From IMG/VR virus record IMGVR_UViG_3300025699_000009, positions 1 through 60,737 of that record: a stretch of 60,737 nucleotides of DNA, one strand, 5' to 3'. Below the pieces are notes generated by a model, which saw nothing but the letters and a program-made list of their open reading frames with translations, was not told the origin of the DNA and made no database searches. A program made the position numbers and the translations under genes. Shown here piece after piece: positions 1 through 60,737 of the stretch; within the stretch, counting starts at the first letter, position 1; each line of letters starts with the position of its first letter. The DNA comes from a virus. Taxonomy: Duplodnaviria > Caudoviricetes.

Positions 1-1201
1 CTTGCTCAGGTGCCATCCCATTGATGACATCCCTTCTAAAGTTTGCCATGTATCCCAACACACCCATGATATCACCAATGATAGTTGGAGCAGCAGAGGC
101 TCGCGCGTAGAGACGTGCGCCTCTTCCTAAGAAACCACCGCGTTGATTTATGCGACCACGGGTGGGTACACCCCCTTCGAGACCTACTACGTCGCCCTTC
201 ATACCCATCTTAAGACGATACTTAAACTGAGGAGACATCTCCCGTGCGATACGCATATACTTACGAGGCTGTGCCATGACAGCAGCGAAGTCTGCCGTCC
301 ACAACAGCAAGTCTAAGCCGGGCATCCGCTTCCCGCTTTTCAAGTAGGTGTAATCCGGGAACGCTTGAATGGCAGAGGTAGCCTGCTTCAATATCTGAAC
401 GGCCTTGAATGCGAGAGCTACCCCGGTGTATGCCGTTTGCATCCAACTTAGCGCACGGTTATCGTACATAGCCTGCTTAGCTGAATCGGGGTTGATGGCT
501 TGGTTGATGGATTGTCGTACCGCCCCGGTCATCCGAAGCATATCCATTACGTTCAGAACCGACTCGTTGTTTATGATGGAGTTCAACGTGCGCGTATCTG
601 CAGCGTAAGCCTTGAACCTTTCCATCGAACGGTAGTGGTCATTGAGAGCGGTAGTAAAGCTTGCGCCCTTCATCTCAATCTCACTATCCGTGTCGCTACG
701 TTCTTTCAATCCTGAAGCAAACTCTGCATCAAAGATTGCATTGAAGTCTCCATCTGCCAACAGGTCAGCATCTACCTTGCCGATAGTGCGTGTCGGGAAG
801 TAGTTGGATATGTAGTTTAGGTTTACGTCGTTTACCTCACGATACACGTTGTTCACGCTCTCGTAGTATTCGTTGCTCAGGTAATCAACCGTTGCATCAG
901 CAAAGCCCATCAGCTCAGTACCCAAGTAACTCTCTATCTCTGCAGCAAACGTAGGGTCATCGAAGTCCATGCCCATGCGACGAAGTTTGTCTCGCTGAAC
1001 AGGATTCTTGGATAGAGAGTAGAGCCGCAGGATTTGGTCTTTGTCAAACTCTTCAGTGCTTCTTCGCTTGGGGTTATCAATTGGATTGTAATCAAGCGTA
1101 AGGGTTGGAGAGCTATAGATTTCACGTGATAACGCCTCGTAGCTTTCAAACCCAAACTCTTGAGCCAAAGCATCCATCTTGTTTTCAGTCTGCTCAAAGA
1201 A
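1..1201. repeat. Terminal direct repeat, copy A (divergent from copy B)
   Basis: Colinear with 59537-60737 at offset 59536, with no indels seen. The first 127 nt are identical; dozens of substitutions follow, mostly synonymous in the giant-gene frame. Confidence 0.95.
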
Positions 1202-4200
1202 TCCCTTGAGGTAACGGGTCTCCGCCTTGTTCAGACGGTCGTATACCTGTCGCTTCATCTCCGGCCCTAATGTATTCATGAAGGTGCCGAGGTGCTTCAA
1301 GCTATTGATGACAGATGAAAGTATCTCTTTAGTGTCGCTTACCTTGAATCGAGTTAAGAACTCCTTGGATGCAAGCACCATCCCCCTCGTCCTCTCAGAC
1401 AATCCTTTGCCCTTACCTGAACGCCACAGCCTACCCATCTCGTCCATCTTACGACGGCGGTCGTTTCGATTCATCGGAGTGCCATCCTCGTTGAAGAGGT
1501 CAGGGAACATATCCTTGAGCTGAGCACTGATGGTCTCGTTGATTTCAGAGTTGGCCTCAGCACGAGCGGCACGAGTAGCAGCGAGGATAGTTCGCTCAGC
1601 CAACTGTCCTTCCTTGTACTCCTTCACCAACTGAGCCACCTCCTCCAATGGCATATTGGAAATGTCCGCAAAGTTCTGTAGTGCCAAAGCCTGCAATACC
1701 ACGCGGCGTTCCTTGGTAGTCAGCCCATCAAAGCCTTGCTCTATATACTTAGCCAAAGCATTGACAGACTCTTCGGTCTCAAGCTTAGCGTTCAAAGCAT
1801 CGAGCGCAGCCTGTCGCTTGATGGGGTCAGCGATAGTAGCTGCATCCAAAACTCGCTTTAGTTCAGCAGCAAACGCTTGAGCATCAGCACCCAACCGCCC
1901 ACGTCGTGCCTTCTTACCTGTGCCCGCAGAAGACTTACCCTTCTTGGAATCCTTGGTTACCTCGTTCATCAACTGCTTGATGAGCTGCTTCTTAATCTTC
2001 TCGTTCTGAATCTCTACCTGACCCAACACATATTCCATGTCGGCAAGCAGGCTTGATTCCGTAGCCTTAGCCACTCGGTTAACGAGACGGTTTATCTGAG
2101 CTTGGCTATAGATACCTGACTTCGGCATATTGGCTCGGATGAACTGAGACAAAGCTCGCTTCGCTTCCTGCAAACTTTGGGCACCCTTCCTACGCTGACG
2201 GATGTTGTTACGCAATGCAGATATCTCCTGCGTAATGTTTCGGTTAGCAGAGATTTGTAGGCTACGGTCAAGAGCAGAAGCAAGTTCCTCCTGTACCTGT
2301 GCGCTTTGGGATTGGTAAACAGGGTTAGCTCGCAAAGCTTCGAGAGCTTTGGCTCGTACCTGCCCACGTGTGGGGTTGCTGCGTGAGTTAGCGAATCGCT
2401 TGACCTCGTTCCTTACGTCCTCAAAGATGCGCTTGCCTACGCTCATGCCACCCTCTACGTTTCCAAACTCAGATGGTACCTGAGTAAGTAGGTCATAGTA
2501 TTCGGCGAGGGCTTCGTTTACTTCCTTGGCTTGATACCCACGGTCAGTCAGCAGCTTCTTTATGGAAGCGTCAGAGTATCCCTTTTCTCTACCCACGCGG
2601 ATAACATCACGCATAGACATCGAAGCGTTGTCGGTGCCTGTCATGAACTGCATGGTCTCAGACAAACCAACCTGTTCTGCTTCAGCGAACAGCTCGTTCT
2701 CTGAAAGCAGGTCAACCACTACCGCCTGAGTAAACTCATCAAGGGTCATGTCCTGAAGCTGCTCAGATGTAATGTCAGAGATACCCGTAAGCTCCTTGAT
2801 AAAGTTGAACAGGTCTTGCAACCACGCCTTGAAGTTTCGCTTCTGTGCTGCCGATGTGAATGATTCACCCTTGTTTCCGATAGCAATGGCTAACGCTTCT
2901 TCGCGTGTGTACGCATCTATCTCTGCCTCGGTAGCTCCGTTCTCACGCATCGCCTTGATGACACGCTTGTAGTTACGGCTGTTCCTTACCTGCTCCATGT
3001 ATGGGCTGTCCTCGACAAGCTCCATACCACGCTGATACGCTTCAGGGTTTAGCTCCTTTGCCGTGTTCAACCATATGTGACCGAACTCGTGGATAGGAGT
3101 ATTGTAGTTCTCAAGCGCAGGATTCAGGTAAACCTTTCCGTCAACCACCACACCGTAAACCTTTTGGTCTTTGGTTGTAAGGGCATTGGCATTGGCATCA
3201 GCCATCAACGTATCGAACTGCTCTTGGTTGGTGACTACCTCTACCGATGGGAACGCAGCACTGAGACGATTAACGAACTGCTCGTACTGCGTAGCCACCG
3301 GAGCCGCTGTGGTAGACGGAGTCCCTGCCGTCATCATAGCTGAGCGCATAGCCTGAGCCTTGGCTTCAGATGCAACTATAGGTCGTCCTGCTTGGAAGCT
3401 ATCTATCTTGCCATAGTTACGCCGGACAAATCCCTCCACATCCTTCACCTCAGTAAACACTTCTGTTCCGGCAATGGGTAGCCCTCGGTTGTTGTACAGC
3501 TCAACCCTCGTAGTGCCGTCGGGCATCTTCTGAGTCCGTACATCTAACTTCTTTCCATCCTTATCTGTGACCTTGTATTGGTCACGCTGCATGGTTTGTT
3601 GAGCAACCTTAGAGTCAAGCATAGCCAATGCCTCCGGGGTCACGTTCCAAAACGGTACCGTATCCTCCAACAATGCTACTGCACGTCCTCGGATATAAAA
3701 ATCATAGTTGGTGTGTCGTGGAACGCCTTCCGCCTCCTGTTGCTCAGGAGTCATCAGGAAGTCGCGGTAGTTCTTACCGTTCTTTCCGAGGCTTTCCTCG
3801 GTCACCTTATTACCCTCAGCATCCGTTACCTCAAGCACCATGGTCAACGCACCCATAGGTAGGTCGTTTGTGAACTGCTCGATGTTAGCCTTACGGATAT
3901 TCTCCATGGTGGCTCCGATTTCTTTCAATGAAATGTGGATGTCCACCTTGCTCTTCACTTGGTCAGTGGGGAACAGGTTGCGCAGGATGTCCGCTCGCAG
4001 GTCGGTGCTAAGCTTTTCAAGGTTGGTAATAAACTCCTCCATCGTCTGCACGTCTGTGGCATCTTGGACTTGTTTATTCTTAGCAGCACTACCGTACTTA
4101 CGACCACGCAGATACTTCAGTGATTCGTCAAAGAGTTGCTGACTATTCTCCTGCTGCTGAATCAGCTCCATGGCGTAGCGCATGGTAACTATGTTTGAGT

Positions 4201-7200
4201 CAAGCGCGCTTGGCTTCATGTTGTACACCAAGGTATAGTTACCCTTGGCTGCGCCTATGATTATCTTCTTAGCTGAAGCCTCGTCAATCGATGCCCATGC
4301 TGCCTTACCGAAGACACCCTCCTGCAGTGGGAAGAACGGGCCACCCATACGCTGAGAGTCAACCTTGAGTTGGTCAGCCATAGCAAGGTTGATGTCTTGT
4401 CCCACCAACTCTGACAGTGGTATACGCGCTATCTTAGCGACAAGCTCTTGGTTCTCAGTAACCAAGATTGGAACCGTCGCCATGGTCGGTGCTTCTACAT
4501 CAAAATCATTTTCGGCAAGCTCAGGACTCACCTCGTTCATCAGGTCGATAGCCTGCTGCACCTCCTCCGAGGTAGCGAGAGAACCATCAGTAGTTGCCTC
4601 AAGCATGAACTGACGAGTCGGCGAGGTAGCTTGGTCATACTTAAGAACCCTTGTTGGCGTAGTGTATCCTGCAGGCACCTTCTGACGTCCTATAGCACCC
4701 CCGGCTGCGCTCGGCAAAGTCTCAATAACATACTTGTTCTTTTCTGCAAGAGCTTCTTTAATCAACGCCTTCTGAGCGCGGTCAAGCGGAGTGGCAGAGA
4801 TAAACGTGGTGGCGATATATCCGGGACGGTTACCCGTATCTAGCACTGAACCCTCTTCATACAGGGTGTAGTAATAGACACCATCCACCTGCTTTTCTTT
4901 GAAGGTGGTTTTTTGCTCTCTTCCACGTTGTATGTCAAGGGCCATGGGGTCAAAATTTGCATCAACCCCCGGTGGCATTACCTTGGTGCCCGTCATGGTG
5001 AATGCTTCTAAACCATTTCGATTGCCAAACACTGCAAACCTTCCGGCTCGAATAGGAGCCATCATTCGTTCCTTATCAGCGGAGGCTCGCTCTTCAGGGC
5101 TGCGCCTAGTCTCTTGCTCTTGCATTGCCGCAAGGCGACGAGCTTTACCTGCAGACCATTTATTGATAGCTCGACCATAAGCTTCTTGTGATGCAAAGTC
5201 TGACTCTTGCAACGGGAACTGCTCTGCTTGTATCTCTTCAACTGTATTCCCTTCTTGTCTAGATGCCAAAAGCTCCGCCTCAATTTCCGTGTTTGTCTGC
5301 TCAGGGGCGGGGGTTTGAACCCCCGCTTCAGCGGTTGCTGTGGTTTCGTCCACTGCTACCTCCGCCGCAGGCTGTGTTTCTTCTACCGTAGCTTCAGCCG
5401 CTTCGCTCTCGGCTAACACCACCTTGTCAACACGTCGTTGCAATGCAATCTGTTCCGATGTGGACAGCCCACGCTTATCCGCTGCTTTCGTTGCCTTGGT
5501 CAGCGCACGACCTACTGCGGCGAGCTTAGCTCTTTCAGAACGGGTACGGTTAGAAGGCTCCTTCTCCTCAATAGCTTCAATCTCTGCACTCCGCATACGA
5601 CGTAGCCACTTAAAGTATAGCTCTGCGAGCGGGTCAGTCAGGGCTATCTCCTCCTGAGTAGCCGTCTCCTCTACCACGGCAGGTGCTGTTTCCTCTACTA
5701 CCTCAGCTTCCGGGGTAGGGCTAATGCTTTCTACATCTACGCCCGCCAACGTAGCTATACGCTGTAGCTGTTCGGGCGTAGCAGGCGTTCGCCCATCAGG
5801 ACGGAAAAATTTTGGAAGCGGCTTCCCTTGCTTGACGTTTCGGGAAGCTAAGAAAATCTTACGCTCTTCCTGAATAGCTTCTATCTCAGCAGCTTCCTGC
5901 TCTTTTAATGTTTCGAGCGCAGCCGTTTTAGCAGGAGAATCTACGCGCCTTTTAATTTTTGCTCGCTCTCTTTTGTATTTGCCCTTGGCTTCCGATACTT
6001 CCCTTTCTCGTGCGTTGATGTTAAGGGTCATAATATCTACGTCCATCTCACCTTCCGCGACAGGCTCAGGAGCTACCTCCTCAACGGCTGCTTCTTCTAC
6101 TGCCTCAACAGGTGGAGCAAACAACCCTTCATCAACGGCAAGCTCCTCGGAAAGAGCATCGGCCTCTGCCGCCACGTCCTGCTCCTGAGAAGAGAGTACC
6201 TCTTGTTGGAACTTGGTAAGCTTCTTACCTGCGGTTTGTCGAGCTTCAATACCTGCGACGATACCATCAAGGCGGGCAGGGTCAATGGTTCCGTTTCTAA
6301 ACGCAGTTACGTCCGACCGAACGGGTCGGTCGATTACTTCTACTTGCGCTTCTTCTTCAACCGTCGCTTCTGCAGCTTCGTCTTGGGCTTCAATCGGTTG
6401 GGTAGTTTCCCCTGATTCGGGTACTCCTTCTCCCACTTCTGCGCTATCTCCGGATGGTTCGCGTGTAGGAACTTCCTCTGTGCTTGGCTCTTGAATGGCA
6501 TCTTCTTCTACTACTGTGGTTTGAATGTCCGTGTTGGCATCCGCTGCGGCCTCTGCCACGGTCGGCTCAGCATTTATCTTTTCAACAAGAAGTGCTGATG
6601 TCTCAGGGTCATTCTTTACCTGTGAATTTCTTTGGAGTCGTCGCAGTGCGAGCGGGCCTGCGCTCTCAACATACGAAACAAATTCCTCCTTTGTCATGTA
6701 CTGCTTGCCCACCCTGTAGGAAGCTACACCCTGACGGCTAAAGCCTACAATATTCAGGGCATCGAGATTGATAGGGGCTTCGGGTATCTTTCCTGTCTCT
6801 GCTATCATTCGTATCTCCTCATTGATAGCCTTGATAGTTCCTCGGAATACTTCCGCACGGTTACTTGTAGAGGACAGCCCCTCGCGAACTGCCATAAGCT
6901 CCATGAGGCGGGTGCGCTCTTTAGTCTTTCCATCAAGCGCACGACCTATGCTTCCGCTTGGAGATGTAACCTCTAACAGGTCATTGGCCTCTCTTCGAAG
7001 AGCCATGTTTTCAAGGATGCGCTGCCCCTGCTCAGCGGTAATCTTTCCTAAGCGGGTCATGTTATCCGTCCATCGCTGTATCTGAGTATCGCTTGAACCA
7101 TCCTCAGCCATCTTAACAACGTCCATCAGCTCGTTGGCAATACGTTGGTTGTTGTTGCCAAGCGTTGACTTCGCGATGTTCATAGAAGCATTGATGGTTT

Positions 7201-9781
7201 GGTTACCAAAGGCACCACCCGCTTCTGCAATAATTTCTTTCAGGTCTAACTCATCGCCAACCGCAGTCATTGCTGCTGCTTCACCCAAGGCTTCCATAGC
7301 AGGGTCAAACACAGCTCGTTCTGCCACAAATGAAGCGGCTTTTGTTGCTCTACCTGCCGCGAGAGCAGGCTTGAATACCTTGCCTGCAAGTCCACCTGAT
7401 ATGTAATCCATAGCTGCAATGGTAAGTCCACGCTTTGCCCCTCGTTCCTGACCCTCTGCCCACACCTTGGGGTCGTTCAATGCTGCCACCATTTGGTCAG
7501 GGTCGCTCGCATCATAACCGTTAGCAGCCACTGCATCAAGGATACCGTTTGTGTATTCCAACACGAAGCTGTTGATACTCATGCCGAGTCGGATTCCATA
7601 GCCCGCACCTATTACAGCACCGGGTAACGCACCTGTCCCTGCAGTCGCTGTTCCGCCGTAAACCGCACCGATACCTGCACCTGCGGCTGTAGTTCCTGCT
7701 AATATCTTGGCTCCATATGGAAGGATTTGAGCAAGGGAAGCCCCCATCCACTGCAACGACACCTCAAGCGGGTCATTACGCAACGCCCTGTACATCTCTC
7801 GGTCGGTACGAGAGTTATTAAATCGCGTAAGGCCACGCGCCATACGCCCGTCCTTGCTTTCGTTGATGGCAATCAGCTCAGCTACAGCAGCCGCTACTGC
7901 TTGGTCGTCCTCCATATCGATGGTATCAAACCCCATCGCTTGGCCTACAGGACTCATGCGAAGAATAATCTCCGCAGCATTTCCTGTCTTCAAGCCGTCG
8001 CTCCACTCCTTCTGAAAGCCTTCAATGTTTTCTACGAAGTCACGCTGAACAGCTTTGTTCTGCTTGGCATCAAGGTACAGGTTCGAAAGCTCGTACTGTA
8101 GGGCAGCCTCATCCTTGACCGCAAGCACGTCGAGATACTCTCCGATTATCTGATTGTAGACCTCGTACTCACGGGTGGTCTTAGGTGTAAACGTGGGCAG
8201 GTCTTCGATGCCTACGCCAAGAACGCGCATACTCTGCTCATTCAAATTGGCTGCTTGTTGATTTGCAGCTTGGTTGATGGTCGCCGCTTCTTGGGCTTTT
8301 TGCTGACGTTGCCCCTCAAGGTATACATCGAAGTCCTCCTCCATGGTCAGTAGCTCGCTATCACCCACGATATCTACCAACTCTTCTGCTTTGTTAGTAA
8401 GCTCATCAGCTACCATCTCTGCTTCTCCTACGTCAACCCTTCCGTCCTCGTAAAAGTAATCACCATACAGTTCTTTCTCTCGGTCGGTAAGCTCATCGTA
8501 TGTCAACCCCTCAGAGACAGCTTCTTTTAGGAAGTCACGCTCGTCAAGCACACTACTGTATCGGTCTCGTGCCTGTTGAAAGGCGTGGTAGTTTCCGCCT
8601 CGGTCGTTGAAGAACTGCTCGCCCTCTGCATCGACTGTACTTACGCTCTTCCATCCACCCTCTGCAAAATCGTTGGCTTCCTCCTCTGTGGCAAACGTAA
8701 ATATCTCACTGCGCTTGCGCGCTTCTTCGATAGCTTCGTCTCCTGTAAGCTCTAGCCACGTCTCGCTGTTAAGGTTGGTAACAAAGCCTTCGCGGGGGAA
8801 GAGGGTAGGTACCACCTTGTATACGCCGTCCTCTTCGAACGACATCATCAGGTGGGTAGACAGGCTACCATCAGAATTCTTTCGCGCCACAGGGCGCATC
8901 TGCTTAGCCCGTAGCGATTGGTTCGCGTAGTTAGCTTCGGCTACCTCTTCGGGCATACGCTCTCGCCCATCTTGGTAAGCATACTGCTTGATAAACTCCC
9001 TGAGCCTATCAGACTCTGCTACCTCCGTGGTGTTGGTAAACGCATCAAGGTCAATGTCAATGTTTTGGGTGCCGTCATGGTTGATAACCTTCATGGCATC
9101 ACCTCCACCTGCCTGCACAAAGTTGAAGCCGTACTGTCCAAATCGCTCGCGAAGCTGAGGCACCACCTTCTCTTCCTCCATGCCCATCAGCTCAGGCGTG
9201 ATGAAGGTATTAGCCATCTCCTCAACGGGCTTGTAGAAGTCGGAGTAGTTACGCTTCGTCTCCTCAAACATCTCGCGCTTCTTTTGCTCTGATTGCTCTT
9301 GTCGATAGCGGTCACCGAGGCGGTCAAGGGATTGGTTCTGAGCGGCTAACCGCTCTTCGGGGCTACCATATATGTCGGGCTGAGGTTCGTCGATGGGGGG
9401 AGCATCCGCGAAAGCCCTTGAAACAGCTTGGTAATCGAAAGGCTCTTCCTGTTCTCCATAAGACGAAAAGTCCGGTTGCTCAGGTGTGGCTTCCGGAAGA
9501 TTCTCAGTGGCTTCAATGTCTTCAATCGTAAGACCTGACCGCCCCGATAAACCACTTTCCAAGAGCAAGTCCGTAGGCTCGTCTTTTTTTTTTACAGGAA
9601 AATATTTGTCCTTAAACTCCTGACGAGTTTTGGTGTAAAGCCCTCGCTTAGCAACCTCTTCAAATATCTTCTGTTGCCCACCCGGACTAGCCTCATACTT
9701 AGCTACAAACTCCTCAAACGATTTAGTGTAAAGACCCTGTTCCTTGAGGGTATCGTAAAGCAATTTCAGGTTTTCGTTCAT
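1..9781 (-). CDS. Giant virion/ejection (polyvalent) protein, N-terminal ~3,260 aa; completed across the circular junction by 59536-58692 (~3,541 aa total)
   Basis: ATG at 9781 (MNENLKLLYDTLKEQGLYTKSFEEF...). Same frame as the MDALAQEFGF segment at 1177 and the 58692..60713 ORF. Its absence from the ORF track fits a frame with no stop before the window edge. Contains VYLNP...TPIHEFGHIW...EEALA zincin motif (HEFGH at 3077-3091). Confidence 0.88.
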   Translation of the reverse strand, partial: MNENLKLLYDTLKEQGLYTKSFEEFVAKYEASPGGQQKIFEEVAKRGLYTKTRQEFKDKYFPVKKKDEPTDLLLESGLSGRSGLTIEDIEATENLPEATPEQPDFSSYGEQEEPFDYQAVSRAFADAPPIDEPQPDIYGSPEERLAAQNQSLDRLGDRYRQEQSEQKKREMFEETKRNYSDFYKPVEEMANTFITPELMGMEEEKVVPQLRERFGQYGFNFVQAGGGDAMKVINHDGTQNIDIDLDAFTNTTEVAESDRLREFIKQYAYQDGRERMPEEVAEANYANQSLRAKQMRPVARKNSDGSLSTHLMMSFEEDGVYKVVPTLFPREGFVTNLNSETWLELTGDEAIEEARKRSEIFTFATEEEANDFAEGGWKSVSTVDAEGEQFFNDRGGNYHAFQQARDRYSSVLDERDFLKEAVSEGLTYDELTDREKELYGDYFYEDGRVDVGEAEMVADELTNKAEELVDIVGDSELLTMEEDFDVYLEGQRQQKAQEAATINQAANQQAANLNEQSMRVLGVGIEDLPTFTPKTTREYEVYNQIIGEYLDVLAVKDEAALQYELSNLYLDAKQNKAVQRDFVENIEGFQKEWSDGLKTGNAAEIILRMSPVGQAMGFDTIDMEDDQAVAAAVAELIAINESKDGRMARGLTRFNNSRTDREMYRALRNDPLEVSLQWMGASLAQILPYGAKILAGTTAAGAGIGAVYGGTATAGTGALPGAVIGAGYGIRLGMSINSFVLEYTNGILDAVAANGYDASDPDQMVAALNDPKVWAEGQERGAKRGLTIAAMDYISGGLAGKVFKPALAAGRATKAASFVAERAVFDPAMEALGEAAAMTAVGDELDLKEIIAEAGGAFGNQTINASMNIAKSTLGNNNQRIANELMDVVKMAEDGSSDTQIQRWTDNMTRLGKITAEQGQRILENMALRREANDLLEVTSPSGSIGRALDGKTKERTRLMELMAVREGLSSTSNRAEVFRGTIKAINEEIRMIAETGKIPEAPINLDALNIVGFSRQGVASYRVGKQYMTKEEFVSYVESAGPLALRRLQRNSQVKNDPETSALLVEKINAEPTVAEAAADANTDIQTTVVEEDAIQEPSTEEVPTREPSGDSAEVGEGVPESGETTQPIEAQDEAAEATVEEEAQVEVIDRPVRSDVTAFRNGTIDPARLDGIVAGIEARQTAGKKLTKFQQEVLSSQEQDVAAEADALSEELAVDEGLFAPPVEAVEEAAVEEVAPEPVAEGEMDVDIMTLNINAREREVSEAKGKYKRERAKIKRRVDSPAKTAALETLKEQEAAEIEAIQEERKIFLASRNVKQGKPLPKFFRPDGRTPATPEQLQRIATLAGVDVESISPTPEAEVVEETAPAVVEETATQEEIALTDPLAELYFKWLRRMRSAEIEAIEEKEPSNRTRSERAKLAAVGRALTKATKAADKRGLSTSEQIALQRRVDKVVLAESEAAEATVEETQPAAEVAVDETTATAEAGVQTPAPEQTNTEIEAELLASRQEGNTVEEIQAEQFPLQESDFASQEAYGRAINKWSAGKARRLAAMQEQETRRSPEERASADKERMMAPIRAGRFAVFGNRNGLEAFTMTGTKVMPPGVDANFDPMALDIQRGREQKTTFKEKQVDGVYYYTLYEEGSVLDTGNRPGYIATTFISATPLDRAQKALIKEALAEKNKYVIETLPSAAGGAIGRQKVPAGYTTPTRVLKYDQATSPTRQFMLEATTDGSLATSEEVQQAIDLMNEVSPELAENDFDVEAPTMATVPILVTENQELVAKIARIPLSELVGQDINLAMADQLKVDSQRMGGPFFPLQEGVFGKAAWASIDEASAKKIIIGAAKGNYTLVYNMKPSALDSNIVTMRYAMELIQQQENSQQLFDESLKYLRGRKYGSAAKNKQVQDATDVQTMEEFITNLEKLSTDLRADILRNLFPTDQVKSKVDIHISLKEIGATMENIRKANIEQFTNDLPMGALTMVLEVTDAEGNKVTEESLGKNGKNYRDFLMTPEQQEAEGVPRHTNYDFYIRGRAVALLEDTVPFWNVTPEALAMLDSKVAQQTMQRDQYKVTDKDGKKLDVRTQKMPDGTTRVELYNNRGLPIAGTEVFTEVKDVEGFVRRNYGKIDSFQAGRPIVASEAKAQAMRSAMMTAGTPSTTAAPVATQYEQFVNRLSAAFPSVEVVTNQEQFDTLMADANANALTTKDQKVYGVVVDGKVYLNPALENYNTPIHEFGHIWLNTAKELNPEAYQRGMELVEDSPYMEQVRNSRNYKRVIKAMRENGATEAEIDAYTREEALAIAIGNKGESFTSAAQKRNFKAWLQDLFNFIKELTGISDITSEQLQDMTLDEFTQAVVVDLLSENELFAEAEQVGLSETMQFMTGTDNASMSMRDVIRVGREKGYSDASIKKLLTDRGYQAKEVNEALAEYYDLLTQVPSEFGNVEGGMSVGKRIFEDVRNEVKRFANSRSNPTRGQVRAKALEALRANPVYQSQSAQVQEELASALDRSLQISANRNITQEISALRNNIRQRRKGAQSLQEAKRALSQFIRANMPKSGIYSQAQINRLVNRVAKATESSLLADMEYVLGQVEIQNEKIKKQLIKQLMNEVTKDSKKGKSSAGTGKKARRGRLGADAQAFAAELKRVLDAATIADPIKRQAALDALNAKLETEESVNALAKYIEQGFDGLTTKERRVVLQALALQNFADISNMPLEEVAQLVKEYKEGQLAERTILAATRAARAEANSEINETISAQLKDMFPDLFNEDGTPMNRNDRRRKMDEMGRLWRSGKGKGLSERTRGMVLASKEFLTRFKVSDTKEILSSVINSLKHLGTFMNTLGPEMKRQVYDRLNKAETRYLKGFFEQTENKMDALAQEFGFESYEALSREIYSSPTLTLDYNPIDNPKRRSTEEFDKDQILRLYSLSKNPVQRDKLRRMGMDFDDPTFAAEIESYLGTELMGFADATVDYLSNEYYESVNNVYREVNDVNLNYISNYFPTRTIGKVDADLLADGDFNAIFDAEFASGLKERSDTDSEIEMKGASFTTALNDHYRSMERFKAYAADTRTLNSIINNESVLNVMDMLRMTGAVRQSINQAINPDSAKQAMYDNRALSWMQTAYTGVALAFKAVQILKQATSAIQAFPDYTYLKSGKRMPGLDLLLWTADFAAVMAQPRKYMRIAREMSPQFKYRLKMGMKGDVVGLEGGVPTRGRINQRGGFLGRGARLYARASAAPTIIGDIMGVLGYMANFRRDVINGMAPEQ
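5307..5326 (-). repeat. GGGGGTTYRAACCCCC hairpin element inside the giant gene
   Basis: GCGGGGGTTCAAACCCCCGC on the coding strand. Confidence 0.85.
6340..6501 (-). CDS. Nested overprinted 53-aa basic protein (MPFKSQAQRKFLHANHPEIAQKWEKEYP...KKKRK)
   Basis: Alternative frame inside the giant gene. The N-terminus matches the recurrent small phage protein pattern MPFKSxxQRxxxxAxxPEIAxxWE. A at -3. Confidence 0.7.
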   Translation of the reverse strand: MPFKSQAQRKFLHANHPEIAQKWEKEYPNQGKLPNRLKPKTKLQKRRLKKKRK

Positions 9782-9791
9782 AGCGAGCTGT

Positions 9792-11897
9792 TTAGTCTAG
9801 TGGGCCATCCTCGTCTCCTGAATTGGGTCGGAAGTCTTGGATGCCCATGAAGTTCTCAATGCCCAAGTTACTAAACATCTGCGGAGTAATCTGATTGCCC
9901 TTTGCTCGTTCGCTAAGAATTGTTTCATTGATGGCTTTCCACTGCTGTGGCGTAAGCTCAGCAGGGAATACGATGCTCGTCTCGGTCACACCCGGAATCG
10001 CTACGTTTACGTATGCCAACTCCTCACGACCATACCCTACTATGTTACCCTCATTTATTACCTCGACACCATTGATGATTTGAGCGTTAGATATGCCTGC
10101 CTGCTGCAGGTAGCTAGAGAAAGCGTTACGTGTAGCAAGCCCTATATCGTTTAGACTAGCATTCTTATCAGGTTCAGGGAAGCTGTCCTCTGCAAGCATC
10201 TCCAATGAGATTGGTTCTCCATAGCCATCGTCCACTGTGTCTCGGAACGTCATTGGCTGTGGTGCGGGCGGAGGAGCCGGAGCATCAAATCCAAATGGAT
10301 TCTCTCCTGTAGTTTGACTATGTCGGCTCAATCCATCTGCTATGCCTGAAGCCTTCAACATAGCTCCTACATCAGCAGCGTTTCGGATGTCGTCAGGTAG
10401 CAATGCGCTTACGACAGACTCTACAAACAGCCCAACGTCATCACCCTTCGTGATTGGAGTACGAGGGACAGGGTTACCATTTGAATCTTTGTCGTTGATG
10501 ATTATCTGAGAGCCGTCCTCAGAGAACTCAATCGAGTGAACCTCATCATTCAAGCCTGCCAAGAAGTTACCTGCAGCTTGGAACTCCTCATATACAGCAT
10601 CGTTGTACGCACGAAGCTCTTCGTCGGTTGCGTTTTCTCGACCTTTAGGGAAGTAATCGCTTTCAGGGATAGAGGTACCCCACAACTTAGCAAGGTTAGT
10701 GATAGCTTGTTGTGCTTGCTTTTTAGCGGTTCCCGAACTTCGCTCACCCGGTGTCTGCGGTCGTCTATCTTTCCGCTCATAGCCCTCCTCCTTGTAGTCG
10801 AGCTTCGACTTAATGTTGGTCTCTACCACGTCACGCGCAGCCTGAAGCTGAGCATCGCGATTTTCCATCATTGCATCGTACTGCTCCACCGTCATCGGCG
10901 GCTTGTCTCCCCCCGTCAACTGCTCCTTAAGCTGCGCCTCTTGCTCAAGACTAAATAGAGGCACCGTTGCACCCGAAGACTCTTGCATAGGGTTAGGAAC
11001 CATCAGGATTAGGTTGGGGTCTTCTGCCGCAGCCAAAGGGTCATTCGTAAAGTCGAACATATCCCCCGTATTTGGATTCATACCAAGGGAGTTGGTAAGC
11101 AACGACGTTACGTTGAACGGGTCAGCCACCTGACTGCTAACAGCATCGTCAATGGCTTGAACGATATCAGGATTCTCTAAAGGATTTTCTCGCTCTTTTA
11201 CCGTGCCATCCATAATGGCATCGATGCGTGTACCGAGCTGCTGAGCAATAGGGTCAGTTGCCGCGTTTACATTGTAGGTATCGTACTTAACATTCAGCCT
11301 GTTGCGAAGCTCGTTGACAGGAGCATACGCATCAGGGTTTTTAATCATCTCCCCGGTTTTAGGGTCAAGCTTTCCAAGCATAACCTTTCCGTCGGTAGGA
11401 TTAATCCACAGGCGAGAGCTGCTGAAGTTGCCCAAACCACGGGTGCTGTTCATCAGGTACTCTTCTAACGCTTGAGCTTGCGGTAACCCTGTCTCAGGGT
11501 CAACCTCCATGCGAGCCTGTAGCTCGGCATACTTGGTGTTAAACTCCTTACCAAATTCAAATGCCTCTGTAGTGCCTTGGTTGAGATTCGCGCGGATATT
11601 CGTGTAGTCCCTCATCTTGAGCTGACCCGACTTGAGCAGCCGCTCTACCTGCAACGCATACTCAGAGGTGTCTGAAGCGAACTGACTTGTCCATTCGTTG
11701 AACCCCTGATGGTCTCCAAGTGGTGGTTTGTTGATATAGTCATTGAACTCACCTATCTGTTGGTCAATAGTAGCTTTCTTCTCCTGCCGCACACGGGCTT
11801 CCTCGTTGACAACATCAGATAGCTGCCGCCCAACCTCATTCCAATTGATTTGAGATTCAGCACTCCGCTCAGCAAATTTGTAAAAAGTTTTAGCCAT
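9792..11897 (-). CDS. Internal virion/ejection protein (701 aa)
   Basis: Long ORF between the small ejection-like protein and the giant protein, the usual podovirus order. Confidence 0.7.
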   Translation of the reverse strand: MAKTFYKFAERSAESQINWNEVGRQLSDVVNEEARVRQEKKATIDQQIGEFNDYINKPPLGDHQGFNEWTSQFASDTSEYALQVERLLKSGQLKMRDYTNIRANLNQGTTEAFEFGKEFNTKYAELQARMEVDPETGLPQAQALEEYLMNSTRGLGNFSSSRLWINPTDGKVMLGKLDPKTGEMIKNPDAYAPVNELRNRLNVKYDTYNVNAATDPIAQQLGTRIDAIMDGTVKERENPLENPDIVQAIDDAVSSQVADPFNVTSLLTNSLGMNPNTGDMFDFTNDPLAAAEDPNLILMVPNPMQESSGATVPLFSLEQEAQLKEQLTGGDKPPMTVEQYDAMMENRDAQLQAARDVVETNIKSKLDYKEEGYERKDRRPQTPGERSSGTAKKQAQQAITNLAKLWGTSIPESDYFPKGRENATDEELRAYNDAVYEEFQAAGNFLAGLNDEVHSIEFSEDGSQIIINDKDSNGNPVPRTPITKGDDVGLFVESVVSALLPDDIRNAADVGAMLKASGIADGLSRHSQTTGENPFGFDAPAPPPAPQPMTFRDTVDDGYGEPISLEMLAEDSFPEPDKNASLNDIGLATRNAFSSYLQQAGISNAQIINGVEVINEGNIVGYGREELAYVNVAIPGVTETSIVFPAELTPQQWKAINETILSERAKGNQITPQMFSNLGIENFMGIQDFRPNSGDEDGPLD

Positions 11898-11907
11898 GTC
11901 AATAATA

Positions 11908-12747
11908 TTATTGTCCCATTAAAGAGCTGTATTGACTCATATAGCTAGGGTCAAACAAAATTTGATTCCTTTGACCGGGAGTAAGGCCACGTTTAAACTG
12001 TCGAAAATCTCGTCCGCTCATGTCACCTACAGCAGAAAAATTACCTCCTGTAGGTGCTCCAAATGAACCAAAATCTATTACGCCATTTCTGCTTTGAAGC
12101 CCGGCAGGGTTCGCGGTAAACCCTGTGGATGTACCAAATTTAGCAGCTTGATTAGCATCAAACTGTAGCCCCGCCATTGCCTGCTGCTGCATCTTATTGC
12201 TTTGCGAGTAAAGAGGAATAGCGGAAGCACCTGCCGCTACAGCATCGATACCGCTTTGAACCATTGCGGCCTTTGCTGCTGCTGCTTGCTCATCATACAT
12301 AGCTGCTGCCTCTTGCGCGCCTTCCGCTTCTTGCAAATCAATCTGCGTTTTAACGTCACGCAAGCGGCTGTCTTCATTTCGAATATCCATATCAAGCTGT
12401 TGGAGTTCTTGTCCTAAGCCCACGCGCTGCCCTTCAGCCATCTGATTTTGAGCCATCTGAATACGCCCTACCTGAGCGATACCTCGCGCTCCTGCCTCCT
12501 GAGCGGCCTGCACCGAAGCAGCTCCCTGTGAAAGCGAAGCCTCAATTGCCATAGTGTAGGGGTCTGTGCTGATGGTTCGACCTTCTTGAAAGTTAACATC
12601 AAGCTTGGAGCGAGCTTCATTCATAGCCTTTTGAGCAGCTTGCTCAGCTTGTGCTGCTTTTTTCTCAGCCTTCTTTTTTTGAGCTGCGGAAATACCCATG
12701 GTTGTCAGGGCAATTCCTGCGTTGATTCCTGCTACTATTCCTGACAT
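11908..12747 (-). CDS. Small ejection (pilot-like) protein (279 aa)
   Basis: Hydrophobic Ala/Gly-rich N-terminus, Gln/Ala coiled coil, position in the module. Confidence 0.65.
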   Translation of the reverse strand: MSGIVAGINAGIALTTMGISAAQKKKAEKKAAQAEQAAQKAMNEARSKLDVNFQEGRTISTDPYTMAIEASLSQGAASVQAAQEAGARGIAQVGRIQMAQNQMAEGQRVGLGQELQQLDMDIRNEDSRLRDVKTQIDLQEAEGAQEAAAMYDEQAAAAKAAMVQSGIDAVAAGASAIPLYSQSNKMQQQAMAGLQFDANQAAKFGTSTGFTANPAGLQSRNGVIDFGSFGAPTGGNFSAVGDMSGRDFRQFKRGLTPGQRNQILFDPSYMSQYSSLMGQ

Positions 12748-13262
12748 AATACTTGTTGTTTAAAGATGATGTGCTCAGGCAACTCCCGATAGTCGAGGGT
12801 ATAAACTGCCTTCTCAGCTTCCTCTATCGTCTCCGCATCTGTTCTATACACGCAGGCCCAAACACAATCCTCGTGCATATAAGCGACTCGCTGTGTACCC
12901 GTCTCGGTAAAGACGGTTTGCGGAGCCTTAATGTGTTTCACTTGTCCGTCGTCCATCAGCAAGGACATACTGCCCTGAAGAAAGAACGAAGGGTGGTTTT
13001 GCTTGTGGATAAAGCTAACCACTAAAGACCCTTGAGGCATAAACACCTCGCGGGTATACAATCCATTATCGATATGATGCTTCGTAGGAAACTCCGTCTG
13101 CATCTCTTCTGTGTTGTGTAGAACCACTCCCGCTACCTGCTTTAGCTCGTCATGAAAACGCGAAATATCTTCCCACAAAAGACCTCTCTCTTTGTAGACG
13201 TTGTATAGCAACGCATCAGGCGTTACGTTAGGTTGGGCTAGTATGGTTTGAATCTCACTCAC
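12735..13262 (-). CDS. Cupin-fold protein (175 aa)
   Basis: HHIDNGLYTREVFMPQGSLVVSFIHKQNH...GTQRVAYMHEDCVW pattern typical of phage cupin-like proteins. Confidence 0.7.
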   Translation of the reverse strand: MSEIQTILAQPNVTPDALLYNVYKERGLLWEDISRFHDELKQVAGVVLHNTEEMQTEFPTKHHIDNGLYTREVFMPQGSLVVSFIHKQNHPSFFLQGSMSLLMDDGQVKHIKAPQTVFTETGTQRVAYMHEDCVWACVYRTDAETIEEAEKAVYTLDYRELPEHIIFKQQVLCQE

Positions 13263-13267
13263 AAATT

Positions 13268-13275
13268 CAAAGATA
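13268..13275 (-). promoter_or_regulatory. Bacteroidota -7 promoter box TATCTTTG
   Basis: TAnnTTTG consensus 5 nt upstream of the GTG start at 13262. Confidence 0.6.
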
Positions 13276-13281
13276 ATCGGT

Positions 13282-14121
13282 TCACGGGAATGATTTCATT
13301 ACTTCTGATTTTACCACAAATAATTCGACGTGGGTAGTCAGAGAATTAGTTAGGGTAAGCTCGCCATAGTGACCAAGGATGCCCTTGGATTCTGCTACAG
13401 CATTCTTGACAAACATAATGTAAACGATGTTTGCAGATGGAGCCGTTCCACCATTGACAGTGTCAACTGTAAACACAATGTTGTTGATACCATTAGCTAG
13501 GTCAATATTGATTGCATCCACATAGCCACCATACACAGGCGTAAGGGTGTTGGGGAACACTACAGGCACTCCCCAATAGACAGCATCGCCGACACTCAGG
13601 ATGCTGCCAATGCTTACGGTATTATCAAAGTTCAATGTAACCGTAGTGCCAACCGTATTAGTCGTCACGGTATTGCCTATGCCATTGACCGAGCGCAAAG
13701 GATATTCTTGTGCTGCGGTAGCAGGTGTTGTTCCTGCGTTTCTCACGAATGAGAACCAATCCGATTCCTTTTCGGCAAAGTAGCCGCTGTCAATAAAGCC
13801 CGTAGTCTGCAGGTCACTCGTCAATGTAGCACCCCATGGTTCGTTTCCTTCGAGCTGTATCGTCTTGAAGATTTTATTTACCGTAGGGTCTTGATTCAAT
13901 ATGGTCGTAACTCGCGACGAATAAGCCACGCCGTAATACTCGTTGCGCGTGGCATTGGTATTATGACGATAGATGGTTCCGCCCTTAAACGTATAGAGAT
14001 ACTGATTCATATGTTGTATGTACTCAGGCTCATACGAGTAGAACGAGGGCCACCCTTGGTATCCGGGGCTAAACGTCAGCGTATAGTTTTGGTTAAATAC
14101 AGGCATGATTATTATGGGCAA
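13282..14121 (-). CDS. Tail stabilisation/muzzle C-terminal-like protein (279 aa)
   Basis: YTLTFS..GWPSFYSY.PE....NQYLYTFKGG.IYRHN and KIFKTIQLEG motifs resemble the C-terminal part of crAss-like tail stabilisation proteins. Confidence 0.6.
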   Translation of the reverse strand: MPIIIMPVFNQNYTLTFSPGYQGWPSFYSYEPEYIQHMNQYLYTFKGGTIYRHNTNATRNEYYGVAYSSRVTTILNQDPTVNKIFKTIQLEGNEPWGATLTSDLQTTGFIDSGYFAEKESDWFSFVRNAGTTPATAAQEYPLRSVNGIGNTVTTNTVGTTVTLNFDNTVSIGSILSVGDAVYWGVPVVFPNTLTPVYGGYVDAINIDLANGINNIVFTVDTVNGGTAPSANIVYIMFVKNAVAESKGILGHYGELTLTNSLTTHVELFVVKSEVMKSFP

Positions 14122-15068
14122 AGGAATGTATTGGTTATTACCCCATTTGTGACGTTAACAACATACTTCTCATCTGCAGGTAAAACTGTGCTTGGGTGCA
14201 TCACGTACTGTCCGTCCGGCTTTGGGTTCTGCCCTAGATTGTCGCCAAACAAAAAGTCTCCTTGACTTGGTGTAGTCACACCTGAACTAGGAGCAAGCAA
14301 ATAGGTAGGAAGAGGGAACACAACAGAGTTGTTACAGTTAAATCCTACACTCGTGCTGAGGTATCGGTATGCCTCCGGTATGACTTGAGGGCACGTAACC
14401 GAAAGGCTGTAGGTACAGCTTGTGTCTAACGAGGTCACGGCTATGTAGATAGACATACTGCCCGTAGTGCTCTTTGAAACAGGAAGAACTAATGTTCCGG
14501 GGTTTGCACCTAAGCTTAAGCTTGCAGTCGTTATGAGGTAGGCAGAAAAATTACCTGTATTCGACCATATGCCGTCATAGTATTCTCTATCGACTATGTT
14601 TGTCCAAGGGGAGCCTGCAAGAAGACCAAAGTCATTTGCGCTATTTCCCAAGAAGAAAGGCCCGGCACCAACACGAGTATGCTGATACGGGGAAACCGGA
14701 TTGCCCCAAGTGTTGGGGAGAACTCCCGGAGAAGAGCTACTCACCTGAATACCAACAGGGACATTGTTAGGGGTAAAGCGCACGAGAGCTACCCCGGTGT
14801 CTTGCCCTGTCGTAAACTCATAGTAGTCCGTACTTACCGTGCCTGTAGGTCGCGTAATTGTTGTCGGTGCTCCTGAAGGGTCACTGCACGTTTCACTGCA
14901 ATCACAATCTACCGCAGGGCCACTAGAAAAAAATCCATTGGTAGCGTAGCGCACTCCCGAACTATCCTTGTACCAACCCGTAGCAGCAGGGGTGCCATTA
15001 GGGTTAAGCACAGTAGTAGAAAGTGCTACTGTTTCTCCGTCAAGTATGTAGTTTGATATAGTTCCCAT
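14112..15068 (-). CDS. Tail-associated protein, Ser/Thr/Gly-rich (318 aa)
   Basis: Beta-rich composition within the tail module. Confidence 0.55.
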   Translation of the reverse strand: MGTISNYILDGETVALSTTVLNPNGTPAATGWYKDSSGVRYATNGFFSSGPAVDCDCSETCSDPSGAPTTITRPTGTVSTDYYEFTTGQDTGVALVRFTPNNVPVGIQVSSSSPGVLPNTWGNPVSPYQHTRVGAGPFFLGNSANDFGLLAGSPWTNIVDREYYDGIWSNTGNFSAYLITTASLSLGANPGTLVLPVSKSTTGSMSIYIAVTSLDTSCTYSLSVTCPQVIPEAYRYLSTSVGFNCNNSVVFPLPTYLLAPSSGVTTPSQGDFLFGDNLGQNPKPDGQYVMHPSTVLPADEKYVVNVTNGVITNTFLCP

Positions 15069-15077
15069 TGATTTAAA

Positions 15078-18000
15078 TTATGCACAGCAATCACACTCAA
15101 TAACAGATTGAGTAACTGCGCTTGCATCGCCCTGTGTAACTACAACCGTATTTCCATCTACGCATACCTCAGTAGTACCAAAGGAAGCCAAGCTTACGGT
15201 TACAATAGTACGAGAACAGCTCGTGTATTGGAACGTAATCTGAGAGTTGCCCGTATTCTGAACCCTGATAGTGCTTCCCGACCCCGCCGCGCAAGAACAG
15301 TTGCAGCAAGCATCAGCTTCAGAGGTTGCAGAGTAGCAGAGGTTTACAATGTTTGGAACACGGTAGTCCCATATCAGGTAAAGGTAGCTGTACGTGTTAA
15401 GATTAGCAGGCGCAGTAAAGTTCCCAACGATTGGTTGAGTAGCTGTCTGCGTAGGTGAAAAGACAGTAGAATTATTGACAAGGGCTTGAATGAACGTAGA
15501 GTTAGGCGGATACAAATCGTTGCTTGCCAACCATCGAAACTTGTTGTTGGTATTCCAAACAAGAGTGTCGGTAGACGTTTGGTTAGAACCTACGTTAACA
15601 GTAGAACCATCAGTTGGTGTAGCGCCAATTCCTTGAACTCCGCTAACAACCTGATAGTCAGAAAGGAATCCGCCGCTCAGAAGACCTGCTAGGTAGGTAA
15701 CGGTCACAGGGTTTTCAGCAGTTGGCGAAACATACGTCCCTTCTGTAAAGCCGTATTGGTTAGTAATCGTTTTGTTTTGGTCGCCGTCACTATTTAAGGT
15801 TACCAAAATCACCTCAATAGGTTGCTCTGCCGGACAGGATACAGTTAGGTTGACGTTAGTAGCAGCACCATCAGAAGAAATAATTACTTCTGATTCAGTA
15901 TTCGTAACGCCGGAACTAACGATAAACGAGCCTGAAGCCGTGTAGGGGCCATAGTCTGTACCGTCTACGTTGAAGGTAATAGCACTAGGGCTAGGGCTAG
16001 GAAGGAAGAACGAATACGTAACAACACCAACCCCTGTTCCAAAAGCAACAGAGAAGGTAGATGATGAACCGCTTGACACCAAGAAGTTACGATTCAGTCC
16101 GCATTCAGAGGCTTCTTCGATAGCGGGCAGCAACGTGGTTTTATTAGCCAATACATACTCGTTCATGTATGGGTCAAAGCCTCCAAGCTTCTGCGTATTA
16201 AAGTTCGCAAGGAACATATCCCTAAACCAAGAACGCATCCCTTGCTCTGAAGCAACCGCAAGCTGCTCTTGAGCACTGCTTCCTCGCAAATTAATTACTG
16301 CGCCACGCTTAGCATCTGTAAAGAAAGAATCGGGGCCATAGCGAACAAAGCTTTCAGGGTTGTTGCTGATTCCATATTCTTCCACCCTTGCAATCTGAGT
16401 TCCTAATACTTCAGGAATCGAAGCAACTGCTCCGCCACCTGTAGAATCCGAAAGCAAGTTTTTGCCTGTGAGGACGTAAGAAATTTTATCCTCCTGCAAA
16501 CACAAGATATCTGTCTCGCGCCCAAACAAAACCTCAATCGGGCCAAACGATTCCTCTACAGCCTTGAAGTTTACAAGGCTAAGGTTGAACTCGTTTAGCT
16601 TGTTAACATTCGTTTCGTTGTTGTAGATGCCGCTGTAGGTAATATCTGATTTACGGTCAGCTTCTCGAAAGTCCTGCGCACTGACAGAGGTAACACGGTT
16701 GCCCAAGGTCAAAGCTCGACCCGCTAAAGAATCTCTAATTTTGTAGCTCTCGATACCGTTACCAAAAGAGTAGCAGTTAAAAAACTCGGTGTCCACTACG
16801 CCCGCTGTACCTGTAGAAATATTTTGGTTAGTAACATTTCCGCTGTGATTTCCGTTGGCATCAATGGCATAAGAAGCTGAGCTTTCATACCATATATCTG
16901 CTGCTGCATCAATTGGCTCAGTTTCAAACACAACTAAATCATCAGACCGAATAACTGTCCACGTTACTTCCGCTTTAGAACGTCTTTTGTTGTTGCTTCC
17001 ACAAGCCGGAGTAGGAATGCATACAAACCTGATTTCGTTAGTACCACCAATTGTGTTTTTGTACCAACGATACCACAGCACATCGCTTTCGACGTATGCG
17101 CTTCCACCGTAATCGTTATTTGGGCTACTTGCCGTAACAGGATTGTACACGTGAACAAAGTCAGGGCCATTGCCTCCGATTGTAGCAGTACCATCATCTA
17201 ACGAGTATTGGATGCCGTCGCCGTTGAACCAATCAATGATGTCAGCGTAATCAGCACTAGCCGTAAAGGTTTTTTCAATCTCGTAAATCCTTCGGCCACA
17301 GGTACTTGCATCGCCGTCGCCCCGTCCTAAACGAGTAAAGACAAACTTGTATTTAATCCTACTACCTGCAGGAATATCAAATGTTTGGTAGTTGCCACTA
17401 GCATCGGGTTGACCGCTCAGACCTGTGTAAGCCAAGGTAGGTGCTTCGCCGTCGTCTTCACTGATTCTTGTTTGGGTACCCGGATTAATTATGGCATCTG
17501 CAGCGAGACTAGCATTAAAACCTTCTACCTTTATTTTTAGATAGACACCTTGTGGCACCACAAAAGTGTCGTCAGAATCCAAGATAAAGTCCTGTTGCTC
17601 TACCGTTTTATCGAGAACCGTAGCATACTCACATCGCAGAAGCGGGCCGTCTACGTCCTTTTTTACAATCAACCTAGTTCCCTCTTGTGCTTTAGCTGCA
17701 TTCTCTCCTTCTACCAAAAAGAAATGGTGAGCCGTAGCGGGGTCGTAGAAGTAGAGGCTAGAGTAGATAGTGTCATAGGTATCGGCATCAGCCTTGATAG
17801 CAAACTTGTAACGTGTAGCAAAGTATGGAGCTACCTGTGAAGGAGGAATAGTTACGCGAATTTTGTTCGTGTTAGGCGAGTCACCACACGCAAAAAAAGC
17901 TGTGTTATTATTGCTTGTCAGCACCGTGGTTGAACGGCTAAACTTATCCATGTATATAATGCCCACCTGATACCCTCGGTTGCTGTGAAGGCTCTGTGTG

Positions 18001-19757
18001 TTTTCTTCTCTTTGGAAGGTTACATCTAAGACACCTATACTCAGGTATTCATAAACCCCAATCGTGGGTCCTGATGTGTTATTAACGTAACGCATAGCAG
18101 GGAAGGTGAAGCTAACCGTATCTTGACCCGAAGTATGGCCTATTTCAACAGGCTCTGCTGCGGCATCAATACCACTGAGATATTTGTATACAGGGGTAGG
18201 CACCCCTCCTACCAATTCAGCTAACAGATTGCAGTTAAACACATCGGTCAATGTGGTTCCTGCGCAGTAATTATCAGAGCTAGGGAGCGGAAAGGGTATT
18301 TGAATGTTACTTGCGGTTCCCACAAAGCTTGCAAACGAAGGTGACTGAACCATTTCGGTAACCGACGAATAGCTTTGAGTCAGGATATATGTCCATACTA
18401 TTTCTGCTCCCGCCGTCTGCTGTGCGGGGTTAGTAGTCATGCCGTCATCACCAAACGAGTCATGATTAAACCGCAGCTCCAATGTAAAGCTAGTGCCCGC
18501 ATCCAAACGGCCACTAACAGCACTGAAGTCTACATTTAACTTTGCGTTCGGAATATTGACTACTTGAGGCCCGTAGCTATATTCCGCAGACTCTAGGGTA
18601 GTTGGCAGGTCTGTAAAGCCTATCTCTCCCCTTAACTCAGAAGTTTGATAATCAAGGTAAACGGGATTCCCGTTTGAATCTTTTACGTCCCACCCTTCAG
18701 TGTAGTTACCATACATAAGGCGATTGCCCATGGTGGTCTGCGCCTTTGCTACCAAAGGAACGTTATCGTACAAGCGCAAAATTTCCGTGTCAGGAAGCAC
18801 GGTGTATATCTTGCTGTTCGTAAACGAATAGTTGTAGGTAGTGTTGTCCGAATAGCTTTCTTCTGCCTTGTTAAGCTTTTCAATTACTCGGATAGTATTG
18901 GTCGCCATATCCTTGAACAGCAGGTCAATTCCTTTTACCAAGGAGTTCCCTGAATTAAACGAGATATTGCAGTGGTTATTGTAGTTAACCATACCTGCAT
19001 TGAGATACGAAGTATCGTCCAATGAAAAGGCAAGGGGAGTAAACGCAGGCTTCGACCAACTAGAGGTAGCAGAATATTCATTCTCAGCGTATCGATAGCG
19101 GTAAGCAAAACAGATAAACCTTTCCTCCAAATAATTTTCTTCACCCGAAATCAGTGAAGGCGTAATGCCGGGTGCGACAATAGGGGGAGCTTTGATAACC
19201 AAGATGTCATCATACGTAATAGGGTCGTCCACATACGTTGATGTATTTGGTTGGGGGTAGGATTTTTTGACGTTAATCCTACGAGGAGGATTGTAGTTAT
19301 CGGTAAAAAACAACAGGTCATCTACAAGGTCTACCCCGTTGACAAGATACCTTTCGCTAAAATTCAAGGTAGTGTTTACCCCTCCTCCGTCATCACAGCT
19401 AACGAGATGGTAGGTGGTGGAACCCGTCAGGGCGTTGTAAGAAATAACGGCATCTATCTTGCCTGTCGAGCTTTGCGTAAAGCCTGAAGGTTGATGCACA
19501 AACCAATAGATGGTTTCCTCGGCACCGTCCTCATAAGCCCCTATGCAGATAGCGTTAGAACCAAACGCAATGTTATTGAACTCTAGGTCAACAAGCTTAG
19601 TGTTTCCGTCAGAATTTTCAATGCTTCCAATGTCGCTTATTGAGTTAGAACCCAAGCGAATATTCAACGCATCAAGGTATTCTCCTTCAGGAATGATACG
19701 CTTATCAAGGGCTTTATTCATTCGCCCCTTTAGAAAATTCTGTACTGTAGTAGCCAT
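15078..19757 (-). CDS. Tail stabilisation (muzzle) protein (1559 aa)
   Basis: N-terminal FLKGRMNKALDKRIIPEGEYLDALNIR and later YSGIYN..TNVNKLNEF, GISNNPESF, FFTDAKRGAVI motifs. Confidence 0.8.
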   Translation of the reverse strand: MATTVQNFLKGRMNKALDKRIIPEGEYLDALNIRLGSNSISDIGSIENSDGNTKLVDLEFNNIAFGSNAICIGAYEDGAEETIYWFVHQPSGFTQSSTGKIDAVISYNALTGSTTYHLVSCDDGGGVNTTLNFSERYLVNGVDLVDDLLFFTDNYNPPRRINVKKSYPQPNTSTYVDDPITYDDILVIKAPPIVAPGITPSLISGEENYLEERFICFAYRYRYAENEYSATSSWSKPAFTPLAFSLDDTSYLNAGMVNYNNHCNISFNSGNSLVKGIDLLFKDMATNTIRVIEKLNKAEESYSDNTTYNYSFTNSKIYTVLPDTEILRLYDNVPLVAKAQTTMGNRLMYGNYTEGWDVKDSNGNPVYLDYQTSELRGEIGFTDLPTTLESAEYSYGPQVVNIPNAKLNVDFSAVSGRLDAGTSFTLELRFNHDSFGDDGMTTNPAQQTAGAEIVWTYILTQSYSSVTEMVQSPSFASFVGTASNIQIPFPLPSSDNYCAGTTLTDVFNCNLLAELVGGVPTPVYKYLSGIDAAAEPVEIGHTSGQDTVSFTFPAMRYVNNTSGPTIGVYEYLSIGVLDVTFQREENTQSLHSNRGYQVGIIYMDKFSRSTTVLTSNNNTAFFACGDSPNTNKIRVTIPPSQVAPYFATRYKFAIKADADTYDTIYSSLYFYDPATAHHFFLVEGENAAKAQEGTRLIVKKDVDGPLLRCEYATVLDKTVEQQDFILDSDDTFVVPQGVYLKIKVEGFNASLAADAIINPGTQTRISEDDGEAPTLAYTGLSGQPDASGNYQTFDIPAGSRIKYKFVFTRLGRGDGDASTCGRRIYEIEKTFTASADYADIIDWFNGDGIQYSLDDGTATIGGNGPDFVHVYNPVTASSPNNDYGGSAYVESDVLWYRWYKNTIGGTNEIRFVCIPTPACGSNNKRRSKAEVTWTVIRSDDLVVFETEPIDAAADIWYESSASYAIDANGNHSGNVTNQNISTGTAGVVDTEFFNCYSFGNGIESYKIRDSLAGRALTLGNRVTSVSAQDFREADRKSDITYSGIYNNETNVNKLNEFNLSLVNFKAVEESFGPIEVLFGRETDILCLQEDKISYVLTGKNLLSDSTGGGAVASIPEVLGTQIARVEEYGISNNPESFVRYGPDSFFTDAKRGAVINLRGSSAQEQLAVASEQGMRSWFRDMFLANFNTQKLGGFDPYMNEYVLANKTTLLPAIEEASECGLNRNFLVSSGSSSTFSVAFGTGVGVVTYSFFLPSPSPSAITFNVDGTDYGPYTASGSFIVSSGVTNTESEVIISSDGAATNVNLTVSCPAEQPIEVILVTLNSDGDQNKTITNQYGFTEGTYVSPTAENPVTVTYLAGLLSGGFLSDYQVVSGVQGIGATPTDGSTVNVGSNQTSTDTLVWNTNNKFRWLASNDLYPPNSTFIQALVNNSTVFSPTQTATQPIVGNFTAPANLNTYSYLYLIWDYRVPNIVNLCYSATSEADACCNCSCAAGSGSTIRVQNTGNSQITFQYTSCSRTIVTVSLASFGTTEVCVDGNTVVVTQGDASAVTQSVIECDCCA

Positions 19758-20684
19758 TTACTTTATCCACTTGTCCTGCCCGCGCAGGTTCATTAGAAGC
19801 TTACCGGGGTCAATATTACTCATCCGAATCTTGGCGTTTCGCAACAAAGCCGCTTTCTTTTTTCTTGCTCGGTTCACTACGTATTCCTGAACACCAAATT
19901 TAGCATCAAGAATAGCGTACTGAATGTAAGCGTAGATGTATTCTTCAAACAACTTGTTGAGGCTGATATTTGCATTGACACCATTCTCCATTCCATCCGA
20001 AACGTACTCAAGGATAGCAAGCTCTCCGCTCATATCCGAGCTAAAGTTAATTACGCCTGCTTTCTTGTTTATGCTAAACGTAGGGTTAGCGTTAGCCGTT
20101 TCAGTATTGAGGCCATATCGTGCGCCAATCTGATAATCAAACCACCACCCGCCATCTACATTATACCCCTCCATCCCATTGAACTGAGGGTTGTTTTGGT
20201 TCAGGTAGATGCTCTTCTTGGTGTTTGTAATTCGCTGATAGTCAATATCAGAATACTCAGGTCGAGCAATGTTGCCATCGATGTCAAATAAGATGCGGCA
20301 GTCGTTGTCCTGCAGGTACGCATCGCTCCAATTGGTCTGAATATTTTCGCTCATAGGGCGAAGAACACCGTCCTTATACAAGGATATCCGAACCCAATTG
20401 ACATAGTCTTGAGGCAAAACGTAGCGCAGGGTGTTGCACACGCTTAGTTCGAGGATTTTAATTTCCTTCAACGCATCGTAGTTTAACTCTTGAATACCGC
20501 GCTTGGCGTGAAACAGTACTTTATACCGCTCCTCATTGTTTACCAACGAGTGATTCCCATTGTACATCAACAGGAAGTTGGTTACAATATCCTGCAAGCT
20601 GACGTATTGGTACGACCCCCAATTAGCATTTTGAGGTTCGGTGCCCCCATTCTCATAATATTGATAGTCAGTAATGTAAGGCAT
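19758..20684 (-). CDS. Tail tubular/ring protein (308 aa)
   Basis: FHAKRGIQELNYD, LPQDYVNWVRIS and ILEYVSDG motifs; adjacent to the muzzle gene. Confidence 0.75.
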   Translation of the reverse strand: MPYITDYQYYENGGTEPQNANWGSYQYVSLQDIVTNFLLMYNGNHSLVNNEERYKVLFHAKRGIQELNYDALKEIKILELSVCNTLRYVLPQDYVNWVRISLYKDGVLRPMSENIQTNWSDAYLQDNDCRILFDIDGNIARPEYSDIDYQRITNTKKSIYLNQNNPQFNGMEGYNVDGGWWFDYQIGARYGLNTETANANPTFSINKKAGVINFSSDMSGELAILEYVSDGMENGVNANISLNKLFEEYIYAYIQYAILDAKFGVQEYVVNRARKKKAALLRNAKIRMSNIDPGKLLMNLRGQDKWIK

Positions 20685-21436
20685 TATGTTTGGGCATTTT
20701 GAATAGTTTCTTGAGCGGTCGCATACTGTACCACATCATTCTCTCGGATTTCCATTCCTGCTTGCTGCAATATTTTATTCACCAAGATATACTCATCATC
20801 GATAGAAAGCTCAAAGTCTTGATAGTCAGTTTGTGAATCATCAAACACAGGCTCACCCCCTGTGATAACAGAGTATGTCCATTTAGGAGCAAACGGGTAT
20901 CGAATGTATTGAGCTTGAACCTCCGTAAGGGTGTCATACGTAACCGGGTAAACCGTGATGTATGGCCCGTCAATGGTATACGCAGGATAACCTATATCCG
21001 GAGCAGTTAACAACGAAGTGTTTAAAAGTGTGATGTTGCTATGGGTCACAGGCTCGGCCTCTCCCCTCAAGGTTCGAGGAGTAGTCGTAATGTCATAGCA
21101 CAAAATCTTGTTCATCAAGTAGAAATCATCTCCCGTAGATGATGCTCCCTGCTGAGTAGAGGGCAGGTAAAACTGATTGTTCTGATAGTGCGGGAGGTCG
21201 CGAGTAACAGAGAAATAATCAATAACCTCAAGCATCTGTTTCGTCATATTCGCATAGCCCGTACCTGACGTTCTTCGATTTTCGTCGTTGATAGCTGAGT
21301 TGTATGCGGTAAAATACTCGTCAAACAGCTCTAGCTGAGCCTGCTTTGCGTACAGATTAAAATCTTGAGGCGAGATATATCCGTAATTGTTCTTGTTCAG
21401 AATTGCAAGAACTGTGTTTCTAACCGAATTAATCAT
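20684..21436 (-). CDS. Tail tubular/head-tail ring protein (250 aa)
   Basis: VLAILNKNNYGYISPQDFNLYAKQAQLELF and YIRYP..PKW motifs. Confidence 0.7.
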   Translation of the reverse strand: MINSVRNTVLAILNKNNYGYISPQDFNLYAKQAQLELFDEYFTAYNSAINDENRRTSGTGYANMTKQMLEVIDYFSVTRDLPHYQNNQFYLPSTQQGASSTGDDFYLMNKILCYDITTTPRTLRGEAEPVTHSNITLLNTSLLTAPDIGYPAYTIDGPYITVYPVTYDTLTEVQAQYIRYPFAPKWTYSVITGGEPVFDDSQTDYQDFELSIDDEYILVNKILQQAGMEIRENDVVQYATAQETIQNAQT

Positions 21437-21452
21437 AAGGAGTGCCTTTTTT

Positions 21453-21460
21453 CAAAGATA
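21453..21460 (-). promoter_or_regulatory. Bacteroidota -7 promoter box TATCTTTG
   Basis: Consensus match 16 nt upstream of the ATG at 21436. Confidence 0.55.
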
Positions 21461-21463
21461 GAT

Positions 21464-21495
21464 AAAAAAGAAAAGGAGCCACTTGGCTCCCTTTC
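21464..21495 (-). terminator. Intrinsic terminator
   Basis: GGAGCCA-AG-TGGCTCC hairpin followed by TTTTCTTTTTT on the minus strand. Confidence 0.7.
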
Positions 21496-21540
21496 CCTTA
21501 CAATAATATCATCTAAACCTTACAATGGTGCCATCGTAAA

Positions 21541-22293
21541 TTAATTTTGGTTAAGATACTTTTCTAAATGCTCTAAAACAACCACGCCTTCATCAGTAAG
21601 GAAGAACTGTTCACAAGCATGGTAAGGGTCTTCACCATACGGAACTGTCATCATCTTCTTCTTGTTGCTTGGCGTGTTGAACCAAATCTCTTTTTTGTCT
21701 CGACGGAAAGCCAAGAGTTTTTCATTAAAGAAGTTTTTGACGTTAGACTGCAATGAGAGATTAGGGTCATTGAGAATGGTCAAGAAATCTTGTGGATTGT
21801 TCTTAGCAAAAATCAAAAGGTCTCGTCGAAGCTCAGCCGTAGTTTGCGTAGATGGGTCAATCCCAAACGCCACGCGGATAATGTTTTCGACTTGCTCAAT
21901 GTCAAGCTCTCGACACGCTACAAGCGCATCCACTTCTGCGTTCAAGATTTCAACAATGTCTGATGCTTCTTTCTCAGTGTTAATCTCCTCAAACTTTTTA
22001 CCGTTGAGAGGATGCAATGCAAGAAACTCTTGAAGCAAGGGCTTGTTTTTCGGAACATACAGTTGGCCGTCTTCAAAGACAATAGGCTCACGCAATACGT
22101 TGGCATCTTGTTCGTCTTCGAAAATAGACCGCTGATTAGGAGAGTACCGCATAACGCGATTGGTTGCGGTTGCTTCCTCCCAATATAAAAGGGGCCTACG
22201 CTTACTTCCCGCAGTAGGGATAAAGTAAGAAAGGGGGGTGGCTTTTGTTGTGAGTCGATAGAACTTATCGACAGGCTTAATTTGCTTAGCCAT
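21541..22293 (-). CDS. Conserved hypothetical protein downstream of the major capsid gene (250 aa)
   Basis: Start reassigned to the ATG at 22293 (MAKQIKPVDK), because the track extension runs through the hairpin/terminator. Confidence 0.75.
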   Translation of the reverse strand: MAKQIKPVDKFYRLTTKATPLSYFIPTAGSKRRPLLYWEEATATNRVMRYSPNQRSIFEDEQDANVLREPIVFEDGQLYVPKNKPLLQEFLALHPLNGKKFEEINTEKEASDIVEILNAEVDALVACRELDIEQVENIIRVAFGIDPSTQTTAELRRDLLIFAKNNPQDFLTILNDPNLSLQSNVKNFFNEKLLAFRRDKKEIWFNTPSNKKKMMTVPYGEDPYHACEQFFLTDEGVVVLEHLEKYLNQN

Positions 22294-22314
22294 ATGAATT
22301 GAATTTGATTTGAT

Positions 22315-22348
22315 TAAAAAAAAGGGTGGGGGTTTGAACCCCCACCCT
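22315..22348 (-). terminator. GGGGGTTCAAACCCCC hairpin element doubling as terminator after the capsid gene
   Basis: AGGGTGGGGGTTCAAACCCCCACCC followed by a T-tract on the minus strand, just after the MCP stop. Confidence 0.8.
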
Positions 22349-22355
22349 CTAAACA

Positions 22356-23789
22356 TTATTCCTCAAAGATGAAGAAGTTATTAGCACCCAAGGTGCATAC
22401 TGCTCGCTCTGACAAGAAGTGTACCTCCATCGCATCCAAAGATGAGTTAGAAGCTCCACCTGCAGAACCTGTAATCCAAGTCTTGTAACGACGGTCTTCA
22501 GTTTCTGAAGCGCGGTACCGAACGTGGAGGAAAGGTCGCTTAGCGTTCTTGCCCAAGATTTGGTCATACACTGAAGTAGAACCTGCAGGAACCAACAAGC
22601 CGTTGATACGACCTGAACCTGCACCTGTTGGAAGGCCACCACGCATTGTGGGGTCATTCAAGTATTTCCAATCTGACTTGTAGAAGTCATAACCTCGACG
22701 GAATCCCGTGAAGCCAAGATTCAAAGCCATGTTCTCGTCATTGTCAAACAAGCCATATGAAGTACCGCCCGCTCCGTAAGAGTTTTGAGCAGCCAACATA
22801 TCGTCGATGTCGAAGCTGAAGTCGCGGTCAACGAAGATTACGTTCTCTTCAATTGCGCCCTGCTTGTCCAAACGGCTGATGATGGTATCAAACTCGGTAA
22901 GAGTTGTTGGGTTACCTCCATTGTAAACATTACCTCGGTTGTTTACAACATAGAATACACCTTCAGAACCCTTGTTACCTACGCCTGAAGTTACACCTGC
23001 AGCAATAGCGGCAACACCACTATTGGCTTCAGCAGGAACTGCTTCAATCATAGCTGTCTCCAAGTAGTCATCAAAACGCAAACGAGTTTCGTGCTCAGAC
23101 TTCAAGTACCACAGGTATCCTGTTGCACCATTCTCTGTAGTCACTTCTACCCATCCAATTTGCGCCATATCAGAACCTGATACTGCGTACTTGTCCTTGA
23201 TGATAATCGGAGAGTTATCGAAGATGTTGTCATCAGACTCCAATGAACCGCTCATTCCTGCTGTTCCTTTTTGGAACTCAGAACCGTAGATAAATACAGT
23301 ACGAGTTAAACCCGCTGCACCTACCTGACCGCCTCCTTCGTAGTAAGCAACATCGAAGGTACCCGCCGCAGTATCTACTGCAGTTACGATAGCCTTGTTT
23401 TCGCCTGCACCTGCGTTATCAGAGATAACGACAGTTTGACCAACGCGAACAGCGATGGAACCTGTGCCGGGGTCAAGCGTGTCGTTTACAGTGATAGTAG
23501 CCGTATCATCGGCTGCAGCACCGTCAGATGCACAGTTAACGTACTTTGTGTGGAGACGACCTTGCTCTGCCCACTTGATGAGGTCAGAGTTAGAGGGCAT
23601 CTCTGCACCTACCATACGAAGGAAAGAAGCAATTGTACGATTGCCGTATCGTTCGAATTCCTTTTCGTAAGTATCAGGAAGATACTGATTCAAGAAATCG
23701 AAATTTGTAATGTAGTTGCTCTGAAGAGCAACCTGCTCTGCGCTTGGTTGCAGAGCATACGTGGGGGTGGCGTTTACTGAACCTGCCAT
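22356..23789 (-). CDS. Major capsid protein (477 aa)
   Basis: QYLPDTYEKEFERYGNRT, WAEQGRLH and HFLSERAVCTLGANNF motifs; follows portal and scaffold. Confidence 0.88.
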   Translation of the reverse strand: MAGSVNATPTYALQPSAEQVALQSNYITNFDFLNQYLPDTYEKEFERYGNRTIASFLRMVGAEMPSNSDLIKWAEQGRLHTKYVNCASDGAAADDTATITVNDTLDPGTGSIAVRVGQTVVISDNAGAGENKAIVTAVDTAAGTFDVAYYEGGGQVGAAGLTRTVFIYGSEFQKGTAGMSGSLESDDNIFDNSPIIIKDKYAVSGSDMAQIGWVEVTTENGATGYLWYLKSEHETRLRFDDYLETAMIEAVPAEANSGVAAIAAGVTSGVGNKGSEGVFYVVNNRGNVYNGGNPTTLTEFDTIISRLDKQGAIEENVIFVDRDFSFDIDDMLAAQNSYGAGGTSYGLFDNDENMALNLGFTGFRRGYDFYKSDWKYLNDPTMRGGLPTGAGSGRINGLLVPAGSTSVYDQILGKNAKRPFLHVRYRASETEDRRYKTWITGSAGGASNSSLDAMEVHFLSERAVCTLGANNFFIFEE

Positions 23790-23807
23790 GTTTTCTAAGT
23801 TTTAAAG

Positions 23808-24962
23808 TTATGTCCTGTTTTTAGGACTGCGAATTTTGAGGCCGCTCCCCGAAGATGGAGATACGGCTCGAACTTGAAGCCCGCCTTTTTTAGAAGAGAC
23901 TTGAGGAACACCACGCTCAGACATATTTACATTTTTAGTCTTCTTCATGAGGTCATCAACAGCCTCCGCCTTGCCTTGCTCGTAAAAGAACTCGGCAAAT
24001 TTGTCGGGATTCATAGCCATTGCTAAAGAACGATGGTAAGCATGAGCATCTGTTAAAAGACCCTGTTCATCCGTAAACTTTTGAATCCACGGAAGTGGGG
24101 AGTCTTGCAACTTTCTTAGTTCATCCTTGTCCGCAGGAGAAAAAACAAAAGAGCGTTCACCAAGCTTGAATTCAAAACCTTTGAACTCATTGCTAAACAC
24201 TTGATTTGTTTTGTCCACAAACCAATCTCTTCGGCGTTTTAGGGCATCCTGCTCGTTTTTAGCGTCGGCCAAATATTGCTTAAACTCTTTATATTCTTCC
24301 GAGGTATTAAAAGATTCACCCCCCACTGACTCAGCAGGAACCTTATATTTCTCTTTAGCCTCTTCAAAATACTGCTTCGCTTTAGCAACTATTTTTTTCT
24401 GTTTTAATCGGGTCTTCTTAATAAAGTCCTCGTCATCTAATTCCTCATCGTATAGATAGTCCTGAAGCATTACTTCAAGGTCGTCGTCATCCATACCATC
24501 AGTCATCTCTGTCTCGCGCAAGTAAGCTGCAATAAGTTCTTCACTTGATAGCGAAGAGTAATCCTCATTAAGCTTCATAAAGTCCTGAATGCCTCGGCCT
24601 GTTTCTTTTTTAAACTTAAAGAAAGCGGCCATCTCTTCATCCATTTCTCCATTTTCTTCACGAGCAGCCTTGAGGTCTTCAAGAGAATTAATTTCAATTC
24701 CCAATCGTGATTTAATCTCGTTGACCAAATCAGCCTCTTCAAACTTGCTCGCTTCCTCTTGCTCAGGAGCTTCTGCCTCGACCTCTTGCGTTTTTTCCAC
24801 AGGCTGTGGTGTTTCACGCAAATCAATCTTAGCAATATTAGGGTCGTTAGTGTTTTCAGGCTCTACGAACTTAGCTTCATGAACATCAAGAAGCTCTTGT
24901 TCTTTTTCCTGCAAAGACTTTTCCTCCTTTAACTCCACGGATTTTACTTGAATACCTTCCAT
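23808..24962 (-). CDS. Acidic capsid scaffold-like protein (384 aa)
   Basis: Highly acidic coiled coil between portal and MCP. Confidence 0.7.
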   Translation of the reverse strand: MEGIQVKSVELKEEKSLQEKEQELLDVHEAKFVEPENTNDPNIAKIDLRETPQPVEKTQEVEAEAPEQEEASKFEEADLVNEIKSRLGIEINSLEDLKAAREENGEMDEEMAAFFKFKKETGRGIQDFMKLNEDYSSLSSEELIAAYLRETEMTDGMDDDDLEVMLQDYLYDEELDDEDFIKKTRLKQKKIVAKAKQYFEEAKEKYKVPAESVGGESFNTSEEYKEFKQYLADAKNEQDALKRRRDWFVDKTNQVFSNEFKGFEFKLGERSFVFSPADKDELRKLQDSPLPWIQKFTDEQGLLTDAHAYHRSLAMAMNPDKFAEFFYEQGKAEAVDDLMKKTKNVNMSERGVPQVSSKKGGLQVRAVSPSSGSGLKIRSPKNRT

Positions 24963-24977
24963 TAAATTTGATTTGTA

Positions 24978-24985
24978 CGAAAGTA
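24978..24985 (-). promoter_or_regulatory. Bacteroidota -7 promoter box variant TACTTTCG
   Basis: Near-consensus box upstream of the scaffold-MCP operon. Confidence 0.45.
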
Positions 24986-25000
24986 ACTAATTATTTCTAC

Positions 25001-27433
25001 TTAGCGTGGACTAAATTCAGCCAAATCGAAACCATCCAAACTGTCTTCGTTTGATTCAAACGAGATAGCAGGTAGGTTGTTCTTTCGTTGATTTATTAGT
25101 TGTGACTGCTGAGTGTTCTGCTGACTAATTCGATTAGCCTTAGCATCTTCACGTTGAGTCTCACGAGAACTCAACTGTGACTCAACAATATCTTTTAATT
25201 GCATCTGATAGTTAAACTCTTCAGCCATGAGCCTACTCTTCAATTGCGCTTCTGCTTCTTGCTTCTGCATCTCAAACTGAATCTCAGCCTGCTTTAGCTT
25301 CATCTTGCCCTCCATCTCCATCTGCATTTTCTGCATACTAGCTTGCTGTGCAGCTTGCTGTGCTTGAAGATTTTGCTGTGCAGCTACGGCTTGTTGCTGC
25401 ATCTGCATACGCTCTTCGCGGTCTTGCTTTGCAACACGCTTTACTTTCAGGAATTGATTTGCAAGCTTGAGATTTTTAATCTCTCGAATATCAATCGCAT
25501 CCTCAAGGTTAATATCGCCCTTGCTCAAAGCCATCTGTATGTTCTGCTCAAGTTGTGCTCTTTGCTCTTCGTCAGGCGTAACTTCAATAAAGATTCCAAA
25601 GTCGTAGATGTACAAATCGTTCATGTCCTTCAGAACGGCTACGTTGTACTTTCCGATTTGATTAACAAACTCATCCTTAAAGTCTGCATACTCTAAAATA
25701 TCACCAATACGATAGGTTAGGCTTTCTGCAAGACTTCTAAATATATACAGGCTACCATCAAGAATATGACGAGTAGCCGTGTTAGAGTTTAATGCCGCAA
25801 GTTTCTGAACACCCACCAATGAATAAGGGTCAGGAGTAGAGCCATCTCGCGCTTCATTGAGACCCGTCACGTCACGAATCATTTGAAGATAGTGGTTCAT
25901 ATTTTGAACCAACATCTGAGCTTTTCCGGAAGCACTGCTTGAGGTAAGTTGCTGAATTGGTACACGGCCTTGGTTGTATTCGCCCTCTTGCGTATAGCTT
26001 CTTCCAATAACGCTACCCGTTTGGAAAAACAAACGCAAAGCATCCGAAGGATTGTAAGCGTTTCCTGTTCCAAGGTCTACCTCGTTCAAGCCATCAGCAT
26101 CAATATAAACCCCGTCAGGAACCGTTCGTGATATAACCTGCTGCAGCTTTAGGTGAGTAATCTGAATGAGGTCGGCAAATGGTATCATGCGACGAACCAA
26201 AGATTCAATCACCCCCTTGTACAAACGAGGAGCGCAAGCAACGTAATTAGGAAGCGCGTGTTGAGATGCTGATTTAGGGCGCACCATGTTTTCAGCCATT
26301 TCCCACTTTAGCAAGATGTTTGTGCCCATAACCATCACGCCTTCATACCAAACGTCAATGGTTTTTTCAAGCTTTTCAAACTTGCCGTCCTGCATCATTT
26401 CTTCCGGCGGATTGAATTGGTCATCTTTTTCAATCACGCGCTTGTTGTCTCCATCTATTTTTTTCTTGTAGACAATCTTCTTTGTTGTCTTGTAGTTGAA
26501 GTACATTACCGTGGTAGTATCACGGTAAAAAATATCGTTGTCGTAATACTGAGCTACGTTGTAGTAGTCGTACCAACTTTGCCCTGATTTAGAAATGGTT
26601 TCCAAATCTTCATTGGTCAGGGTAGGGTCTATCTTAAGTAGCTCAATAACAGGAATCGTTTTTATCTCACCCCAATAGAAGCAGTCCTTGAAGTGAGGGT
26701 CTTCAGTATAGCTATACACCACGTTGGCAGGGTCAACATACTTTACCTCTACCCCACTGCCCTTCAAAAACTCTGTCTTTGCTACGGAGATTCCCAATAC
26801 CGTAAGGTCGTAATCAAGTCGCTTACGAAGGTCGGTATAGTGGTTCTCTTCAAGGATAGTGTTAATCGCTTCTTCCTCTGCAATCTCAATAGCAGGCTTG
26901 TACTTAAGCTGCATAAAAAGCTGAAGCTCTTCATCAGAGTTAGGCAGCTCCTCGGAAGGAACTACAAACGGGTCAACACCACTTTGTTGCTGAATGTTTT
27001 CAAGGAATGGCTTAGCTACCATCTGCCCCTCAATCAGGTCTTGGAATGCGCTACGCTTAGATTGAGATAGAGCATCCTGAGCAAAAGCTTTTACCTTGAA
27101 CAATCTTTCCGACATCCCATTGACTACGATGTCTACAAACTTTGGAAGAATCGGAACCGGAGTCCAATCAAGGTTGAGATAGGAAAGGTCTCCATCAATT
27201 GCTAACTCGTTCTTGTACTTTGCGATAGATTGTTCTCCTCTTGCATACAATCGGAGGCGATTAAAGTCTCGCCATTGATTGTAAAAGCGACATTGATTTC
27301 CATCTTTTTTGAACCATTCATACTGAATGGCTTGACCAATTTGCAACCCAAATTCGTCCGTAGCTTTTTCGGCATCCGATACAAATTGACTTGGGAAGCC
27401 CGTGGCTGATATATTTATAGTGACTTCCTTCAT
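25001..27433 (-). CDS. Portal protein (810 aa)
   Basis: SYLNLDWTPVPILPKFVDIVVNG, IRDVTGLNEARDGS and a Gln-rich C-terminal coil; follows the terminase. Confidence 0.88.
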   Translation of the reverse strand: MKEVTINISATGFPSQFVSDAEKATDEFGLQIGQAIQYEWFKKDGNQCRFYNQWRDFNRLRLYARGEQSIAKYKNELAIDGDLSYLNLDWTPVPILPKFVDIVVNGMSERLFKVKAFAQDALSQSKRSAFQDLIEGQMVAKPFLENIQQQSGVDPFVVPSEELPNSDEELQLFMQLKYKPAIEIAEEEAINTILEENHYTDLRKRLDYDLTVLGISVAKTEFLKGSGVEVKYVDPANVVYSYTEDPHFKDCFYWGEIKTIPVIELLKIDPTLTNEDLETISKSGQSWYDYYNVAQYYDNDIFYRDTTTVMYFNYKTTKKIVYKKKIDGDNKRVIEKDDQFNPPEEMMQDGKFEKLEKTIDVWYEGVMVMGTNILLKWEMAENMVRPKSASQHALPNYVACAPRLYKGVIESLVRRMIPFADLIQITHLKLQQVISRTVPDGVYIDADGLNEVDLGTGNAYNPSDALRLFFQTGSVIGRSYTQEGEYNQGRVPIQQLTSSSASGKAQMLVQNMNHYLQMIRDVTGLNEARDGSTPDPYSLVGVQKLAALNSNTATRHILDGSLYIFRSLAESLTYRIGDILEYADFKDEFVNQIGKYNVAVLKDMNDLYIYDFGIFIEVTPDEEQRAQLEQNIQMALSKGDINLEDAIDIREIKNLKLANQFLKVKRVAKQDREERMQMQQQAVAAQQNLQAQQAAQQASMQKMQMEMEGKMKLKQAEIQFEMQKQEAEAQLKSRLMAEEFNYQMQLKDIVESQLSSRETQREDAKANRISQQNTQQSQLINQRKNNLPAISFESNEDSLDGFDLAEFSPR

Positions 27434-29727
27434 CGCAATATTTCGCTAGTTGTTCCGGTGTTGCTGTATCGAGCGAAGTTAACACTAATTTTTCTTTGTT
27501 TCTTCTCAGGCAAATACAAGTGCTTTTGGTTAGCCATAATAGCCAATCCCGAACTAATGGTTGCATCATATGCCGTTCGGTTACTAATGTCAAACTTAGC
27601 CCAATCTTCAAGGGTACGAATAAATGGCATCATCCCCATCTCGTCCGACTCCCTAAAGGTTCCCTCTAAATCTATACCAACGTGCTTCTCAATGTATGAC
27701 TCAATGGCTGAAGCGTGAGCTTGCTTTACATCCTCGCTTGAGTTTGGTATGCCCCCCAACTCCTTTTCCGTTTTGGAAAGTTTAATAAATGGCTTGTCCG
27801 GTCTATTCATGCAGAACCCTCGATACCCTCTGTTTTTAAAATGGTAAAGCAATCTAGGCTTGTTATTTTCAATTAAGATGGGCATACCGTAAAAGACACA
27901 CGCCATTAACACATCTTCGAAAAATATCTCGGCAGTCTGAGGACGAGCAACATATTCAAGGAAGAACTCGTTGCTTGGCGCATCCTCCATGCTAAACTTG
28001 GTTAAGCCGTGCAAAGCTCCATTTGAACCCCCGCCACCTACAACGCCGGAAATATCATAAGAGTCACATCCGAATGCTCCTATGTGTTCATTGCCGGGGT
28101 GCTTGACTCCGTTCTTTTCATATACATTATTCTGCAACGCAGCAGATGGTGTCCATGTAATATAAAACCTTCCGCGTTTATCAGGATAAAAAACTACCTG
28201 TGTATCTCGAATACCGTTTTCCCAACGGAAAGAACCTCGCGTAACAAACTGCTCCTTAATCAATGACTCAGAGTAATCAAGCTGTTGGTATATCTTGGTA
28301 AGATTGAAAAGAGAGGATTTGCTTTCGTCTCTAAACGCATGAGATTCCGTGCGAGGAAACTGTCGGTAAAATTCGTTCAAAGCATCAGGGTCATTCTTTA
28401 AAGATTCTACCTCTGCTTCCCAATAATCTACAGCCCCTCCATAGATGGGTCGGTCATCAACACCCCTAATCTCCTTGGGTGGAGTATGAAAAACCGGATG
28501 CCCATAGCGGTCAATAAACCCTTCCATGTTGTACTCCATAGGAATAAACAGGGAATACATTCCACTTTTGGTTTGCCCGTTTTTATTTCGGGTTTCAACA
28601 TTGGAATCTTCGTAAATCTTTTTGAAGTTAGAACCACCCTTGTTTAGAGCATTAGACGTTGAACCCATCAGGCATTTCCCAATAATTCGACTACCCAATC
28701 GCAAGCACGTTTTGGTTACTCGCCAATTGTTTAGGATGTTGTTGGGCTTAATCCATTTACCGCTCTCGTCATGAACAAGGAGCAATAGCTTCTCACCATC
28801 ATAAGAGTTGTCATCCGTGTTCTTCCAATCAATCGTGGTGTCGAGTCCATCCAAATCTTGAGAGGCCACATCGTGCATATTCTTCTTCGTAATCTTGGAA
28901 GCAGGTACACGAAAAGCCAACTCAGTTTTTGGTTTATCCATACCGTCTTGAATAGGCTTGAAGAAGAAAGGCAGGCGGTTTGCAATAGGAACTACCTTGT
29001 CCGTAAACATCTTCTTTGCATCTGAACCCGTCTTAGATAAGATGCCGACCCTTGAATCTTTTGCAAGTGTCCCTGTGTTCACACATTCAGAAGACCCCAT
29101 GAAAGAAAATCCTGAACGACGAATCTTTAAGTATGTCATGCCGTAGCACCTATCGTCTGCCTTGCAAGCTTCCCAAAACAAATAGAATATTCGATTAGCT
29201 TCTCGAAAGTCAGGAGAGCCTACATCAATAGCGGCCCACTGCAAATACATATAGTGCGCCCCTGTGATGTACGTCGGAACACCTCCATTAATAAACCAAT
29301 GGCCCTGCTCTCTTAAGTTGAACTCCTCCTCGATGTAATCTACCCACTCATTCTTAAACCCGGAGGGCATATCATTCCATTGAAAGATTGATTGGATTCT
29401 GCGTAGGGGAGCAGGTAATTCTTTTTTTACCCAATAGTCCGGCTCAGGAGAAAGATTCTCAGGGGTGGGGGGAAGTGCGATATTTAATCCTGAAATATTA
29501 ATCACATCTCCTATCTGTCCGCTCTTGGATATAACTACCACATCGTATTTGTGGTTGTATCCATACAGCCAAGTTTTGGCCCGGTTCTTACTTGCAACAA
29601 CCGACCTCGGAATAAAGTTTTTTAATTCCGTGTACAGCTTATTTTTTTGCTCTTTGTTCTGCAAATCCTTGCTTGGTGTCTGTTCGACTAGAATGACCTT
29701 CGAGCAAGTTAAGCTCTTCTTGCTCAT
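27430..29727 (-). CDS. terL: Terminase large subunit (start uncertain)
   Basis: Walker A-like KIRRSGFS, Walker B LLLVHDESGKW, coupling motif GSTSN, nuclease motif GCDSYD. Confidence 0.9.
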   Translation of the reverse strand: MSKKSLTCSKVILVEQTPSKDLQNKEQKNKLYTELKNFIPRSVVASKNRAKTWLYGYNHKYDVVVISKSGQIGDVINISGLNIALPPTPENLSPEPDYWVKKELPAPLRRIQSIFQWNDMPSGFKNEWVDYIEEEFNLREQGHWFINGGVPTYITGAHYMYLQWAAIDVGSPDFREANRIFYLFWEACKADDRCYGMTYLKIRRSGFSFMGSSECVNTGTLAKDSRVGILSKTGSDAKKMFTDKVVPIANRLPFFFKPIQDGMDKPKTELAFRVPASKITKKNMHDVASQDLDGLDTTIDWKNTDDNSYDGEKLLLLVHDESGKWIKPNNILNNWRVTKTCLRLGSRIIGKCLMGSTSNALNKGGSNFKKIYEDSNVETRNKNGQTKSGMYSLFIPMEYNMEGFIDRYGHPVFHTPPKEIRGVDDRPIYGGAVDYWEAEVESLKNDPDALNEFYRQFPRTESHAFRDESKSSLFNLTKIYQQLDYSESLIKEQFVTRGSFRWENGIRDTQVVFYPDKRGRFYITWTPSAALQNNVYEKNGVKHPGNEHIGAFGCDSYDISGVVGGGGSNGALHGLTKFSMEDAPSNEFFLEYVARPQTAEIFFEDVLMACVFYGMPILIENNKPRLLYHFKNRGYRGFCMNRPDKPFIKLSKTEKELGGIPNSSEDVKQAHASAIESYIEKHVGIDLEGTFRESDEMGMMPFIRTLEDWAKFDISNRTAYDATISSGLAIMANQKHLYLPEKKQRKISVNFARYSNTGTTSEILR

Positions 29728-29926
29728 TTTCTATCTTGCTTAAGATATCAAAAGCATCGAAAATACAAAGCTTCTTAGTAGCTGCGGCGTTTTTTAAACG
29801 GTCAGCCGCAAGTTCATCCTCCGGGTCAGGCTTAATAATGTCTTCCTTAGCTACCTTGATAAGCTGCTCTACCGCTCGATAACCTGCTGCAATAACTTGC
29901 TTTTTAAGTTGCTTACTATCTATCAT
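29639..29926 (-). CDS. Small protein upstream of terL, possible terminase small subunit (95 aa)
   Basis: Position and helical character (ADRLKNAAATKKL). Confidence 0.55.
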   Translation of the reverse strand: MIDSKQLKKQVIAAGYRAVEQLIKVAKEDIIKPDPEDELAADRLKNAAATKKLCIFDAFDILSKIENEQEELNLLEGHSSRTDTKQGFAEQRAKK

Positions 29927-30486
29927 ATCACAAAGGTTATCTGATGGTCGTAGACCCGATAAAGTTTTTCGCCTTCTACGACAAATTCATATTCTGACTC
30001 AGGGGTGAATGAGACAGCCATGCCTTCTGCTATTCCCTGTGACTTCAGGTAATCATTGGGGTATTTCATAATACCCATCAATGGTTCCTCAGAAGTGGGG
30101 CGAAAGATAGAAGCATCCTTCGGAGGGATAGGTTTTACAAAACAGTATCGGTCGTGAGGGTACCACGTGCCATCCTGCTTGTACATGAAGAACTGTTCGT
30201 TATCAACCAAGAACAGCTCTTCCCACAAATGACTTTTTCCACTACGCCTTTTACCTGAGATGTCGTTATAAAACTTGAATACGTTGTGATGAACAAGAAG
30301 AATGTCGCCTTCTTTTATGGGGCCATCATATTCTAGTGGGACTGACTTTACAACGGCTAGGCGATTGGAAGCTTTGTAATTTTCTTCAGAGGTGCTTGTT
30401 ATCACCTCGGTATCGCCCATCATCTTGGTGTTGTCGTAACGCCTATTTCCAAATGGGGATGCAATAAAGCAAGTAGGAGATTGCAT
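29923..30486 (-). CDS. GroES-fold-like protein in the packaging module (187 aa)
   Basis: AVVKSVP...IKEGDILLVHHN pattern resembles the GroES beta-barrel. Start taken at the ATG at 30486, which overlaps the upstream stop. Confidence 0.5.
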   Translation of the reverse strand: MQSPTCFIASPFGNRRYDNTKMMGDTEVITSTSEENYKASNRLAVVKSVPLEYDGPIKEGDILLVHHNVFKFYNDISGKRRSGKSHLWEELFLVDNEQFFMYKQDGTWYPHDRYCFVKPIPPKDASIFRPTSEEPLMGIMKYPNDYLKSQGIAEGMAVSFTPESEYEFVVEGEKLYRVYDHQITFVI

Positions 30487-30716
30487 TAAAAGTTTAGATT
30501 GTATTCGATTGCAATGGGCATAGTATCCCGAAACTGCTTCCACAAATAAATCTCTTTATCCTTTTCAATCCAAATCAATATTGAATTGTCTTTCTCAATC
30601 TTACGAATATGATGAATCCGATACTGTCCGTTTAATACCTCCTGCCCTACGATGTAGTGCAAAGCCCCACTTTTAGAATCAGGGCCAACTGATATTTTAC
30701 GGATGTCATAAGCCAT
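30486..30716 (-). CDS. Hypothetical protein (76 aa)
   Basis: Stop-start coupled with both neighbours. Confidence 0.7.
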   Translation of the reverse strand: MAYDIRKISVGPDSKSGALHYIVGQEVLNGQYRIHHIRKIEKDNSILIWIEKDKEIYLWKQFRDTMPIAIEYNLNF

Positions 30717-31456
30717 TACACAATAACTACGTTGGTGTTTAAGTGAGTAGTTGTGATGTTGTTCGCACCTGAGTTATTTATCACCTGAACACCAATGATG
30801 TCGTTTTCCGCCAAGCTCTGAATAGTCTGAAGGGTAGCAGTGACAGGCTTTGAAGAGCCTTGAGGAATAGATACATTTTGCTCTGAGGAACTGATTGCAA
30901 GACCATTCTTGGTGATTAAAAAGAAGATGCCGTCACCTGTGGTTCCCGTTACCGTGGCCGTAATAGTAATCGCAAATACTTTAGCTTCAGTTCCCGCGTA
31001 TGTCACGCGATTATTTAAAGCGGTAAATGAGCTTGCCAATCCCTGCGTATAGGTGAAGTCCAACGGTACTCCAACCCCTTGCGCGCCTATTGTTGTTACG
31101 GCGGGTGCTGCAATATATGCGTTAATGTACAGGCCGGAGTTTGGACTTACCCATTGTGTTCCGGTAGCCGTGGAAGACAGCAGTTGTCCTGCCGTCCCCA
31201 CGCTGCTACTAGAATCACTAACAGTTCCGGTTGCCTGAAAATTGGTACACGTAATATCCCCCGTCAACGTGATATTATTAGTTGCTGTATTGCCTGCAGT
31301 CAAGACCTCAGCGAGGTCAATGTTCAGAGCGGCAAGAGCAATTAAGCTACCGATGGTATAGTTCTTGGTAATATTGCTGTCTTCAGCATCGGTACCAATT
31401 ACGTAATCGGCAAGACTAACAGATGAGTCGATAGGGTATGTACTAATTTTAGCCAT
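30716..31456 (-). CDS. Tail fibre/virion appendage protein (246 aa)
   Basis: MAKISTYP N-terminal module shared with 35128..35853; GTAGQLLSS...TQW fibre motif. Confidence 0.65.
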   Translation of the reverse strand: MAKISTYPIDSSVSLADYVIGTDAEDSNITKNYTIGSLIALAALNIDLAEVLTAGNTATNNITLTGDITCTNFQATGTVSDSSSSVGTAGQLLSSTATGTQWVSPNSGLYINAYIAAPAVTTIGAQGVGVPLDFTYTQGLASSFTALNNRVTYAGTEAKVFAITITATVTGTTGDGIFFLITKNGLAISSSEQNVSIPQGSSKPVTATLQTIQSLAENDIIGVQVINNSGANNITTTHLNTNVVIV

Positions 31457-31706
31457 TGTTTTCTTTTTGTGCTATCTCTCCTGTTTGAATGTTCAGAGAG
31501 ATATCTTCTCCATACTTATCAGTCAGCTCCTTTTCCACCACAACAAACTGTTGGCGGATATTTTCTAACTGATTAATTGCTGCTACCTTCTCAAGCTCTG
31601 CATCTGCAATCTTGGTTTTAGCAGTATTTAAATCTTTTAAAACTGCTTGAAGCTTATCAAGTTCTTCAGCAGAAATCTTAGCGGGCGTAATTTTTTTCTT
31701 AGCCAT
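31449..31706 (-). CDS. Coiled-coil hypothetical protein (85 aa)
   Basis: Clean ORF with a -7 promoter box at 31734-31741. Confidence 0.7.
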   Translation of the reverse strand: MAKKKITPAKISAEELDKLQAVLKDLNTAKTKIADAELEKVAAINQLENIRQQFVVVEKELTDKYGEDISLNIQTGEIAQKENNG

Positions 31707-31758
31707 GGTAAATTAAATTGGATTGAATTGATTCAAAGATATGCATTAAGCTTAAACA

Positions 31759-31944
31759 TTAGGGTCGGTCGTCAGGAAACTCTACCTCAAGGAACTTGTA
31801 CAAAAAAGCAGCAAGCTTTCTGACCTTATCCCGCACCTGAGCAGAGGTGTCAGTAGTAGTCGGGATGTAGTCTTTAAGTAATTGAATGTCTTCGTGAGAC
31901 TGTTCAATATCCTCCGGAATTACTGTATTAGGGTCTATAGCCAT
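31759..31944 (-). CDS. Hypothetical protein (61 aa)
   Basis: Fills the gap after the fibre gene; A-rich leader. Confidence 0.55.
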   Translation of the reverse strand: MAIDPNTVIPEDIEQSHEDIQLLKDYIPTTTDTSAQVRDKVRKLAAFLYKFLEVEFPDDRP

Positions 31945-31951
31945 GTCATTT

Positions 31952-33052
31952 TTATTTTACGTACACTTGGTAGTTGGTTATAAAGTAACGGGTGCCTGTT
32001 ACGGTCCCATCAAACGAAAGTGTAGCAAATACGAAGTCCCCCTCTGATACGGATTGGCTAGTTGCCGTAAAGTTCATAGGGATGATGTTCTGACTTGATG
32101 AAGGAACGGTAAGAGTGGTGCTCGCAAGAAGGGTGCAGGTAATAGATGAGCCAACATATGTACCATTACCCATTGCGGTAACAGCATTAGTGGGAACCTT
32201 CCACAAAAAGAAATGAACGTCTTCGTTTCGAACCTCTGTTTGACTAGGATATTCTACAATCCCCTCCATGTAAGCGGTTCCGCCCTTATTTATTTTAAAA
32301 CATCCATTGGTTAGGGCAACGTAGCTAGTAAAATTTTGAGTGGTCGTCCCCGGAGTCCCTGCACCTTGAAAGCTTTTACCGGTTTGAGTCTGAGTCCAAT
32401 TGTAGTAGTTCGCACCAAGAGACCCGGCCATATACACAAAGCCCGCACCCGCATCTACCGATGTGCTAACACCACATCGCCCCCCTAAAGTAAACTGATT
32501 AGCGGGGCCACTTGATGAGCCTGAAGTTGTCCAAGCCGTTGTTTGTGAACCTGAGCTTGAAAGAACCTGTCCGCTAGTTCCGTAGCTACCATTACTATCT
32601 CGATAGCCTCCTGTGACAGCAAGACTAGCTGCCGTAGTTAGGTTCCCGGTTGCTGAAATGCCCCCTGCGGAGGTTACGTTCCCCGTGCTTGCAGTGACCG
32701 TAAACTTGTTGGTGTTTACCTCAATATCTCCGGTGGTCTGAAGCTCTCCTGTAACCTTTACCCCTCCACTTATCGTTTCAAAAACCTTACTATTAGAAAA
32801 GCGAATCTCGGTTGAACCGTTGATGCTATTCATAAAGAAGAAATAGTTGGCTCCCCCGTATCCAAAAGTCATGAGTCCTCCATTCGCAGTACTAGGGCAC
32901 GTTAGAGCTAGTAATTTGTTTTGACCGACCGCCTCTAGAAACAAGCCCGAACTGTTGCCATATATCTTTCCCTCCGGGGTGGAAGGGTCACCCATCTGAA
33001 TTTCGACATTGTCGTCGAAATAAATGTTATCTAAAAACTTAATAGCTGACAT
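31952..33052 (-). CDS. Tail fibre protein (366 aa)
   Basis: Gly/Ser/Thr-rich; GTSGQVLSS motif; AIKFLDNI N-terminus shared with 33101..35116. Confidence 0.7.
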   Translation of the reverse strand: MSAIKFLDNIYFDDNVEIQMGDPSTPEGKIYGNSSGLFLEAVGQNKLLALTCPSTANGGLMTFGYGGANYFFFMNSINGSTEIRFSNSKVFETISGGVKVTGELQTTGDIEVNTNKFTVTASTGNVTSAGGISATGNLTTAASLAVTGGYRDSNGSYGTSGQVLSSSGSQTTAWTTSGSSSGPANQFTLGGRCGVSTSVDAGAGFVYMAGSLGANYYNWTQTQTGKSFQGAGTPGTTTQNFTSYVALTNGCFKINKGGTAYMEGIVEYPSQTEVRNEDVHFFLWKVPTNAVTAMGNGTYVGSSITCTLLASTTLTVPSSSQNIIPMNFTATSQSVSEGDFVFATLSFDGTVTGTRYFITNYQVYVK

Positions 33053-33067
33053 AAAGAGATAAAGATA

Positions 33068-33093
33068 AGGGTGGGGGTTTAAACCCCCACCCT
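33068..33093. repeat. GGGGGTTYRAACCCCC hairpin element
   Basis: AGGGTGGGGGTTTAAACCCCCACCCT, a perfect palindrome just after the stop at 33101 and abutting the -7 box TATCTTTA (33060-33067). Confidence 0.9.
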
Positions 33094-33100
33094 ATAAGGA

Positions 33101-35116
33101 TTATTGCAAAGACTTAATCAAAACTCGCAAAGCGTTGGTACCCGGAGCACTTGCTACAGAAACAGTAACCGAGTTTGCGGTTGTTCGAGCCACCTTCGTC
33201 ATTACGGTTTCGTATGTGGTGTTATCATATACCTCCACCATGCAATCACGTGTACCGAGGTTATGCGTAATGGCAAACGAAGTAGCAGCACCGTTTCCGA
33301 TGTTTGCTTTAAACTCGGTAGATTGAATAACAGTCTCAACTTGTGTAGTAAAGTTACTTACTTGCGATGCGGTAACGACAATGTTTTGCTCACTCGCAGA
33401 GGTAATCTTACCAAAGGCATCGGTAGTAATTGTAACCGTCTCACTTGCACTACCAAGAGCAGTAACCGCCGCACCCGCAGAAAGTTGTGCCGCACCGCCT
33501 GTCATGGTGGCAAAACCATTTGCTGTCGGGAACGAAGCAATACCTGCTACCGTGTTTGTTGCAAGGTCAACATTACGCTGAACAATGGTAAAGTCAGTTA
33601 CAGGCGGGTTGCTGTTGGCTGCGATATCATCCTCTACGATGATAACGTCGCCTATCTCTACTGCCGTGCCGATAAACGTGCCCGCTACAGTTACGGTGTA
33701 CACCCATCCTTTTGTCAGTGCGACGTTTGTAGCACCGCTCAAAGCAGGCGTGTTTGTACTTGCGTTGTAGCCTCCCTGATAAACAAGGCCGCCTACTACG
33801 GAGTCATCAACGTACTGCTTAGTAGCAGCATCCTGTGCGTTAGTTGGGTCAACAACATTGGTAACCTTGTTGGTTCCCATGCTGAGGTCAGCAGTAGGCA
33901 CAGCAAACTGACTCAAGCTAATATTAGAAGCGAGAATCTTTGCGTTGTTTCCACTTCCGCTTGTTGCATCCGTAACGGCTACCGTAAGGAAGTCGTTGGT
34001 TGCATCAATCGATGTGACCGTATCAACCAATGTAAGGTCAAGACCGACGTTCTGAACATTAGCTGAAGGGTTCTGAAGGAAGAGACCCTTATATGAGCTT
34101 TGATAGATGCGCATTGTAACGGCATCACCATCTGAGATAGTAGCGGATGTGGTGCCTCCTGTTGCGCCATAGTTCAGAGTCCAACTGTCCATGGTGCCCG
34201 GAGTAGAACCTCCGGTGATGCTCGTGATGTGACCTGCAGCATTTACAATTACCTGAGAAGGGTAAACATATGTTCCTGCAGTTACACCGCTAGTCATGTG
34301 ACGAACGCGAAGGATATCTGTATTTACGCCAAGAGTATCGATATACGTGCCATCGCCATTAATCTGCAGCGTATCGCCGTCAATAATAGTCTGCGCTGTA
34401 GTACCTGTAGCATCACCATCTACATCGAAGCTGCTCATGGTACCCGCAACAGGCAACGTAACTGTCTTTACGTTGATAGCCGTTACGTGACCTGTAGAGT
34501 TAGAGGACACACTGTCAACAGCGGTAAAGGTGCCGCCTGCTGCAGGAGAATCCGTACTAGTTGTGTCAGTACGAGTTGTTGAGTCGTGAGCAATACCTAT
34601 TGCACCCGTAGTGACTAACGTCGTGATATACGTGCCTCCCGCAAAATCAACCGTGTTACCATCCTCAACAACAATTGGAGTTCCGCTATCAGCCTCAAAG
34701 GTTACGCCGCTAAGCAAACCGTTAATAGTAGAGGCAAGCTGAGTAATATTAACGTACTTTGCAGTGGTGCCTGATGTAGCTCCGGAAACAAGAATATTTC
34801 CTGCTGATACGGGAGCACCGCCGTTCGAACCTGCAGCAAGTATGATGTTGCTACCTGTGGTGTAGTCCGGTTCGATATCAACGTCTACAGAAGTACCTGC
34901 GTTTATCAAACCGTTACTACCTGTAACGCTGTCTACGTTACCTGTTCCATCAAGATTTACCCAAGCAGTGCCGTTGTAATACTTCAGCGTGTTGCTCGTG
35001 GTATTGAAAATAATTCGACCGGCAAACCCGGTGGGGTCGGAACTTAAGTTCTCGACTGCAACATCTTGAATCTCATTGGATTCTAAATCGATGTTGTCTA
35101 GAAATTTAATAGCCAT
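33101..35116 (-). CDS. Tail fibre protein (671 aa)
   Basis: DPTNAQDAATKQYVD fibre motif, repeated GHVT/GHIT/GKIT knots, C-terminal ITHNLG module. Confidence 0.78.
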   Translation of the reverse strand: MAIKFLDNIDLESNEIQDVAVENLSSDPTGFAGRIIFNTTSNTLKYYNGTAWVNLDGTGNVDSVTGSNGLINAGTSVDVDIEPDYTTGSNIILAAGSNGGAPVSAGNILVSGATSGTTAKYVNITQLASTINGLLSGVTFEADSGTPIVVEDGNTVDFAGGTYITTLVTTGAIGIAHDSTTRTDTTSTDSPAAGGTFTAVDSVSSNSTGHVTAINVKTVTLPVAGTMSSFDVDGDATGTTAQTIIDGDTLQINGDGTYIDTLGVNTDILRVRHMTSGVTAGTYVYPSQVIVNAAGHITSITGGSTPGTMDSWTLNYGATGGTTSATISDGDAVTMRIYQSSYKGLFLQNPSANVQNVGLDLTLVDTVTSIDATNDFLTVAVTDATSGSGNNAKILASNISLSQFAVPTADLSMGTNKVTNVVDPTNAQDAATKQYVDDSVVGGLVYQGGYNASTNTPALSGATNVALTKGWVYTVTVAGTFIGTAVEIGDVIIVEDDIAANSNPPVTDFTIVQRNVDLATNTVAGIASFPTANGFATMTGGAAQLSAGAAVTALGSASETVTITTDAFGKITSASEQNIVVTASQVSNFTTQVETVIQSTEFKANIGNGAATSFAITHNLGTRDCMVEVYDNTTYETVMTKVARTTANSVTVSVASAPGTNALRVLIKSLQ

Positions 35117-35127
35117 TTTACGGGGGA

Positions 35128-35853
35128 TTAATTAAAGAAAGCCTTCCCCGAAAAGGGAGTGCTAAAAGTCAAAGTTACAGTATTTAAAGAATCGTAGTCT
35201 ACCGAGCAGTAAACTTCGTTGTCGTTGGTGTCAACCACAGATACTGCCGCATACTTATTGAGATTGTGGGTAACGACCCAAGTAGTGGCAGGAGTAGACT
35301 GCGTGTAAACAAAATTCTTATCATTGCTTGATGTCACATTATATTGCAGGATGCTTACCAAGTAGCGTTTCTCATCAATAAAGCTTCCGGGGCCGGAAAC
35401 ATATTGAAGACCAATGTCGGAGAACTCAGGAAAGGTAGCGTTTTGAGTTACGCTGTTCCATTGAAATGCACCCCAATTACTAATCTTGTCGGCTTGGCAG
35501 ATAAAGACAACGGAGCCAATTAGCGGATTGGAATAAAAATTAACCAACGTATCATTGTATCGATTGAGCTGATACTGATTAATCATGAACTCGCTTACGG
35601 AGCTGAACAAAACATTTCCGGGCTGCGTATCAAAAAAGGTAATGGTGCCGCTTTGATGACCTACAAGCAGGTCATAGTTCAGGTACAAGTATTGAAGCGA
35701 CGTACTTTCAATCTTATTGTAGCCATTGATAAACTCGGCTACTGCATCTGCTGTAAAGTTCTTAGTCGCAAAAAGCTGTTGAGAATCACTCCCTATCCAT
35801 TTGTCCGTACCGACTATTGCGGTATCAAGGGGATATGTGCTGATGCGAGCCAT
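35128..35853 (-). CDS. Virion appendage protein (241 aa)
   Basis: MARISTYP N-module and WVVTHNLN C-module. Confidence 0.65.
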   Translation of the reverse strand: MARISTYPLDTAIVGTDKWIGSDSQQLFATKNFTADAVAEFINGYNKIESTSLQYLYLNYDLLVGHQSGTITFFDTQPGNVLFSSVSEFMINQYQLNRYNDTLVNFYSNPLIGSVVFICQADKISNWGAFQWNSVTQNATFPEFSDIGLQYVSGPGSFIDEKRYLVSILQYNVTSSNDKNFVYTQSTPATTWVVTHNLNKYAAVSVVDTNDNEVYCSVDYDSLNTVTLTFSTPFSGKAFFN

Positions 35854-35857
35854 AGGC

Positions 35858-35865
35858 CAAATATA
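35858..35865 (-). promoter_or_regulatory. Bacteroidota -7 promoter box TATATTTG (possibly leaderless)
   Basis: Consensus box 4 nt upstream of the ATG at 35853. Confidence 0.6.
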
Positions 35866-35876
35866 AAGAATCTAGC

Positions 35877-35910
35877 AAAAGAAAAACGAGAGCACTAGGC
35901 TCCCGTTTTC
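35877..35910 (-). terminator. Intrinsic terminator
   Basis: AAAACGGGAGC-CTAGT-GCTCTCGTTTT followed by TCTTTT on the minus strand. Confidence 0.65.
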
Positions 35911-35985
35911 GTCGAATAGGAAATGTGCAAATTTACCGTGCAGTTGGTAACCCAATTCATATCCCTATACTGATTGAAATTGCGT

Positions 35986-36720
35986 TTACCATAACGCAAT
36001 AAGGTTAGTAGCGTTGGTACCCGTAGCGTACACACGCAAGACCTGAACAGGCAAGAATGTTCCTGTAGGGAAATGACTAAACGTAACCACGCTTCGGTCA
36101 GCAGTCATAACTTTTATCTCGCTCCATGTAGCAGACGAGCCTGAAGCATCGCCAACATAAACTACACACGCAGCTTGCTGCGCATTAATCTGTTGAACTG
36201 AAGCATCGTATACGATAAAGGTCTCCGTACCTGTAAACAGATTAGAATTCAGCTCCAACTTAGTTGACGAATCAACACGCTTTACCGTAGTAAAGGTTCC
36301 TGCATCTACATCAACCACCACGTCTCCCGGTGCAGTTACGTTCAAGAAGCCTCCTTGGTAAACCTGATAGTTTTCGTTACCTGTAGAAAAGATATTCGCA
36401 TCAAGGCTCAGGATGGTAGAAGAATCTACTGCGGTTACTGTAGCGCGGGCGTTAGTGTCTGTGTTGACTACTGTATTGCCTACAACTACAGGGGTAGGCG
36501 CAGTAAAATCTGCTCCCACGTCCTCAAGTTTATCTGCTGTAACCGCTGTTTGAGTACCGGACTGAACAGCCTTAGCTATTGTCAACGAGTTAAGATGGTC
36601 AGTCTCTGCCAAATCATTGTCTCCATTGAAGCTGTCAGTAGCCGGAGCGGGAATGTTGGTGGTGTTGCTTGGGATAATATCCTTTGCGGAAGAAGGCTGA
36701 AGTTTCTGATAGGTGCTCAT
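35986..36720 (-). CDS. Structural protein (244 aa)
   Basis: C-terminal GTFLPVQVLRVYATGT.ATNLIALW motif common in phage virion proteins. Confidence 0.65.
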   Translation of the reverse strand: MSTYQKLQPSSAKDIIPSNTTNIPAPATDSFNGDNDLAETDHLNSLTIAKAVQSGTQTAVTADKLEDVGADFTAPTPVVVGNTVVNTDTNARATVTAVDSSTILSLDANIFSTGNENYQVYQGGFLNVTAPGDVVVDVDAGTFTTVKRVDSSTKLELNSNLFTGTETFIVYDASVQQINAQQAACVVYVGDASGSSATWSEIKVMTADRSVVTFSHFPTGTFLPVQVLRVYATGTNATNLIALW

Positions 36721-36729
36721 GATATCTTT

Positions 36730-37314
36730 TTAGAATGTTGCTAGGTCAGCCTTTACCCAAGTGTCAGTGGCTATGCACAAGTAGACTGCATCCGCAACCC
36801 ACCGAATCTCACCGAGAGTACCGGGGTCTGAGGATGATGCAGGGGCTGCATTTAACGTAGCTAAATCCATCTGCCCTGTAACTAAAACGCCGTTGGGCTT
36901 AGTTCGAATTTTTTCTCCATCGTCCTTATGGTGAAGAGCCACGTGGTTTTCAGTAACCTGAATCTGCACGTTACCGTTTGTCTGAACCTGAAAATTGTCG
37001 GGCGAGTTGAAACCGAAAAAAGCATTTGAATCGCCTGTGTGTACAATGAAATCAGGAATAAATACGTTAGTCCCGTTCGTTGTAATATTTGCATTGCCCT
37101 CAATGGTATTGGCTGTAGCTGCACCAAATGCAATTTGTCCTGCAGTTATAGAACCACCAATAGTTCCTGACCCCGGAGCTGAATCTACAGTATTAATAAT
37201 GTCTTGCATCGTAAAGACTGCACGGTTAGAGTTGGCTAACGCTGAACCTTTATTTTCGGTATCCACATCGCCGGAGACGGTGTGAAATTTTTGGGTAACA
37301 GGAATATTTGGCAT
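36730..37314 (-). CDS. Fibre-like structural protein (194 aa)
   Basis: C-terminal APASSSDPGTLGEIRW..DAVYLCIATDTW module. Confidence 0.65.
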   Translation of the reverse strand: MPNIPVTQKFHTVSGDVDTENKGSALANSNRAVFTMQDIINTVDSAPGSGTIGGSITAGQIAFGAATANTIEGNANITTNGTNVFIPDFIVHTGDSNAFFGFNSPDNFQVQTNGNVQIQVTENHVALHHKDDGEKIRTKPNGVLVTGQMDLATLNAAPASSSDPGTLGEIRWVADAVYLCIATDTWVKADLATF

Positions 37315-37319
37315 GGGAA

Positions 37320-37484
37320 TTATTTATTCAAGGGGAACATTCGATTGAGTGAATCGCGACGTTTACCGCACCCGCAATCCTTTCCGGTTGCTTTGGAAAC
37401 AGTATCTACCACGGCTTTTACTCCGGTAGCAGTTGTGACGTTTTCAACAACGTCACCCAATCCACGTACATTCTTTCGAATCAT
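37320..37484 (-). CDS. Small conserved protein (54 aa, GLGD...DCGC.KRR..LN)
   Basis: Hand-translated MIRKNVRGLGDVVENVTTATGVKAVVDTVSKATGKDCGCGKRRDSLNRMFPLNK; below the track cutoff. Confidence 0.7.
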   Translation of the reverse strand: MIRKNVRGLGDVVENVTTATGVKAVVDTVSKATGKDCGCGKRRDSLNRMFPLNK

Positions 37485-37624
37485 TTCACCTTCTTTAGGT
37501 TAGGATTTTTACGTTTGGCTTTTGCTGAAGCTTTACGAGTTGATGCGGCTAAGATAGCTCCTGCAGCTTTCTTAGACACACCACTCTTCTTAGCAATTTT
37601 TGCCTGTACCTTTTTAAAGCTCAT
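37481..37624 (-). CDS. Small basic protein (47 aa)
   Basis: MSFKKVQAKIAKKSGVSKKAAGAILAASTRKASAKAKRKNPNLKKVK; ATGA-coupled at both ends. Confidence 0.65.
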   Translation of the reverse strand: MSFKKVQAKIAKKSGVSKKAAGAILAASTRKASAKAKRKNPNLKKVK

Positions 37625-37968
37625 CTCTTTCGCATCTTGCGTACCGTCTTCGTTACCTGCCTTACCATCTTACGTGCTCCTTTACTAGACATACCCTTCT
37701 TCTTAGCTACCTGCTTTACCATCTTACGTGCTGCTACTCGTGTAGCGCGAGATGGCTTGGGCATGGACGTCTTAGCTGAAGCACTTACCTTTTTCTTCTT
37801 AGGCCTGTCCATAGTTCCGACAGAGCTGTATGCACGTCCTGTCGTCTTCTTGTTCATTGCCTTTGACTCGTCACGACGGTCTTTCAGTGATTGCTTCTTC
37901 TTACCGTTGCGAGCACCGAGAGATTCGTCCATTCGGGAGTTGTACCCCTGTTTCATTTTTTTGGCCAT
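37621..37968 (-). CDS. Small Lys/Arg-rich protein (115 aa)
   Basis: QGYNSRMDESLG motif; -7 box at 37988-37995. Confidence 0.7.
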   Translation of the reverse strand: MAKKMKQGYNSRMDESLGARNGKKKQSLKDRRDESKAMNKKTTGRAYSSVGTMDRPKKKKVSASAKTSMPKPSRATRVAARKMVKQVAKKKGMSSKGARKMVRQVTKTVRKMRKR

Positions 37969-38003
37969 GGGTGAAATGTTTATGTGTCAAATATAAAAAA
38001 AAA

Positions 38004-38240
38004 TTAACGGCGACGTTTGGGAGCAGTTCGCTTCATCGTGGTCTTAGTTTTCCTTCCTGCATCAGAAACTCTTTTGTTTCGGACAACTTTTAATCGACCA
38101 AGCTGCCGGGTAGTCTGAACGTACTTGGTGTCTCCTGTAGAGTTGGTCGCACGAGTTTTAGTTCCACCAACGACTTTTCGACTTTTGATGTTTCTTTGTC
38201 CGCTTTTACTTCCGACCGGGCCTTTTCCTTTTGTGGGCAT
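38004..38240 (-). CDS. Small Lys/Arg-rich protein (78 aa)
   Basis: Packed in the basic-protein cluster. Confidence 0.6.
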   Translation of the reverse strand: MPTKGKGPVGSKSGQRNIKSRKVVGGTKTRATNSTGDTKYVQTTRQLGRLKVVRNKRVSDAGRKTKTTMKRTAPKRRR

Positions 38241-38250
38241 AACTTTAGTT

Positions 38251-38616
38251 TTATGGGCGAGTACATGAAAACATTTGTACTATCTCCCACTTGCCAAAGA
38301 AGATATACTTGCGTTGAAATACGATGCTGTATCGTGCTTTAATGACGGTTCGTCCCGGAGGCAAAACCTTGAAGACCCAATCTCCGCATACCGACTTGGA
38401 ACCTATTCCAAGTCGCTTTATATGCGCTGTTTCCATCAAGCCTTTCGGTTGTTGAGGAAGAAACAGGTCGTCGAAATATTCAAAGATTTCCTTACGACCC
38501 TTACAGGTTTTAGGTGTAAGCGTAGGGAGGAGTACCGCGTTTTTAGAAAACAAAGCGACTACGACGTGAGCGTCGTTTGTTCGAAGGGCATCAAGAAATT
38601 TTTTAACTTGTTTCAT
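38251..38616 (-). CDS. NTF2/SnoaL-like (DUF4440-type) protein (121 aa)
   Basis: VVALFSKNAVLLPTL...G..EI.EYF..FL...PKG...ARYS.V...W.I pattern; start at the ATG at 38616. Confidence 0.65.
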   Translation of the reverse strand: MKQVKKFLDALRTNDAHVVVALFSKNAVLLPTLTPKTCKGRKEIFEYFDDLFLPQQPKGLMETAHIKRLGIGSKSVCGDWVFKVLPPGRTVIKARYSIVFQRKYIFFGKWEIVQMFSCTRP

Positions 38617-38620
38617 AACA

Positions 38621-38911
38621 TCAATATTTACCGCGCCGAGACTTAGGCGAAGAAGCTTTGGAACCTCCTTTTCCGGCCCATAGCTTTTTACACGCCCAAT
38701 ATCTAGCACTTAGTTTATCGTTAGCACTGTCACACTTGTGCCGAGCCTTAAAACTTTTACGTGCGGCTGCACTATAGTTATGACCATATCCCTTGGCTCC
38801 AAAATGAATGAGCTTCTCCTTGCCACTACTGCAAGCCTTAACCATCATCTTCTTTCCGGGACGGGAAGAAGATGTGGGTCGGTTGCATTTCATTTTAGAT
38901 TTGGTAGGCAT
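38621..38911 (-). CDS. Basic protein of DUF5754-like family (96 aa)
   Basis: KK.MV...KLIHFGAKGY...RKSFKARHKC...SARYWACKKLW. Confidence 0.65.
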   Translation of the reverse strand: MPTKSKMKCNRPTSSSRPGKKMMVKACSSGKEKLIHFGAKGYGHNYSAAARKSFKARHKCDSANDKLSARYWACKKLWAGKGGSKASSPKSRRGKY

Positions 38912-38912
38912 C

Positions 38913-39149
38913 TTATTGCTTCACCTTTCCGGCGGGTGTATTAGAAACGAACTGCTTAGTTCGTCCGTACTTCTTTTTTTTATTAGCAGTAGCAGCGCGT
39001 TCGCTCTTGCTCATGCTCTTTGCTTTTGCTAAAGGTAAACAACGGTCAGGGTTTTTCTTGTTCTTACTTGTACCGCACTCTCCCTTGATGGAACCGTCAG
39101 TACCAATACGAACCCACTTCTCGTCTCGCCATTTCTTTAGCTCGCCCAT
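38913..39149 (-). CDS. Small basic conserved phage protein (78 aa)
   Basis: LKKWRDEKWV...CLP..KA..MS..ER pattern. Confidence 0.65.
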   Translation of the reverse strand: MGELKKWRDEKWVRIGTDGSIKGECGTSKNKKNPDRCLPLAKAKSMSKSERAATANKKKKYGRTKQFVSNTPAGKVKQ

Positions 39150-39604
39150 TACTTCCGACCAATTCGGTTCACCTTTCGAGCAGTGCGCTTGACAATCTTA
39201 CCTACTTTTTTAGCAACCCTCGCCTTTTTGTTAGCCGTTTTTGATGCTGTTTTTGCGGCCTTTTTAGTAGCACTATTCGCTTTGCGAGCGTATTTTTTTT
39301 CAGCCTTTGCTTTTTCCCTAGCAGCCTTTACGGTAGTTGCGACCTTACTAGCCTTTTTTGACACAGCCTTAGAAGGGGACTTAAGGTCTTTGCCACCACC
39401 AAACTCAGGTTTAAGCGCAAGAGGTTTATAAGGGTTTGATACCGACCTCACTATGCGTTTCCCAACTCGACCTGCTTTAGGAGACTCTGTAATATTACTC
39501 ATGCCGCTACGGTGACTGTAAGTTTTGCGTCTCTTTAACGCTTTTCCGTCTTCAGCTTGAGAACCAATCTTAGTTACTGTATGAAAATTTTTTTTCTTAG
39601 CCAT
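39149..39604 (-). CDS. Histone H1-like Lys/Ala-rich protein (151 aa)
   Basis: KKASKVA/KKAAKTA/KKARVAKK repeats. Confidence 0.6.
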   Translation of the reverse strand: MAKKKNFHTVTKIGSQAEDGKALKRRKTYSHRSGMSNITESPKAGRVGKRIVRSVSNPYKPLALKPEFGGGKDLKSPSKAVSKKASKVATTVKAAREKAKAEKKYARKANSATKKAAKTASKTANKKARVAKKVGKIVKRTARKVNRIGRK

Positions 39605-39615
39605 AGCTTTTTAAA

Positions 39616-39786
39616 TTAATAAGACGACTTCATCTTCTTCTCCATCCCGTATCCGGGATTGTTCTTCATCGAACCACCCATAGTGGCAGCGAATGTAGAA
39701 GCCTGAGCTTTACCGACTGCGTTATAAGGGAAGACCTTAGTCTTCATCTTTCCTGTCTCTCCACACTTGTACTTTACTGTAGGCAT
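39616..39786 (-). CDS. Small protein (56 aa)
   Basis: MPTVKYKCGETGKMKTKVFPYNAVGKAQA...; TAATG-coupled to the upstream ORF. Confidence 0.6.
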   Translation of the reverse strand: MPTVKYKCGETGKMKTKVFPYNAVGKAQASTFAATMGGSMKNNPGYGMEKKMKSSY

Positions 39787-39941
39787 TACTTCTTGGATTT
39801 TTTTGCGTAGTTAGGGTCCTTGCAATATTTACTCGCAGCCATATTCGCATAAGCCGAAGGGTATCGGTCAAACGTTCGCTTAGCCCAAGAAATACCTGCA
39901 GGGCATATCTTATTTTTTTTGGCACGTCCTTTAGTAGCCAT
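39786..39941 (-). CDS. Small basic protein with PSAYAN motif (51 aa)
   Basis: MATKGRAKKNKICPAGISWAKRTFDRYPSAYANMAASKYCKDPNYAKKSKK; coupled on both sides. Confidence 0.7.
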   Translation of the reverse strand: MATKGRAKKNKICPAGISWAKRTFDRYPSAYANMAASKYCKDPNYAKKSKK

Positions 39942-40210
39942 TATCGAGTTCTTGTTTTTCCGTTTCGAGTAGTCTGTGCAGCGGTCTTCTTACCCTTCGA
40001 ATCGCGGATTACCACGCGGCTAGAGGTATTAGTCTTGCCTCTTTTGTTGGTAGTCTGCGTAGTGCTTTGAGAGGTTGAGGAACCGTCGGCATATGTAGAG
40101 GAAGACCTTTCGGTAAACTTACTCTTAGTTTTACCCTTCTTGTTTTTCTTCGACTTCACACTAGAATCAACTAGAACGCGAACACTATATGGATGTCCTT
40201 TTCTATGCAT
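39941..40210 (-). CDS. Small Lys/Arg/Thr-rich protein (89 aa)
   Basis: Abuts both neighbours. Confidence 0.6.
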   Translation of the reverse strand: MHRKGHPYSVRVLVDSSVKSKKNKKGKTKSKFTERSSSTYADGSSTSQSTTQTTNKRGKTNTSSRVVIRDSKGKKTAAQTTRNGKTRTR

Positions 40211-40498
40211 CTATCGTTGATTAAAAAGATATTTCTTAGCTGCTATACCTGCACCCGCTAGGGTTGCCAATCCTGAAGCAGTTTGACGAATTTCTTTACT
40301 AAGCCCCTGCTTCCCTGAAACACGACGCTTTGTGTTTCGGATATGCTTATTCCTAAACCGAGAACCGGGCATAGCATTACCAACTGCAGAAGCTCGTCTA
40401 CATTTTCCACTCTTTGCCATCTTGCGCGAACCGCAGCTACTCTGTCGAGCGCGTTTGCGATAAGCGCGATTGGCTTGTCTTGTTTTTTTATCCGGCAT
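40211..40498 (-). CDS. Small Arg-rich protein (95 aa)
   Basis: Start taken at the ATG at 40498 (MPDKKTRQ), right after the upstream stop. Confidence 0.6.
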   Translation of the reverse strand: MPDKKTRQANRAYRKRARQSSCGSRKMAKSGKCRRASAVGNAMPGSRFRNKHIRNTKRRVSGKQGLSKEIRQTASGLATLAGAGIAAKKYLFNQR

Positions 40499-40499
40499 C

Positions 40500-40634
40500 T
40501 TATCGTCCTTGTCCCCGGTAGGGTTTGTGATAATTCTTACTTTTCTTGCTCGCAGACATCTTGGTCTTAGCATGAATGCCGGGGCGTTTCACGCTACTTT
40601 TTTCGCGATGAATAAAAGATATTCCTTTAGCCAT
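40500..40634 (-). CDS. Small basic protein ending YRGQGR (44 aa)
   Basis: MAKGISFIHREKSSVKRPGIHAKTKMSASKKSKNYHKPYRGQGR; recurrent phage C-terminal motif. Confidence 0.65.
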   Translation of the reverse strand: MAKGISFIHREKSSVKRPGIHAKTKMSASKKSKNYHKPYRGQGR

Positions 40635-40861
40635 TATAAAGATTTTAAACCTTTGAGTCCACGTATCCCTCCTGAAGCCCCTTTTGCTTTTCGCTCGGCG
40701 GCCTTTTTCTTCCGAGCTTCGGTTGAAGCTTGACGTTTAGCAGCCACCGTGTCCTTGACATTCTTCCTGCGCTCAGCAGCCTTGTTGTCAATTTCCTTTA
40801 GCTTTGTAGCTAACGTGTCTTTAAATGTAGTGGTAGAGTCTACCTTTTTTTCTTCAGCCAT
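40634..40861 (-). CDS. Small Lys/Ala-rich protein (75 aa)
   Basis: -7 box TATATTTG (40866-40873) 4 nt upstream. Confidence 0.65.
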   Translation of the reverse strand: MAEEKKVDSTTTFKDTLATKLKEIDNKAAERRKNVKDTVAAKRQASTEARKKKAAERKAKGASGGIRGLKGLKSL

Positions 40862-40872
40862 GTTTCAAATAT

Positions 40873-41304
40873 ATGAATGACTATTTAAAATATTGGAGAG
40901 TAATTAGATACTTCGTTAAAGCAAAGTATAAACTCAACACCGCTGACCTAGAGATGCTACTTTTTTTACACTCCGAAGGTTACTTCAGTAAAGACAAGTT
41001 TAAGGAGTTCGACCGTCTGCTCAGTTGGGACGTAAATAGGTTCGACCGACTCAAGCGCGACGATTGGGTTGTGGTGTTCCGCAAACATTCCGGAAAACGA
41101 AAAGCCCTGTACGGGTTATCGTACAAGGCTAAACGTATGATAGATTCTGTTTACAAGAAGCTCAGCGGAGAGGAGATACCCGTAGGGGCAGAGACCAATC
41201 CCTTGTTCGCTCGTAATGTCTCCTACTCCGACAAGCGGTACAAGGAGATGATTGAGAACATGAACAAGGCTACTCGACAATTACAACATCGCTCTCACGA
41301 ATGA
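40873..41304 (+). CDS. Hypothetical protein, possible winged-helix DNA-binding protein (143 aa)
   Basis: Only counter-oriented gene in the late arm; fills a gap; helical N-part followed by a beta-wing-like segment. Confidence 0.65.
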   Translation: MNDYLKYWRVIRYFVKAKYKLNTADLEMLLFLHSEGYFSKDKFKEFDRLLSWDVNRFDRLKRDDWVVVFRKHSGKRKALYGLSYKAKRMIDSVYKKLSGEEIPVGAETNPLFARNVSYSDKRYKEMIENMNKATRQLQHRSHE

Positions 41305-41527
41305 TGGTGTAGGGGATGTCTCCTACCATCAGGCTGTGGCCTGCGTGTTTGTCGAAGTAGATGGTGTCTGCTTCCTTGATTCCCTTTACCTCCGTACCTA
41401 CAGCATTGACCGTAGCCTTTTTGTAGCGGAAGTCTTTGGTGTCCTGAACAGATAGGATAAGCCCTGACTTGCTCTTCATCTCTTCATCGATAGGAGAGAT
41501 GGCGATGTATTTGCCTATTGGTTTCAT
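41270..41527 (-). CDS. groES: Co-chaperonin GroES
   Basis: MKPIG...KSKSGLIL...VNAVG...IKEAD.IYFDK.AG...IIRESDV. Confidence 0.9.
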   Translation of the reverse strand: MKPIGKYIAISPIDEEMKSKSGLILSVQDTKDFRYKKATVNAVGTEVKGIKEADTIYFDKHAGHSLMVGDIPYTIIRESDVVIVE

Positions 41528-43164
41528 TGTGCCTCATATGTTCGTGCCATAGTAATAATAGCGTTGGTACTTAAGATGCTCACTGCTACGGACACTGCGT
41601 TCTGCAGGGCTACCCGCGTAACCTTGCACGGGTCGATGACTCCCATCTCGATGAGGTCTCCATACCTCGCGTTCTTCACGTCGAAGCCATGCCCCTCTTT
41701 AGTTACTAAGTTCTTCATAGCCGTCTCGTATACATCAGCAAATGAACTACCCGCATTAATAATTATCTGACACACAGGAGAACACAACGCTTCAGATAGA
41801 ATAGCTGCAGCTACAAGGTCTTCAGATTTTTTATACTCCTCGTTCAAAAGCTTCATCTCAATTTTTTGATGCTCGTTATAAAGAGCGACACCTCCGCCGG
41901 GAAGAACGCCCTCCTCAAGAGCGGAGCGCACGGCGCATACAGCATCATCAACCCTATCGTATAGCTCCTTCTGCTCAAGGTCAGTGTTCCCACCTACGCG
42001 GATAACTCCTATGCCACCCGTCAAGGAAGCAATACGAGAAAGGATAAAGTCTTTGTCCGCCTTCTTCGTTGCCAACTTCGCCGCATCCTTCAGCTCGCTT
42101 ACGCGCTTCTTCACAGCATCGGCAGCTTTAAGGTTGTCCTTGATGATGATGGTTTGGTCTTTACCCACGATAACCTTCTTGGCTGAACCGAGGTCAGAAG
42201 GTTGGATAAGGCTGAGGTCGTCGCCCGTAGCTTCAGAGAAGTAAGTAGCTCCCAAACTCAAAGCAATGTCTTGCATAAGCTCGTGCTGCTTATAGCCAAA
42301 GCTCGGAGGAGGAATAGTGCAAATCTTTACCTTCTGCTTCATCACGTTTGCAGCCAACGTGTTGGTAAGCTGCTGAGAGGTAGGCGCAATGATTAAAAGC
42401 TTGCGGTTCTTAGTAGGGTCAACTACATACGTCAGTACCTTCTCGATAGCATGGATGTTATCCATCTCAGCATCCGAAACCAAAACAAGGCAGTCCTCAT
42501 ATACGCACTCGTCCTTCTTGTGGTTGTTGATGAACAACGGAGTAGCATAACCACGCTCTACCTTGATGCCCGTAGTAGTCTCAAATGTAGTGTCGCTCGT
42601 CTGACTCTTCTCCACAGTAACCATCCCCGTCTTGCCAACCTTGTTGTAAACGTCAGCGATAATCTTTCCAACCGTATCGTCATTGTTCGCAGAGATAGTC
42701 GCTACGTCAAGAAGCATCTTCTTGGTTACAGGACGAGAACGATTCTTCAAAGAATCAACCACCTCGTTGGTAAGGCTCACAAGCGAACGCAGAACCTTCG
42801 TCTTGTTGGCATACTTGTTCTCCTCAAACATCTCGACAGCAGCCTTTACCAAACCCTCAGTCAAAACAATAGCAGTCGTCGTGCCATCGCCCGCAGAGGT
42901 AGCAGTACGCTCAGCAGCTTCCTTCATCATGCGAACCGCTAAGTTCTCCGTAGGGTCAACTAGGTCAACCGACTTCGCTACAGTAACACCGTCCTTCGTC
43001 ACAGTAATGCCGTGAGTGTGATGAGGTGATTCGATAAGTACAGTATTGCCGCTAGGCCCAAGCGTACTCTTTACAGCATTGGACAACTTTGTGATTCCAC
43101 TAATGAGGAGGGTGCGACCATCCTCGCCAAATTTTAAGTCCTTGGGACTGTAGCCTTCGTTCAT
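41524..43164 (-). CDS. groEL: Chaperonin GroEL
   Basis: AVKSTLGPSG, TKDGVTVAK, GDGTTTA, EEGVLPGGG and GVIDP.KVTR motifs. Confidence 0.97.
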   Translation of the reverse strand: MNEGYSPKDLKFGEDGRTLLISGITKLSNAVKSTLGPSGNTVLIESPHHTHGITVTKDGVTVAKSVDLVDPTENLAVRMMKEAAERTATSAGDGTTTAIVLTEGLVKAAVEMFEENKYANKTKVLRSLVSLTNEVVDSLKNRSRPVTKKMLLDVATISANNDDTVGKIIADVYNKVGKTGMVTVEKSQTSDTTFETTTGIKVERGYATPLFINNHKKDECVYEDCLVLVSDAEMDNIHAIEKVLTYVVDPTKNRKLLIIAPTSQQLTNTLAANVMKQKVKICTIPPPSFGYKQHELMQDIALSLGATYFSEATGDDLSLIQPSDLGSAKKVIVGKDQTIIIKDNLKAADAVKKRVSELKDAAKLATKKADKDFILSRIASLTGGIGVIRVGGNTDLEQKELYDRVDDAVCAVRSALEEGVLPGGGVALYNEHQKIEMKLLNEEYKKSEDLVAAAILSEALCSPVCQIIINAGSSFADVYETAMKNLVTKEGHGFDVKNARYGDLIEMGVIDPCKVTRVALQNAVSVAVSILSTNAIITMARTYEAQ

Positions 43165-43187
43165 TGAATTGAATTTAATTGATGTGT

Positions 43188-43195
43188 CAAATATA
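43188..43195 (-). promoter_or_regulatory. Bacteroidota -7 promoter box upstream of groEL
   Basis: TATATTTG; the 15-mer TTATATTTGACACAT is identical to the promoter at 37982-37996. Confidence 0.65.
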
Positions 43196-43200
43196 AGGCT

Positions 43201-43342
43201 CCCTATAGAGAGAGAGAGAAAAACTATTTTTTCGTTTTTACTTCCCTATGTACGGAGTTAAGTTAACATTATCGACACTTTAGCTGAGTATCAATAAGTT
43301 AGCTTACACTTCACCAACACAAGCAATGTTGAAAAACGACAC
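43201..43342. other. Origin-like element A (IHF-type site plus YRACAY repeats)
   Basis: 43241-43301 aligns ungapped with 53348-53408 (40/61); TATCAATAAGTTA fits the IHF consensus WATCAANNNNTTR. Confidence 0.5.
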
Positions 43343-43347
43343 TAAAT

Positions 43348-43376
43348 GAAAAGAGAGAGGCATCACCCTCTCTCCA
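43348..43376 (-). terminator. Intrinsic terminator
   Basis: GAGAGAGG-GTGATG-CCTCTCTC followed by TTTT on the minus strand. Confidence 0.6.
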
Positions 43377-43400
43377 ATCATCAATCACATTTAATGTCTC

Positions 43401-43592
43401 TCAAATTAAACGCAATCCTTTCCGCATCTCCTTCCGCATCTCAGCACGTTCGATGCCGTCGGCTATGCAATCTATTTTATACTGCTTCTTCATTTGCTGA
43501 CGATACATGGCAGCCTCCTGTATGCCCGTCATATGATTCGGTCGATTGTTAATCAGCCGACCATTTTTGATAGTGAGTCCTTCTGCTTTCAT
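43401..43592 (-). CDS. Hypothetical protein (63 aa)
   Basis: First minus-strand ORF, followed by a terminator. Confidence 0.6.
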   Translation of the reverse strand: MKAEGLTIKNGRLINNRPNHMTGIQEAAMYRQQMKKQYKIDCIADGIERAEMRKEMRKGLRLI

Positions 43593-43803
43593 ACCGCTAA
43601 CATACGAAAAGTTTTTAGATGTCTGTACTGTTTAGGCTCCCTGCCGTCTGACGCGCGCACCACCTCATCTCGAACCCAAAGTTTCGGTTCGGGGGGGGTG
43701 ATGTTTTCAGCACCTTCCTCCGGAATTTTTGACCTTTTTCTAAATCGGTAAGCCCCGTCCGGAAACCCGCGCCCACAGCGGGCTACAGCGCGGCCGCTGT
43801 ATC

Positions 43804-43827
43804 CGGTGGGGGTTCGAACCCCCACCG
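43804..43827. repeat. GGGGGTTYRAACCCCC hairpin element
   Basis: CGGTGGGGGTTCGAACCCCCACCG perfect palindrome. Confidence 0.9.
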
Positions 43828-44016
43828 AAGAAGAGCACCTACCTGCCCTGCTCCCCCTATCCCACAAGGAGAGAGAGGAGTTCAGAGGAACTCCCTAGCC
43901 CCACGACCAAAGAAAATGCATCTTACAAAACATCGGGAAAGCCTTGCTACCATTGGGCTGTAGAGCGAGAGAGAAAAGAAAGCGAACTACCCGAAGTGAA
44001 TTCGTGGCCGGATAGC

Positions 44017-44048
44017 TTGTGTAATAGACATTAATTACACTATATTTG
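44017..44048 (+). promoter_or_regulatory. Early promoter P1 (-33 TTG / -7 TATATTTG, AGACAT spacer motif)
   Basis: Bacteroidota consensus with correct spacing. Confidence 0.75.
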
Positions 44049-44101
44049 TGTCAGCAATGCACGAACAAATGACTGCTTGCAAATCTTAAATCTCTCACAT
44101 C

Positions 44102-44770
44102 ATGTTTAACAACTTAAACGAACTCGAAGTAGCATACTTCACAGCCTTCAACGCAAACGGCACTACGCTTGCAAAGTTCTACACTGCTCAGAAGAGCATC
44201 AAGAAATCAGGAGACGCAGTCTTCGAGAAGCGCATCAAGCTATGGCATCAGGTTGACTCGCTGTGGACAGCATTCAACTCCGACGAGGAGAAAGCACGAC
44301 GAGCGGAAGCAGGCATCACGATGACATCAACTGACTTCTCAAAGAAAGTGCTTGGATATAAAGACAGAAGCATGAAAAACTCCATCCTTCGTGCTGTGAA
44401 TAGCATCAATGACAACAGCGATTTGATGACAGCCTACAAGCGTGAGATGACTCGTCTCGGCAAGGGACGTTCGCTCAAGGGATTCAATGCCTTTGCGAAG
44501 CAGGTTGAAGCGCAGGTCTCCAAGGGAGCTACCACAGATGAAGCGGCAGAAGCTACTGCTGATGCAATTGCTACTGCTGATGCTGTTTCCTGCATCGCTC
44601 AACTGCAGTTCTTCGGTCTGCAGAGCGGACGTGTCGCACTCAAGGAGGACGGCACATTCGATTTCACTTCGGTGAACCTACAGCAGGCTGTTGAAGGTGC
44701 GAAGAGTTTTTACGAGCTACTTGCGGCAGAAGCAGTGCGACAGCTCAACGAGCAAGCTCCTGCAATCTAA
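44102..44770 (+). CDS. First early protein, function unknown (222 aa)
   Basis: Follows promoter P1; TCTCTC-type leader. Confidence 0.8.
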   Translation: MFNNLNELEVAYFTAFNANGTTLAKFYTAQKSIKKSGDAVFEKRIKLWHQVDSLWTAFNSDEEKARRAEAGITMTSTDFSKKVLGYKDRSMKNSILRAVNSINDNSDLMTAYKREMTRLGKGRSLKGFNAFAKQVEAQVSKGATTDEAAEATADAIATADAVSCIAQLQFFGLQSGRVALKEDGTFDFTSVNLQQAVEGAKSFYELLAAEAVRQLNEQAPAI

Positions 44771-44791
44771 GTGGGGGTTCAAACCCCCACT
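44770..44791 (+). repeat. GGGGGTTYRAACCCCC hairpin element
   Basis: AGTGGGGGTTCAAACCCCCACT overlapping the stop codon. Confidence 0.9.
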
Positions 44792-44793
44792 CA

Positions 44794-44843
44794 GTTACAC
44801 TGACGAGACCTGAATGGTCGAAACGCTGTGAAGCGTCTGTAAC
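44794..44843 (+). ncRNA. Hammerhead ribozyme, type I (predicted cleavage after GUC, C44837)
   Basis: Stem I GTTACA/TGTAAC; core CTGACGA; stem II GACC-TGAAT-GGTC; GAAA; stem III CGCT-GTGA-AGCG; GTC triplet. Confidence 0.92.
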
Positions 44844-44861
44844 AAATCTAATCTCTCTCTC

Positions 44862-44933
44862 ATGACTCCTGAAAACCTCTACAGAATCTCAACCGCTATC
44901 CTTTGGATTGCATTTATACTCTCTCAGCTATGA
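44862..44933 (+). CDS. Small hydrophobic peptide (23 aa, MTPENLYRISTAILWIAFILSQL)
   Basis: AATCTCTCTCTC leader as in other early genes; ATGA overlap with the amidoligase start. Confidence 0.6.
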   Translation: MTPENLYRISTAILWIAFILSQL

Positions 44934-45907
44934 TTAACTACACAACAGATTCTAACAGCTACCGAGGCACCCTGATGGGCTACCATGGTTCTCCTGCTCC
45001 GCAGGACTTCCGCTCCGGTGCATCCGTATCGGATATCGCAGGCTTGCGTCCTGTAGACCGAGCATCCCTCAAGCAGGTCAGCCTGACGGAGATTGGTGCT
45101 AAGTACGGCATCGGATTCGAAATCGAGAAGACATCCTTCGCTCGCAATGCGATGAAGGCCATGCCATTGTTCGCAGGGTACGAGCGTGACTCATCCTGTG
45201 GGTATGAAGCAGTGACCAACATCCTGCCTTTGCTCCCTGCATCGGAATGGCGCAACAAGGTGTACTCCATGTTCCATCAGGCGGAGCGCATCTTGGATGA
45301 CCAATGGTCACCATCCAACCAACGCTGTGGTGGCCACATCACCCTATCCTGTGACGGCATGAATGGAGGTGAATTGATGGAGCACATCCGTCCGTACTGC
45401 GGCATCCTACTCTCGCTCTATCGCAGACGATTGAAGAACAGCTACTGCTCTCGCAATCCAAACCTGCGCTTGGCGCATGAAGTTGAGAGTGCGCTTGGCG
45501 GAATCGCTTCGAAGTACAATGTTGCCAAGGTGATGAGTCATGGGGTTGAGTTCCGCCTTCCATCTCGCGTTCGCTCGGTGAGCGACATGAAGCGCAGGTA
45601 CGAGCTGATGTACGTCTTGGTTGACTGCGCTCGCCAATCGTTCGAAGGCAATGCACCGACATGGGCGAAGGCGATGTCACGCATCAAGCCAATCGTCTCA
45701 CTCATGTACCGAGACGAAGCGAAGGAGCAGAAGATTCTATCTCTCGCCAAGGATATGCAGAAGTTCATCAACACCGGCAAGATGGAATTCTCAGTGCTCC
45801 CATTCATCGACCCGTATGCAGAGACTGCATCATCCTTCAGGACGCGACGATGCAACCGACTGATTGCGCAGGGTGAGCGAGCTTACTACAGCGAGTCGCG
45901 ATGGTGA
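44930..45907 (+). CDS. Putative amidoligase (COOH-NH2 ligase, Amidoligase_2-like)
   Basis: GFEIE, DSS, E.VT.IL, CGGHI and VEFR motifs; start taken at the ATG at 44930. Confidence 0.72.
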   Translation: MINYTTDSNSYRGTLMGYHGSPAPQDFRSGASVSDIAGLRPVDRASLKQVSLTEIGAKYGIGFEIEKTSFARNAMKAMPLFAGYERDSSCGYEAVTNILPLLPASEWRNKVYSMFHQAERILDDQWSPSNQRCGGHITLSCDGMNGGELMEHIRPYCGILLSLYRRRLKNSYCSRNPNLRLAHEVESALGGIASKYNVAKVMSHGVEFRLPSRVRSVSDMKRRYELMYVLVDCARQSFEGNAPTWAKAMSRIKPIVSLMYRDEAKEQKILSLAKDMQKFINTGKMEFSVLPFIDPYAETASSFRTRRCNRLIAQGERAYYSESRW

Positions 45908-45915
45908 GACCTTTG

Positions 45916-45937
45916 GGTGGGGGTTCAAACCCCCACC
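45916..45937 (+). repeat. GGGGGTTYRAACCCCC hairpin element
   Basis: GGTGGGGGTTCAAACCCCCACC, 8 nt after the stop and abutting the second ribozyme. Confidence 0.9.
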
Positions 45938-45990
45938 TGCTGTCGGGCGATGTGCATCGCTCCTGATGAGTCCGAAAGGACGAAACAGCA
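45938..45990 (+). ncRNA. Hammerhead ribozyme, type III (predicted cleavage after GUC, C45944)
   Basis: Stem III TGCTGT/ACAGCA; GTC; stem I GGGCGA-TGTGCA-TCGCTC; core CTGATGA; stem II GTCC-GAAA-GGAC; GAAA. Confidence 0.95.
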
Positions 45991-46027
45991 AACCAACAAA
46001 CGGGTGATGGCCTACCATCGAAACGTC

Positions 46028-46117
46028 ATGAACAATATCGAATCACAAGTCAAGTGGGTTTTCCGAATTGCCATTGCATTCCTCTTCCTTGCCGCGTACC
46101 TAACATCAGGCTGTTAA
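46028..46117 (+). CDS. Small hydrophobic peptide (29 aa, MNNIESQVKWVFRIAIAFLFLAAYLTSGC)
   Basis: Single transmembrane-like segment ending in a lipobox-like LTSGC. Confidence 0.5.
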   Translation: MNNIESQVKWVFRIAIAFLFLAAYLTSGC

Positions 46118-46136
46118 TAACTTTTAACATTCATTG

Positions 46137-46168
46137 TTTGGAATTAGACATTCATTGCACTATATTTG
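46137..46168 (+). promoter_or_regulatory. Early promoter P2
   Basis: TTTG-N20-TATATTTG with GAATTAGACAT in the spacer. Confidence 0.8.
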
Positions 46169-46216
46169 TACTATCAATCACGGAGGAACACTCCTCCACT
46201 AAAATCTCTCTCTATC

Positions 46217-46552
46217 ATGCGTAGACAACGCAACCCCCACACGAGCGGTGAGAACCGCAACCATTACACCAAAGGCTATCAGGCCAAGGTGGAGTTTTGG
46301 ACAGGCCAACTGCTACAGCCTGACGGCAGGTACTCGCACGAGCGAGTCATGCAATCGCTCCTTCACTTCCAATCTAAGCAACAGGAATGGTGCGAGGCAA
46401 ACGAGACAATGCTCATGGCTAAATTCGAAGATGCCTGTCGTGCAGGACACGGCACGCTGAACGCTCAGGTAGACTTCATGGGCTTCGGTCAGCAGGCCAC
46501 ATTGCACTGCCGTGACATCGTTACAGCACAGCAAAACAAGCGTCAGTCATGA
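46217..46552 (+). CDS. Early hypothetical protein (111 aa)
   Basis: ATG at 46217 after the TCTCTCTC leader. Confidence 0.7.
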   Translation: MRRQRNPHTSGENRNHYTKGYQAKVEFWTGQLLQPDGRYSHERVMQSLLHFQSKQQEWCEANETMLMAKFEDACRAGHGTLNAQVDFMGFGQQATLHCRDIVTAQQNKRQS

Positions 46553-46671
46553 AGCAGTTCGCAGAAGAAGCACTCATCATGGCACTGACTGCGATAGCAT
46601 TCGTTGCGTTCCTTGCAATGGCCTGCTATCTCCATGACTCTTTAGAGTACATTCCAAACCCTATCAAGTAA
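46549..46671 (+). CDS. Small membrane protein (40 aa)
   Basis: MKQFAEEALIMALTAIAFVAFLAMACYLHDSLEYIPNPIK; ATGA-coupled. Confidence 0.6.
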   Translation: MKQFAEEALIMALTAIAFVAFLAMACYLHDSLEYIPNPIK

Positions 46672-46677
46672 TCAATC

Positions 46678-46887
46678 ATGCAAACACCAAGCAACACAAG
46701 TGTCAAAAAGGAGGACGAGCTATGGGTATTCGCGGCATTCCATTACGGATGGATGATGAAGGACTTCAAATCAGTCAACGTCCGAGAGTTTGCCGAAGAA
46801 ATCGGTTTGCCCTACGAGCAGGCATTATATGTGTCTGACAACTATGAACGCTTGCTCAAAGAGCACGGTCACCTCTTCTCTTACTAA
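46678..46887 (+). CDS. Early hypothetical protein (69 aa)
   Basis: Operon packing. Confidence 0.65.
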   Translation: MQTPSNTSVKKEDELWVFAAFHYGWMMKDFKSVNVREFAEEIGLPYEQALYVSDNYERLLKEHGHLFSY

Positions 46888-46897
46888 TCTTCAATCA

Positions 46898-46919
46898 GGT
46901 GGGGGTTCAAACCCCCACC
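46898..46919 (+). repeat. GGGGGTTYRAACCCCC hairpin element
   Basis: GGTGGGGGTTCAAACCCCCACC, 10 nt after the stop. Confidence 0.9.
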
Positions 46920-46934
46920 ATAAATCTCTCTCTC

Positions 46935-47195
46935 ATGAAATTCTACAGAACATTCATGGTCTCGTATCAAGCACCAACAGAACACAAAGGTGCGCGAGTC
47001 CGAATCAAAGACCTCTCCGAAGGCACACGTATCTTCATCCCATTCAACTACGAGTTGAACACCATCACAGAGATGGCGAAGGCTCACCTTAAATCAATTG
47101 GGATTCCAATCGTGGCTGAGGCACTCACCCACAAATCAGGATGGGACTCTTACCTGCTACTCTCGAACGAGTACGTAAACCTCCTTGAGAAATGA
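46935..47195 (+). CDS. Early hypothetical protein (86 aa)
   Basis: ATG at 46935 after AAATCTCTCTCTC; Y..PT..KGARV.I pattern. Confidence 0.7.
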   Translation: MKFYRTFMVSYQAPTEHKGARVRIKDLSEGTRIFIPFNYELNTITEMAKAHLKSIGIPIVAEALTHKSGWDSYLLLSNEYVNLLEK

Positions 47196-47347
47196 TTAAG
47201 GCAGGCATCCAATTTCGTACTGCCACATGGCGTGAGTGGTACATAGTCAAGACATTCAAGAATCAACCACACATGGACAACTTCATTGAATACATCTGTC
47301 GAACCAAAGGCTACACCTTGGATGAGGTATGGCACTTAAATAAATAA
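47192..47347 (+). CDS. Early hypothetical protein (51 aa)
   Basis: MIKAGIQFRTATWREWYIVKTF...; ATGA-coupled. Confidence 0.6.
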   Translation: MIKAGIQFRTATWREWYIVKTFKNQPHMDNFIEYICRTKGYTLDEVWHLNK

Positions 47348-47349
47348 TC

Positions 47350-47760
47350 ATGAAGACATACTTCAACGAAGAAGGACAGCATCAAGCTGACTTCGATAGG
47401 ATGTGGGACGCATACGTACCCGCACAAGGCGAGGCTGACACAGCACACGGAGAAGCCATCCGTATCATCGCGCGATTCTCTTACGACATCTACAACAACG
47501 GAGGAGGCAACCTCTTCGAGAATGATGAAGACTACACTTGGAATCCTTACTACTCAGCCATGGCTGACAACCTCACAGAGTTCATGATAGGTTCAGGGTT
47601 GGATATCAGGCGAGAGATACGCCATGTAGTAACAGTTGGTATTGACCGACATGGATGGGATGAAGTTGTATCCCGATTCGAACCATTGATGGATGCCGTC
47701 ATCAGACGCGCACTGCACGAAGAAGAAGTTTCATTATCTAAAAAAGAACACCATGCCTAA
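47350..47760 (+). CDS. Early hypothetical protein (136 aa)
   Basis: VPAQGEADT..GE.IR...YDIYNNGGGN pattern seen in phage early proteins. Confidence 0.75.
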   Translation: MKTYFNEEGQHQADFDRMWDAYVPAQGEADTAHGEAIRIIARFSYDIYNNGGGNLFENDEDYTWNPYYSAMADNLTEFMIGSGLDIRREIRHVVTVGIDRHGWDEVVSRFEPLMDAVIRRALHEEEVSLSKKEHHA

Positions 47761-47986
47761 TATGTCATACTGCCGTTTTGAAAACACGTCCAACGACCTT
47801 GAGGATTGCGTAGATGCAATCAACAGCGAGCGATGCTTACGCGATGAAGGACTCGACAAGTACGAGCGAAGAGGGTTACTGAAGATACTAAATCTTGCCA
47901 AGCAAATTGTCAAGGAAGAAGAGTACATCCGCAAGCTACTAACTCACGACCATAGACCATGGAACGAACCTCATAGCAATGGGTAG
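47753..47986 (+). CDS. Early hypothetical protein (77 aa, NMSYCRFENT..DL.DC)
   Basis: Recurrent phage motif; start at the ATG at 47753. Confidence 0.7.
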   Translation: MPNMSYCRFENTSNDLEDCVDAINSERCLRDEGLDKYERRGLLKILNLAKQIVKEEEYIRKLLTHDHRPWNEPHSNG

Positions 47987-48023
47987 CTGTGCTTGAGAGA
48001 CTGCACAGCATCCATACGGGGGG

Positions 48024-48047
48024 TGGTGGGGGTTCAAACCCCCACCA
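48024..48047 (+). repeat. GGGGGTTYRAACCCCC hairpin element
   Basis: TGGTGGGGGTTCAAACCCCCACCA. Confidence 0.9.
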
Positions 48048-48080
48048 TCTTTCTCCCCTAAAAAAAAATATCTCTCATCA

Positions 48081-48112
48081 TTTGGAATTAGACATCTTTT
48101 GTACTATCTTTG
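48081..48112 (+). promoter_or_regulatory. Early promoter P3
   Basis: TTTG-N20-TATCTTTG with GAATTAGACAT in the spacer. Confidence 0.8.
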
Positions 48113-48143
48113 TACAATCATTAATCATTTAAACACATCTCTC

Positions 48144-49175
48144 ATGTGCGTTATCATTATCAAACAACAGACCGACAAGGTCATAGACCAAACCATACTG
48201 CGCTCGTCTGCGCGTATCAACCCACACGGGTTAGGAGTTACATGGCTCGACACATTCAAGACAGAGTACTATAACTCAGCAGACTACGATGTGCTTGAAA
48301 CCAAGCGACCCTTCATCGCACACTTCCGATACGCTACCATAGGTGGGGTGACTCAGCACAATATGCACCCATTCGTATGCGGTACTCAAGACCACGAGCT
48401 ACTCATGATGAACGGTACAATCAAAGGATTGGGTGACAAGACAGATTGCGACAGCCGAGTTCTAGCAGGTATGCTCGGAGAACTGCCGCGTGATACATGG
48501 AAGGATACATTGGAGGAGCACGAGTGCCGATTCACTACCATCAATACCAAGGCTCGCACCTTTGAGATATACAACGAAGATATGTGGCACACGCATGACG
48601 GCATCATGTACTCAAAGCCCAACGTCCTGTTCACCAACACGATTGCGGTATACGGTACGCTCAAGAAGGGACAGGGCAATCACCCACGATTCCTGTCACG
48701 AGCAGAGTTCGTAGGTTCAGGTATCACGCAGGACAAGTACCCGCTCTTGATTGACGGACTACCTTACCTGCTACCTGAAAAGGGGACAGGTCACCGAGTA
48801 GAGATGCACGTGTTCCGTGTGACGGACGAGATGCTATACGATGTGGACATACTCGAAGGTCATCCACGTTGGTATGTGCGTGAGCAGATACCTGTCCATG
48901 TGGGTAGCGAGACGCACATGGCTTGGACATACTTCAACCCCAAGCACCGACAGCCATCTGATGAGATGCACTACACGTTCCCTGCGCCCTCACCATGGGA
49001 CGCTGATATGGCTGAAGACGATGAGCTTCTGCCCCTTGAATATGGCAACGCATACTACTGCCTTAATTGCTTCAACGCGGTAGAGAAAGATAACTCAGCC
49101 TTTGATACATACACCTGCAAGACTTGCAGTGAGAGCTTTGATGAAGCAGAACTAAACCAATACAAATTATTCTAA
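48144..49175 (+). CDS. Class II glutamine amidotransferase fused to gamma-glutamylcyclotransferase (AIG2-like) and a Zn ribbon (343 aa)
   Basis: N-terminal MC, NPHG.G, HFRYAT.G, HPF, NGTI, DSR; then VYGTLK.G..NH, LEGHP..Y.R, AW.Y; CLNC/CKTC at the C-terminus. Confidence 0.85.
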   Translation: MCVIIIKQQTDKVIDQTILRSSARINPHGLGVTWLDTFKTEYYNSADYDVLETKRPFIAHFRYATIGGVTQHNMHPFVCGTQDHELLMMNGTIKGLGDKTDCDSRVLAGMLGELPRDTWKDTLEEHECRFTTINTKARTFEIYNEDMWHTHDGIMYSKPNVLFTNTIAVYGTLKKGQGNHPRFLSRAEFVGSGITQDKYPLLIDGLPYLLPEKGTGHRVEMHVFRVTDEMLYDVDILEGHPRWYVREQIPVHVGSETHMAWTYFNPKHRQPSDEMHYTFPAPSPWDADMAEDDELLPLEYGNAYYCLNCFNAVEKDNSAFDTYTCKTCSESFDEAELNQYKLF

Positions 49176-49429
49176 TGGACAAGAATAGAATACCCGACTG
49201 CCTTAATTGGATGACCGATGACATGGTAGGTGCAGGAGCACCTGCCGATGCAGGTGAAGCCAAGTTAAACGAATGGCTCTATGAGTTCTTTGACGAGTAC
49301 GAATCAGGAATCATGGAGTACATACAAAACGCCATGCAAGAGTTCGTGCAATCAAAAGAACCTGTAGAGTACGGAGAAGATGAGCGAGGATGCGACAAGT
49401 ACCATCAACAAAAAGATGACGCGCTATGA
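49175..49429 (+). CDS. Acidic hypothetical protein (84 aa)
   Basis: TAATG-coupled. Confidence 0.6.
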   Translation: MDKNRIPDCLNWMTDDMVGAGAPADAGEAKLNEWLYEFFDEYESGIMEYIQNAMQEFVQSKEPVEYGEDERGCDKYHQQKDDAL

Positions 49430-49605
49430 GTGACAACATAACACCACTGAGTAAAGAGATAGCTCAGGTCATAATGAATCGGATTGTCCTTAAACGCATA
49501 ACACCATCAGGCGTTGATGACTACAAGGATATAATGAGTGAGATAGAATCAGCGGTAAGCGAGATGCTAGTACAAATAGATAACCACTTTTGCGATGAAC
49601 AGTAA
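49426..49605 (+). CDS. Hypothetical protein (59 aa)
   Basis: Hand-translated; ATGA-coupled. Confidence 0.5.
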   Translation: MSDNITPLSKEIAQVIMNRIVLKRITPSGVDDYKDIMSEIESAVSEMLVQIDNHFCDEQ

Positions 49606-49741
49606 AGAGATACAAGGCTTGATTGAATACGTAGAGAATCCTGACAACAGGATGCAAGGCGGATACCACGTAACAGACGTGGAGATGTTAAACATAGTGA
49701 TGAATAAACTTAAAAGATTAGCAAAAAATATAGAGCAATGA
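49595..49741 (+). CDS. Hypothetical protein (48 aa)
   Basis: Hand-translated; ATGA-coupled to the next gene. Confidence 0.5.
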   Translation: MNSKEIQGLIEYVENPDNRMQGGYHVTDVEMLNIVMNKLKRLAKNIEQ

Positions 49742-50097
49742 ATCACACATTTAAAAACAACGGTCTGATTGCAGACTTTATGGGGAAGCCCCGACACCAA
49801 GAGTACAAGACCTTCTTCAGGGTAGAGAACGAGGACGGCTCTGTAGGTATGGTACACGCTGAAGACTTCAAGTATCACACCTCGTGGGATTGGCTGATGC
49901 CTGTGGTACAAAAGATAAGCAACATGAAAGAGGTGGAGGTTGAGTTCACTATAGGTGACAGGTTTGTTTGGGTGACTGCTGAATTCGGGGACAGCGTGTT
50001 CTTTAGCGGTAATAACCCTGAAGACAAGAAAGAACCAATGATATCAAAAGTTTATCGTGGGGTTGTGAGTTACATAGAAAAAACATCAGAGCAATGA
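49738..50097 (+). CDS. Hypothetical protein (119 aa, LIADFMG / YHTSWDWLMPVV motif)
   Basis: Motif recurrent in Bacteroidota phages. Confidence 0.75.
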   Translation: MNHTFKNNGLIADFMGKPRHQEYKTFFRVENEDGSVGMVHAEDFKYHTSWDWLMPVVQKISNMKEVEVEFTIGDRFVWVTAEFGDSVFFSGNNPEDKKEPMISKVYRGVVSYIEKTSEQ

Positions 50098-50300
50098 ACA
50101 AAAAGACATACCCATTCAGTGAAGGAGACGAGTACTACTCAGTGGTCACCCGCGATGACGGACGAACAGAACTAATTTGGTCTATATGGGATGACGTCAG
50201 CGAAGAGATGCATGACAAAAATCCTCAGCAACTTTACTACACCACCAACCACGCACTTGAATTGGCTCGCATCAAGCCATGCTCAATTATTCTTTATTAA
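50094..50300 (+). CDS. Hypothetical protein (68 aa)
   Basis: ATGA-coupled. Confidence 0.6.
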   Translation: MNKKTYPFSEGDEYYSVVTRDDGRTELIWSIWDDVSEEMHDKNPQQLYYTTNHALELARIKPCSIILY

Positions 50301-50314
50301 ACTATATTTACACC

Positions 50315-50563
50315 ATGGCTGTACTAATTAAATCAGATGGTAGTCAGCACGACTACCCAAACTACACCACCCTCGAAGGCAAGCAAGCCGCTGTCGGTGG
50401 ATACATTGAACCCGTATACCTTGACAACAAGGTGTTACTCGTGAATGAAGAAGGTCTCATTCATCAGCTACCCGTTAACGAAACCGCTTCCGCGATGGCA
50501 CAGCAGATACTTGTTGGTGACATCCTTCTCCTGACGAGGGAAGAGTGGAACGAAAACAATTGA
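50315..50563 (+). CDS. DUF3846-like protein (82 aa)
   Basis: LE..Q.AVGGYIE.V, VNEEG....LPVN, LVGD; -7 box TATATTTA 4 nt upstream. Confidence 0.75.
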   Translation: MAVLIKSDGSQHDYPNYTTLEGKQAAVGGYIEPVYLDNKVLLVNEEGLIHQLPVNETASAMAQQILVGDILLLTREEWNENN

Positions 50564-50564
50564 T

Positions 50565-50936
50565 ATGAAAGAATTTTTTAAAGGGGCGTTGGTCAACGCC
50601 AAGTATTACGGCGACACTGAAGCCCGCATCGCAGAGCTGAAGAAGCTCCAAGGAAAAGAAAAGTATAATGTATCAGACCTATCCAAGTTTGGTAAGCTTA
50701 TGCCACGCGAAAAGTTTGAGGAACAGTACCCGTTCCTGTGCGACAACCTACACAAAGATTGCACAGACGTGTGGATGTATCTTCAGAACTATTTCGTGCA
50801 AGCACTGAACACTGGAAGGTTCTACAACAATCAGTTCACGAAACGCGGAAAGACAGAGAAGGATATCAAAAAGATAGAAGAATATATCTTTGAGAAGATA
50901 GAAAAAATGTCTAAAGAATCCTTGGTTTCTGTCTAA
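50565..50936 (+). CDS. Hypothetical protein (123 aa)
   Basis: Operon packing. Confidence 0.65.
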   Translation: MKEFFKGALVNAKYYGDTEARIAELKKLQGKEKYNVSDLSKFGKLMPREKFEEQYPFLCDNLHKDCTDVWMYLQNYFVQALNTGRFYNNQFTKRGKTEKDIKKIEEYIFEKIEKMSKESLVSV

Positions 50937-50952
50937 TAGTTTCGTATCTTTA
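50921..50952 (+). promoter_or_regulatory. Promoter P4 upstream of the replication module
   Basis: CTTG-N20-TATCTTTA with inverted motif TGTCTAAT in the spacer. Confidence 0.55.
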
Positions 50953-50976
50953 CATCATCATTAATCATTCTCTCTC

Positions 50977-51174
50977 ATGTCTAAAATTAAACAGACCCTT
51001 GGCGAAAGCCAACACGATGACACGTTCCTTGATGACACCTTCCGTGTTCAACAACGAACGATTGTACCCACACCCTACATCATAGGTGCTATTCGTCAAA
51101 TCTTTGACGACCAACTATTTGCTATCCAAATGGAGCAAGCCAAATCTAAATCTAATGAAACGAAACATCTTTGA
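50977..51174 (+). CDS. Hypothetical protein (65 aa)
   Basis: TCTCTCTC leader. Confidence 0.6.
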   Translation: MSKIKQTLGESQHDDTFLDDTFRVQQRTIVPTPYIIGAIRQIFDDQLFAIQMEQAKSKSNETKHL

Positions 51175-51457
51175 GCAATATGTATCAGCAGTAAGCCAAC
51201 GCTTCGACGTTCCCAAGGAGGAACTGTTCAGCAAGAAGAAGCATCGACACTTGGTTGATGCAAGACATATGCTGTACTACCTGTGTGCCAAGCGACCAAT
51301 GAACATCAGCTACATTCAGATGTACATGGCCGACAGCGGATACGATATCTGTCATTCATCCATCATCCATGGAATCAAGAAGGTCACCCAACAGGTAGAG
51401 GCAGACCAAGATTATCAGTCATTGATTTCTGATATCAACAATCATCTTTCATCATAA
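51155..51457 (+). CDS. DnaA C-terminal-like helix-turn-helix protein (100 aa)
   Basis: V...FDV..EELFSK.K...LVDARH...YL...HSSIIHGIKKV; start at the ATG at 51155. Confidence 0.75.
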   Translation: MKRNIFEQYVSAVSQRFDVPKEELFSKKKHRHLVDARHMLYYLCAKRPMNISYIQMYMADSGYDICHSSIIHGIKKVTQQVEADQDYQSLISDINNHLSS

Positions 51458-51476
51458 CGGGGGTTTAAACCCTCAC
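51458..51476 (+). repeat. Degenerate GGGGGTTYRAACCCCC hairpin element
   Basis: CGGGGGTTTAAACCCTCAC immediately after the stop. Confidence 0.7.
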
Positions 51477-51490
51477 TTAAATTCAACGCA

Positions 51491-52105
51491 ATGGAAAAGA
51501 AACAATCAGTGTTTCATACTTTGTCGGCTCTCAATGTCAAGGACAAAGTTCGTAAGAAGAACAACCTGAGCTACGTCTCATGGTCAGATGCTTGGGCTAT
51601 GCTCAAGAAGCTTTACCCCACCGCACAGCGCACCATCTATGAGCATGAGCATACAGGGTTCTGCTACTTTACCGACGGCAATACCGGATGGGTAAAGGTG
51701 GGCATCACAGTGGAGAACATAGAGCACATTGATATGCTACCCATCATGAACTTCCGCAACCAAAGCATCACAGTGGATAATATCACGTCGATGGATGTGA
51801 ACAAAGCAATCCAACGTGCGACAGTGAAGGCCATAGCTATGCACGGTCTTGGACTCGCCGTCTATCAGGGCGAAGACTTGGAGGACGTAGCTCCGCCCGC
51901 ACCAAAGCCCAAGCCAAAGGCAGAGGGTAAGGAGAAGCTCACCACCAAGGGTGACAAGTGGGTAGCTGCTGTCAACTACTTCACCAAGAATGCGCAGACA
52001 GATATCGCAGAGCTGTTCAAGTTCGTGGAGAAAAGCTACGACCTGCCACCACGTGTGAAGGCCAAGCTCAAGGAGGTACACGCTCAAGCTCAGACCAATG
52101 GTTGA
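51491..52105 (+). CDS. Single-strand annealing protein (Sak/DUF1071-like)
   Basis: KKNNLSYVSWSDAW...LPIMNFRN...DVNKAIQR..VKAIAMHGLGL.VY.GED. Confidence 0.8.
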   Translation: MEKKQSVFHTLSALNVKDKVRKKNNLSYVSWSDAWAMLKKLYPTAQRTIYEHEHTGFCYFTDGNTGWVKVGITVENIEHIDMLPIMNFRNQSITVDNITSMDVNKAIQRATVKAIAMHGLGLAVYQGEDLEDVAPPAPKPKPKAEGKEKLTTKGDKWVAAVNYFTKNAQTDIAELFKFVEKSYDLPPRVKAKLKEVHAQAQTNG

Positions 52106-52829
52106 TATCATTGAGCAACTCAGAGACGACTCAAACTACTACGGCAAGGTAGGTAGGCAGTATCTATCCAACTCGGACATAGGTACTTTGCTTACTAACC
52201 CCGCAGAGTTTGGTGTCAAGCGCGAAGACAATGTGAACTTTGCCAAGGGCAGGTTATTCCATCAGTCAATCCTTGAGCCGGACAAAGCACGTGACTTCTT
52301 GCACATCGATGTAAGCACACGCACTACGAAAGCATACAAGGAGTTCATCGCTGAGAACAACGTCCCTTTCTGCTTGCTGACCAAGGAGGTCAACGAGATA
52401 CTTGATTCAGTAGAGAAGATGATGTCCAACTTCACATTCTTCTCAATGATATTCAAGCAGGGTGCAACATATGAACAGCCTGCTGTTGGAGAAATCATGG
52501 GGCGTATGTGGAAGGGCAAGGCAGACATCGTTACTGACGATGCCGTGTATGACCTGAAGACAACGGGTGACATCAACAGCTTTGCTCGGTCAGCTAAGAG
52601 GTACAACTACGACAGTCAAGCCTACATCTACGAACAGTTATTCGGAAAGCGTATGCAGTTCTTAGTGATAGACAAGACGACCGGATGCCTTGGTCACTAC
52701 ACCGTATCAGATGAGTTCGTTCTCGATGGTGCGCGGAAAGTATCCAAAGCCATTGAGGTTTACGATAAGTATTTCTCTGCTGATGCACCGGATGATATCA
52801 GTTCATTCTACATAACTGATGTTCTTTAA
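52098..52829 (+). CDS. PD-(D/E)XK exonuclease (RecE C-terminal/DUF3799-like)
   Basis: LSNSDI, GRLFH..ILEP, KGKAD, DLKTT, Y.Y..QA.IY. Confidence 0.8.
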   Translation: MVDIIEQLRDDSNYYGKVGRQYLSNSDIGTLLTNPAEFGVKREDNVNFAKGRLFHQSILEPDKARDFLHIDVSTRTTKAYKEFIAENNVPFCLLTKEVNEILDSVEKMMSNFTFFSMIFKQGATYEQPAVGEIMGRMWKGKADIVTDDAVYDLKTTGDINSFARSAKRYNYDSQAYIYEQLFGKRMQFLVIDKTTGCLGHYTVSDEFVLDGARKVSKAIEVYDKYFSADAPDDISSFYITDVL

Positions 52830-52943
52830 AAGAAAAACCTTGCGGATAGAAGTTCCAACTGTCCGCGACACTTCACAAGCCAAGCAAGACTTGATTGATG
52901 CAGTGGCAATTTTTTTGGAGCATGAAATAAAAGTTACTTGCAA

Positions 52944-53255
52944 ATGTCAAATGACAAAAAAAAAGAACCCGCCATTTGGGTGGACGGTCTTCGAATCTTT
53001 GAGGTCAAGGAAGGCCAAGGCCGCTCTTGGGGAATCGGAGACATCGTGATAGACCCTGATGTGTTCATCGCTTGGTTACACAAACAACCACGTAGGGAGG
53101 ATGGTGCCGTCCGGATTGCCGTGAACCTGAGCGACCGCACAGGGAATTGGTATACCCAACTCGACACCTTCGTCCCGAAGAAGAAACAGGAGGAAGCTCC
53201 CGCACCTCAACCCGCTCCCCCGGTTGAGGCAGAGGAAGAGGACACTCCCTTCTAA
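52944..53255 (+). CDS. Putative single-stranded DNA-binding protein (103 aa)
   Basis: Beta-rich core, Pro-rich linker, acidic EEEDTPF tail; next to recombination genes. Confidence 0.65.
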   Translation: MSNDKKKEPAIWVDGLRIFEVKEGQGRSWGIGDIVIDPDVFIAWLHKQPRREDGAVRIAVNLSDRTGNWYTQLDTFVPKKKQEEAPAPQPAPPVEAEEEDTPF

Positions 53256-53259
53256 TGCA

Positions 53260-53289
53260 GGGGGGTGGGGGTTCAAACCCTCACCCCCT
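53260..53289 (+). repeat. GGGGGTTYRAACCCCC hairpin element (extended, one G-U)
   Basis: GGGGGGTGGGGGTTCAAACCCTCACCCCCT, 4 nt after the stop. Confidence 0.8.
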
Positions 53290-53308
53290 TTGTGTTAATT
53301 ATCAACGT

Positions 53309-53448
53309 CCCTATTGTTCTTTTATATTTTATTCTATCTTTACTTTCCTTCCCTTACGTGAAAGAAAAGATAACATTTTCAACATCACAACTGAAAATCA
53401 ATTAGTTACCTCCTCCAATTCAACACCATCTCGACATGACCTCGACAC
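53309..53448. other. Origin-like element B upstream of the primase gene
   Basis: AT-rich tract, IHF-type AATCAATTAGTTA, YRACAY repeats; degenerate copy of 43201-43342. Confidence 0.5.
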
Positions 53449-55868
53449 AGAAGAACACAACTATCTTCAAAAACATCCACGATACAGAGACAGCCTACTA
53501 CATTACGACTAAGAAAGCTCTTGACCGAATCAAAGACGGCACATCCAAGCCCTTGATTCAAAAGATTCGTGACCGCAACATCAGCAAGGCGGAGAGACAA
53601 GAGCTGAAGAAGCAACTGCCTGCCATCTGCTTCAGTGGAATCTTCGTTCGGCGTAAGGATGATAGCCTGCAGGAACACAGCGGTATCATCTGCTTAGACT
53701 TCGACGACTACGAAAAAAGAAAAGATTTGATGGCCGAGAAAGAACGGCTATCCAAGGACAGGTATGTTTACTCTGTCTTTGAATCACCATCAGGTCTCGG
53801 CCTGAAAGCATTGGTGCGTATCCCGCCCATCCCTGAGCGACACGTACAGTATTTCAATGCGCTTGATAAATACTTCAGTAGCCCACACTTCGATAAATCA
53901 AGTAAGAATGTTGGGCGTGTATGCTATGAATCATACGACCCCACCATCCACATCAATTCTGAATCAGAGGTATGGACTCGCATCGAAGAGCCGGAGTACC
54001 TAGAGGTGGTGGCGCATCGTGACCCACCGACCATACCAATAACAGACGAGACAAAGATTGTAGACATCCTCATTAAGTGGTGGATAAAGAAGTACCCAAT
54101 GGTGGAAGGGCAACGCAACCACAACACCTTCGTACTTGCCATGGCCTTCAATGATTATGGTATCAACAAAAGCTTAGCATCCCACGTGCTACGTCAGTAC
54201 GCATCATCTGACTTCACGCAGGAAGAGATTACTCGCACGATTGATTCAGCGTACAGCCACACCGAGAACTTCAACACGAAGTATTATGAGGATGACGGGC
54301 ACATCAATCAAGTCAAGACCTTGCTCAAAAGCGGAGTGTCAAAAAAAGAAATCCGCTCTCAACTAAAAGAAACCTGCAATCTTGAGAGCGATGTAATAGA
54401 TGCAGTGCTGAGCCGACTCGAAGAAGAGAATGAGCAGGTATCCTTTTGGACGAAGTCAGAGAAGGGTGTAATCAAGATAGACCACCTTGAGTTCAAGAAC
54501 TTCTTGGAAGAGCATGGCTTCTACAAGTATTGTCCCGAAGCAAGCAAGAACTATGTGTTCGTCAAGGTGACCAACAACCTGATTGACCATACGTCAGAGA
54601 AAGAGATTAAGGATTTCATTCTGTCGTACCTGCTTACCATCGACGACCGCACCATCTATAACTTCTTCGCTGACTCAGTGCGATTCTTTCGCGAGGAGTT
54701 CTTAACCCTGCTTGCAACGATAGACATCTACTTCATCAAGGATACCAAGGATGCATCCTACCTGTACTACCTGAACTGCGCAGTTAAGATTGCGACCGAT
54801 GGCATCAGCATCATAGACTACATCGACCTTGGTGGATACGTATGGAAGGAGCACGTCATCAACCGCAACTTCTTGGAGTGTGAGTACGAGGGCTGTGACT
54901 TCTCTATGTTCATCGGCAACGTGTGCAACAATAACGAGAGCAGGAAAGAAACCATGGAGAGTACCATCGGTTACCTAATGCATGGATACAAGAACCTGAG
55001 CTACTGCCCTGCCGTCATCCTCAATGACGAGGTCATCTCTGATAACCCTGAAGGGGGGACAGGCAAGGGATTAATCATGAACGCTTTGTCGCATATGAAG
55101 AAGCTCGTCGTTATCGATGGCAAGGCGTTTGCCTTTGAGCGTTCCTTCCCGTATCAGTTGGTGTCTGCTGACACACAGATTCTCTGCTTCGATGACGTAA
55201 AGAAAAGCTTTGACTTCGAGCGATTGTTCAGCGTGGTTACCGAAGGCTTGACCCTTGAGAAGAAGAACAAGGATGCTATCAAGATTCCCTTTGACAAGTC
55301 TCCGAAGATTGCCATCACAACTAACTACGCTATCAAGGGTGCAGGCAATAGCTTCGCCCGAAGGAAGTGGGAGCTTGAGCTACATCAGCACTACAACAAA
55401 AGCAACACCCCGGTGATGGAGTTTGGTAAACACTTCTTTGCTGATTGGGATGACGAGGATTGGTGCAGGTTTGACAACTACATGATTCACTGCCTTATCA
55501 AATACTTGGACAAGGGATTGGTTAAGAGCGCATTCATCAACCTCGGTATACGTCAGCTCTCTGCGGCTACATCACATGACTTCATCGAGTGGTGCGGACT
55601 CATCAACAACCAACAACCCAACAGGCTGTTAGCTCTGCATGAGAAGAACCACATGAACGACATCTATGTGGACTTCATCACTGAGTATCCTGACTATGCG
55701 CCCAAGGCAAAGATGACTATCTCTCGTCAGATGTTTCACCGATGGCTTGTGAGTTACGCTATGTACAAGCATGGCGTAGAGCCGGAGACAGGAAGAGATG
55801 CACGAGGTAAGTGGATGCGTATGCGACACAAGCATGAGCTTGAGGTACAAACATCCTTCCCGGTATGA
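53436..55868 (+). CDS. Primase-helicase (VirE-N/BT4734-like primase, PriCT, P-loop helicase; 810 aa)
   Basis: KKQLPAICFSG, CLDFD, SPSG.GLK, GQRN...F.LA, Walker A GGTGKG, Walker B LCFDD, ITTN. Confidence 0.85.
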   Translation: MTSTQKNTTIFKNIHDTETAYYITTKKALDRIKDGTSKPLIQKIRDRNISKAERQELKKQLPAICFSGIFVRRKDDSLQEHSGIICLDFDDYEKRKDLMAEKERLSKDRYVYSVFESPSGLGLKALVRIPPIPERHVQYFNALDKYFSSPHFDKSSKNVGRVCYESYDPTIHINSESEVWTRIEEPEYLEVVAHRDPPTIPITDETKIVDILIKWWIKKYPMVEGQRNHNTFVLAMAFNDYGINKSLASHVLRQYASSDFTQEEITRTIDSAYSHTENFNTKYYEDDGHINQVKTLLKSGVSKKEIRSQLKETCNLESDVIDAVLSRLEEENEQVSFWTKSEKGVIKIDHLEFKNFLEEHGFYKYCPEASKNYVFVKVTNNLIDHTSEKEIKDFILSYLLTIDDRTIYNFFADSVRFFREEFLTLLATIDIYFIKDTKDASYLYYLNCAVKIATDGISIIDYIDLGGYVWKEHVINRNFLECEYEGCDFSMFIGNVCNNNESRKETMESTIGYLMHGYKNLSYCPAVILNDEVISDNPEGGTGKGLIMNALSHMKKLVVIDGKAFAFERSFPYQLVSADTQILCFDDVKKSFDFERLFSVVTEGLTLEKKNKDAIKIPFDKSPKIAITTNYAIKGAGNSFARRKWELELHQHYNKSNTPVMEFGKHFFADWDDEDWCRFDNYMIHCLIKYLDKGLVKSAFINLGIRQLSAATSHDFIEWCGLINNQQPNRLLALHEKNHMNDIYVDFITEYPDYAPKAKMTISRQMFHRWLVSYAMYKHGVEPETGRDARGKWMRMRHKHELEVQTSFPV

Positions 55869-57328
55869 GTGATATCATAGAGCGGATACCCGGATACACC
55901 GACGACATGATGCTCAATTGGTGTACGCTACTGCACCGCGTAGTCTCAGCAACAAAGACTGTGACTGTGGGCAGAGGAAGAAACGTAGAACGTATAGCTG
56001 TGCCGAAACACAACACCCACCCTGATGTGGTGGAGAGAATAAAGCGCAGCTTAGAATACTATCGTAATCAGGCAACCATGACATTTCAATTTAGAGACTA
56101 TCAAGAAGACATAATAAATCGAGCTGACCAAATCCTATCCGAACACGGCTTTGTTTATTTAGGGATGCAGGTCAGGACAGGCAAGACATTGACAAGCCTT
56201 GGCATCGCAGAGAAACGAGCTACTCAACATCGCGATGTTAACAACGTGCTGTTCCTCACAAAGAAGAAGGCCATCACAAGTATCACGGAAGACTCCAAGC
56301 TACTGTGTCCATCCTATGCTTTGTTCATCATCAACTACGAGAGTATGCACAAGCTTCCCGACATCTCATGGGACTTGATTGTGATGGACGAGGCGCACAG
56401 CATGGGTGCATTCCCTAAACCAAGCAACCGTGCGAAGAAGGTGAAGGAACTGATTACAAAGTGTAAGCCATTTGTCATCCTTATGTCAGGAACCCCCACC
56501 CCTGAATCGTACAGTCAGATGTACCATCAGGTGTATGGCATTCCCAACAATCCATTCGCTAAGCACAAAAGCTTTTACCGTTGGTCAGATGATTACGTGA
56601 TGGTCACGCAGAAGATTATTAACGGCAGGCCACGCAACAACTATCACAACGGACGAGACCGTATCCTAAAGGAGATGGAACCATACACCATCAACTACAC
56701 ACAGAAAGAAGCAGGCTTTAAGGTGGACACAAGGGAGCACATCATCAAGGTAAAGATGTCTGACAAGACGTATGATTTATGTAAGCGACTGAAGAAAGAC
56801 TTGGTTATCCAAGGAAAGAAAGAAATTATCCTAGCTGACACACCCGTCAAGCTTATGCAGAAACTCCATCAGATGTTCTCAGGCACAGTGAAGTTCGAGA
56901 GCGGAAAATATATGGTGATGGACGATACCAAGGCTGTGTTTATTCATGACAACTTTGGAGATAAGAAGATAGGCATCTTCTATAAGTTCGTAGCAGAACT
57001 CGATGCCTTGAAGAGTGTGTATGGTGATGGGCTTACCACAGATTTGGATGAGTTCAATAGCACCGACAAGAGCATAGCCCTTCAGATAGTCAGTGGGCGC
57101 GAGGGTATATCCCTACGTCAGGCTGAGGCATTGGTGTACTACAACATAGACTTCAGCGCAACAAGCTATTGGCAGTCACGCGATAGGATGACCACAAAGG
57201 AAAGGCTAACGAGCGATGTCTATTGGCTGTTCTCTGAGAACGGAATAGAATCTAAAATCTATAAGGCCGTCAAAGACAAGAAGGCATACACCGTTAATCA
57301 CTTTAAACAAGACGCGGATACTTTGTAA
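55865..57328 (+). CDS. SF2 (SNF2-like) helicase
   Basis: FRDYQ, TGKT, DEAH, SGTP, GREGISL, Q.RDR; an internal start at MTFQFRDYQ is possible. Confidence 0.85.
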   Translation: MSDIIERIPGYTDDMMLNWCTLLHRVVSATKTVTVGRGRNVERIAVPKHNTHPDVVERIKRSLEYYRNQATMTFQFRDYQEDIINRADQILSEHGFVYLGMQVRTGKTLTSLGIAEKRATQHRDVNNVLFLTKKKAITSITEDSKLLCPSYALFIINYESMHKLPDISWDLIVMDEAHSMGAFPKPSNRAKKVKELITKCKPFVILMSGTPTPESYSQMYHQVYGIPNNPFAKHKSFYRWSDDYVMVTQKIINGRPRNNYHNGRDRILKEMEPYTINYTQKEAGFKVDTREHIIKVKMSDKTYDLCKRLKKDLVIQGKKEIILADTPVKLMQKLHQMFSGTVKFESGKYMVMDDTKAVFIHDNFGDKKIGIFYKFVAELDALKSVYGDGLTTDLDEFNSTDKSIALQIVSGREGISLRQAEALVYYNIDFSATSYWQSRDRMTTKERLTSDVYWLFSENGIESKIYKAVKDKKAYTVNHFKQDADTL

Positions 57329-57339
57329 ATTGTCAGCAA

Positions 57340-57579
57340 ATGACGGAGCAACAAATTCAATCCAAGCGAATCAAACAGTTAGAAGCAGAAGGGTACTACG
57401 TCCTGAAGCTTATGCAAACAAACAAGAACGGAATCCCTGATGTGATTGCGATTCCTCCTAATTGCGGTGTGCTGTTCAGCGAAATAAAGACACCCAAGGG
57501 TAGGCTATCCAAGCTACAGGAGTACCGACTAAAAGAACTAAAGGCCCATGGCTTACGAACAGAAGTATACCGAGGATGA
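57340..57579 (+). CDS. VRR-NUC nuclease / Holliday junction resolvase
   Basis: E..IQ, GIPD, EIK...GRLS.LQ. Confidence 0.85.
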   Translation: MTEQQIQSKRIKQLEAEGYYVLKLMQTNKNGIPDVIAIPPNCGVLFSEIKTPKGRLSKLQEYRLKELKAHGLRTEVYRG

Positions 57580-57871
57580 GAAACCATACGAGCTTGATGA
57601 AGAGTTCGTAATGCAACTGCGTAGCATCTCTCGCAAGCAACTCGTGCGGGTATTGAATCTTCTCCACGACAACGCCGAGTATTTTACAGGCAAGATGGAT
57701 GATTACATGGAGATAGGTGGAGTCCTCAAAGGAAAGGAACCATTCTATTTCAAGGTCGGCTACGTGTACTACTATTCAACACTGCCTGTGTTGGTACAAT
57801 TTGAGGAGATATCCTCAGATGATTACTTGGATTTTATTTTAGCTGACTCTTATCTAATCGACTTTAATTGA
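57548..57871 (+). CDS. Hypothetical protein (107 aa)
   Basis: Operon packing. Confidence 0.65.
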   Translation: MAYEQKYTEDEKPYELDEEFVMQLRSISRKQLVRVLNLLHDNAEYFTGKMDDYMEIGGVLKGKEPFYFKVGYVYYYSTLPVLVQFEEISSDDYLDFILADSYLIDFN

Positions 57872-58426
57872 ATGAAGAACTTATTGACTGAAGAACTGCA
57901 AGGGTTGATTGCCCTTGTAAACGAGACCTGTGACTGTGATATCTTGGCAGGTGGTCGTAAAAGAAAGGACGTAGATGGGCGAATGATTTTCGCGCAGGTG
58001 TTGTGGATAAAGGGGATGACCAAGTCCGACATCGGTCGCATCCTAAACAAAGACCACGCTAGTGTGGTATACTACATCCGCAAGGTAGAATCATACATGA
58101 AGCACGATGCCATCCTTCGCCAACGCTACTCGTTTGTTCTTGATTCCTTCCTTCCCCCTGCTACACGCCACAACAAATACAACTACAGCAGATTTGATTT
58201 GCTTCAGGAGGTGATGCGATTGGAGGAAGAGTTGGTGAAACAAAAAGAAAAGACTGAGGCCATGTCGGATATTGCTCGTCGCAACTACCGTGAAGACGCC
58301 CGGCTCTCAGGTATTTACAAAATAATTAAAGACCGGATTCCCCTTGGGTTGGAGCATGAGGTAGAGCGCAAGCTTATTCATATTCTCAACGTAGGAGAGG
58401 AAGGATTAACACCAAGACGACCATGA
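57872..58426 (+). CDS. Second DnaA C-terminal-like HTH protein (184 aa)
   Basis: RKR..VDGR.IF...SDIGR.LNKDHASVVYY. Confidence 0.7.
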   Translation: MKNLLTEELQGLIALVNETCDCDILAGGRKRKDVDGRMIFAQVLWIKGMTKSDIGRILNKDHASVVYYIRKVESYMKHDAILRQRYSFVLDSFLPPATRHNKYNYSRFDLLQEVMRLEEELVKQKEKTEAMSDIARRNYREDARLSGIYKIIKDRIPLGLEHEVERKLIHILNVGEEGLTPRRP

Positions 58427-58578
58427 TGAGATGTCCACAATGCAACACCCAACTTCATTGGCAATCTGACTTTGACTATGATGATATGGGACACGAAGGA
58501 GAGGGAGTATGCGGGACTTACACCTGTCCTGAACCCAAGTGTATCATAGAGGATGTTCATATTTACATGAACGGATAG
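58423..58578 (+). CDS. Small Zn-finger protein (51 aa)
   Basis: MMRCPQCNTQLHWQSDFDYDDMGHEGEGVCGTYTCPEPKC...; ATGA-coupled. Confidence 0.65.
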   Translation: MMRCPQCNTQLHWQSDFDYDDMGHEGEGVCGTYTCPEPKCIIEDVHIYMNG

Positions 58579-58579
58579 C

Positions 58580-58595
58580 GGGGGTTTAAACCCCC
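58580..58595. repeat. GGGGGTTYRAACCCCC hairpin element
   Basis: GGGGGTTTAAACCCCC, 1 nt after the stop. Confidence 0.85.
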
Positions 58596-58656
58596 TGTTC
58601 TATATTTGCGATACAATCATGACATCATCTGTATCATGGTAACTGATTAAGAGATG

Positions 58657-58693
58657 GGAGAATCCCCGGCAATATGTCCGGGGATTTTCTTTT
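58657..58693. terminator. Terminator hairpin at the convergence of the two arms
   Basis: AATCCCCGG-CAATATGT-CCGGGGATT followed by TTCTTTT. Confidence 0.75.
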
Positions 58694-60737
58694 ACCGCTT
58701 AGGTTGTCTCTTGAACTTCCTTCTATCTTCTCGCTCCTTCTGCCTGCGCTTGCGTTCCTTTTGAGCCTCTGTTTCTCGTGACTCTCTTCGTTCCTTGTCG
58801 CGCTCCTTCTTGTCTCGGATTCGCTTTCCGTATTCGCTCAGCTCTCCCTCAGTAAACTTTCTTGGTCGGTACGAAGGAGTAACACCAATGGCATCATAGA
58901 AAGATTCCATGTCCTCCACTGCAGCGTTAGGATTTTCTGACTTCTCTGCAATGAAGTTCAGCATCCCGGCGAACGTATCTACGTTTGCTCGCAGCGCATA
59001 GTCTGCAATCGTTAGACCTGCAGCTATCATACGGTCTTCATCAGTCTTTACCTTACGGAACCGACGACTCACCTGAGACAGTGGATTCACAGCTCCTATA
59101 TCGTCACCGACCCTAACCTTCTCTCCCCTCATCCATTTGTCAATGGCGTTCTCTGCTGTGCCACCGAGGATAGGAATAAAGCTGAGCAGGTTTATCCCTG
59201 CTGATGCCATAAGAATCTTACGGTACGCCTCGCGCTTGTCTTCGTCATCTCCTGCCCATAGCTTTCCGAAGTTAGAAGCACCAACAAACAAAGCGTTGGC
59301 AAGACCGTAGTTGACGTAGAACTTACGGACATCCTTCATTGATGGAGCTTTACCCTTACCTATGGCTCGCGCAATATTCAACCCTGATTGGCTCACGTTG
59401 TTAATCATCAAGAGCGATGCACTACCAAACATGGTGAACAAACGAGTGTAGGCATTGGCGTTCTGCTGAATGATGCTACGCTCCGTTGCCCTACGGCTCT
59501 GCTGTGTTTCGTTGTAGTCCTCAAACTTTTGGATGGCTTGCTCAGGTGCCATCCCATTGATGACATCCCTTCTAAAGTTTGCCATGTATCCCAACACACC
59601 CATGATATCACCAATGATAGTTGGAGCAGCAGAGGCTCGCGCGTAGAGACGTGCGCCTCTTCCGAAGAAACTACCGCGTTGATTTATGCGACCACCGGTA
59701 GGAACACCTCCCTCAAGGCCAATGACATCACCCTTCATGCCCATCTTAAGACGGTACTTGAACTGAGGAGACATCTCTCGTGCGATGCGCATATACTTAC
59801 GAGGCTGTGCCATGACAGCAGCGAAGTCTGCCGTCCACAACAGCAAGTCTAAGCCGGGCATCCGCTTCCCGCTTTTCAAGTAGGTATAATCCGGGAACGC
59901 TTGAATGGCAGAGGTAGCCTGCTTCAATATCTGAACGGCCTTGAATGCGAGAGCTACCCCGGTGTATGCCGTTTGCATCCAACTCAGCGCACGGTTATCG
60001 TACATAGCCTGCTTAGCTGAATCGGGGTTGATGGCTTGGTTGATGGACTGTCGTACTGCCCCGGTCATCCGAAGCATATCCATTACGTTTAGGACGGACT
60101 CGTTGTTTATGATGGAGTTCAACGTGCGCGTATCTGCAGCGTAAGCCTTGAACCTTTCCATCGAACGGTAGTGGTCATTCAAGGCGGCTGTAAAGGTCGC
60201 GCCCTTCAAATCAATCTCACTGTCCGTATCGCTACGTTCTTTCAAGCCCGAAGCAAACTCAGCATCGAAGATTGCATTGAAGTCTCCATCTGCCAACAGG
60301 TCGGCATCTACCTTAGCGATAGTTCGTGTCGGGAAGTAGTTAGATATGTAGTTTAGGTTCACATCGTTTACCTCTCGGTACACGTTGTTCACGCTCTCGT
60401 AGTATTCGTTGCTCAGGTAATCAACCGTTGCATCAGCAAAGCCCATCAGCTCAGTACCCAAGTAGTTCTCTATCTCTGCAGCAAACGCAGGGTCATCGAA
60501 GTCCATGCCCATTCGACGAAGCTTGTCTCGCTGAACAGGATTCTTAGATAGAGAGTAGAGCCGTAGGATTTGGTCTTTGTCAAACGCTTCCGTGCTTCTT
60601 CGCTTGGGGTTATCAATTGGATTGTAATCAATCGTAAGAGTTGGAGAGCTGTACAGTTCACGTGATAACGCCTCGTAGCTTTCAAACCCAAACTCTTGAG
60701 CCAAAGCATCCATCTTGTTTTCAGTCTGCTCAAAGAA
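58692..60737 (-). CDS. C-terminal part of the giant virion protein
   Basis: Same frame and sequence as the 1-1201 portion of the giant ORF; ends with a charged Arg/Lys/Glu tail. Confidence 0.88.
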   Translation of the reverse strand, partial: FFEQTENKMDALAQEFGFESYEALSRELYSSPTLTIDYNPIDNPKRRSTEAFDKDQILRLYSLSKNPVQRDKLRRMGMDFDDPAFAAEIENYLGTELMGFADATVDYLSNEYYESVNNVYREVNDVNLNYISNYFPTRTIAKVDADLLADGDFNAIFDAEFASGLKERSDTDSEIDLKGATFTAALNDHYRSMERFKAYAADTRTLNSIINNESVLNVMDMLRMTGAVRQSINQAINPDSAKQAMYDNRALSWMQTAYTGVALAFKAVQILKQATSAIQAFPDYTYLKSGKRMPGLDLLLWTADFAAVMAQPRKYMRIAREMSPQFKYRLKMGMKGDVIGLEGGVPTGGRINQRGSFFGRGARLYARASAAPTIIGDIMGVLGYMANFRRDVINGMAPEQAIQKFEDYNETQQSRRATERSIIQQNANAYTRLFTMFGSASLLMINNVSQSGLNIARAIGKGKAPSMKDVRKFYVNYGLANALFVGASNFGKLWAGDDEDKREAYRKILMASAGINLLSFIPILGGTAENAIDKWMRGEKVRVGDDIGAVNPLSQVSRRFRKVKTDEDRMIAAGLTIADYALRANVDTFAGMLNFIAEKSENPNAAVEDMESFYDAIGVTPSYRPRKFTEGELSEYGKRIRDKKERDKERRESRETEAQKERKRRQKEREDRRKFKRQPKR
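59537..60737. repeat. Terminal direct repeat, copy B
   Basis: Divergent colinear copy of 1-1201. Confidence 0.95.

Follow-up and report, generated by a model that had tools for sequence, protein, structure and literature searches.

The window, meaning the whole 60,737-nt stretch of viral DNA analysed (IMGVR_UViG_3300025699_000009), carries eleven dispersed copies of a short palindrome, which are listed in Table 1 with the ribozymes, promoters and terminators near which some of them lie. Nine are exact copies of GGGGGTTYRAACCCCC and two, at 51459 and 53267, differ from it by one mismatch, with CCCTC replacing CCCCC; in 100 dinucleotide-preserving shuffles the chance expectation was 0.00 exact and 0.03 one-mismatch copies. 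A covariance model trained on 56 copies from five genomes recovered the same 11 sites in the window and none besides, which bears out the count of eleven made in an earlier, sequence-only reading of this DNA. Copies are named here by their core coordinates, which lie slightly inside the extended-stem starts used in that reading. The core, 16 bp long, is perfectly palindromic around a flexible pyrimidine-purine centre, and the repeated unit ends sharply at ~20–24 nt.

Table 1. Hairpin copies and associated RNA and transcription signals in the window.
Feature	Position	Core	Strand	Context
Hairpin	5307..5326	5309	-	In giant virion-protein ORF; coding strand GCGGGGG TTCAAA CCCCCGC, encoding ..AGVQTP..
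Hairpin	22323..22348	22328	-	7 nt past stop of 477-aa major structural (capsid-like) gene, then T8
Hairpin	33068..33093	33073	-	7 nt past stop of 671-aa head-decoration-like gene; next ATG 15 nt on; T-rich tail
Hairpin	43804..43827	43808	.	Palindromic centre TTCGAA; in ~0.9-kb non-coding gap between divergent late (GroEL) and early blocks
Hairpin	44770..44791	44773	+	Overlaps stop of first early gene (44102-44770), gap 0 nt; type I hammerhead 3 nt downstream
Predicted hammerhead ribozyme, type I	44794..44843		+	Starts 3 nt behind hairpin; predicted cleavage after GUC at 44837
Hairpin	45916..45937	45919	+	8 nt past stop of gene B (44930-45907); abuts stem III of type III hammerhead
Predicted hammerhead ribozyme, type III	45937..45991		+	Predicted cleavage after GUC at 45944, 7 nt behind hairpin
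Hairpin	46898..46919	46901	+	10 nt past stop; 15 nt upstream of ATG 46935; no U-tract
Hairpin	48024..48047	48028	+	Ends second early unit; stem of up to 15 bp including G.U; 55 nt upstream of promoter P3
Weak hairpin	51459..51474	51459	+	CCCTC, G.U pair; -8.5 kcal/mol; 1 nt past stop of DnaA-C-like HTH gene; ATG of Sak annealing-protein gene 16 nt downstream
Hairpin	53259..53290	53267	+	13–14 bp, one G.U; 4 nt past stop; tail TTTGTGTT; precedes primase unit; terminator-like
Hairpin	58580..58595	58580	+	2 nt past stop of 51-codon zinc-ribbon ORF (58423-58578), last plus-strand gene
Ordinary terminator	58661..58697		+	AATCCCCGG..CCGGGGATT followed by TTCTTTT; closes plus-strand block, 65 nt past 58580 copy
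Early promoter P1	44020..44056		+	Bacteroidota type; TAGACAT..N..TATATTTG
Early promoter P2	~46140-46175			Like P1
Early promoter P3	~48085-48120			Like P1

The copies are placed and oriented with respect to genes much as had been noted from the sequence alone. Followed along the coding strand, every one of the seven asymmetric centres is TTCAAA, five of them on the plus strand and two on the minus strand. Eight copies begin 0–10 nt after a stop codon, and where the spacer between genes is long (44773, 45919, 53267, 58580 and 22328) the hairpin is at its stop-codon end. The three others are the copy inside the giant ORF, the one in the divergent non-coding region, and 48028, which is 31 nt past a stop codon.

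The elements are hairpins. Their outer arms differ from copy to copy and remain complementary, and the covariation reported earlier was found again in six flank pairs (GC/GC, AGT/ACT, GGT/ACC, CGGT/ACCG, TGGT/ACCA and AGGGT/ACCCT); at the fourth flank position alone, copies of a single genome have G-C, C-G, U-A or G.U. In the 56 sense-oriented copies from five genomes, 81.1% of cells were paired against 72.6% after shuffling, and the covariation score was 0.298 against 0.171, neither value being reached in any of 500 shuffles. The syntenic hairpin behind gene B, compared across nine lineages, was 96.3% paired, with compensatory changes at seven of nine pairs (0 of 500 shuffles equal). Predicted energies of -17 to -30 kcal/mol in nine of the 11 copies mark these as GC-rich hairpins, with stems of 12, 15 and 13 bp at 22328, 48028 and 53267 and of 8, 8 and 5 bp at 44773, 46901 and 51459. 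Single-sided changes in six core pairs all (6/6) gave G.U on the coding strand, and none gave A.C. Alternatively, the bias could come from non-template-strand cytosines mutating to T, and a single-stranded DNA hairpin of the same strand would tolerate G.T pairs equally well.

Within the stem, core pairs 1, 3, 4 and 5 never change among 46 distinct rows, and pair 2 is GC, AU or GU. Loops are more variable: 37 distinct oriented rows include TTCAAA (23), TTTAAA (8) and TTTGAA (2), and TTCAGA and TTGAAA also occur. Near relatives share the loop. Its likeness to the tRNA T-loop consensus, pointed out in the sequence-only reading, is no more than partial: a T-arm has a 5-bp stem closed by G-C and a 7-nt loop UUCRANN, and the loop here has 6 nt in the stable fold and does not keep the C at its third position (the ten TTTAAA and TTTGAA rows). 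A T-arm mimic or tRNA punctuation was rejected, since TTCRA is not kept in relatives, other lineages have quite different stems and loops, and ARAGORN found no tRNA.

Some copies look like terminators. A T-rich tail (five T in 8 nt) follows four of the 11, namely 22328, 33073, 53267 and 58580, and the other seven fall short of this; the earlier remark that only the copy after the capsid gene has a clear U-tract thus holds for its T8, but the other three have tails as well. Two ranges, 53259-53290 and 58577-58599, are listed as terminator-like. The copy with the T8 is, to judge from its sequence, a canonical intrinsic terminator. A hairpin with a T-run is present at this capsid-gene site in all six genomes compared, with a different stem in MW202828, and the distant, cultured relative Flavobacterium phage elemoF, in which the repeated palindrome was not found, has AGAGGGG TTAATT CCCCTCT then T7 after its capsid-like gene. 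In the distant relatives L005 and L006 ordinary G-run terminators directly precede the primase gene, an ordinary terminator of the window (~35880-35915) matches a motif-bearing terminator in G002-G004, and elsewhere a lineage's own hairpin is joined to a T-run, for example at 5616 in L092 and at 2152 in L094. On these patterns the element appears to be derived from terminators.

Termination at every copy would be hard to reconcile with the genes that follow. Promoters P1–P3 are called Bacteroidota-type on the consensus TAnnTTTG, which we take to be characteristic of that group. A promoter-like box of this kind is found 55 nt after 48028 and a weaker one after 53267; there are none after the other copies. 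From the copies at 46901 and 51459 it is only 15 and 16 nt to the next ATG, which leaves no room for a promoter, so read-through is needed to express the next genes. At 58580, the separate terminator downstream makes the copy redundant as a 3' protector.

At two of the early junctions the hairpin is followed, within 0–3 nt, by a candidate hammerhead ribozyme. Both candidates score under the Rfam gathering thresholds, at 31.9 bits against 34 for the type I (E 1.4e-4) and 45.7 bits against 48.5 for the type III (E 2e-7), and the window has no Rfam match at gathering level. Both have the core CUGANGA ... GAAA ... UH with three stems, in full-length alignments to RF00008 and RF00163. Compensatory changes occur at three of 15 pairs in the type I (three genomes) and at five of 16 in the type III (five sequences), and the minimum-energy fold at the 45916 site is a hairpin plus a three-way junction. 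In G002 a core U of the type I hammerhead is replaced by C (CCGAUGAG). The pairing of hairpin and hammerhead recurs in G001, with two type III, and in G002, G003/G004, L082 and L095. Hammerheads are reported to flank genes in prophages, where processing of long phage transcripts was proposed, and the biological function of phage hammerheads is described as unclear (Perreault et al., 2011; PMC3088659).

Relatives have repeated hairpins in the same positions, with a stem that is uniform inside a genome and different between genomes. The GGGGG stem of the window is shared by G002-G004. G001 has GAGGG (8/8 copies) and L082 has GAGAG (6/6 copies); other stems are GTCTC (L096), GTCTG (L092), GTCCG (L094 and L090), GTGTCC (L095), GTGTCT (L086) and GTGTCG (MW202828 and L097). 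Syntenic sites change stem together. The primase tree places GAGGG and GAGAG next to the GGGGG group as its sisters, which implies that six to nine copies changed the same pair in step. G003 has mixed states (GGGGG/CCCTC, GGGGG/CCTCC, GAGGG/CCCTC and GAGGG/CCCCC), and in L095 and L097 loops vary freely, the half-sites being parted by a free 4-bp spacer. Neither the hammerheads nor each lineage's private hairpin figured in the sequence-only reading.

The same sites are occupied in lineages with a primase identity of only 62–72%, which suggests old, maintained positions rather than recent insertions. Copies inside ORFs are placed differently among genomes: at 5309 in the window, at 17015 in G002, at 25937 in G003, and in MW202828 for seven of 14 exact palindrome copies, which lie in annotated genes within 11.4 kb of early region. 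The 5309 copy is found in the same place in G002 and is missing from G003 and G004, which have an 18-nt gap there, in a stretch that is poorly alignable. A search of 596 Gb of bacterial genomes for the 20-mer GTGGGGGTTYRAACCCCCAC returned 14 stretches, none of which shares more than a hairpin of 24–31 nt with the phage. Each is a long hairpin of its own in an unrelated organism, so they point to no host and give no evidence for a host-borne family.

The element is also found where exchanged gene cassettes meet. Of 188 BLAST segment ends, 9 are no more than 12 nt away from a hairpin or ribozyme module, against 1.97 expected, and the segment at 45991-46890, reaching exactly from the ribozyme end to the next hairpin, is replaced in G003 and G004. 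The search of sequencing runs gave 20 rows with the stretch or part of it, three recorded as RNA (X17, X18 and X20); X17 and X18, compared with two DNA runs at the level of contigs only, have the same pieces at similar depth. A strain-variant junction closely follows the type I ribozyme, at 44847, and was seen in three of four runs (X17, X18 and X8, not X2). The phage genes include a Sak annealing protein and an exonuclease.

The best reading of these observations, and one in which we have middling confidence, is of a terminator-derived RNA hairpin that marks cistron 3' ends in the sense RNA of a Bacteroidota-type podophage. The phage would be transcribed by the host polymerase, and the eleven elements would be copies of one RNA hairpin, descended from G-run/C-run intrinsic terminators such as distant relatives keep behind the capsid gene and ahead of the primase gene. 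Copies with a U-rich tail (22328, 33073, 53267 and perhaps 58580) would act as terminators or attenuators. At those without one (44773, 45919, 46901, 51459 and 48028) the polymerase would read through and the hairpin would serve as a 3' boundary, stopping 3'-to-5' exonucleases once the polycistronic RNA had been cut and keeping ribosomes that are completing the upstream gene away from the fold downstream. Where a hammerhead is present, it would presumably make the cut, the type III leaving an upstream mRNA that ends 7 nt past the hairpin. Concerted evolution would keep the copies alike in each genome and let lineages differ, and the shared 20–24-bp units may double as recombination points for swaps of early-gene cassettes. 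Among the functions proposed from the sequence alone, a phage-clade REP-like hairpin with a 3'-end or processing role agrees with the covarying stems, the sense-strand G.U pairs, the placement next to stop codons and the contact with ribozymes; that interpretation is supported in part, then, its T-arm mimic having dropped out and its operator for a dimeric HTH protein being weakened. The condition by which that reading proposed to refute itself gives a mixed outcome: the loop holds in near relatives, the supposition that all copies are ordinary terminators fails with only 4 of 11 resembling intrinsic ones, and the element still appears to have come from terminators.

A generic protective hairpin needs no invariant sequence, so this best explanation does not itself supply the invariance of the stem; the invariant core pairs and the stem shared genome-wide point instead to sequence-specific recognition or to homogenisation. 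Recognition is the essence of one alternative, in which a lineage-specific trans-acting protein factor of phage or host (an antiterminator, hairpin-specific endoribonuclease or stabiliser) binds the hairpin as RNA or single-stranded DNA. Co-evolution of factor and site would give one stem per genome and a different one per lineage, with syntenic sites changing together and six to nine copies shifting one pair in step between sister groups, as observed; four of five core G-C pairs without variation and the sharp unit ends also suit a binding site. Among the 63 ORFs scanned, however, none matched an RNA-binding, Cas6-like, transposase or antiterminator family, and the proteins that co-occur with the hairpins resemble metabolic enzymes; the freely varying loops of L095 and L097 count against a reader, and the mixed stems of G003 fit slow homogenisation as well as they fit a tolerant factor. 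It remains a tentative idea, with a lesser though appreciable chance of being right, that each lineage's private hairpin is read by a co-evolving factor on RNA or single-stranded DNA and forms, with the hammerheads, a self-contained message-end system. Under such co-evolution the mark would perhaps tell the phage's own messages apart from host transcripts or from those of relatives infecting the same cell, and a change of mark, as in the series GGGGG, GAGGG, GAGAG, would require changing all 6–14 copies and the reader. If the factor bound duplex DNA instead, the 16-bp palindrome would be the operator of a dimeric phage regulator (the HTH proteins at 40873, 51086 or 57872), with genome-wide silencing of transcription like that by mycobacteriophage stoperators. 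Such an operator would explain the perfect dyad with its flexible centre, the half-sites with free spacer in L095 and L097 (which resemble classic operators), their joint change (expected from altered protein specificity) and the dense early copies of MW202828, half of them in genes; dispersed operator-like stoperators are described in D29 (PMC12266134). It leaves unexplained why flanks that a protein site has no need for should differ between copies and stay complementary, why deviations should be G.U only, and why the element should be fused to U-tracts and ribozymes, which are RNA contexts. Copies adjoin stop codons rather than promoters. Divergence among the three HTH proteins follows that of the genomes overall (85–91%, 65% and 46% identity for the 143-aa one) and gives no specific signal, and the 184-aa one is missing from hairpin-bearing G001 and MW202828. 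The operator is unlikely.

Homogenisation, for its part, could be all there is. The palindromes would then be selfish or neutral repeats of the REP, MITE or RPE kind, spread and kept uniform by recombination or template switching, tolerated chiefly between genes, and of consequence only as crossover points in cassette exchange, as are the PeSL motifs of T4-type phages. In-frame copies at different places per genome, the patchy occupancy of the 5309 site, the excess of homology breaks at modules, the 44847 junction and the annealing protein and exonuclease are all of a piece with this, as is the account in PMC4122927 of PeSLs, which combine terminator and promoter and through which modules are shuffled. 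Sites shared at 62–72% primase identity are nevertheless old and maintained, the bias to the stop-codon side is strong and the loop has a single orientation, no transposase was found in the scanned ORFs, and the same element serves as the stem of real terminators and as a ribozyme partner, so mere spread is improbable as the full account. Very improbable is the opposite simplification, that every copy is an ordinary intrinsic terminator of the host polymerase and nothing more. GC-rich stems past stop codons, tails at four copies, the longest stems at unit ends and the element's derivation from terminators speak for it. An intrinsic terminator, as outlined in PMC3993855, is a GC-rich hairpin with an immediate U-tract of 7–9 nt, which seven of the 11 are without; the need for read-through at 46901 and 51459, the separate terminator after 58580, and the sequence shared across the genome, which terminators would not be expected to have, tell against it too.

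Other candidates were rejected outright. An N4-like phage RNA polymerase with hairpin promoters does not fit, because neither the giant ORF nor the other scanned ORFs matched a polymerase family, Bacteroidota-type promoters are present, and the hairpins are at gene ends, not starts. Analogies with integron attC sites and CRISPR repeats were dropped, as integrase and Cas families were not found. Among possible reader proteins, the three HTH proteins and the products of genes A and B were discarded, their divergence paralleling that of the genomes. A presence/absence screen singled out a GATase-GGACT fusion protein and gene B, both of which look like enzymes; a common early module may be all that lies behind the correlation.

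No description of this hairpin element was found in the literature, where the motif strings matched an unrelated plant paper only. In phage T7, RNase III hairpins punctuate the early polycistronic transcript, and the 3' hairpin left after the cut stabilises the upstream mRNA. Stems here, at 8–15 bp with small loops, are probably too short for a typical RNase III site, and cutting, where indicated, would be by a predicted ribozyme. The REP elements of enterobacteria and pseudomonads are short imperfect palindromes, species-specific and homogeneous, placed past stop codons in operons; folded in mRNA, they guard the upstream message from 3' exonucleases. The present element is likewise a repeated extragenic imperfect palindrome, homogeneous in its genome. 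It differs in residing in a 60-kb phage genome in 11 copies, not hundreds, in the U-tracts of some copies and the fusion of two to ribozymes, and in that no RAYT-type (Y1) transposase was found among 64 ORFs compared with PHROGs and 41 with Pfam, all from the phage genome. The stoperators of L5 and D29 (for D29, PMC12266134) are duplex DNA sites; they are asymmetric, and a temperate phage's repressor binds them. They too are short dispersed motifs in one orientation to transcription, lineage-specific and intergenic, whereas the element here is a covarying hairpin in a genome in which no integrase or proven repressor was found.

Closer perhaps are the PeSL (promoter-early stem-loop) cassettes of T4-type phages, in which conserved terminator-like stem-loops lie between small early genes (PMC4122927; see also PMC2839356). 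Both kinds of stem-loop are at borders of swapped cassettes, and 48028 with P3 may make up a comparable terminator-promoter composite. In contrast to the PeSLs as presented there, most copies here are promoterless, the stem is lineage-specific and covarying, the hosts are Bacteroidota-type and there is a hammerhead partner. The prophage hammerheads of PMC3088659 likewise include types I and III between phage genes, with a proposed cut into gene-length mRNAs; no fixed upstream repeated hairpin is mentioned in the passages cited, and in the window the hairpin also stands alone at nine sites.

If the best reading is correct, early mRNA ends in this phage would be set by a standard hairpin, joined in places by a self-cleaving ribozyme, which would suggest a role for some phage hammerheads. 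Stems that are lineage-specific and genome-uniform offer a clean natural case of concerted evolution in a small RNA element, and a direct route to a sequence-specific reader or to hairpin-driven gene conversion. As marks of early-gene cassette exchange, the hairpins bear on the diversification of abundant aquatic phages. The motif would also be useful in annotation, flagging cistron ends where most early genes have no known family. The zinc-ribbon ORF at 58423-58578, whose stop codon is 2 nt before the last hairpin, is absent from the listed genes.

The 16-mer of the hairpin is present in the window as nine exact and two one-mismatch copies, where none would be expected, and a covariance model built on 56 copies from five genomes matches these 11 sites and no more, the same number of dispersed hairpins as in the sequence-only reading. 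The common unit is GGT GGGGGTTYRAACCCCC ACC; flanks vary from copy to copy, and stems reach 8–15 bp after extension. As had been noted, at each of the seven asymmetric centres the coding strand has TTCAAA (the orientation of copy 43808, named like the others by its core start, is ambiguous) and eight of the 11 copies begin 0–10 nt past a stop codon. Hairpins in long intergenic spacers invariably lie on the side of the stop codon. Copy 58580, one of the eight, is preceded by an unlisted 51-codon zinc-ribbon ORF (58423–58578, +; two CxxC-type pairs), which is absent from the 60-aa ORF list and stops 2 nt before the hairpin. The record of the related phage MW202828 has an annotated zinc-ribbon ORF of its own. 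In-frame copies inside ORFs (window 5307–5326; relatives G003 25937, G004 33620, and G002 17015) sit in acidic or proline-rich linker stretches; the peptides encoded are GVQTP or GVETP (giant protein) and GGSDPH (a 94-aa protein). The window counterpart of the G003 copy is a similar sequence without pairing.

Covariation of the flanking arms, also read from the sequence, is borne out: the fourth flank position across window copies is G-C, C-G, U-A, or G.U. Over 46 distinct rows, 81.1% of cells are paired (shuffles: 72.6%), with a covariation score of 0.298 (shuffles: 0.171); 0/500 shuffles reached either value, which is not a probability because many rows are orthologues (several other counts likewise include non-independent copies). 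At core pairs (n = 6, oriented distinct rows), single-sided changes are G.U on the coding strand in 6/6 cases and never A.C. The sole lineage with the opposite change is G003/G004 at the 58580 site, between convergent genes. The stem route GGGGG/CCCCC to GGGGG/CCCTC to GAGGG/CCCTC, as read from the stems compared, is the classic wobble-pair path. A G.U-only pattern would also be expected from non-template-strand mutational bias or a same-strand DNA hairpin.

The motif scan of related phages that had been suggested gave 21 matches to the 20-mer in the viral collection, all within this clade (14 in three 60-kb records, the remaining seven aligning over full length), and further lineages have hairpins of their own. 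Four complete relatives carry 8–13 copies each at syntenic sites; in G001, 8/8 are GAGGG/CCCTC. MW202828 has none of these hairpins and 14 exact copies of GTGTCGTTAACGACAC, all within 43745–55154 (early region), seven of them 4–66 nt past a stop and 16–39 nt ahead of the next start, the other seven inside annotated genes. Other viral contigs (L073, L077–L079) also have the GTGTCGTTAACGACAC 16-mer, inside acidic stretches that look coding. A survey of 29 metagenome loci around primase relatives identified private hairpins (Table), with T-runs behind some copies, start codons after some, and hammerheads beside some; no repeated hairpin was found in four lineages with 5.7–8.8 kb of upstream cover (L087/L088, L091, L101, L105). 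In nine aligned lineages the hairpin behind early gene B has 78/81 cells paired, with compensatory changes at 7/9 pairs. In the primase tree the group with GGGGG stems, including the window, is sister of the clade containing GAGGG and GAGAG stems; the same pair must therefore have changed jointly across whole sets of copies.

Table. Features of the window and of related loci. Gene starts in the window were read by eye.
Feature	Source	Position	Strand	Remark
Capsid-like protein	window	22356–23789	-	477 aa
Portal	window	25001–27433	-	
Large terminase	window	27430–29727	-	
GroES	window	41270–41527	-	
GroEL	window	41524–43164	-	
Early promoters	window	44020–44056, 46140–46175, 48085–48120	+	TTGGAATTAGACAT..N..TAnnTTTGTAC
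Pyrimidine-rich leaders	window	44848–44865, 46205–46219, 46922–46937, 48128–48146		AAATCTCTCTC(A)TCATG
Hammerhead type I	window	44794–44843	+	3 nt behind hairpin 44770–44791
Gene B	window	44930–45907	+	
Hammerhead type III	window	45937–45991	+	abuts hairpin 45916–45937
Sak annealing protein	window	51491	+	
PD-(D/E)XK exonuclease	window	52098	+	
Primase	window	53436–55868	+	
SNF2 helicase	window	55865–57328	+	
Hammerhead	L082	849–903		adjoins hairpin
Hammerhead	L095	2270–2306		adjoins hairpin
Private hairpin	L081/L082			GAGAGTTYRAACTCTC
Private hairpin	L086			GTGTCTTCGAAGACAC
Private hairpin	L092			GTCTGTTCNNACAGAC
Private hairpin	L094, L090, L093			GTCCG..CGGAC
Private hairpin	L095			GGTGTCC-NNNN-GGACACC
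Private hairpin	L096			GTCTCTTYRAAGAGAC
Private hairpin	L097/L098			GTGTCG-NNNN-CGACAC

Two hairpins adjoin hammerhead ribozymes, found by an Rfam search at a relaxed threshold, both at full model length and scoring slightly below the gathering thresholds; at gathering level Rfam gave no window match. Kept hammerheads of relatives show compensatory changes at 5/16 pairs (type III) and 3/15 pairs (type I). The minimum-energy fold of 45905–46000 has the hairpin and then immediately a three-way junction, and cleavage after 45944 is predicted to leave the upstream mRNA end 7 nt behind the hairpin. A published account (PMC3088659) already describes hammerheads beside prophage genes and the proposal that they cut long transcripts. 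Both hammerheads are conserved in G001–G004, between the first early genes; that of type I in G002 has C at core position U4. Elsewhere, a hammerhead-like match in L086 ends 14 nt upstream of a hairpin, and none was found in L092, L094, L097, L090, or the three hairpin-less lineages searched.

By its structure, strand, position, and neighbours, the hairpin looks like an RNA element of cistron 3′ ends. Among the roles suggested from sequence alone, that of a putative 3′-end protector or processing site gains from the sense-strand fold, the stop-codon position, and the ribozyme neighbours; a duplex operator for a dimeric DNA-binding protein is unlikely, and a T-arm mimic is not supported. Neither is the idea that all copies are plain terminators, as only 4/11 have a T-rich tail. 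Copies 46901 and 51459, 15 and 16 nt upstream of the next start codon, must be read through, and a separate terminator (58661–58697) lies downstream of copy 58580. The longest stems stand at unit ends, the shortest at internal junctions. Behind the capsid-like gene, 6/6 genomes compared have a hairpin and T-run; the MW202828 stem there is of unrelated sequence, and the distant Flavobacterium phage elemoF has AGAGGGG-TTAATT-CCCCTCT + T7. Loci L005 and L006 have G-run terminators directly 5′ of the primase gene, the place of copy 53267 in the window, and an ordinary window terminator (~35880–35915) corresponds to a motif-bearing one in G002–G004. With a U-tract behind it, the hairpin would act as a terminator; copies lacking one may be a protective and insulating end-piece of the cistron, and two copies an end-piece for 3′ ends made by ribozyme.

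The copies could be kept alike by a sequence-specific reader, as the sharply bounded repeat unit and a core with one freely varying pair among four invariant ones suggest; no candidate reader was found. They could also be homogenised by recombination, given the mixed stem states inside G003 and the Sak protein and exonuclease that the phage encodes. BLAST segment ends lie ≤12 nt from a module (hairpin or adjoining hammerhead) in 9/188 cases vs. 1.97 expected, the expectation making no intergenic/coding distinction. Block 45991–46890 is replaced in G003/G004, with borders exactly at the ribozyme and the next hairpin, and contigs of 3/4 sequencing runs compared have a strain-variant junction at 44847. 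Contig breaks at 43792/43846 flank hairpin 43808 in 4/4 runs compared.

Gene B, found in nine sources, has no Pfam match; its Atlas cluster scores 0.96, with family Amidoligase_2 on 12% of cluster members, a lead toward an Amidoligase_2-like enzyme. A 343-aa protein (48144–49175, +) starts MC.., with weak class-II amidotransferase matches, followed by a GGACT domain and, at the C-terminus, a zinc ribbon, and occurs in 15/16 hairpin-bearing sources vs. 0/8 hairpin-less loci. Such co-occurrence may merely reflect a shared early module.

The window spans one whole virus record (60,737 bases), which is rated complete. Late and structural genes occupy the minus strand from ~43,164 down to 2, including a giant ORF of >3,260 codons, open at the left end and probably continued in 58692–60737; early, recombination, and replication genes are on the plus strand (44102 to 58578). 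Family and tRNA searches found no RNA polymerase, DNA polymerase, integrase, transposase, or tRNA in the window. Two GroES-like proteins and GroEL are phage-encoded (41270–43164 and 29923–30543, -), as in Flavobacterium elemo phages. The three early promoters are almost identical, with a TAnnTTTG -7 box of the typical Bacteroidota type, and the closest named phages have Flavobacterium, Cellulophaga, and other Bacteroidota as hosts. The host is therefore probably a member of the Bacteroidota, whose polymerase would transcribe the phage. A fourth, weaker promoter-like sequence, TATCTTTA, is near 53330, upstream of the primase gene. The leader common to early genes, immediately 5′ of the start codon, occurs behind promoters, the type I ribozyme, and hairpin 46901. 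Between the divergent gene blocks, a stretch of ~0.9 kb in which no ORF is convincing (43165–44040) may be the replication origin; it has several other hairpins (GAGAGAGG..CCTCTCTC at 43353, CCCGCGCCCACAGCGGG near 43767), and the matching place in G001 has short CGTC-rich repeats. Two DnaA-C-like HTH genes are present in the window. Eighteen public runs contain DNA near-identical to 43700–53600 (0.97–1.00 of sampled words), and almost all of the runs carry the label marine metagenome; the 20 rows with this DNA come from 17 studies.

What the first reader, a model, noticed from the sequence alone, without database searches (positions are those of the whole stretch)
44770..46117. Two hammerhead ribozymes bracket an early gene: self-excising, possibly circularising, phage mRNA
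Seen: the unit [stop codon - GGGGGTTCAAACCCCC hairpin - hammerhead - small hydrophobic ORF] occurs twice in tandem on the sense strand behind promoter P1. The predicted cuts after C44837 and C45944 would release a 1,107-nt RNA carrying the 23-aa peptide ORF and the whole amidoligase gene. The type I/type III pairing leaves both catalytic cores outside this fragment. Established: hammerhead cleavage gives 5'-OH and 2',3'-cyclic phosphate ends, the substrate pair of RtcB ligases; retrozymes and the engineered Tornado system circularise RNA this way. Inference: the phage processes its early transcript without protein help (analogous to RNase III cutting of T7 early mRNA), producing a stabilised or circular mRNA. 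Phage hammerheads are known; I know of no described case with this gene-flanking architecture.
Basis: partly seen in the sequence, partly recalled or inferred. Interest (0 to 1): 0.93.

Follow-up and report, generated by a model that had tools for sequence, protein, structure and literature searches.

The report
Hammerhead ribozymes punctuating phage early mRNA
Two genuine self-cutting RNA motifs sit on either side of one gene in a marine phage and most likely chop a long transcript into single-gene messages with protected ends, an arrangement already described for phages in 2011 rather than a new kind of circular mRNA.

Summary
A type I hammerhead (44794-44843, cut after C44837) and a type III hammerhead (45937-45991, cut after C45944) lie on the sense strand either side of a 23-aa ORF and a 325-aa gene. 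Each follows a stop codon and a G+C-rich hairpin. Cores are canonical, Rfam scores fall just under the curated cut-offs, and relatives show compensatory stem changes.

- The hairpin is the phage's generic terminator-like hairpin, with 11 copies.
- The small ORFs are missing in two close relatives.
- The conserved element is the 3' module of hairpin, type III hammerhead, roughly 20-nt leader and ATG. It follows this gene in 65 of 81 related phage loci. Only 12 of 81 also carry an upstream hammerhead.

I read this as intercistronic self-cleavage that yields separate mRNAs with hairpin-protected 3' ends.

Gene-flanking hammerheads in phages, and the circular-RNA idea, are already in print: Perreault et al. 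2011 looked for circles and did not detect them. Nothing here supports circularisation. Both cores lie outside the fragment, no conserved pairing joins its ends, and the phage has no RtcB. No cleavage has been observed directly.

Verdict: a new member of a known kind.

The parts
44026..44049 (+).
   Evidence: The motif occurs exactly twice in the window, against 0 expected. The second copy overlaps a sigma-70-like match, TTGGAA-17-TATATT. This first copy was not flagged by that scan. Promoter function is inferred.
44102..44770 (+). 222-aa ORF of unknown family; its mRNA would end at the type I hammerhead
   Evidence: ORF list. No Pfam or PHROG match. A homologue in L005 is itself preceded by a further type I hammerhead.
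44771..44790 (+). G+C-rich hairpin without a T-run, 3 nt before stem I of the type I hammerhead
   Evidence: One of 11 copies of the phage's hairpin. Folds as a 9-bp stem.
44794..44843 (+). Type I hammerhead ribozyme; predicted cut after C44837
   Evidence: RF00163, 31.9 bits, E 2.2e-5 in 2.5 kb. The core is canonical. Stems II and III show compensatory changes in L003, L004 and L005. The same core occurs in 78 viral contigs. 76 of the 78 pattern hits are complete hammerheads, and they carry 30 stem I variants.
44862..44933 (+). 23-aa ORF with a hydrophobic C-terminus. Its ATG lies 24 nt after the cut, and its stop overlaps the next gene's start (ATGA).
   Evidence: Translation. Conserved in L005, absent in L003 and L004, where the 325-aa gene starts at this position.
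44930..45907 (+). 325-aa gene with a glutamine-synthetase-like fold (amidoligase-like)
   Evidence: No Pfam, PHROG or PDB-sequence match. AlphaFold2 pLDDT 93.8. Foldseek top hits are glutamine synthetase, GmaS, PafA and YbdK, with E 7.7e-5 and TM about 0.3. 273 homologues were found, none named.
45915..45937 (+). G+C-rich hairpin without a T-run, abutting stem III of the type III hammerhead
   Evidence: In the fold, a 10-bp stem ends with no unpaired base before stem III. An equivalent hairpin is present in 45 of 46 distinct stop-to-hammerhead spacers in relatives, and its sequence differs from phage to phage.
45937..45991 (+). Type III hammerhead ribozyme; predicted cut after C45944
   Evidence: RF00008, 45.7 bits, E 3.3e-8. 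My own model R1 gives 68.5 bits. 12 of 16 pairs covary across 38 distinct relatives. A type III hammerhead sits just 3' of this gene in 65 of 81 loci.
46007..46117 (+). Small ORF with a hydrophobic C-terminus, 36 aa from ATG 46007 or 29 aa from ATG 46028; the first cistron after the type III hammerhead
   Evidence: Translation. Present in L005, deleted in L003 and L004.
46146..46169 (+). Second copy of the promoter-like motif, closing the interval

Best explanation
Both elements are functional hammerhead ribozymes. They cut the sense transcript of the phage's early/replication arm between cistrons.

The type I ribozyme cuts 24 nt before a start codon and stays on the 3' end of the upstream (222-aa) message.

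The type III ribozyme cuts 7 nt after a terminator-like hairpin that has no U-tract.
- The mRNA of the 23-aa ORF and the 325-aa gene therefore ends in a stable hairpin plus a 2',3'-cyclic phosphate.
- The next cistron starts with a 5'-OH and the folded ribozyme, about 16-20 nt before its ATG.

The net effect is protein-free conversion of a polycistronic transcript into separate messages. Their ends are poor substrates for 3' exonucleases, for polyadenylation and for 5'-monophosphate-dependent decay. The stability and translation of neighbouring genes are thereby uncoupled.

Shown: the motifs, their strand and position, and their conservation and covariation.
Inferred: transcription as one unit, cleavage in vivo, and the stabilising effect.
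For: 1. Canonical cores and three helices, with Rfam E 3.3e-8 and 2.2e-5. The minimum-free-energy folds equal the hammerhead folds.
2. All 3 close relatives found (L003, L004, L005; 72-92% aa identity) keep both ribozymes in place. Compensatory changes occur in stem III and stem II of the type I ribozyme and in stem II of the type III ribozyme.
3. Type III alignment of 38 distinct relatives: 97.7% of cells paired against 72.7% in shuffles and 34-46% when slid. 12 of 16 pairs change on both sides.
4. Model R1 finds 108 matches in 82 sources (510 kb), all on the gene's sense strand.
5. Synteny: a type III hammerhead lies just after this gene's stop in 55 of 81 loci by regex. Ten further loci are added by R1, giving 65 of 81, at 40-92% aa identity.
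6. Module anatomy:
   - 80 of 96 distinct type III contexts have a strong hairpin ending within 2 nt of stem III, against 26 of 300 random positions.
   - 95 of 96 have an ATG-ORF within 150 nt, with a mode of 19-24 nt.
   - For the type I class, 60 of 62 distinct copies have an ATG-ORF within 150 nt, with a mode of 24-26 nt after the cut.
7. Arrays are common. 30 of 78 loci carrying the type I core have two or more same-strand hammerheads, with up to 5-6 within about 1.5 kb.
8. Precedent: Perreault 2011 showed in vitro cleavage of three such clustered arrangements and in vivo cleavage of one expressed in E. coli (passages).
Against: - No cleavage of this RNA has been observed.
- Contigs from two libraries on record as RNA (X14, X16) run across both predicted cut sites. 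Uncleaved RNA or carried-over DNA is therefore present. Contigs cannot give proportions.
- Both Rfam scores are below the gathering cut-offs.
- The L005 copy of the upstream ribozyme has C instead of U at core position 4. Two L005 ribozymes have an extra U after A9, so some copies may be slow.
- In L003 and L004 nothing is encoded between the type III ribozyme and the next promoter-like motif. The 'leader for the next cistron' half of the model does not hold there.
- 16 of 81 related loci, and MW202828, show no hammerhead after the gene. The element is dispensable.
- Co-transcription from 44026 is inferred.
- The rows were picked by a scanner that requires stems, which inflates the percentage paired.
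Confidence: 0.7

Rival explanations
1. Circular mRNA. The 1,107-nt fragment released with 5'-OH and 2',3'-cyclic-phosphate ends is joined by a host RtcB-type ligase into a stable, translatable circle.
For: The end chemistry expected from two hammerhead cuts matches RtcB substrates (established knowledge). In the minimum-free-energy fold of the fragment, nt 15-30 pair with nt 1057-1072. That would bring the ends near each other.
Against: - Both cores lie outside the fragment, so no hammerhead can form across the junction to hold the ends, unlike in viroids and retrozymes.
- The predicted long-range pairing is disrupted in L003 and has no counterpart in L005. The summed pairing probability of the first 25 nt with the last 25 nt is only 0.26.
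- The phage has no RtcB, while the control search found RtcB in 10 of 14 genomes. The host is unknown.
- Flanking on both sides is the minority state, 12 of 81 loci.
- Perreault 2011 looked for circular or spliced products from clustered phage hammerheads and did not detect them.
Confidence: 0.05
2. The primary function is ribozyme-made 3' end formation or insulation. The hairpin plus type III hammerhead stands in for an intrinsic terminator. It cuts off read-through RNA so that the upstream gene's message ends cleanly and is not fused to the next promoter's transcript. The downstream product is incidental.
For: - The hairpins before both ribozymes lack the T-run that other copies of the same hairpin carry.
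- In L003 and L004 the type III ribozyme is followed only by the next promoter-like motif.
- The hairpin abuts stem III in 80 of 96 contexts.
Against: - 95 of 96 type III contexts have an ORF start at a tight 19-24 nt after the ribozyme. That argues the downstream product matters too.
- Cleavage does not stop the polymerase.
Confidence: 0.15
3. Conditional cleavage. The ribozymes are tuned, or slowed by core variants, so that cutting and hence the ratio of neighbouring gene products changes with Mg2+, temperature, ribosome traffic or infection stage.
For: - Natural core variants recur in relatives: U4C in L005, and an extra U after A9 in L105, L106, L108 and L138.
- The stop codon lies 0-10 nt before the hairpins, so terminating ribosomes could affect folding.
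- Perreault 2011 raise regulated cleavage for phage variants.
Against: The window's own two ribozymes have fully canonical cores and no aptamer-like insert.
Confidence: 0.07
4. Selfish or relic elements. The hammerheads are leftovers of small mobile RNAs or DNAs that settled in intergenic DNA, with no benefit to the phage.
For: - Near-identical type I copies within one genome (L005).
- The same type I core with different flanks in other contigs of the same samples.
- Perreault 2011 note that the flanked genes vary.
Against: - The position after one gene family is kept in 65 of 81 loci, down to 40% aa identity, with covarying stems and intact cores.
- All 108 R1 matches are on the sense strand.
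- Spacing to start codons is fixed.
Confidence: 0.03

Closest known systems
Clustered hammerheads flanking genes in prophages (Perreault et al. 2011, PLoS Comput Biol; PMC3088659; passages read; figures and supplements not seen)
   Same: Several hammerheads of mixed types lie on one strand and flank single genes or short gene blocks in phage DNA. Processing of long transcripts into single-gene mRNAs was proposed, and circular products were considered.
   Different: - Here the host genome is an uncultured ~60-kb marine phage record, not a prophage of a cultured bacterium.
- The 3' ribozyme is tied to one gene family in 65 of 81 loci, whereas they report that the flanked genes vary.
- The abutting hairpin is not mentioned in the passages I read.
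- Their examples were shown to cleave. This one was not tested.
HHphage of haloviruses HF1/HF2 (as described in Perreault 2011)
   Same: [quoted passage not shown] The mapped 5' end falls within 3 nt of the cut site.
   Different: It is a single ribozyme with a variant core in an archaeal virus, 13 nt from the start codon. Here the spacing is 24 nt (type I) and 16-20 nt after the ribozyme (type III).
RNase III processing sites of T7 early mRNA (recalled, not checked here)
   Same: Intercistronic cuts leave hairpins at the 3' ends of single-gene messages and stabilise them.
   Different: That cut is made by a host protein and leaves 5'-phosphate and 3'-OH ends. Here the RNA cuts itself and leaves 5'-OH and 2',3'-cyclic-phosphate ends.
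Viroid, retrozyme and engineered twin-ribozyme circles (de la Pena et al. 2020, PMC7229834, listing and start of abstract only; Tornado recalled)
   Same: Two self-cleaving ribozymes bracket an RNA and give ends that tRNA-ligase or RtcB enzymes can join.
   Different: In those systems the excised RNA keeps a complete ribozyme or paired termini that hold the ends together. Here both cores are lost and no conserved end pairing exists.
Synthetic ribozyme insulators such as RiboJ (recalled, not checked here)
   Same: A hammerhead plus an adjacent hairpin, placed before a ribosome-binding site, standardises the 5' end of a message.
   Different: That is an engineered part with the hairpin downstream of the ribozyme. 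Here the module is natural and the hairpin lies upstream, on the other cleavage product.

Membership tests
Hammerhead ribozyme (Rfam clan CL00010; type I RF00163, type III RF00008) | Conserved catalytic core (CUGANGA, GAAA, cleavage triplet NUH) in the right order for the type | tested here: met
   Both sites carry every core position and a GUC triplet. The orders are type I (open stem I) and type III (open stem III).
Hammerhead ribozyme (Rfam clan CL00010; type I RF00163, type III RF00008) | Three helices around the core, supported by covariation | tested here: met
   - Compensatory changes in close relatives.
- Type III: 12 of 16 pairs change on both sides, with 0 of 500 shuffles reaching the observed covariation score.
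- Type I: 30 stem I variants among 62 distinct copies.
- Minimum-free-energy folds agree.
Hammerhead ribozyme (Rfam clan CL00010; type I RF00163, type III RF00008) | Score at or above Rfam's curated gathering cut-off (an operational threshold, not a structural feature) | tested here: not met
   31.9 against 34 bits, and 45.7 against 48.5 bits. E-values stay at 5.2e-4 and 7.9e-7 for the whole window. A model built from relatives gives 68.5 bits.
Hammerhead ribozyme (Rfam clan CL00010; type I RF00163, type III RF00008) | Site-specific self-cleavage | not testable with these tools
   Only assembled contigs were served for the RNA runs.
Clustered gene-flanking phage hammerheads (Perreault 2011) | Two or more hammerheads on one strand flanking a gene or short gene block in phage DNA | tested here: met
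   Window. 12 of 81 related loci are flanked on both sides. 30 of 78 type I loci carry arrays.
Clustered gene-flanking phage hammerheads (Perreault 2011) | All ribozymes lie in one transcript | tested here: inconclusive
   Promoter-like motifs stand only at 44026 and 46146, and no T-run terminator lies between them. No transcript data are available.
Ribozyme-derived circular RNAs (viroid, retrozyme, twin-ribozyme designs) | Ends of the excised RNA held together by a re-formed ribozyme or by conserved terminal pairing | tested here: not met
   Both cores are outside the fragment. The predicted pairing near the ends is weak and is not conserved.
Ribozyme-derived circular RNAs (viroid, retrozyme, twin-ribozyme designs) | A ligase for 5'-OH and 2',3'-cyclic-phosphate ends is available | tested here: inconclusive
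   No RtcB in the phage, while the control search found it in 10 of 14 genomes. The host is unknown.
Ribozyme-derived circular RNAs (viroid, retrozyme, twin-ribozyme designs) | Junction-spanning (back-joined) RNA | not testable with these tools
   Contigs only, and they drop rare forms.
Amidoligase / glutamine-synthetase-fold carboxylate-amine ligases | Match to a curated family model | tested here: not met
   No Pfam hit for the protein at E<=10, and none for any of 31 homologues at E<=1. No PHROG hit. No PDB sequence hit better than E 0.43.
Amidoligase / glutamine-synthetase-fold carboxylate-amine ligases | Glutamine-synthetase-like fold | tested here: inconclusive
   The model is confident (pLDDT 93.8). 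The top 30 or so Foldseek hits are all glutamine synthetase, GmaS, PafA, YbdK or glutamate-cysteine ligase, with best E 7.7e-5. However, TM is only 0.26-0.35 and rmsd 10-17.
Amidoligase / glutamine-synthetase-fold carboxylate-amine ligases | Neighbourhood with glutamine amidotransferase and gamma-glutamyl cyclotransferase genes (association recalled from Iyer et al. 2009) | tested here: met
   48099-49175 encodes weak GATase hits plus GGACT, E 8.8e-20. MW202828 has the same pair of neighbours.

The most novel reading that the evidence does not exclude
The excised hammerhead-bounded message is ligated by a host RtcB-type enzyme into a circular, exonuclease-proof, translatable phage mRNA. A stronger candidate than the window's type I/type III pair is the type I/type I pair in the relative L005. 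There the excised RNA keeps a whole hammerhead at its 3' end. Its 5' end carries the matching stem I strand, so the ribozyme could re-form across the junction as in viroids.
Probability: 0.05. Interest if true: 0.85.

Novelty: new member of a known kind. Interest (0 to 1): 0.42.

Why it matters
What hammerheads do in bacteria and phages is still an open question; the 2019 review says so in the passages I read. This locus adds no new principle. It does point to a large, uncultured lineage of ~60-kb marine phages in which hammerheads act as regular punctuation of the early/replication arm.

- One position is kept in 65 of 81 genomes, down to 40% protein identity.
- The anatomy is fixed: hairpin, ribozyme, roughly 20-nt leader, start codon.

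That regularity gives a concrete, testable model. Ribozymes would set both mRNA ends, standing in for terminators and for RNase III-type processing. It also offers a compact natural part for insulating genes in engineered operons.

If the small chance of circularisation proved true, it would be the first natural circular mRNA of a phage.

Tried and rejected
**Rfam at gathering thresholds.** It found nothing in the window. The E-value mode was needed.

**RNA evidence.**
- Only Logan contigs were available.
- The break of the X14 and X16 contigs at 44797-44826 has a 30-nt overlap. It coincides with other contigs that share the type I core but have different flanks. I read it as an assembly-graph branch, not an RNA end.
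- The 'joint' 45937 to 46137 is a second place of the same contig (hairpin plus promoter-like motif near 48028-48113) aligning to the stretch. It is not a splice.
- No back-joined contig was seen, which proves nothing.
- X17 covers only parts of the stretch, with many differences, so it is a relative.

**MW202828.** This is the only GenBank phage with a homologue. It has no hammerhead by Rfam (E<=1), by RF00163 over the whole record, by my scanner or by R1.

**Pseudomonas phage PaP3.**
- I fetched it because Perreault 2011 tested a variant hammerhead from it.
- Papers on LUZ24-like phages mention amidoligase and amidotransferase genes (listing only).
- Rfam at E<=0.1 found only tRNAs, so I dropped the lead.

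**Host identification.** A scan of genome contigs gave two metagenome-assembled contigs only.

**T-arm idea.** I considered whether the hairpin mimics a tRNA T-arm and rejected it. The loop is 4-6 nt, L005 has the reverse-complement loop, and copies with T-runs look like ordinary terminators.

**Literature.** Searches for a description of the hairpin-abutted type III module, or of marine-phage hammerhead arrays, found none in the held library. Subscription papers were not searched. The figures, Dataset S1 and other supplements of Perreault 2011 could not be seen and may bear on this.

**Bias in my counts.** The scanner requires perfect stems next to the core. It therefore undercounts hammerheads and biases the selected rows towards pairing.
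Full report
**What is there**

The window is a complete 60,737-bp virus record. The minus strand carries structural genes, including a P22-like portal. The plus strand from about 43.9 to 58.5 kb carries, in order:
- small ORFs;
- the 325-aa gene discussed here;
- a glutamine-amidotransferase/GGACT fusion;
- a Sak annealing protein;
- a primase;
- an SNF2-type helicase.

At the start of this plus-strand arm the sequence reads as follows:
- a promoter-like motif at 44026-44049;
- a 222-aa ORF at 44102-44770;
- a hairpin at 44771-44790;
- a type I hammerhead at 44794-44843;
- a 24-nt leader;
- a 23-aa ORF at 44862-44933, overlapping by ATGA the 325-aa gene at 44930-45907;
- a hairpin at 45915-45937;
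- a type III hammerhead at 45937-45991;
- a small ORF at 46007-46117;
- a second copy of the promoter-like motif at 46146-46169.

The predicted cuts after C44837 and C45944 bound a 1,107-nt RNA. Because the upstream ribozyme is type I and the downstream one type III, both cores lie outside that RNA.

**Are the hammerheads real?**

- Rfam finds nothing at gathering thresholds.
- In E-value mode it finds exactly these two sites and no other ribozyme. RF00008 scores 45.7 bits (cut-off 48.5, E 7.9e-7 for the whole window). RF00163 scores 31.9 bits (cut-off 34, E 5.2e-4).
- Every core position is canonical.
- Minimum-free-energy folds of the isolated motifs, and of the motifs with their hairpins, give the hammerhead three-way junctions. 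Their z-scores are -2.2 to -4.1.
- A regex scanner I wrote requires the core plus perfect stems next to it. It finds these two sites in the window and 0.2 sites per shuffled window.

**Relatives**

Three viral contigs encode the 325-aa protein at 92, 91 and 72% identity. All three keep both ribozymes at the same places.
- L003 and L004 swap two base pairs of stem III of the type I ribozyme.
- L005 swaps a pair in its stem II. It also rebuilds stem II of the type III ribozyme, with an extra U after A9. Rfam misses that copy. My scanner and my model find it.
- L005 has C for U at core position 4 of the upstream ribozyme.
- L005 carries a third hammerhead (type I, L005:2110-2160) in front of the homologue of the 222-aa gene.
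- In L003 and L004 both small ORFs are absent. The 325-aa gene starts where the 23-aa ORF starts in the window, and the type III ribozyme is followed directly by the next promoter-like motif. The small ORFs are therefore not part of the conserved unit.

**The hairpin**

GGGGGTTYRAACCCCC occurs 11 times in the window, against 0.27 expected by chance. It is oriented with the local genes. Several copies are followed by T-runs, like ordinary intrinsic terminators. The two copies before the hammerheads lack T-runs. The hairpin is the phage's generic terminator-type stem, here paired with a ribozyme instead of a U-tract.

**The wider picture**

*Type I class.*
- The type I core with its stem II loop occurs in 78 stretches of the viral-contig collection.
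- 76 of the 78 are complete hammerheads, giving 62 distinct sequences with 30 different, complementary stem I pairs.
- The cleavage triplets are GUC (58), GUA (3) and GUU (1).
- 60 of the 62 have an ATG-ORF within 150 nt of the cut, with a sharp mode at 24-26 nt.
- 30 of the 78 loci hold two or more hammerheads on one strand, with up to five or six within about 1.5 kb.

*Homologues of the 325-aa gene.*
- Among the window plus 80 viral loci encoding homologues (40-92% identity), tblastn plus my scanner finds a type III hammerhead cutting 27-74 nt after the stop codon in 55 of 81 (one of these is scored at -9 nt).
- A hammerhead within 200 nt upstream is found in 12 of 81, six of type I and six of type III.
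- A covariance model built from 39 of these type III copies finds 108 matches in 82 sources. All lie on the sense strand, at E of 1e-8 or better.
- That search adds ten loci, giving 65 of 81 with the 3' ribozyme. Some of the other 16 loci end at or near the gene.

*Covariation in the type III alignment.*
- 97.7% of cells pair, against 72.7% in shuffles and 34-46% when the partners are slid.
- 12 of 16 pairs change on both sides.
- The rows were chosen by a scanner that demands stems. The percentage paired is therefore inflated, but the variety of pair types is not.

*Module anatomy.*
- In 45 of 46 distinct stop-to-ribozyme spacers a strong hairpin ends right at stem III. Its sequence differs from phage to phage.
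- Over all 96 distinct type III contexts fetched, 80 have such a hairpin, against 26 of 300 random positions.
- 95 of the 96 have an ATG-ORF within 150 nt after the ribozyme, with a mode of 19-24 nt.
- The conserved module is therefore hairpin, type III hammerhead, short leader, start codon.
- The window's upstream type I ribozyme belongs to a second, widespread class that sits about 25 nt before start codons.

**How it most likely works**

Established hammerhead chemistry gives a 2',3'-cyclic phosphate on the upstream product and a 5'-OH on the downstream one.

- *Type III ribozyme.* The upstream message ends in hairpin-CUGCUGUC>p, 7 nt beyond a 10-bp G+C stem. That end should resist 3' exonucleases and cannot be polyadenylated. 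The downstream message begins with 5'-OH and the folded ribozyme.
- *Type I ribozyme.* The folded ribozyme, preceded here by another hairpin, caps the upstream message. The downstream message begins with a 24-nt 5'-OH leader.
- *Net effect.* I infer protein-free conversion of a polycistronic early transcript into separate, end-protected mRNAs. This would uncouple the fates of neighbouring genes. The abutting hairpin may also stack on the short, open stem III, and it may shield the ribozyme from the coding sequence and from terminating ribosomes.
- *Status.* Motifs, positions, strand bias and conservation are shown. Co-transcription, cleavage in vivo and stabilisation are inferred.

**Evidence against, and limits**

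- No cleavage was observed.
- Only assembled contigs were available for the RNA libraries. Contigs of X14 and X16 run across both cut sites, so uncut RNA or carried-over DNA is present.
- The contig break inside the type I ribozyme has a 30-nt overlap and coincides with other contigs sharing that core. I take it to be an assembly branch.
- Some relatives lack the ribozyme. MW202828, the only GenBank phage with a homologue, has none.

**Circularisation**

I found nothing for it.
- The fragment retains neither core, so no ribozyme can re-form across its ends.
- The only end-proximal pairing in the predicted fold (nt 15-30 with nt 1057-1072) is not conserved in L003 or L005.
- The phage has no RtcB, and the host is unknown.
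- Two-sided flanking is the minority state (12 of 81).

**Comparison with what is known**

- Perreault et al. 2011 (passages read) already report the following. Multiple hammerheads flank individual genes or short gene blocks in prophages. [quoted passage not shown] Spliced or circular products were considered, and neither was detected.
- They showed cleavage of three tandem arrangements in vitro and of one in E. coli.
- They also describe a halovirus hammerhead 13 nt before the first start codon of an early transcript, whose mapped 5' end matches the cut.
- The 2019 review (passages) repeats the idea of polycistronic processing and notes that the function is unproven.
- My searches did not turn up three things: the tight synteny of a type III hammerhead with one gene family, the abutting hairpin, or the scale of hammerhead punctuation in this marine phage lineage. 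I could not see the figures or supplements of the 2011 paper, nor subscription papers.

**The flanked gene**

- It has 273 homologues, none annotated.
- It matches no Pfam, PHROG or PDB sequence.
- A confident AlphaFold2 model (pLDDT 93.8) matches only glutamine-synthetase-type ligases in the PDB, with best E 7.7e-5, at low TM of about 0.3.
- Together with the nearby amidotransferase/GGACT gene, 'amidoligase-like' is plausible but not established.

**Verdict**

- The processing interpretation is supported by comparative evidence.
- The circular-mRNA idea and the novelty claim are not supported.
- This is a new member of a known kind, with a well-conserved module worth a bench test.

Noticed in passing
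window 5309, 22328, 33073, 43808, 44773, 45919, 46901, 48028, 51459, 53267, 58580 (16-nt cores): This is a family of 11 near-identical G+C hairpins (GGGGGTTYRAACCCCC, often extended by GGGT/ACCC), oriented with the local genes. Some have T-runs and some do not. It looks like the phage's standard terminator stem.
   Followed up: partly
window 44026-44049, 46146-46169, and a looser copy near 48090-48113: A repeated promoter-like motif precedes gene groups of the plus-strand arm. The looser third copy follows a hairpin with an A/T-rich tail.
   Followed up: partly
L005:2110-2160: This relative has a third hammerhead (type I, GUA site, extra U after A9) in front of the homologue of the 222-aa gene. 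Its stem I is identical to that of the next type I copy. The RNA excised between them would keep a whole ribozyme plus the matching 5' strand.
   Followed up: partly
L105, L106, L108, L138 (type III copies listed): A recurrent natural core variant has one extra U between A9 and stem II, together with a rebuilt 5-bp stem II. Rfam's model misses it at E<=1.
   Followed up: no
window 46004-46030: Right after the type III ribozyme, a small hairpin (GAUGG-CCUA-CCAUC) covers the first ATG (46007) and is followed by CGAAACGUC and a second ATG (46028). This stretch is nearly identical in L105, L106 and L107, although the proteins differ by 28-54%.
   Followed up: no
window 44847-44864, 46203-46219, 46920-46938: CU-rich leaders (AATCTCTCTCTC-ATG), without a purine-rich Shine-Dalgarno, precede several plus-strand genes. 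This may hint at the host's mode of translation initiation.
   Followed up: no
window 44852-44867 with 45894-45909: In the minimum-free-energy fold of the 1,107-nt fragment, the leader and start codon pair with the stop-codon region of the 325-aa gene. The pairing is not conserved in L003 or L005, so it is probably chance.
   Followed up: yes
window 41524-43164 (-) and 48099-49175 (+): The phage encodes a Cpn60/GroEL-type chaperonin (E 2.6e-57). It also encodes a fusion with weak class-II glutamine-amidotransferase hits and a gamma-glutamyl cyclotransferase-like GGACT domain (E 8.8e-20).
   Followed up: no
runs X10, X14, X16, X17 at window 44792-44851: Other contigs in the same marine and sediment samples carry the same type I core with quite different flanks and a fully re-paired stem I. 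This ribozyme class is shared by co-occurring phages.
   Followed up: partly

Follow-up and report, generated by a model that had tools for sequence, protein, structure and literature searches.

In phage T7, RNase III sites lie between the early cistrons, and the upstream message is left ending in a stable stem-loop. Operon mRNAs are also cleaved by RNase P, in what is called tRNA punctuation. Hammerhead ribozymes flanking phage genes have been known since 2011. According to the text of Perreault et al. (2011; PMC3088659), single genes or short blocks of prophages often have several hammerheads at their flanks; the role suggested was the processing of long phage transcripts into gene-length mRNAs, and three such arrangements cleaved in vitro. 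The upstream piece left by a hammerhead carries a 2',3'-cyclic phosphate and the downstream piece a 5'-OH (PMC6155905), and two reviews (PMC6155905, PMC6765202), which take up the processing proposal again, treat the role of the bacterial and phage ribozymes as an open question.

The stretch of DNA analysed here (the window), 60,737 bp long, is a complete virus record in which a 325-aa gene is bracketed by two hammerheads. The placement beside a gene and the proposed cutting of the transcript are like those of the phage and prophage hammerheads of PMC3088659. The differences are several: the ribozymes belong to a family of ~60-kb marine phages and not to a prophage, they are spaced with great regularity, a long hairpin that stands upstream of the type III forms or is itself stem III of the type I forms goes with the cut, there are no type II forms, and some relatives have a tRNA-like element in place of the hammerhead. 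The main text of PMC3088659 does not mention an adjoining hairpin (“terminator” and “stem-loop” do not occur, and the two occurrences of “hairpin” are unrelated), and no description of the hairpin coupling, of the hairpin acting as stem III or of the swap for a tRNA-like element was found in the open full-text literature searched. We regard the coupling to a hairpin and the tRNA-like swap as the new parts.

The likeness to the T7 system lies in a cut between the cistrons of a polycistronic transcript that leaves a stem-loop-ended upstream message. There, however, a host enzyme cuts within the stem, whereas here the RNA is predicted to cut itself beside the stem, leaving a 2',3'-cyclic phosphate and a 5'-OH. 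The likeness to tRNA punctuation comes from the tRNA-like elements, which hold the place of the hammerhead in about 11 relatives and are not full tRNAs. The preliminary description of this DNA had instead stressed a close resemblance to the satellite ribozyme sTRSV and to RiboJ, which combines the sTRSV ribozyme and an added 23-nt hairpin downstream (definition as given in PMC8794103). What stands of this is the generic, canonical type III layout, i.e., the topology, with stem I closed by a small loop after about 6-7 bp, stem II of 4 bp under a purine-rich tetraloop, stem III short, and the cleavage site so close to the 5' end that the ribozyme body is kept on the downstream RNA. The base-by-base likeness to sTRSV is putative. 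The window element is not derived from sTRSV; its closest kin, among the matches listed, is a large class of phage hammerheads. Nor does it correspond to RiboJ as defined (sTRSV ribozyme plus a 23-nt downstream hairpin, in an engineered context), and while the hairpin of RiboJ lies downstream, as described in PMC8794103, the one in the window lies upstream and stays on the other product.

Hammerheads and their neighbourhood in the window

The gene products of the genome include a portal protein, a large terminase, virion proteins, a GroEL-like chaperonin and a primase/helicase; the last is 67% identical to that of the nearest GenBank record, an uncultured podovirus from a spring, and a megablast search of positions 44000-48000 against the GenBank phages detected no close relative. 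The weaker relatives are phages of Flavobacterium, Nonlabens, Polaribacter, Cellulophaga and other Bacteroidota. Only 3 of the 51 long ORFs of the window have a Shine-Dalgarno-like word in front of them. The phage DNA appears in many marine metagenome runs, and 16 runs contain at least half of the sampled words (several of them may be the source sample). The hosts of the relatives, the scarce Shine-Dalgarno words and the marine runs indicate that the host is probably a marine member of Bacteroidota, and the best explanation for the setting is that the hammerheads sit in an early or middle operon of a ~60-kb marine tailed phage. The features of the locus are collected in Table 1.

Table 1. Features of the hammerhead locus, numbered along the window
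Feature	Position	Strand	Details
ORF preceding the type I hammerhead	44102-44770	+	222 aa
Canonical hairpin copy	44771-44790	+	GTGGGGG-TTCAAA-CCCCCAC; starts directly after the stop of ORF 44102-44770; no T-run
Type I hammerhead	44794-44843	+	RF00163, descriptor, fold
Type I stem I, core and stem II	within 44794-44843	+	stem I GTTACA/TGTAAC; core CTGACGA; stem II GACC/GGTC, loop TGAAT
Type I stem III	within 44794-44843	+	ACGCT/AGCGT, loop GTGA; predicted cut after C44837
Small ORF, hydrophobic	44862-44933	+	23 aa; ATG 18 nt past the type I hammerhead; stop overlaps next start (ATGA)
Gene bracketed by both hammerheads	44930-45907	+	325 aa; homologues in 220 IMG/VR stretches
Canonical hairpin	45916-45937	+	GGTGGGGG-TTCAAA-CCCCCACC; abuts the stem III 5' strand of the type III hammerhead; no T-run
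Type III hammerhead	45938-45990	+	Rfam match, strict descriptor, fold, orthologues
Type III sequence by part	45938-45990	+	TGCTGTC 45938-44, GGGCGA 45945-50, TGTGCA 45951-56, TCGCTC 45957-62, CTGATGA 45963-69, GTCC 45970-73, GAAA 45974-77, GGAC 45978-81, GAAACAGCA 45982-90
Type III stem III	within 45938-45990	+	TGCTGT/ACAGCA, 6 bp, open helix (sequence)
Type III stem I	within 45938-45990	+	GGGCGA(T)/(A)TCGCTC, 6-7 bp (sequence)
Type III stem II	45970-81	+	GTCC/GGAC, 4 bp, loop GAAA; G45970-C45981 is the closing G10.1-C11.1 pair
Small ORF, hydrophobic	46007-46117	+	36 aa; first ATG 16 nt past the type III hammerhead
Promoter-like repeat	46137-46168	+	TTTG-N20-TAnnTTTG; second copy 48081-48112

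The string quoted earlier for 45938-45990 matches the sequence exactly, and its assignment to the type III hammerheads is borne out by the core, the three helices, the Rfam match and the conservation in relatives. The core C3-U4-G5-A6-N7-G8-A9 is present as CTGATGA (45963-69) and G12-A13-A14 as GAA (45982-84); A45985 pairs with T45943 as A15.1-U16.1, H17 is C45944 (a GUC triplet), and the cleavage bond is predicted to follow C45944. The topology is type III because stem III is an open helix and stems I and II are loop-capped. Rfam RF00008 (Hammerhead_3) matches 45937-45991 on the plus strand over the full length of the model (1-54) with 45.7 bits, at an E value of 3.9e-9 for the 301 nt searched and of 7.9e-7 for the whole window, both strands and all 4227 families. 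The score is 2.8 bits below the Rfam gathering score of 48.5, and therefore a default Rfam run lists nothing for 45938-45990; the Hammerhead_3 search proposed in the preliminary description thus gave a significant match that falls short of the gathering score. This score is a threshold for annotation and not a structural feature of hammerheads, and most of the deficit comes from five extra nt in loop I and four nt absent from loop II with respect to the model. Relatives reach 47.0 bits and, in one case, 48.7, above the cut-off.

When the 53-mer is folded in isolation, the three-helix hammerhead is the minimum-energy structure (-19.7 kcal/mol, z -2.44; 4 of 200 shuffles fold equally well). Within a 111-nt context the minimum-energy fold is without stem III, GCUGUC being paired with GAUGGU of 45900-45905, and the centroid has stem III open. 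A strict descriptor for all three topologies, in which the core words had to be exact, A15.1-U16.1 and H17 present and the stems of a minimum length, found exactly two sites in the 60.7 kb of the window, 45938-45990 and 44794-44843. Judged from its sequence, the former is a genuine type III hammerhead and most likely active. RNA-library contigs of two runs cross both predicted cut sites, but contigs cannot display RNA ends and the libraries may contain DNA; one break, near 44793-44826, reflects the assembly branching off to a different sequence.

The partner at 44794-44843 had been missed in the preliminary description. It has a perfect core and three helices, RF00163 matches it with 31.9 bits, below the gathering score of 34 (E 5.2e-4 over the whole window, 2.2e-6 in the local search), and the type I hammerhead is the minimum-energy fold in a 116-nt context (z -3.14). 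Unlike most type I forms of the family, it has a short stem III, with the hairpin placed before it.

The bracketed gene had been called an amidoligase. A Pfam or PHROG match was absent even at E 10 and a profile search of solved structures was also empty, but PF12224 is found on 12% of the members of one look-alike Atlas cluster, and the neighbouring gene 48099-49175 has gamma-glutamyl cyclotransferase and amidotransferase domains, so that an amidoligase-like function is only a lead. We also considered a split gene, with the 222-aa and 325-aa ORFs as halves of the 574-aa homologue in MW202828.1, and rejected it, as the 222-aa ORF is unlike the N-terminal part of that protein (best E 5.4). The 23-aa ORF is found in one relative (L003) and missing from another (L001), and the first ATG of the 36-aa ORF sits within a short conserved hairpin, GATGG-CCTA-CCATC. 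Farther downstream, the generic promoter-like pattern is not above chance by count (2 observed, 1.47 expected), and the two copies share an exact 14-mer. The copy at 46137-46168 suggests that the transcription unit with both hammerheads ends about there, and therefore the type III hammerhead would sit near its end.

Conservation in related phages

A profile search for homologues of the 325-aa gene recovered 220 IMG/VR stretches, of which the best 80 (432 kb) were analysed. The strict descriptor found 138 hammerheads in them (97 of type III, 41 of type I), every one on the gene strand, and no type II among these best 80 of 220 loci; three shuffles of the 432 kb gave 0 sites. At least one hammerhead was present in 68 of the 80 (again the best of 220). 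A type III element starts within 250 nt past the stop of the homologue in 49/78 loci, a count that rises to 57/78 with a window from -120 to +250, because some reading frames run into the ribozyme. The element keeps its place after the homologous gene down to about 40% protein identity. MW202828.1, with 42% identity in the 325-aa protein, has no hammerhead in the 8.9 kb searched at E values up to 5.

For covariation, 45 of the 57 orthologues (identical or nearly identical copies were left out by hand) were aligned with the element of the window, giving 46 rows, 45 of them distinct. A standard pair fills 98.6% of the cells, and 13 of the 18 pairs vary on both sides. Compensatory cells numbered 192 as against 54 in shuffles (0/500 shuffles reach 192), and slid controls pair in 34-47% of cells; it should be noted that these counts are inflated, since the descriptor used to pick the orthologues itself demands pairing. 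The diversity of stems at one conserved genomic position is real despite this inflation. Loop sequences are also conserved, with a consensus T-G-N-G/T-T-R for loop I and N-A-A-A for loop II across the type III relatives, which hints at a tertiary contact between the two loops; loop I of the window has a C where at least 90% of the 46 aligned relatives have T.

Three close IMG/VR relatives retain the arrangement. In two of them, L001 and L002 (about 92% protein identity), both hammerheads are present, and the type I stem III has two compensated base pairs. The third, L003 (72% identity), keeps the type III element with the whole of stem II exchanged, from GTCC-GAAA-GGAC to T-GACTC-AAAA-GAGTC, including one extra U after the core. 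The same form is seen in 28 of 82 distinct sequences of other phage hammerheads, and from the viroid literature an extra U after the core is tolerated in hammerheads. The type I copy of L003 has core U4 replaced by C and may be weak or dead; therefore, not every copy need be active. Nor is the bracketing itself a rule. A hammerhead lies within 400 nt upstream of the gene in only 15 of 79 relatives, and 7 of those 15 are type III, so we rejected the idea that a type I upstream and a type III downstream are kept together for the sake of a ribozyme-free message, an arrangement that is not kept.

The hairpin before the predicted cut, and tRNA-like elements in place of hammerheads

As had been described from the coordinates, and these agree, the predicted cut of the type III hammerhead falls 7 nt past the hairpin 45916-45937; the hairpin 44771-44790 ends 3 nt before the type I hammerhead. 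The core of this hairpin, GGGGGTTCAAACCCCC, occurs at 11 places in the window (up to three mismatches) as against 0.27 expected, both strands included. The copies read in the sense of the local genes, and only two of the 11 carry a ribozyme. A T-run follows the copies near 22328 (minus strand, T8) and at 53259-53290 and is absent at both hammerhead-adjoining copies, the sequence after 45916-45937 being TGCTGTCGGG. The hairpin 45916-45937 was therefore rejected as an intrinsic (Rho-independent) terminator: it has no T-run and is not among the 14 terminator-like sites found in 43000-54000, which include the copy at 53259-53290 and not the one at 44771-44790. Two other roles for the hairpin were discarded. 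It is not a tRNA T-arm, as the Rfam mascRNA and tmRNA matches are insignificant (12.5 bits, E 9.5, and 12.8 bits, E 0.16) and the loop has 6 nt, not 7. A kissing contact of its loop (TTCAAA) with the type I loop II (TGAAT) was dropped as well, since in L003 the hairpin loop is TTTGAA with loop II unchanged; comparison by eye of loop II with the 5' flank in 39 type I sequences gave no consistent complementarity.

The association of hairpin and cut is widespread in the family. In 69/78 distinct type III hammerheads the cut is preceded at 1-12 nt, mostly at 5-6 nt, by the end of a hairpin with 7 bp or more, and the same is seen in 26/38 distinct type I, 24 of which use the hairpin as stem III at a distance of 1. 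Altogether this makes 95/116 distinct hammerheads, compared with 1271 of 16000 random positions (8%). An independent sample of at least 118 IMG/VR loci, collected with a generic type III pattern, gave 59/104 type III and 11/18 type I as against 989/11800 random positions. The stems vary between phages, and the commonest loop, T-TCAA-A, is found in 42 of the 95 hairpins. Stop and start codons also keep regular distances. Upstream of a type III hammerhead the stop codon is at a median distance of 30 nt, which leaves room for the hairpin; for type I it falls at -6 to 0, inside stem I. From the hammerhead to the next ATG the median is 22 nt for type III (within 40 nt in 58/75) and 16.5 nt for type I. 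The corresponding distances in the window are 30 nt from the end of the stop to the type III hammerhead and 18 nt (type I) and 16 nt (type III) to the next ATGs. The leaders of the family are A/T-rich (A 50%, G 6%), and a Shine-Dalgarno-like 4-mer occurs in 1/100. A general link of hammerheads with Shine-Dalgarno-free translation was rejected, as such words are present in 45 of 98 leaders of a broader sample, among the matches listed there.

The boundary after the 325-aa gene amounts to a natural test: most relatives have a type III hammerhead there, some have a variant, and others have a tRNA-like element. The 21 loci lacking a strict hammerhead after the gene were read by eye as 6 variant type III, 11 tRNA-like and 4 neither. 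Among the variants, L145, L162, L174 and L190 have a non-Watson-Crick 10.1/11.1 pair, L195 likewise, with a stem II of only 2 bp in addition, and L161 has a 3-bp stem III. The tRNA-like element, which is absent from the window itself, was found after the gene in about 11 relatives, ten by a descriptor and one more by eye. In this element an acceptor-like stem of 5-7 bp surrounds a linker of 10-13 nt, in which a GG is conserved, and a T-arm whose loop, GTTCGANTC, is invariant; the element adjoins the usual hairpin of the phage. In 18 aligned copies the stems differ around the invariant loop. The descriptor gave 34 matches on the gene strand and 1 on the opposite one (12 in three shuffles of both strands); ten of them lie directly after the gene and 13 are false, being parts of true tRNAs in L133, L134, L141 and L174 or coding-region matches in L160 and L166. 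ARAGORN detected 0 tRNA genes in the 15 loci tested, and the only Rfam match of the elements was a weak one to the tmRNA T-arm. Six loci (L140, L146, L149, L152, L167 and L169) have tRNA-like elements and no strict hammerhead anywhere in the locus. An acceptor stem plus T-arm helix is sufficient as a substrate of RNase P, and we infer that the tRNA-like elements are cut by this tRNA-processing enzyme of the host. If so, 74/78 loci have some RNA-cutting signal at this gene boundary, which would argue for the cut itself as the thing under selection.

Possible role of the cut

The sequence of events that we propose starts with the folding of the ribozyme 45938-45990 during transcription of the operon, after which it would cut behind C45944. 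The upstream RNA would then end in the hairpin 45916-45937 plus 7 nt (UGCUGUC>p, with a 2',3'-cyclic phosphate), and the downstream RNA would begin with a 5'-OH and carry the ribozyme body and a 16-nt A/C-rich leader before the next ATG. The type I hammerhead 44794-44843 would cut after C44837, and both cuts together would release a message of 1107 nt (44838-45944) with the 325-aa gene and the 23-aa ORF. The hairpin would presumably shield the new 3' end from exonucleases, and cutting could give neighbouring cistrons separate stabilities or translation rates. Our main reading is thus protein-free cutting between cistrons by a putative active ribozyme that leaves the upstream mRNA hairpin-ended, with a probability of roughly 0.75; from the sequences, cleavage would be expected in vivo at both predicted sites. 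The cut falls almost always a few fixed nt after a long hairpin, which points to a hairpin-protected 3' end without transcription termination, and the purpose is most likely the formation of 3' ends without stopping the polymerase, so that each cistron has its own stability.

More tentatively, and with the odds leaning slightly against us, we propose that the operons of this family are punctuated by RNA-cutting modules that can stand in for one another, each set directly behind a stabilising hairpin, be it a type III hammerhead, a type I with the hairpin as stem III or a tRNA-like substrate of a host enzyme. If this were true, selection on phage hammerheads would keep simply a cut beside a 3'-end hairpin, which would be a concrete and testable answer to the question of the role of bacterial and phage hammerheads. 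The hammerhead-hairpin modules would also offer defined constructs with which the idea of hairpin-protected 3' ends can be examined, and compact natural parts for separating cistrons in hosts lacking Shine-Dalgarno-led initiation.

The selected role could lie downstream instead, the defined 5' end (a 5'-OH, the ribozyme body and a short leader free of structure) insulating or boosting the translation or stability of the next cistron, as RiboJ does in engineered operons, and the hairpin being merely an insulator of folding or a stacking helper for stem III. This is the strongest of the alternatives, if an unlikely one. The fixed spacing to the next ATG (the medians of 22 and 16.5 nt) is what would be expected from it, as are the A/T-rich leaders with their single Shine-Dalgarno-like 4-mer in 100, the 3 of 51 ORFs of the window that have one, and the hairpin that abuts stem III without a linker; among the RNA viruses of eukaryotes there are some whose translation can be driven by self-cleavage in a 5' UTR, as reported in PMC13725137. 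However, 24/38 type I hammerheads use the long hairpin as their stem III, so that the cut comes 1 nt past it and the hairpin stays on the upstream product. In L001, moreover, a promoter-like repeat comes no more than about 45 nt after the type III hammerhead, with no ORF between, and 45 of 98 leaders (among the matches listed in the broader sample) do have Shine-Dalgarno-like words. Both roles, downstream and at the hairpin-ended upstream message, may coexist.

The gene content beside the hammerheads varies and small ORFs come and go, one RNA-library contig shares 34 nt of the type I hammerhead and diverges upstream, the type I copy of L003 has its altered core base, and MW202828.1 is without a hammerhead in its 8.9 kb. 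All this would suit a decaying or selfish remnant, e.g., the junction of a mobile gene cassette, that cleaves without benefit to the phage. We consider it improbable given that the position after the same gene is held down to about 40% protein identity, that 138/138 hammerheads in the best 80 of 220 loci are on the gene strand and that the stems covary around an intact core. Marginally less credit still is due to conditional cleavage, in which the 5' strand of stem III would alternatively pair with 45900-45905 at the stop codon and ribosome traffic or some other signal would decide. This pairing is the minimum-energy structure in the 111-nt context, but that structure makes up only 2.7% of the ensemble in an energy model that ignores tertiary contacts, and the pairing is not evident by eye in L003.

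Circularisation of the 1107-nt RNA by a host ligase, or splicing together of the flanking RNAs, would suit the end chemistry, a 5'-OH and a 2',3'-cyclic phosphate (as given in PMC6155905), and the idea was raised for prophage hammerheads in PMC3088659, whose authors, by their own text, detected no such products. It is very improbable here, as the contigs examined, a weak test, contained no back-joined or skipping joint and a hammerhead 400 nt or less upstream of the gene is present in only 15/79 relatives. Finally, contamination of the assembly with a synthetic RiboJ or vector, which a likeness of the general layout to the sTRSV-derived insulator might have suggested, is ruled out: the element is contiguous with the phage in a 27.5-kb DNA-run contig that spans 43000-49500 with 14 differences and in an 11.8-kb contig of another run that spans 43000-47119, both running through phage genes, at least half of the sampled words is present in each of 16 runs, the long hairpin is upstream here and downstream in RiboJ (in the description of PMC8794103), and orthologues with different stems are present in dozens of independent IMG/VR contigs.

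Variant hammerheads in relatives

A 1039-nt contig from an RNA library (record 3 of sequencing run X15) matches the window over a 34-nt part of the type I hammerhead, and upstream of that part its sequence is unrelated. The comparison suggests that the same ribozyme is present in a second phage variant, in a different context. The related contig L003 carries an orthologous type I hammerhead whose core reads CCGATGA, with the conserved U4 changed to C, and whose stem II is compensated (GTCC/GGAC versus GACC/GGTC). Many phage contigs carry type III hammerheads in which stem II opens with A-A or U-U, replacing G10.1-C11.1 (L145, L162, L174, L190, L195 and several of the loci L008-L125), for example CTGATGA-AGC-GAAA-GCA-GAAAC.

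Small ORFs downstream of the hammerheads

Each hammerhead of the window is followed, at the usual start-codon distance, by a small hydrophobic ORF. The 23-aa ORF is conserved in L003, where the changes are mostly synonymous, and is missing from L001 and L002; the 36-aa ORF is missing from L001. About 10 nt downstream of the type III hammerhead there is a conserved stretch, ACGGGTGATGGCCTACCAT, also found in four relatives (L128-L131) directly 3' of their type III hammerheads. A 5-bp hairpin (GATGG/CCATC), with an ATG inside it, is possible within this stretch.

Repeated hairpins and tRNA-like elements

The repeated hairpin, GGTGGGGG-TTCAAA-CCCCCACC, occurs at 11 sites in the window, at gene ends on either strand, and its orientation follows that of the neighbouring genes. 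Terminator-like T-runs accompany some copies and are missing from others. In related phages the stems differ and the TTCAAA loop is often identical. These relatives also contain tRNA-like intergenic elements (21 across 11 loci, all on the gene strand; six are listed as examples), made up of an acceptor-like stem, a GG-containing linker and a T-arm with the loop GTTCGANTC. They are incomplete as tRNAs, and no Rfam family matched them beyond a weak similarity to the tmRNA T-arm. The elements are often adjoined by the phage's usual hairpin, and they occupy positions held by hammerheads in other relatives.

Coordinates of the features (window positions unless a locus is named)
Feature	Position	Strand
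Giant ORF	2-9781	-
GroEL-like chaperonin, phage-encoded (PHROG E 1.9e-130)	41524-43164	-
34 nt shared with X15 record 3	44793-44826	
Small hydrophobic ORF, 23 aa, after type I hammerhead	44862-44933	+
Conserved stretch	46000-46022	
Small hydrophobic ORF, 36 aa, after type III hammerhead	46007-46117	+
Gamma-glutamyl cyclotransferase-domain protein	48099-49175	+
Repeated hairpin	5309, 22328, 33073, 43808, 44773, 45919, 46901, 48028, 51459, 53267, 58580	both
Type I hammerhead orthologue	L003:2870-2919	
Bracketed-gene homologue, MW202828.1	L007:3290-5014	
tRNA-like element	L146:2418-2457	gene strand
tRNA-like element	L146:3358-3400	gene strand
tRNA-like element	L167:1886-1925	gene strand
tRNA-like element	L169:5011-5050	gene strand
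tRNA-like element	L149:3403-3448	gene strand
tRNA-like element	L180:3595-3639	gene strand

Other genes of the window and of MW202828.1

The giant ORF encodes at least 3260 aa, extends past the record end and has no match in PHROG at E 1e-5. The cyclotransferase domain match is strong; glutamine amidotransferase matches to the same protein are weaker and sub-threshold. In MW202828.1 (L007), the homologue of the gene bracketed by the two hammerheads is a 574-aa protein, whose extra 237 N-terminal residues bear no relation to the upstream 222-aa ORF of the window, and the cyclotransferase gene lies directly 3' of the homologue.
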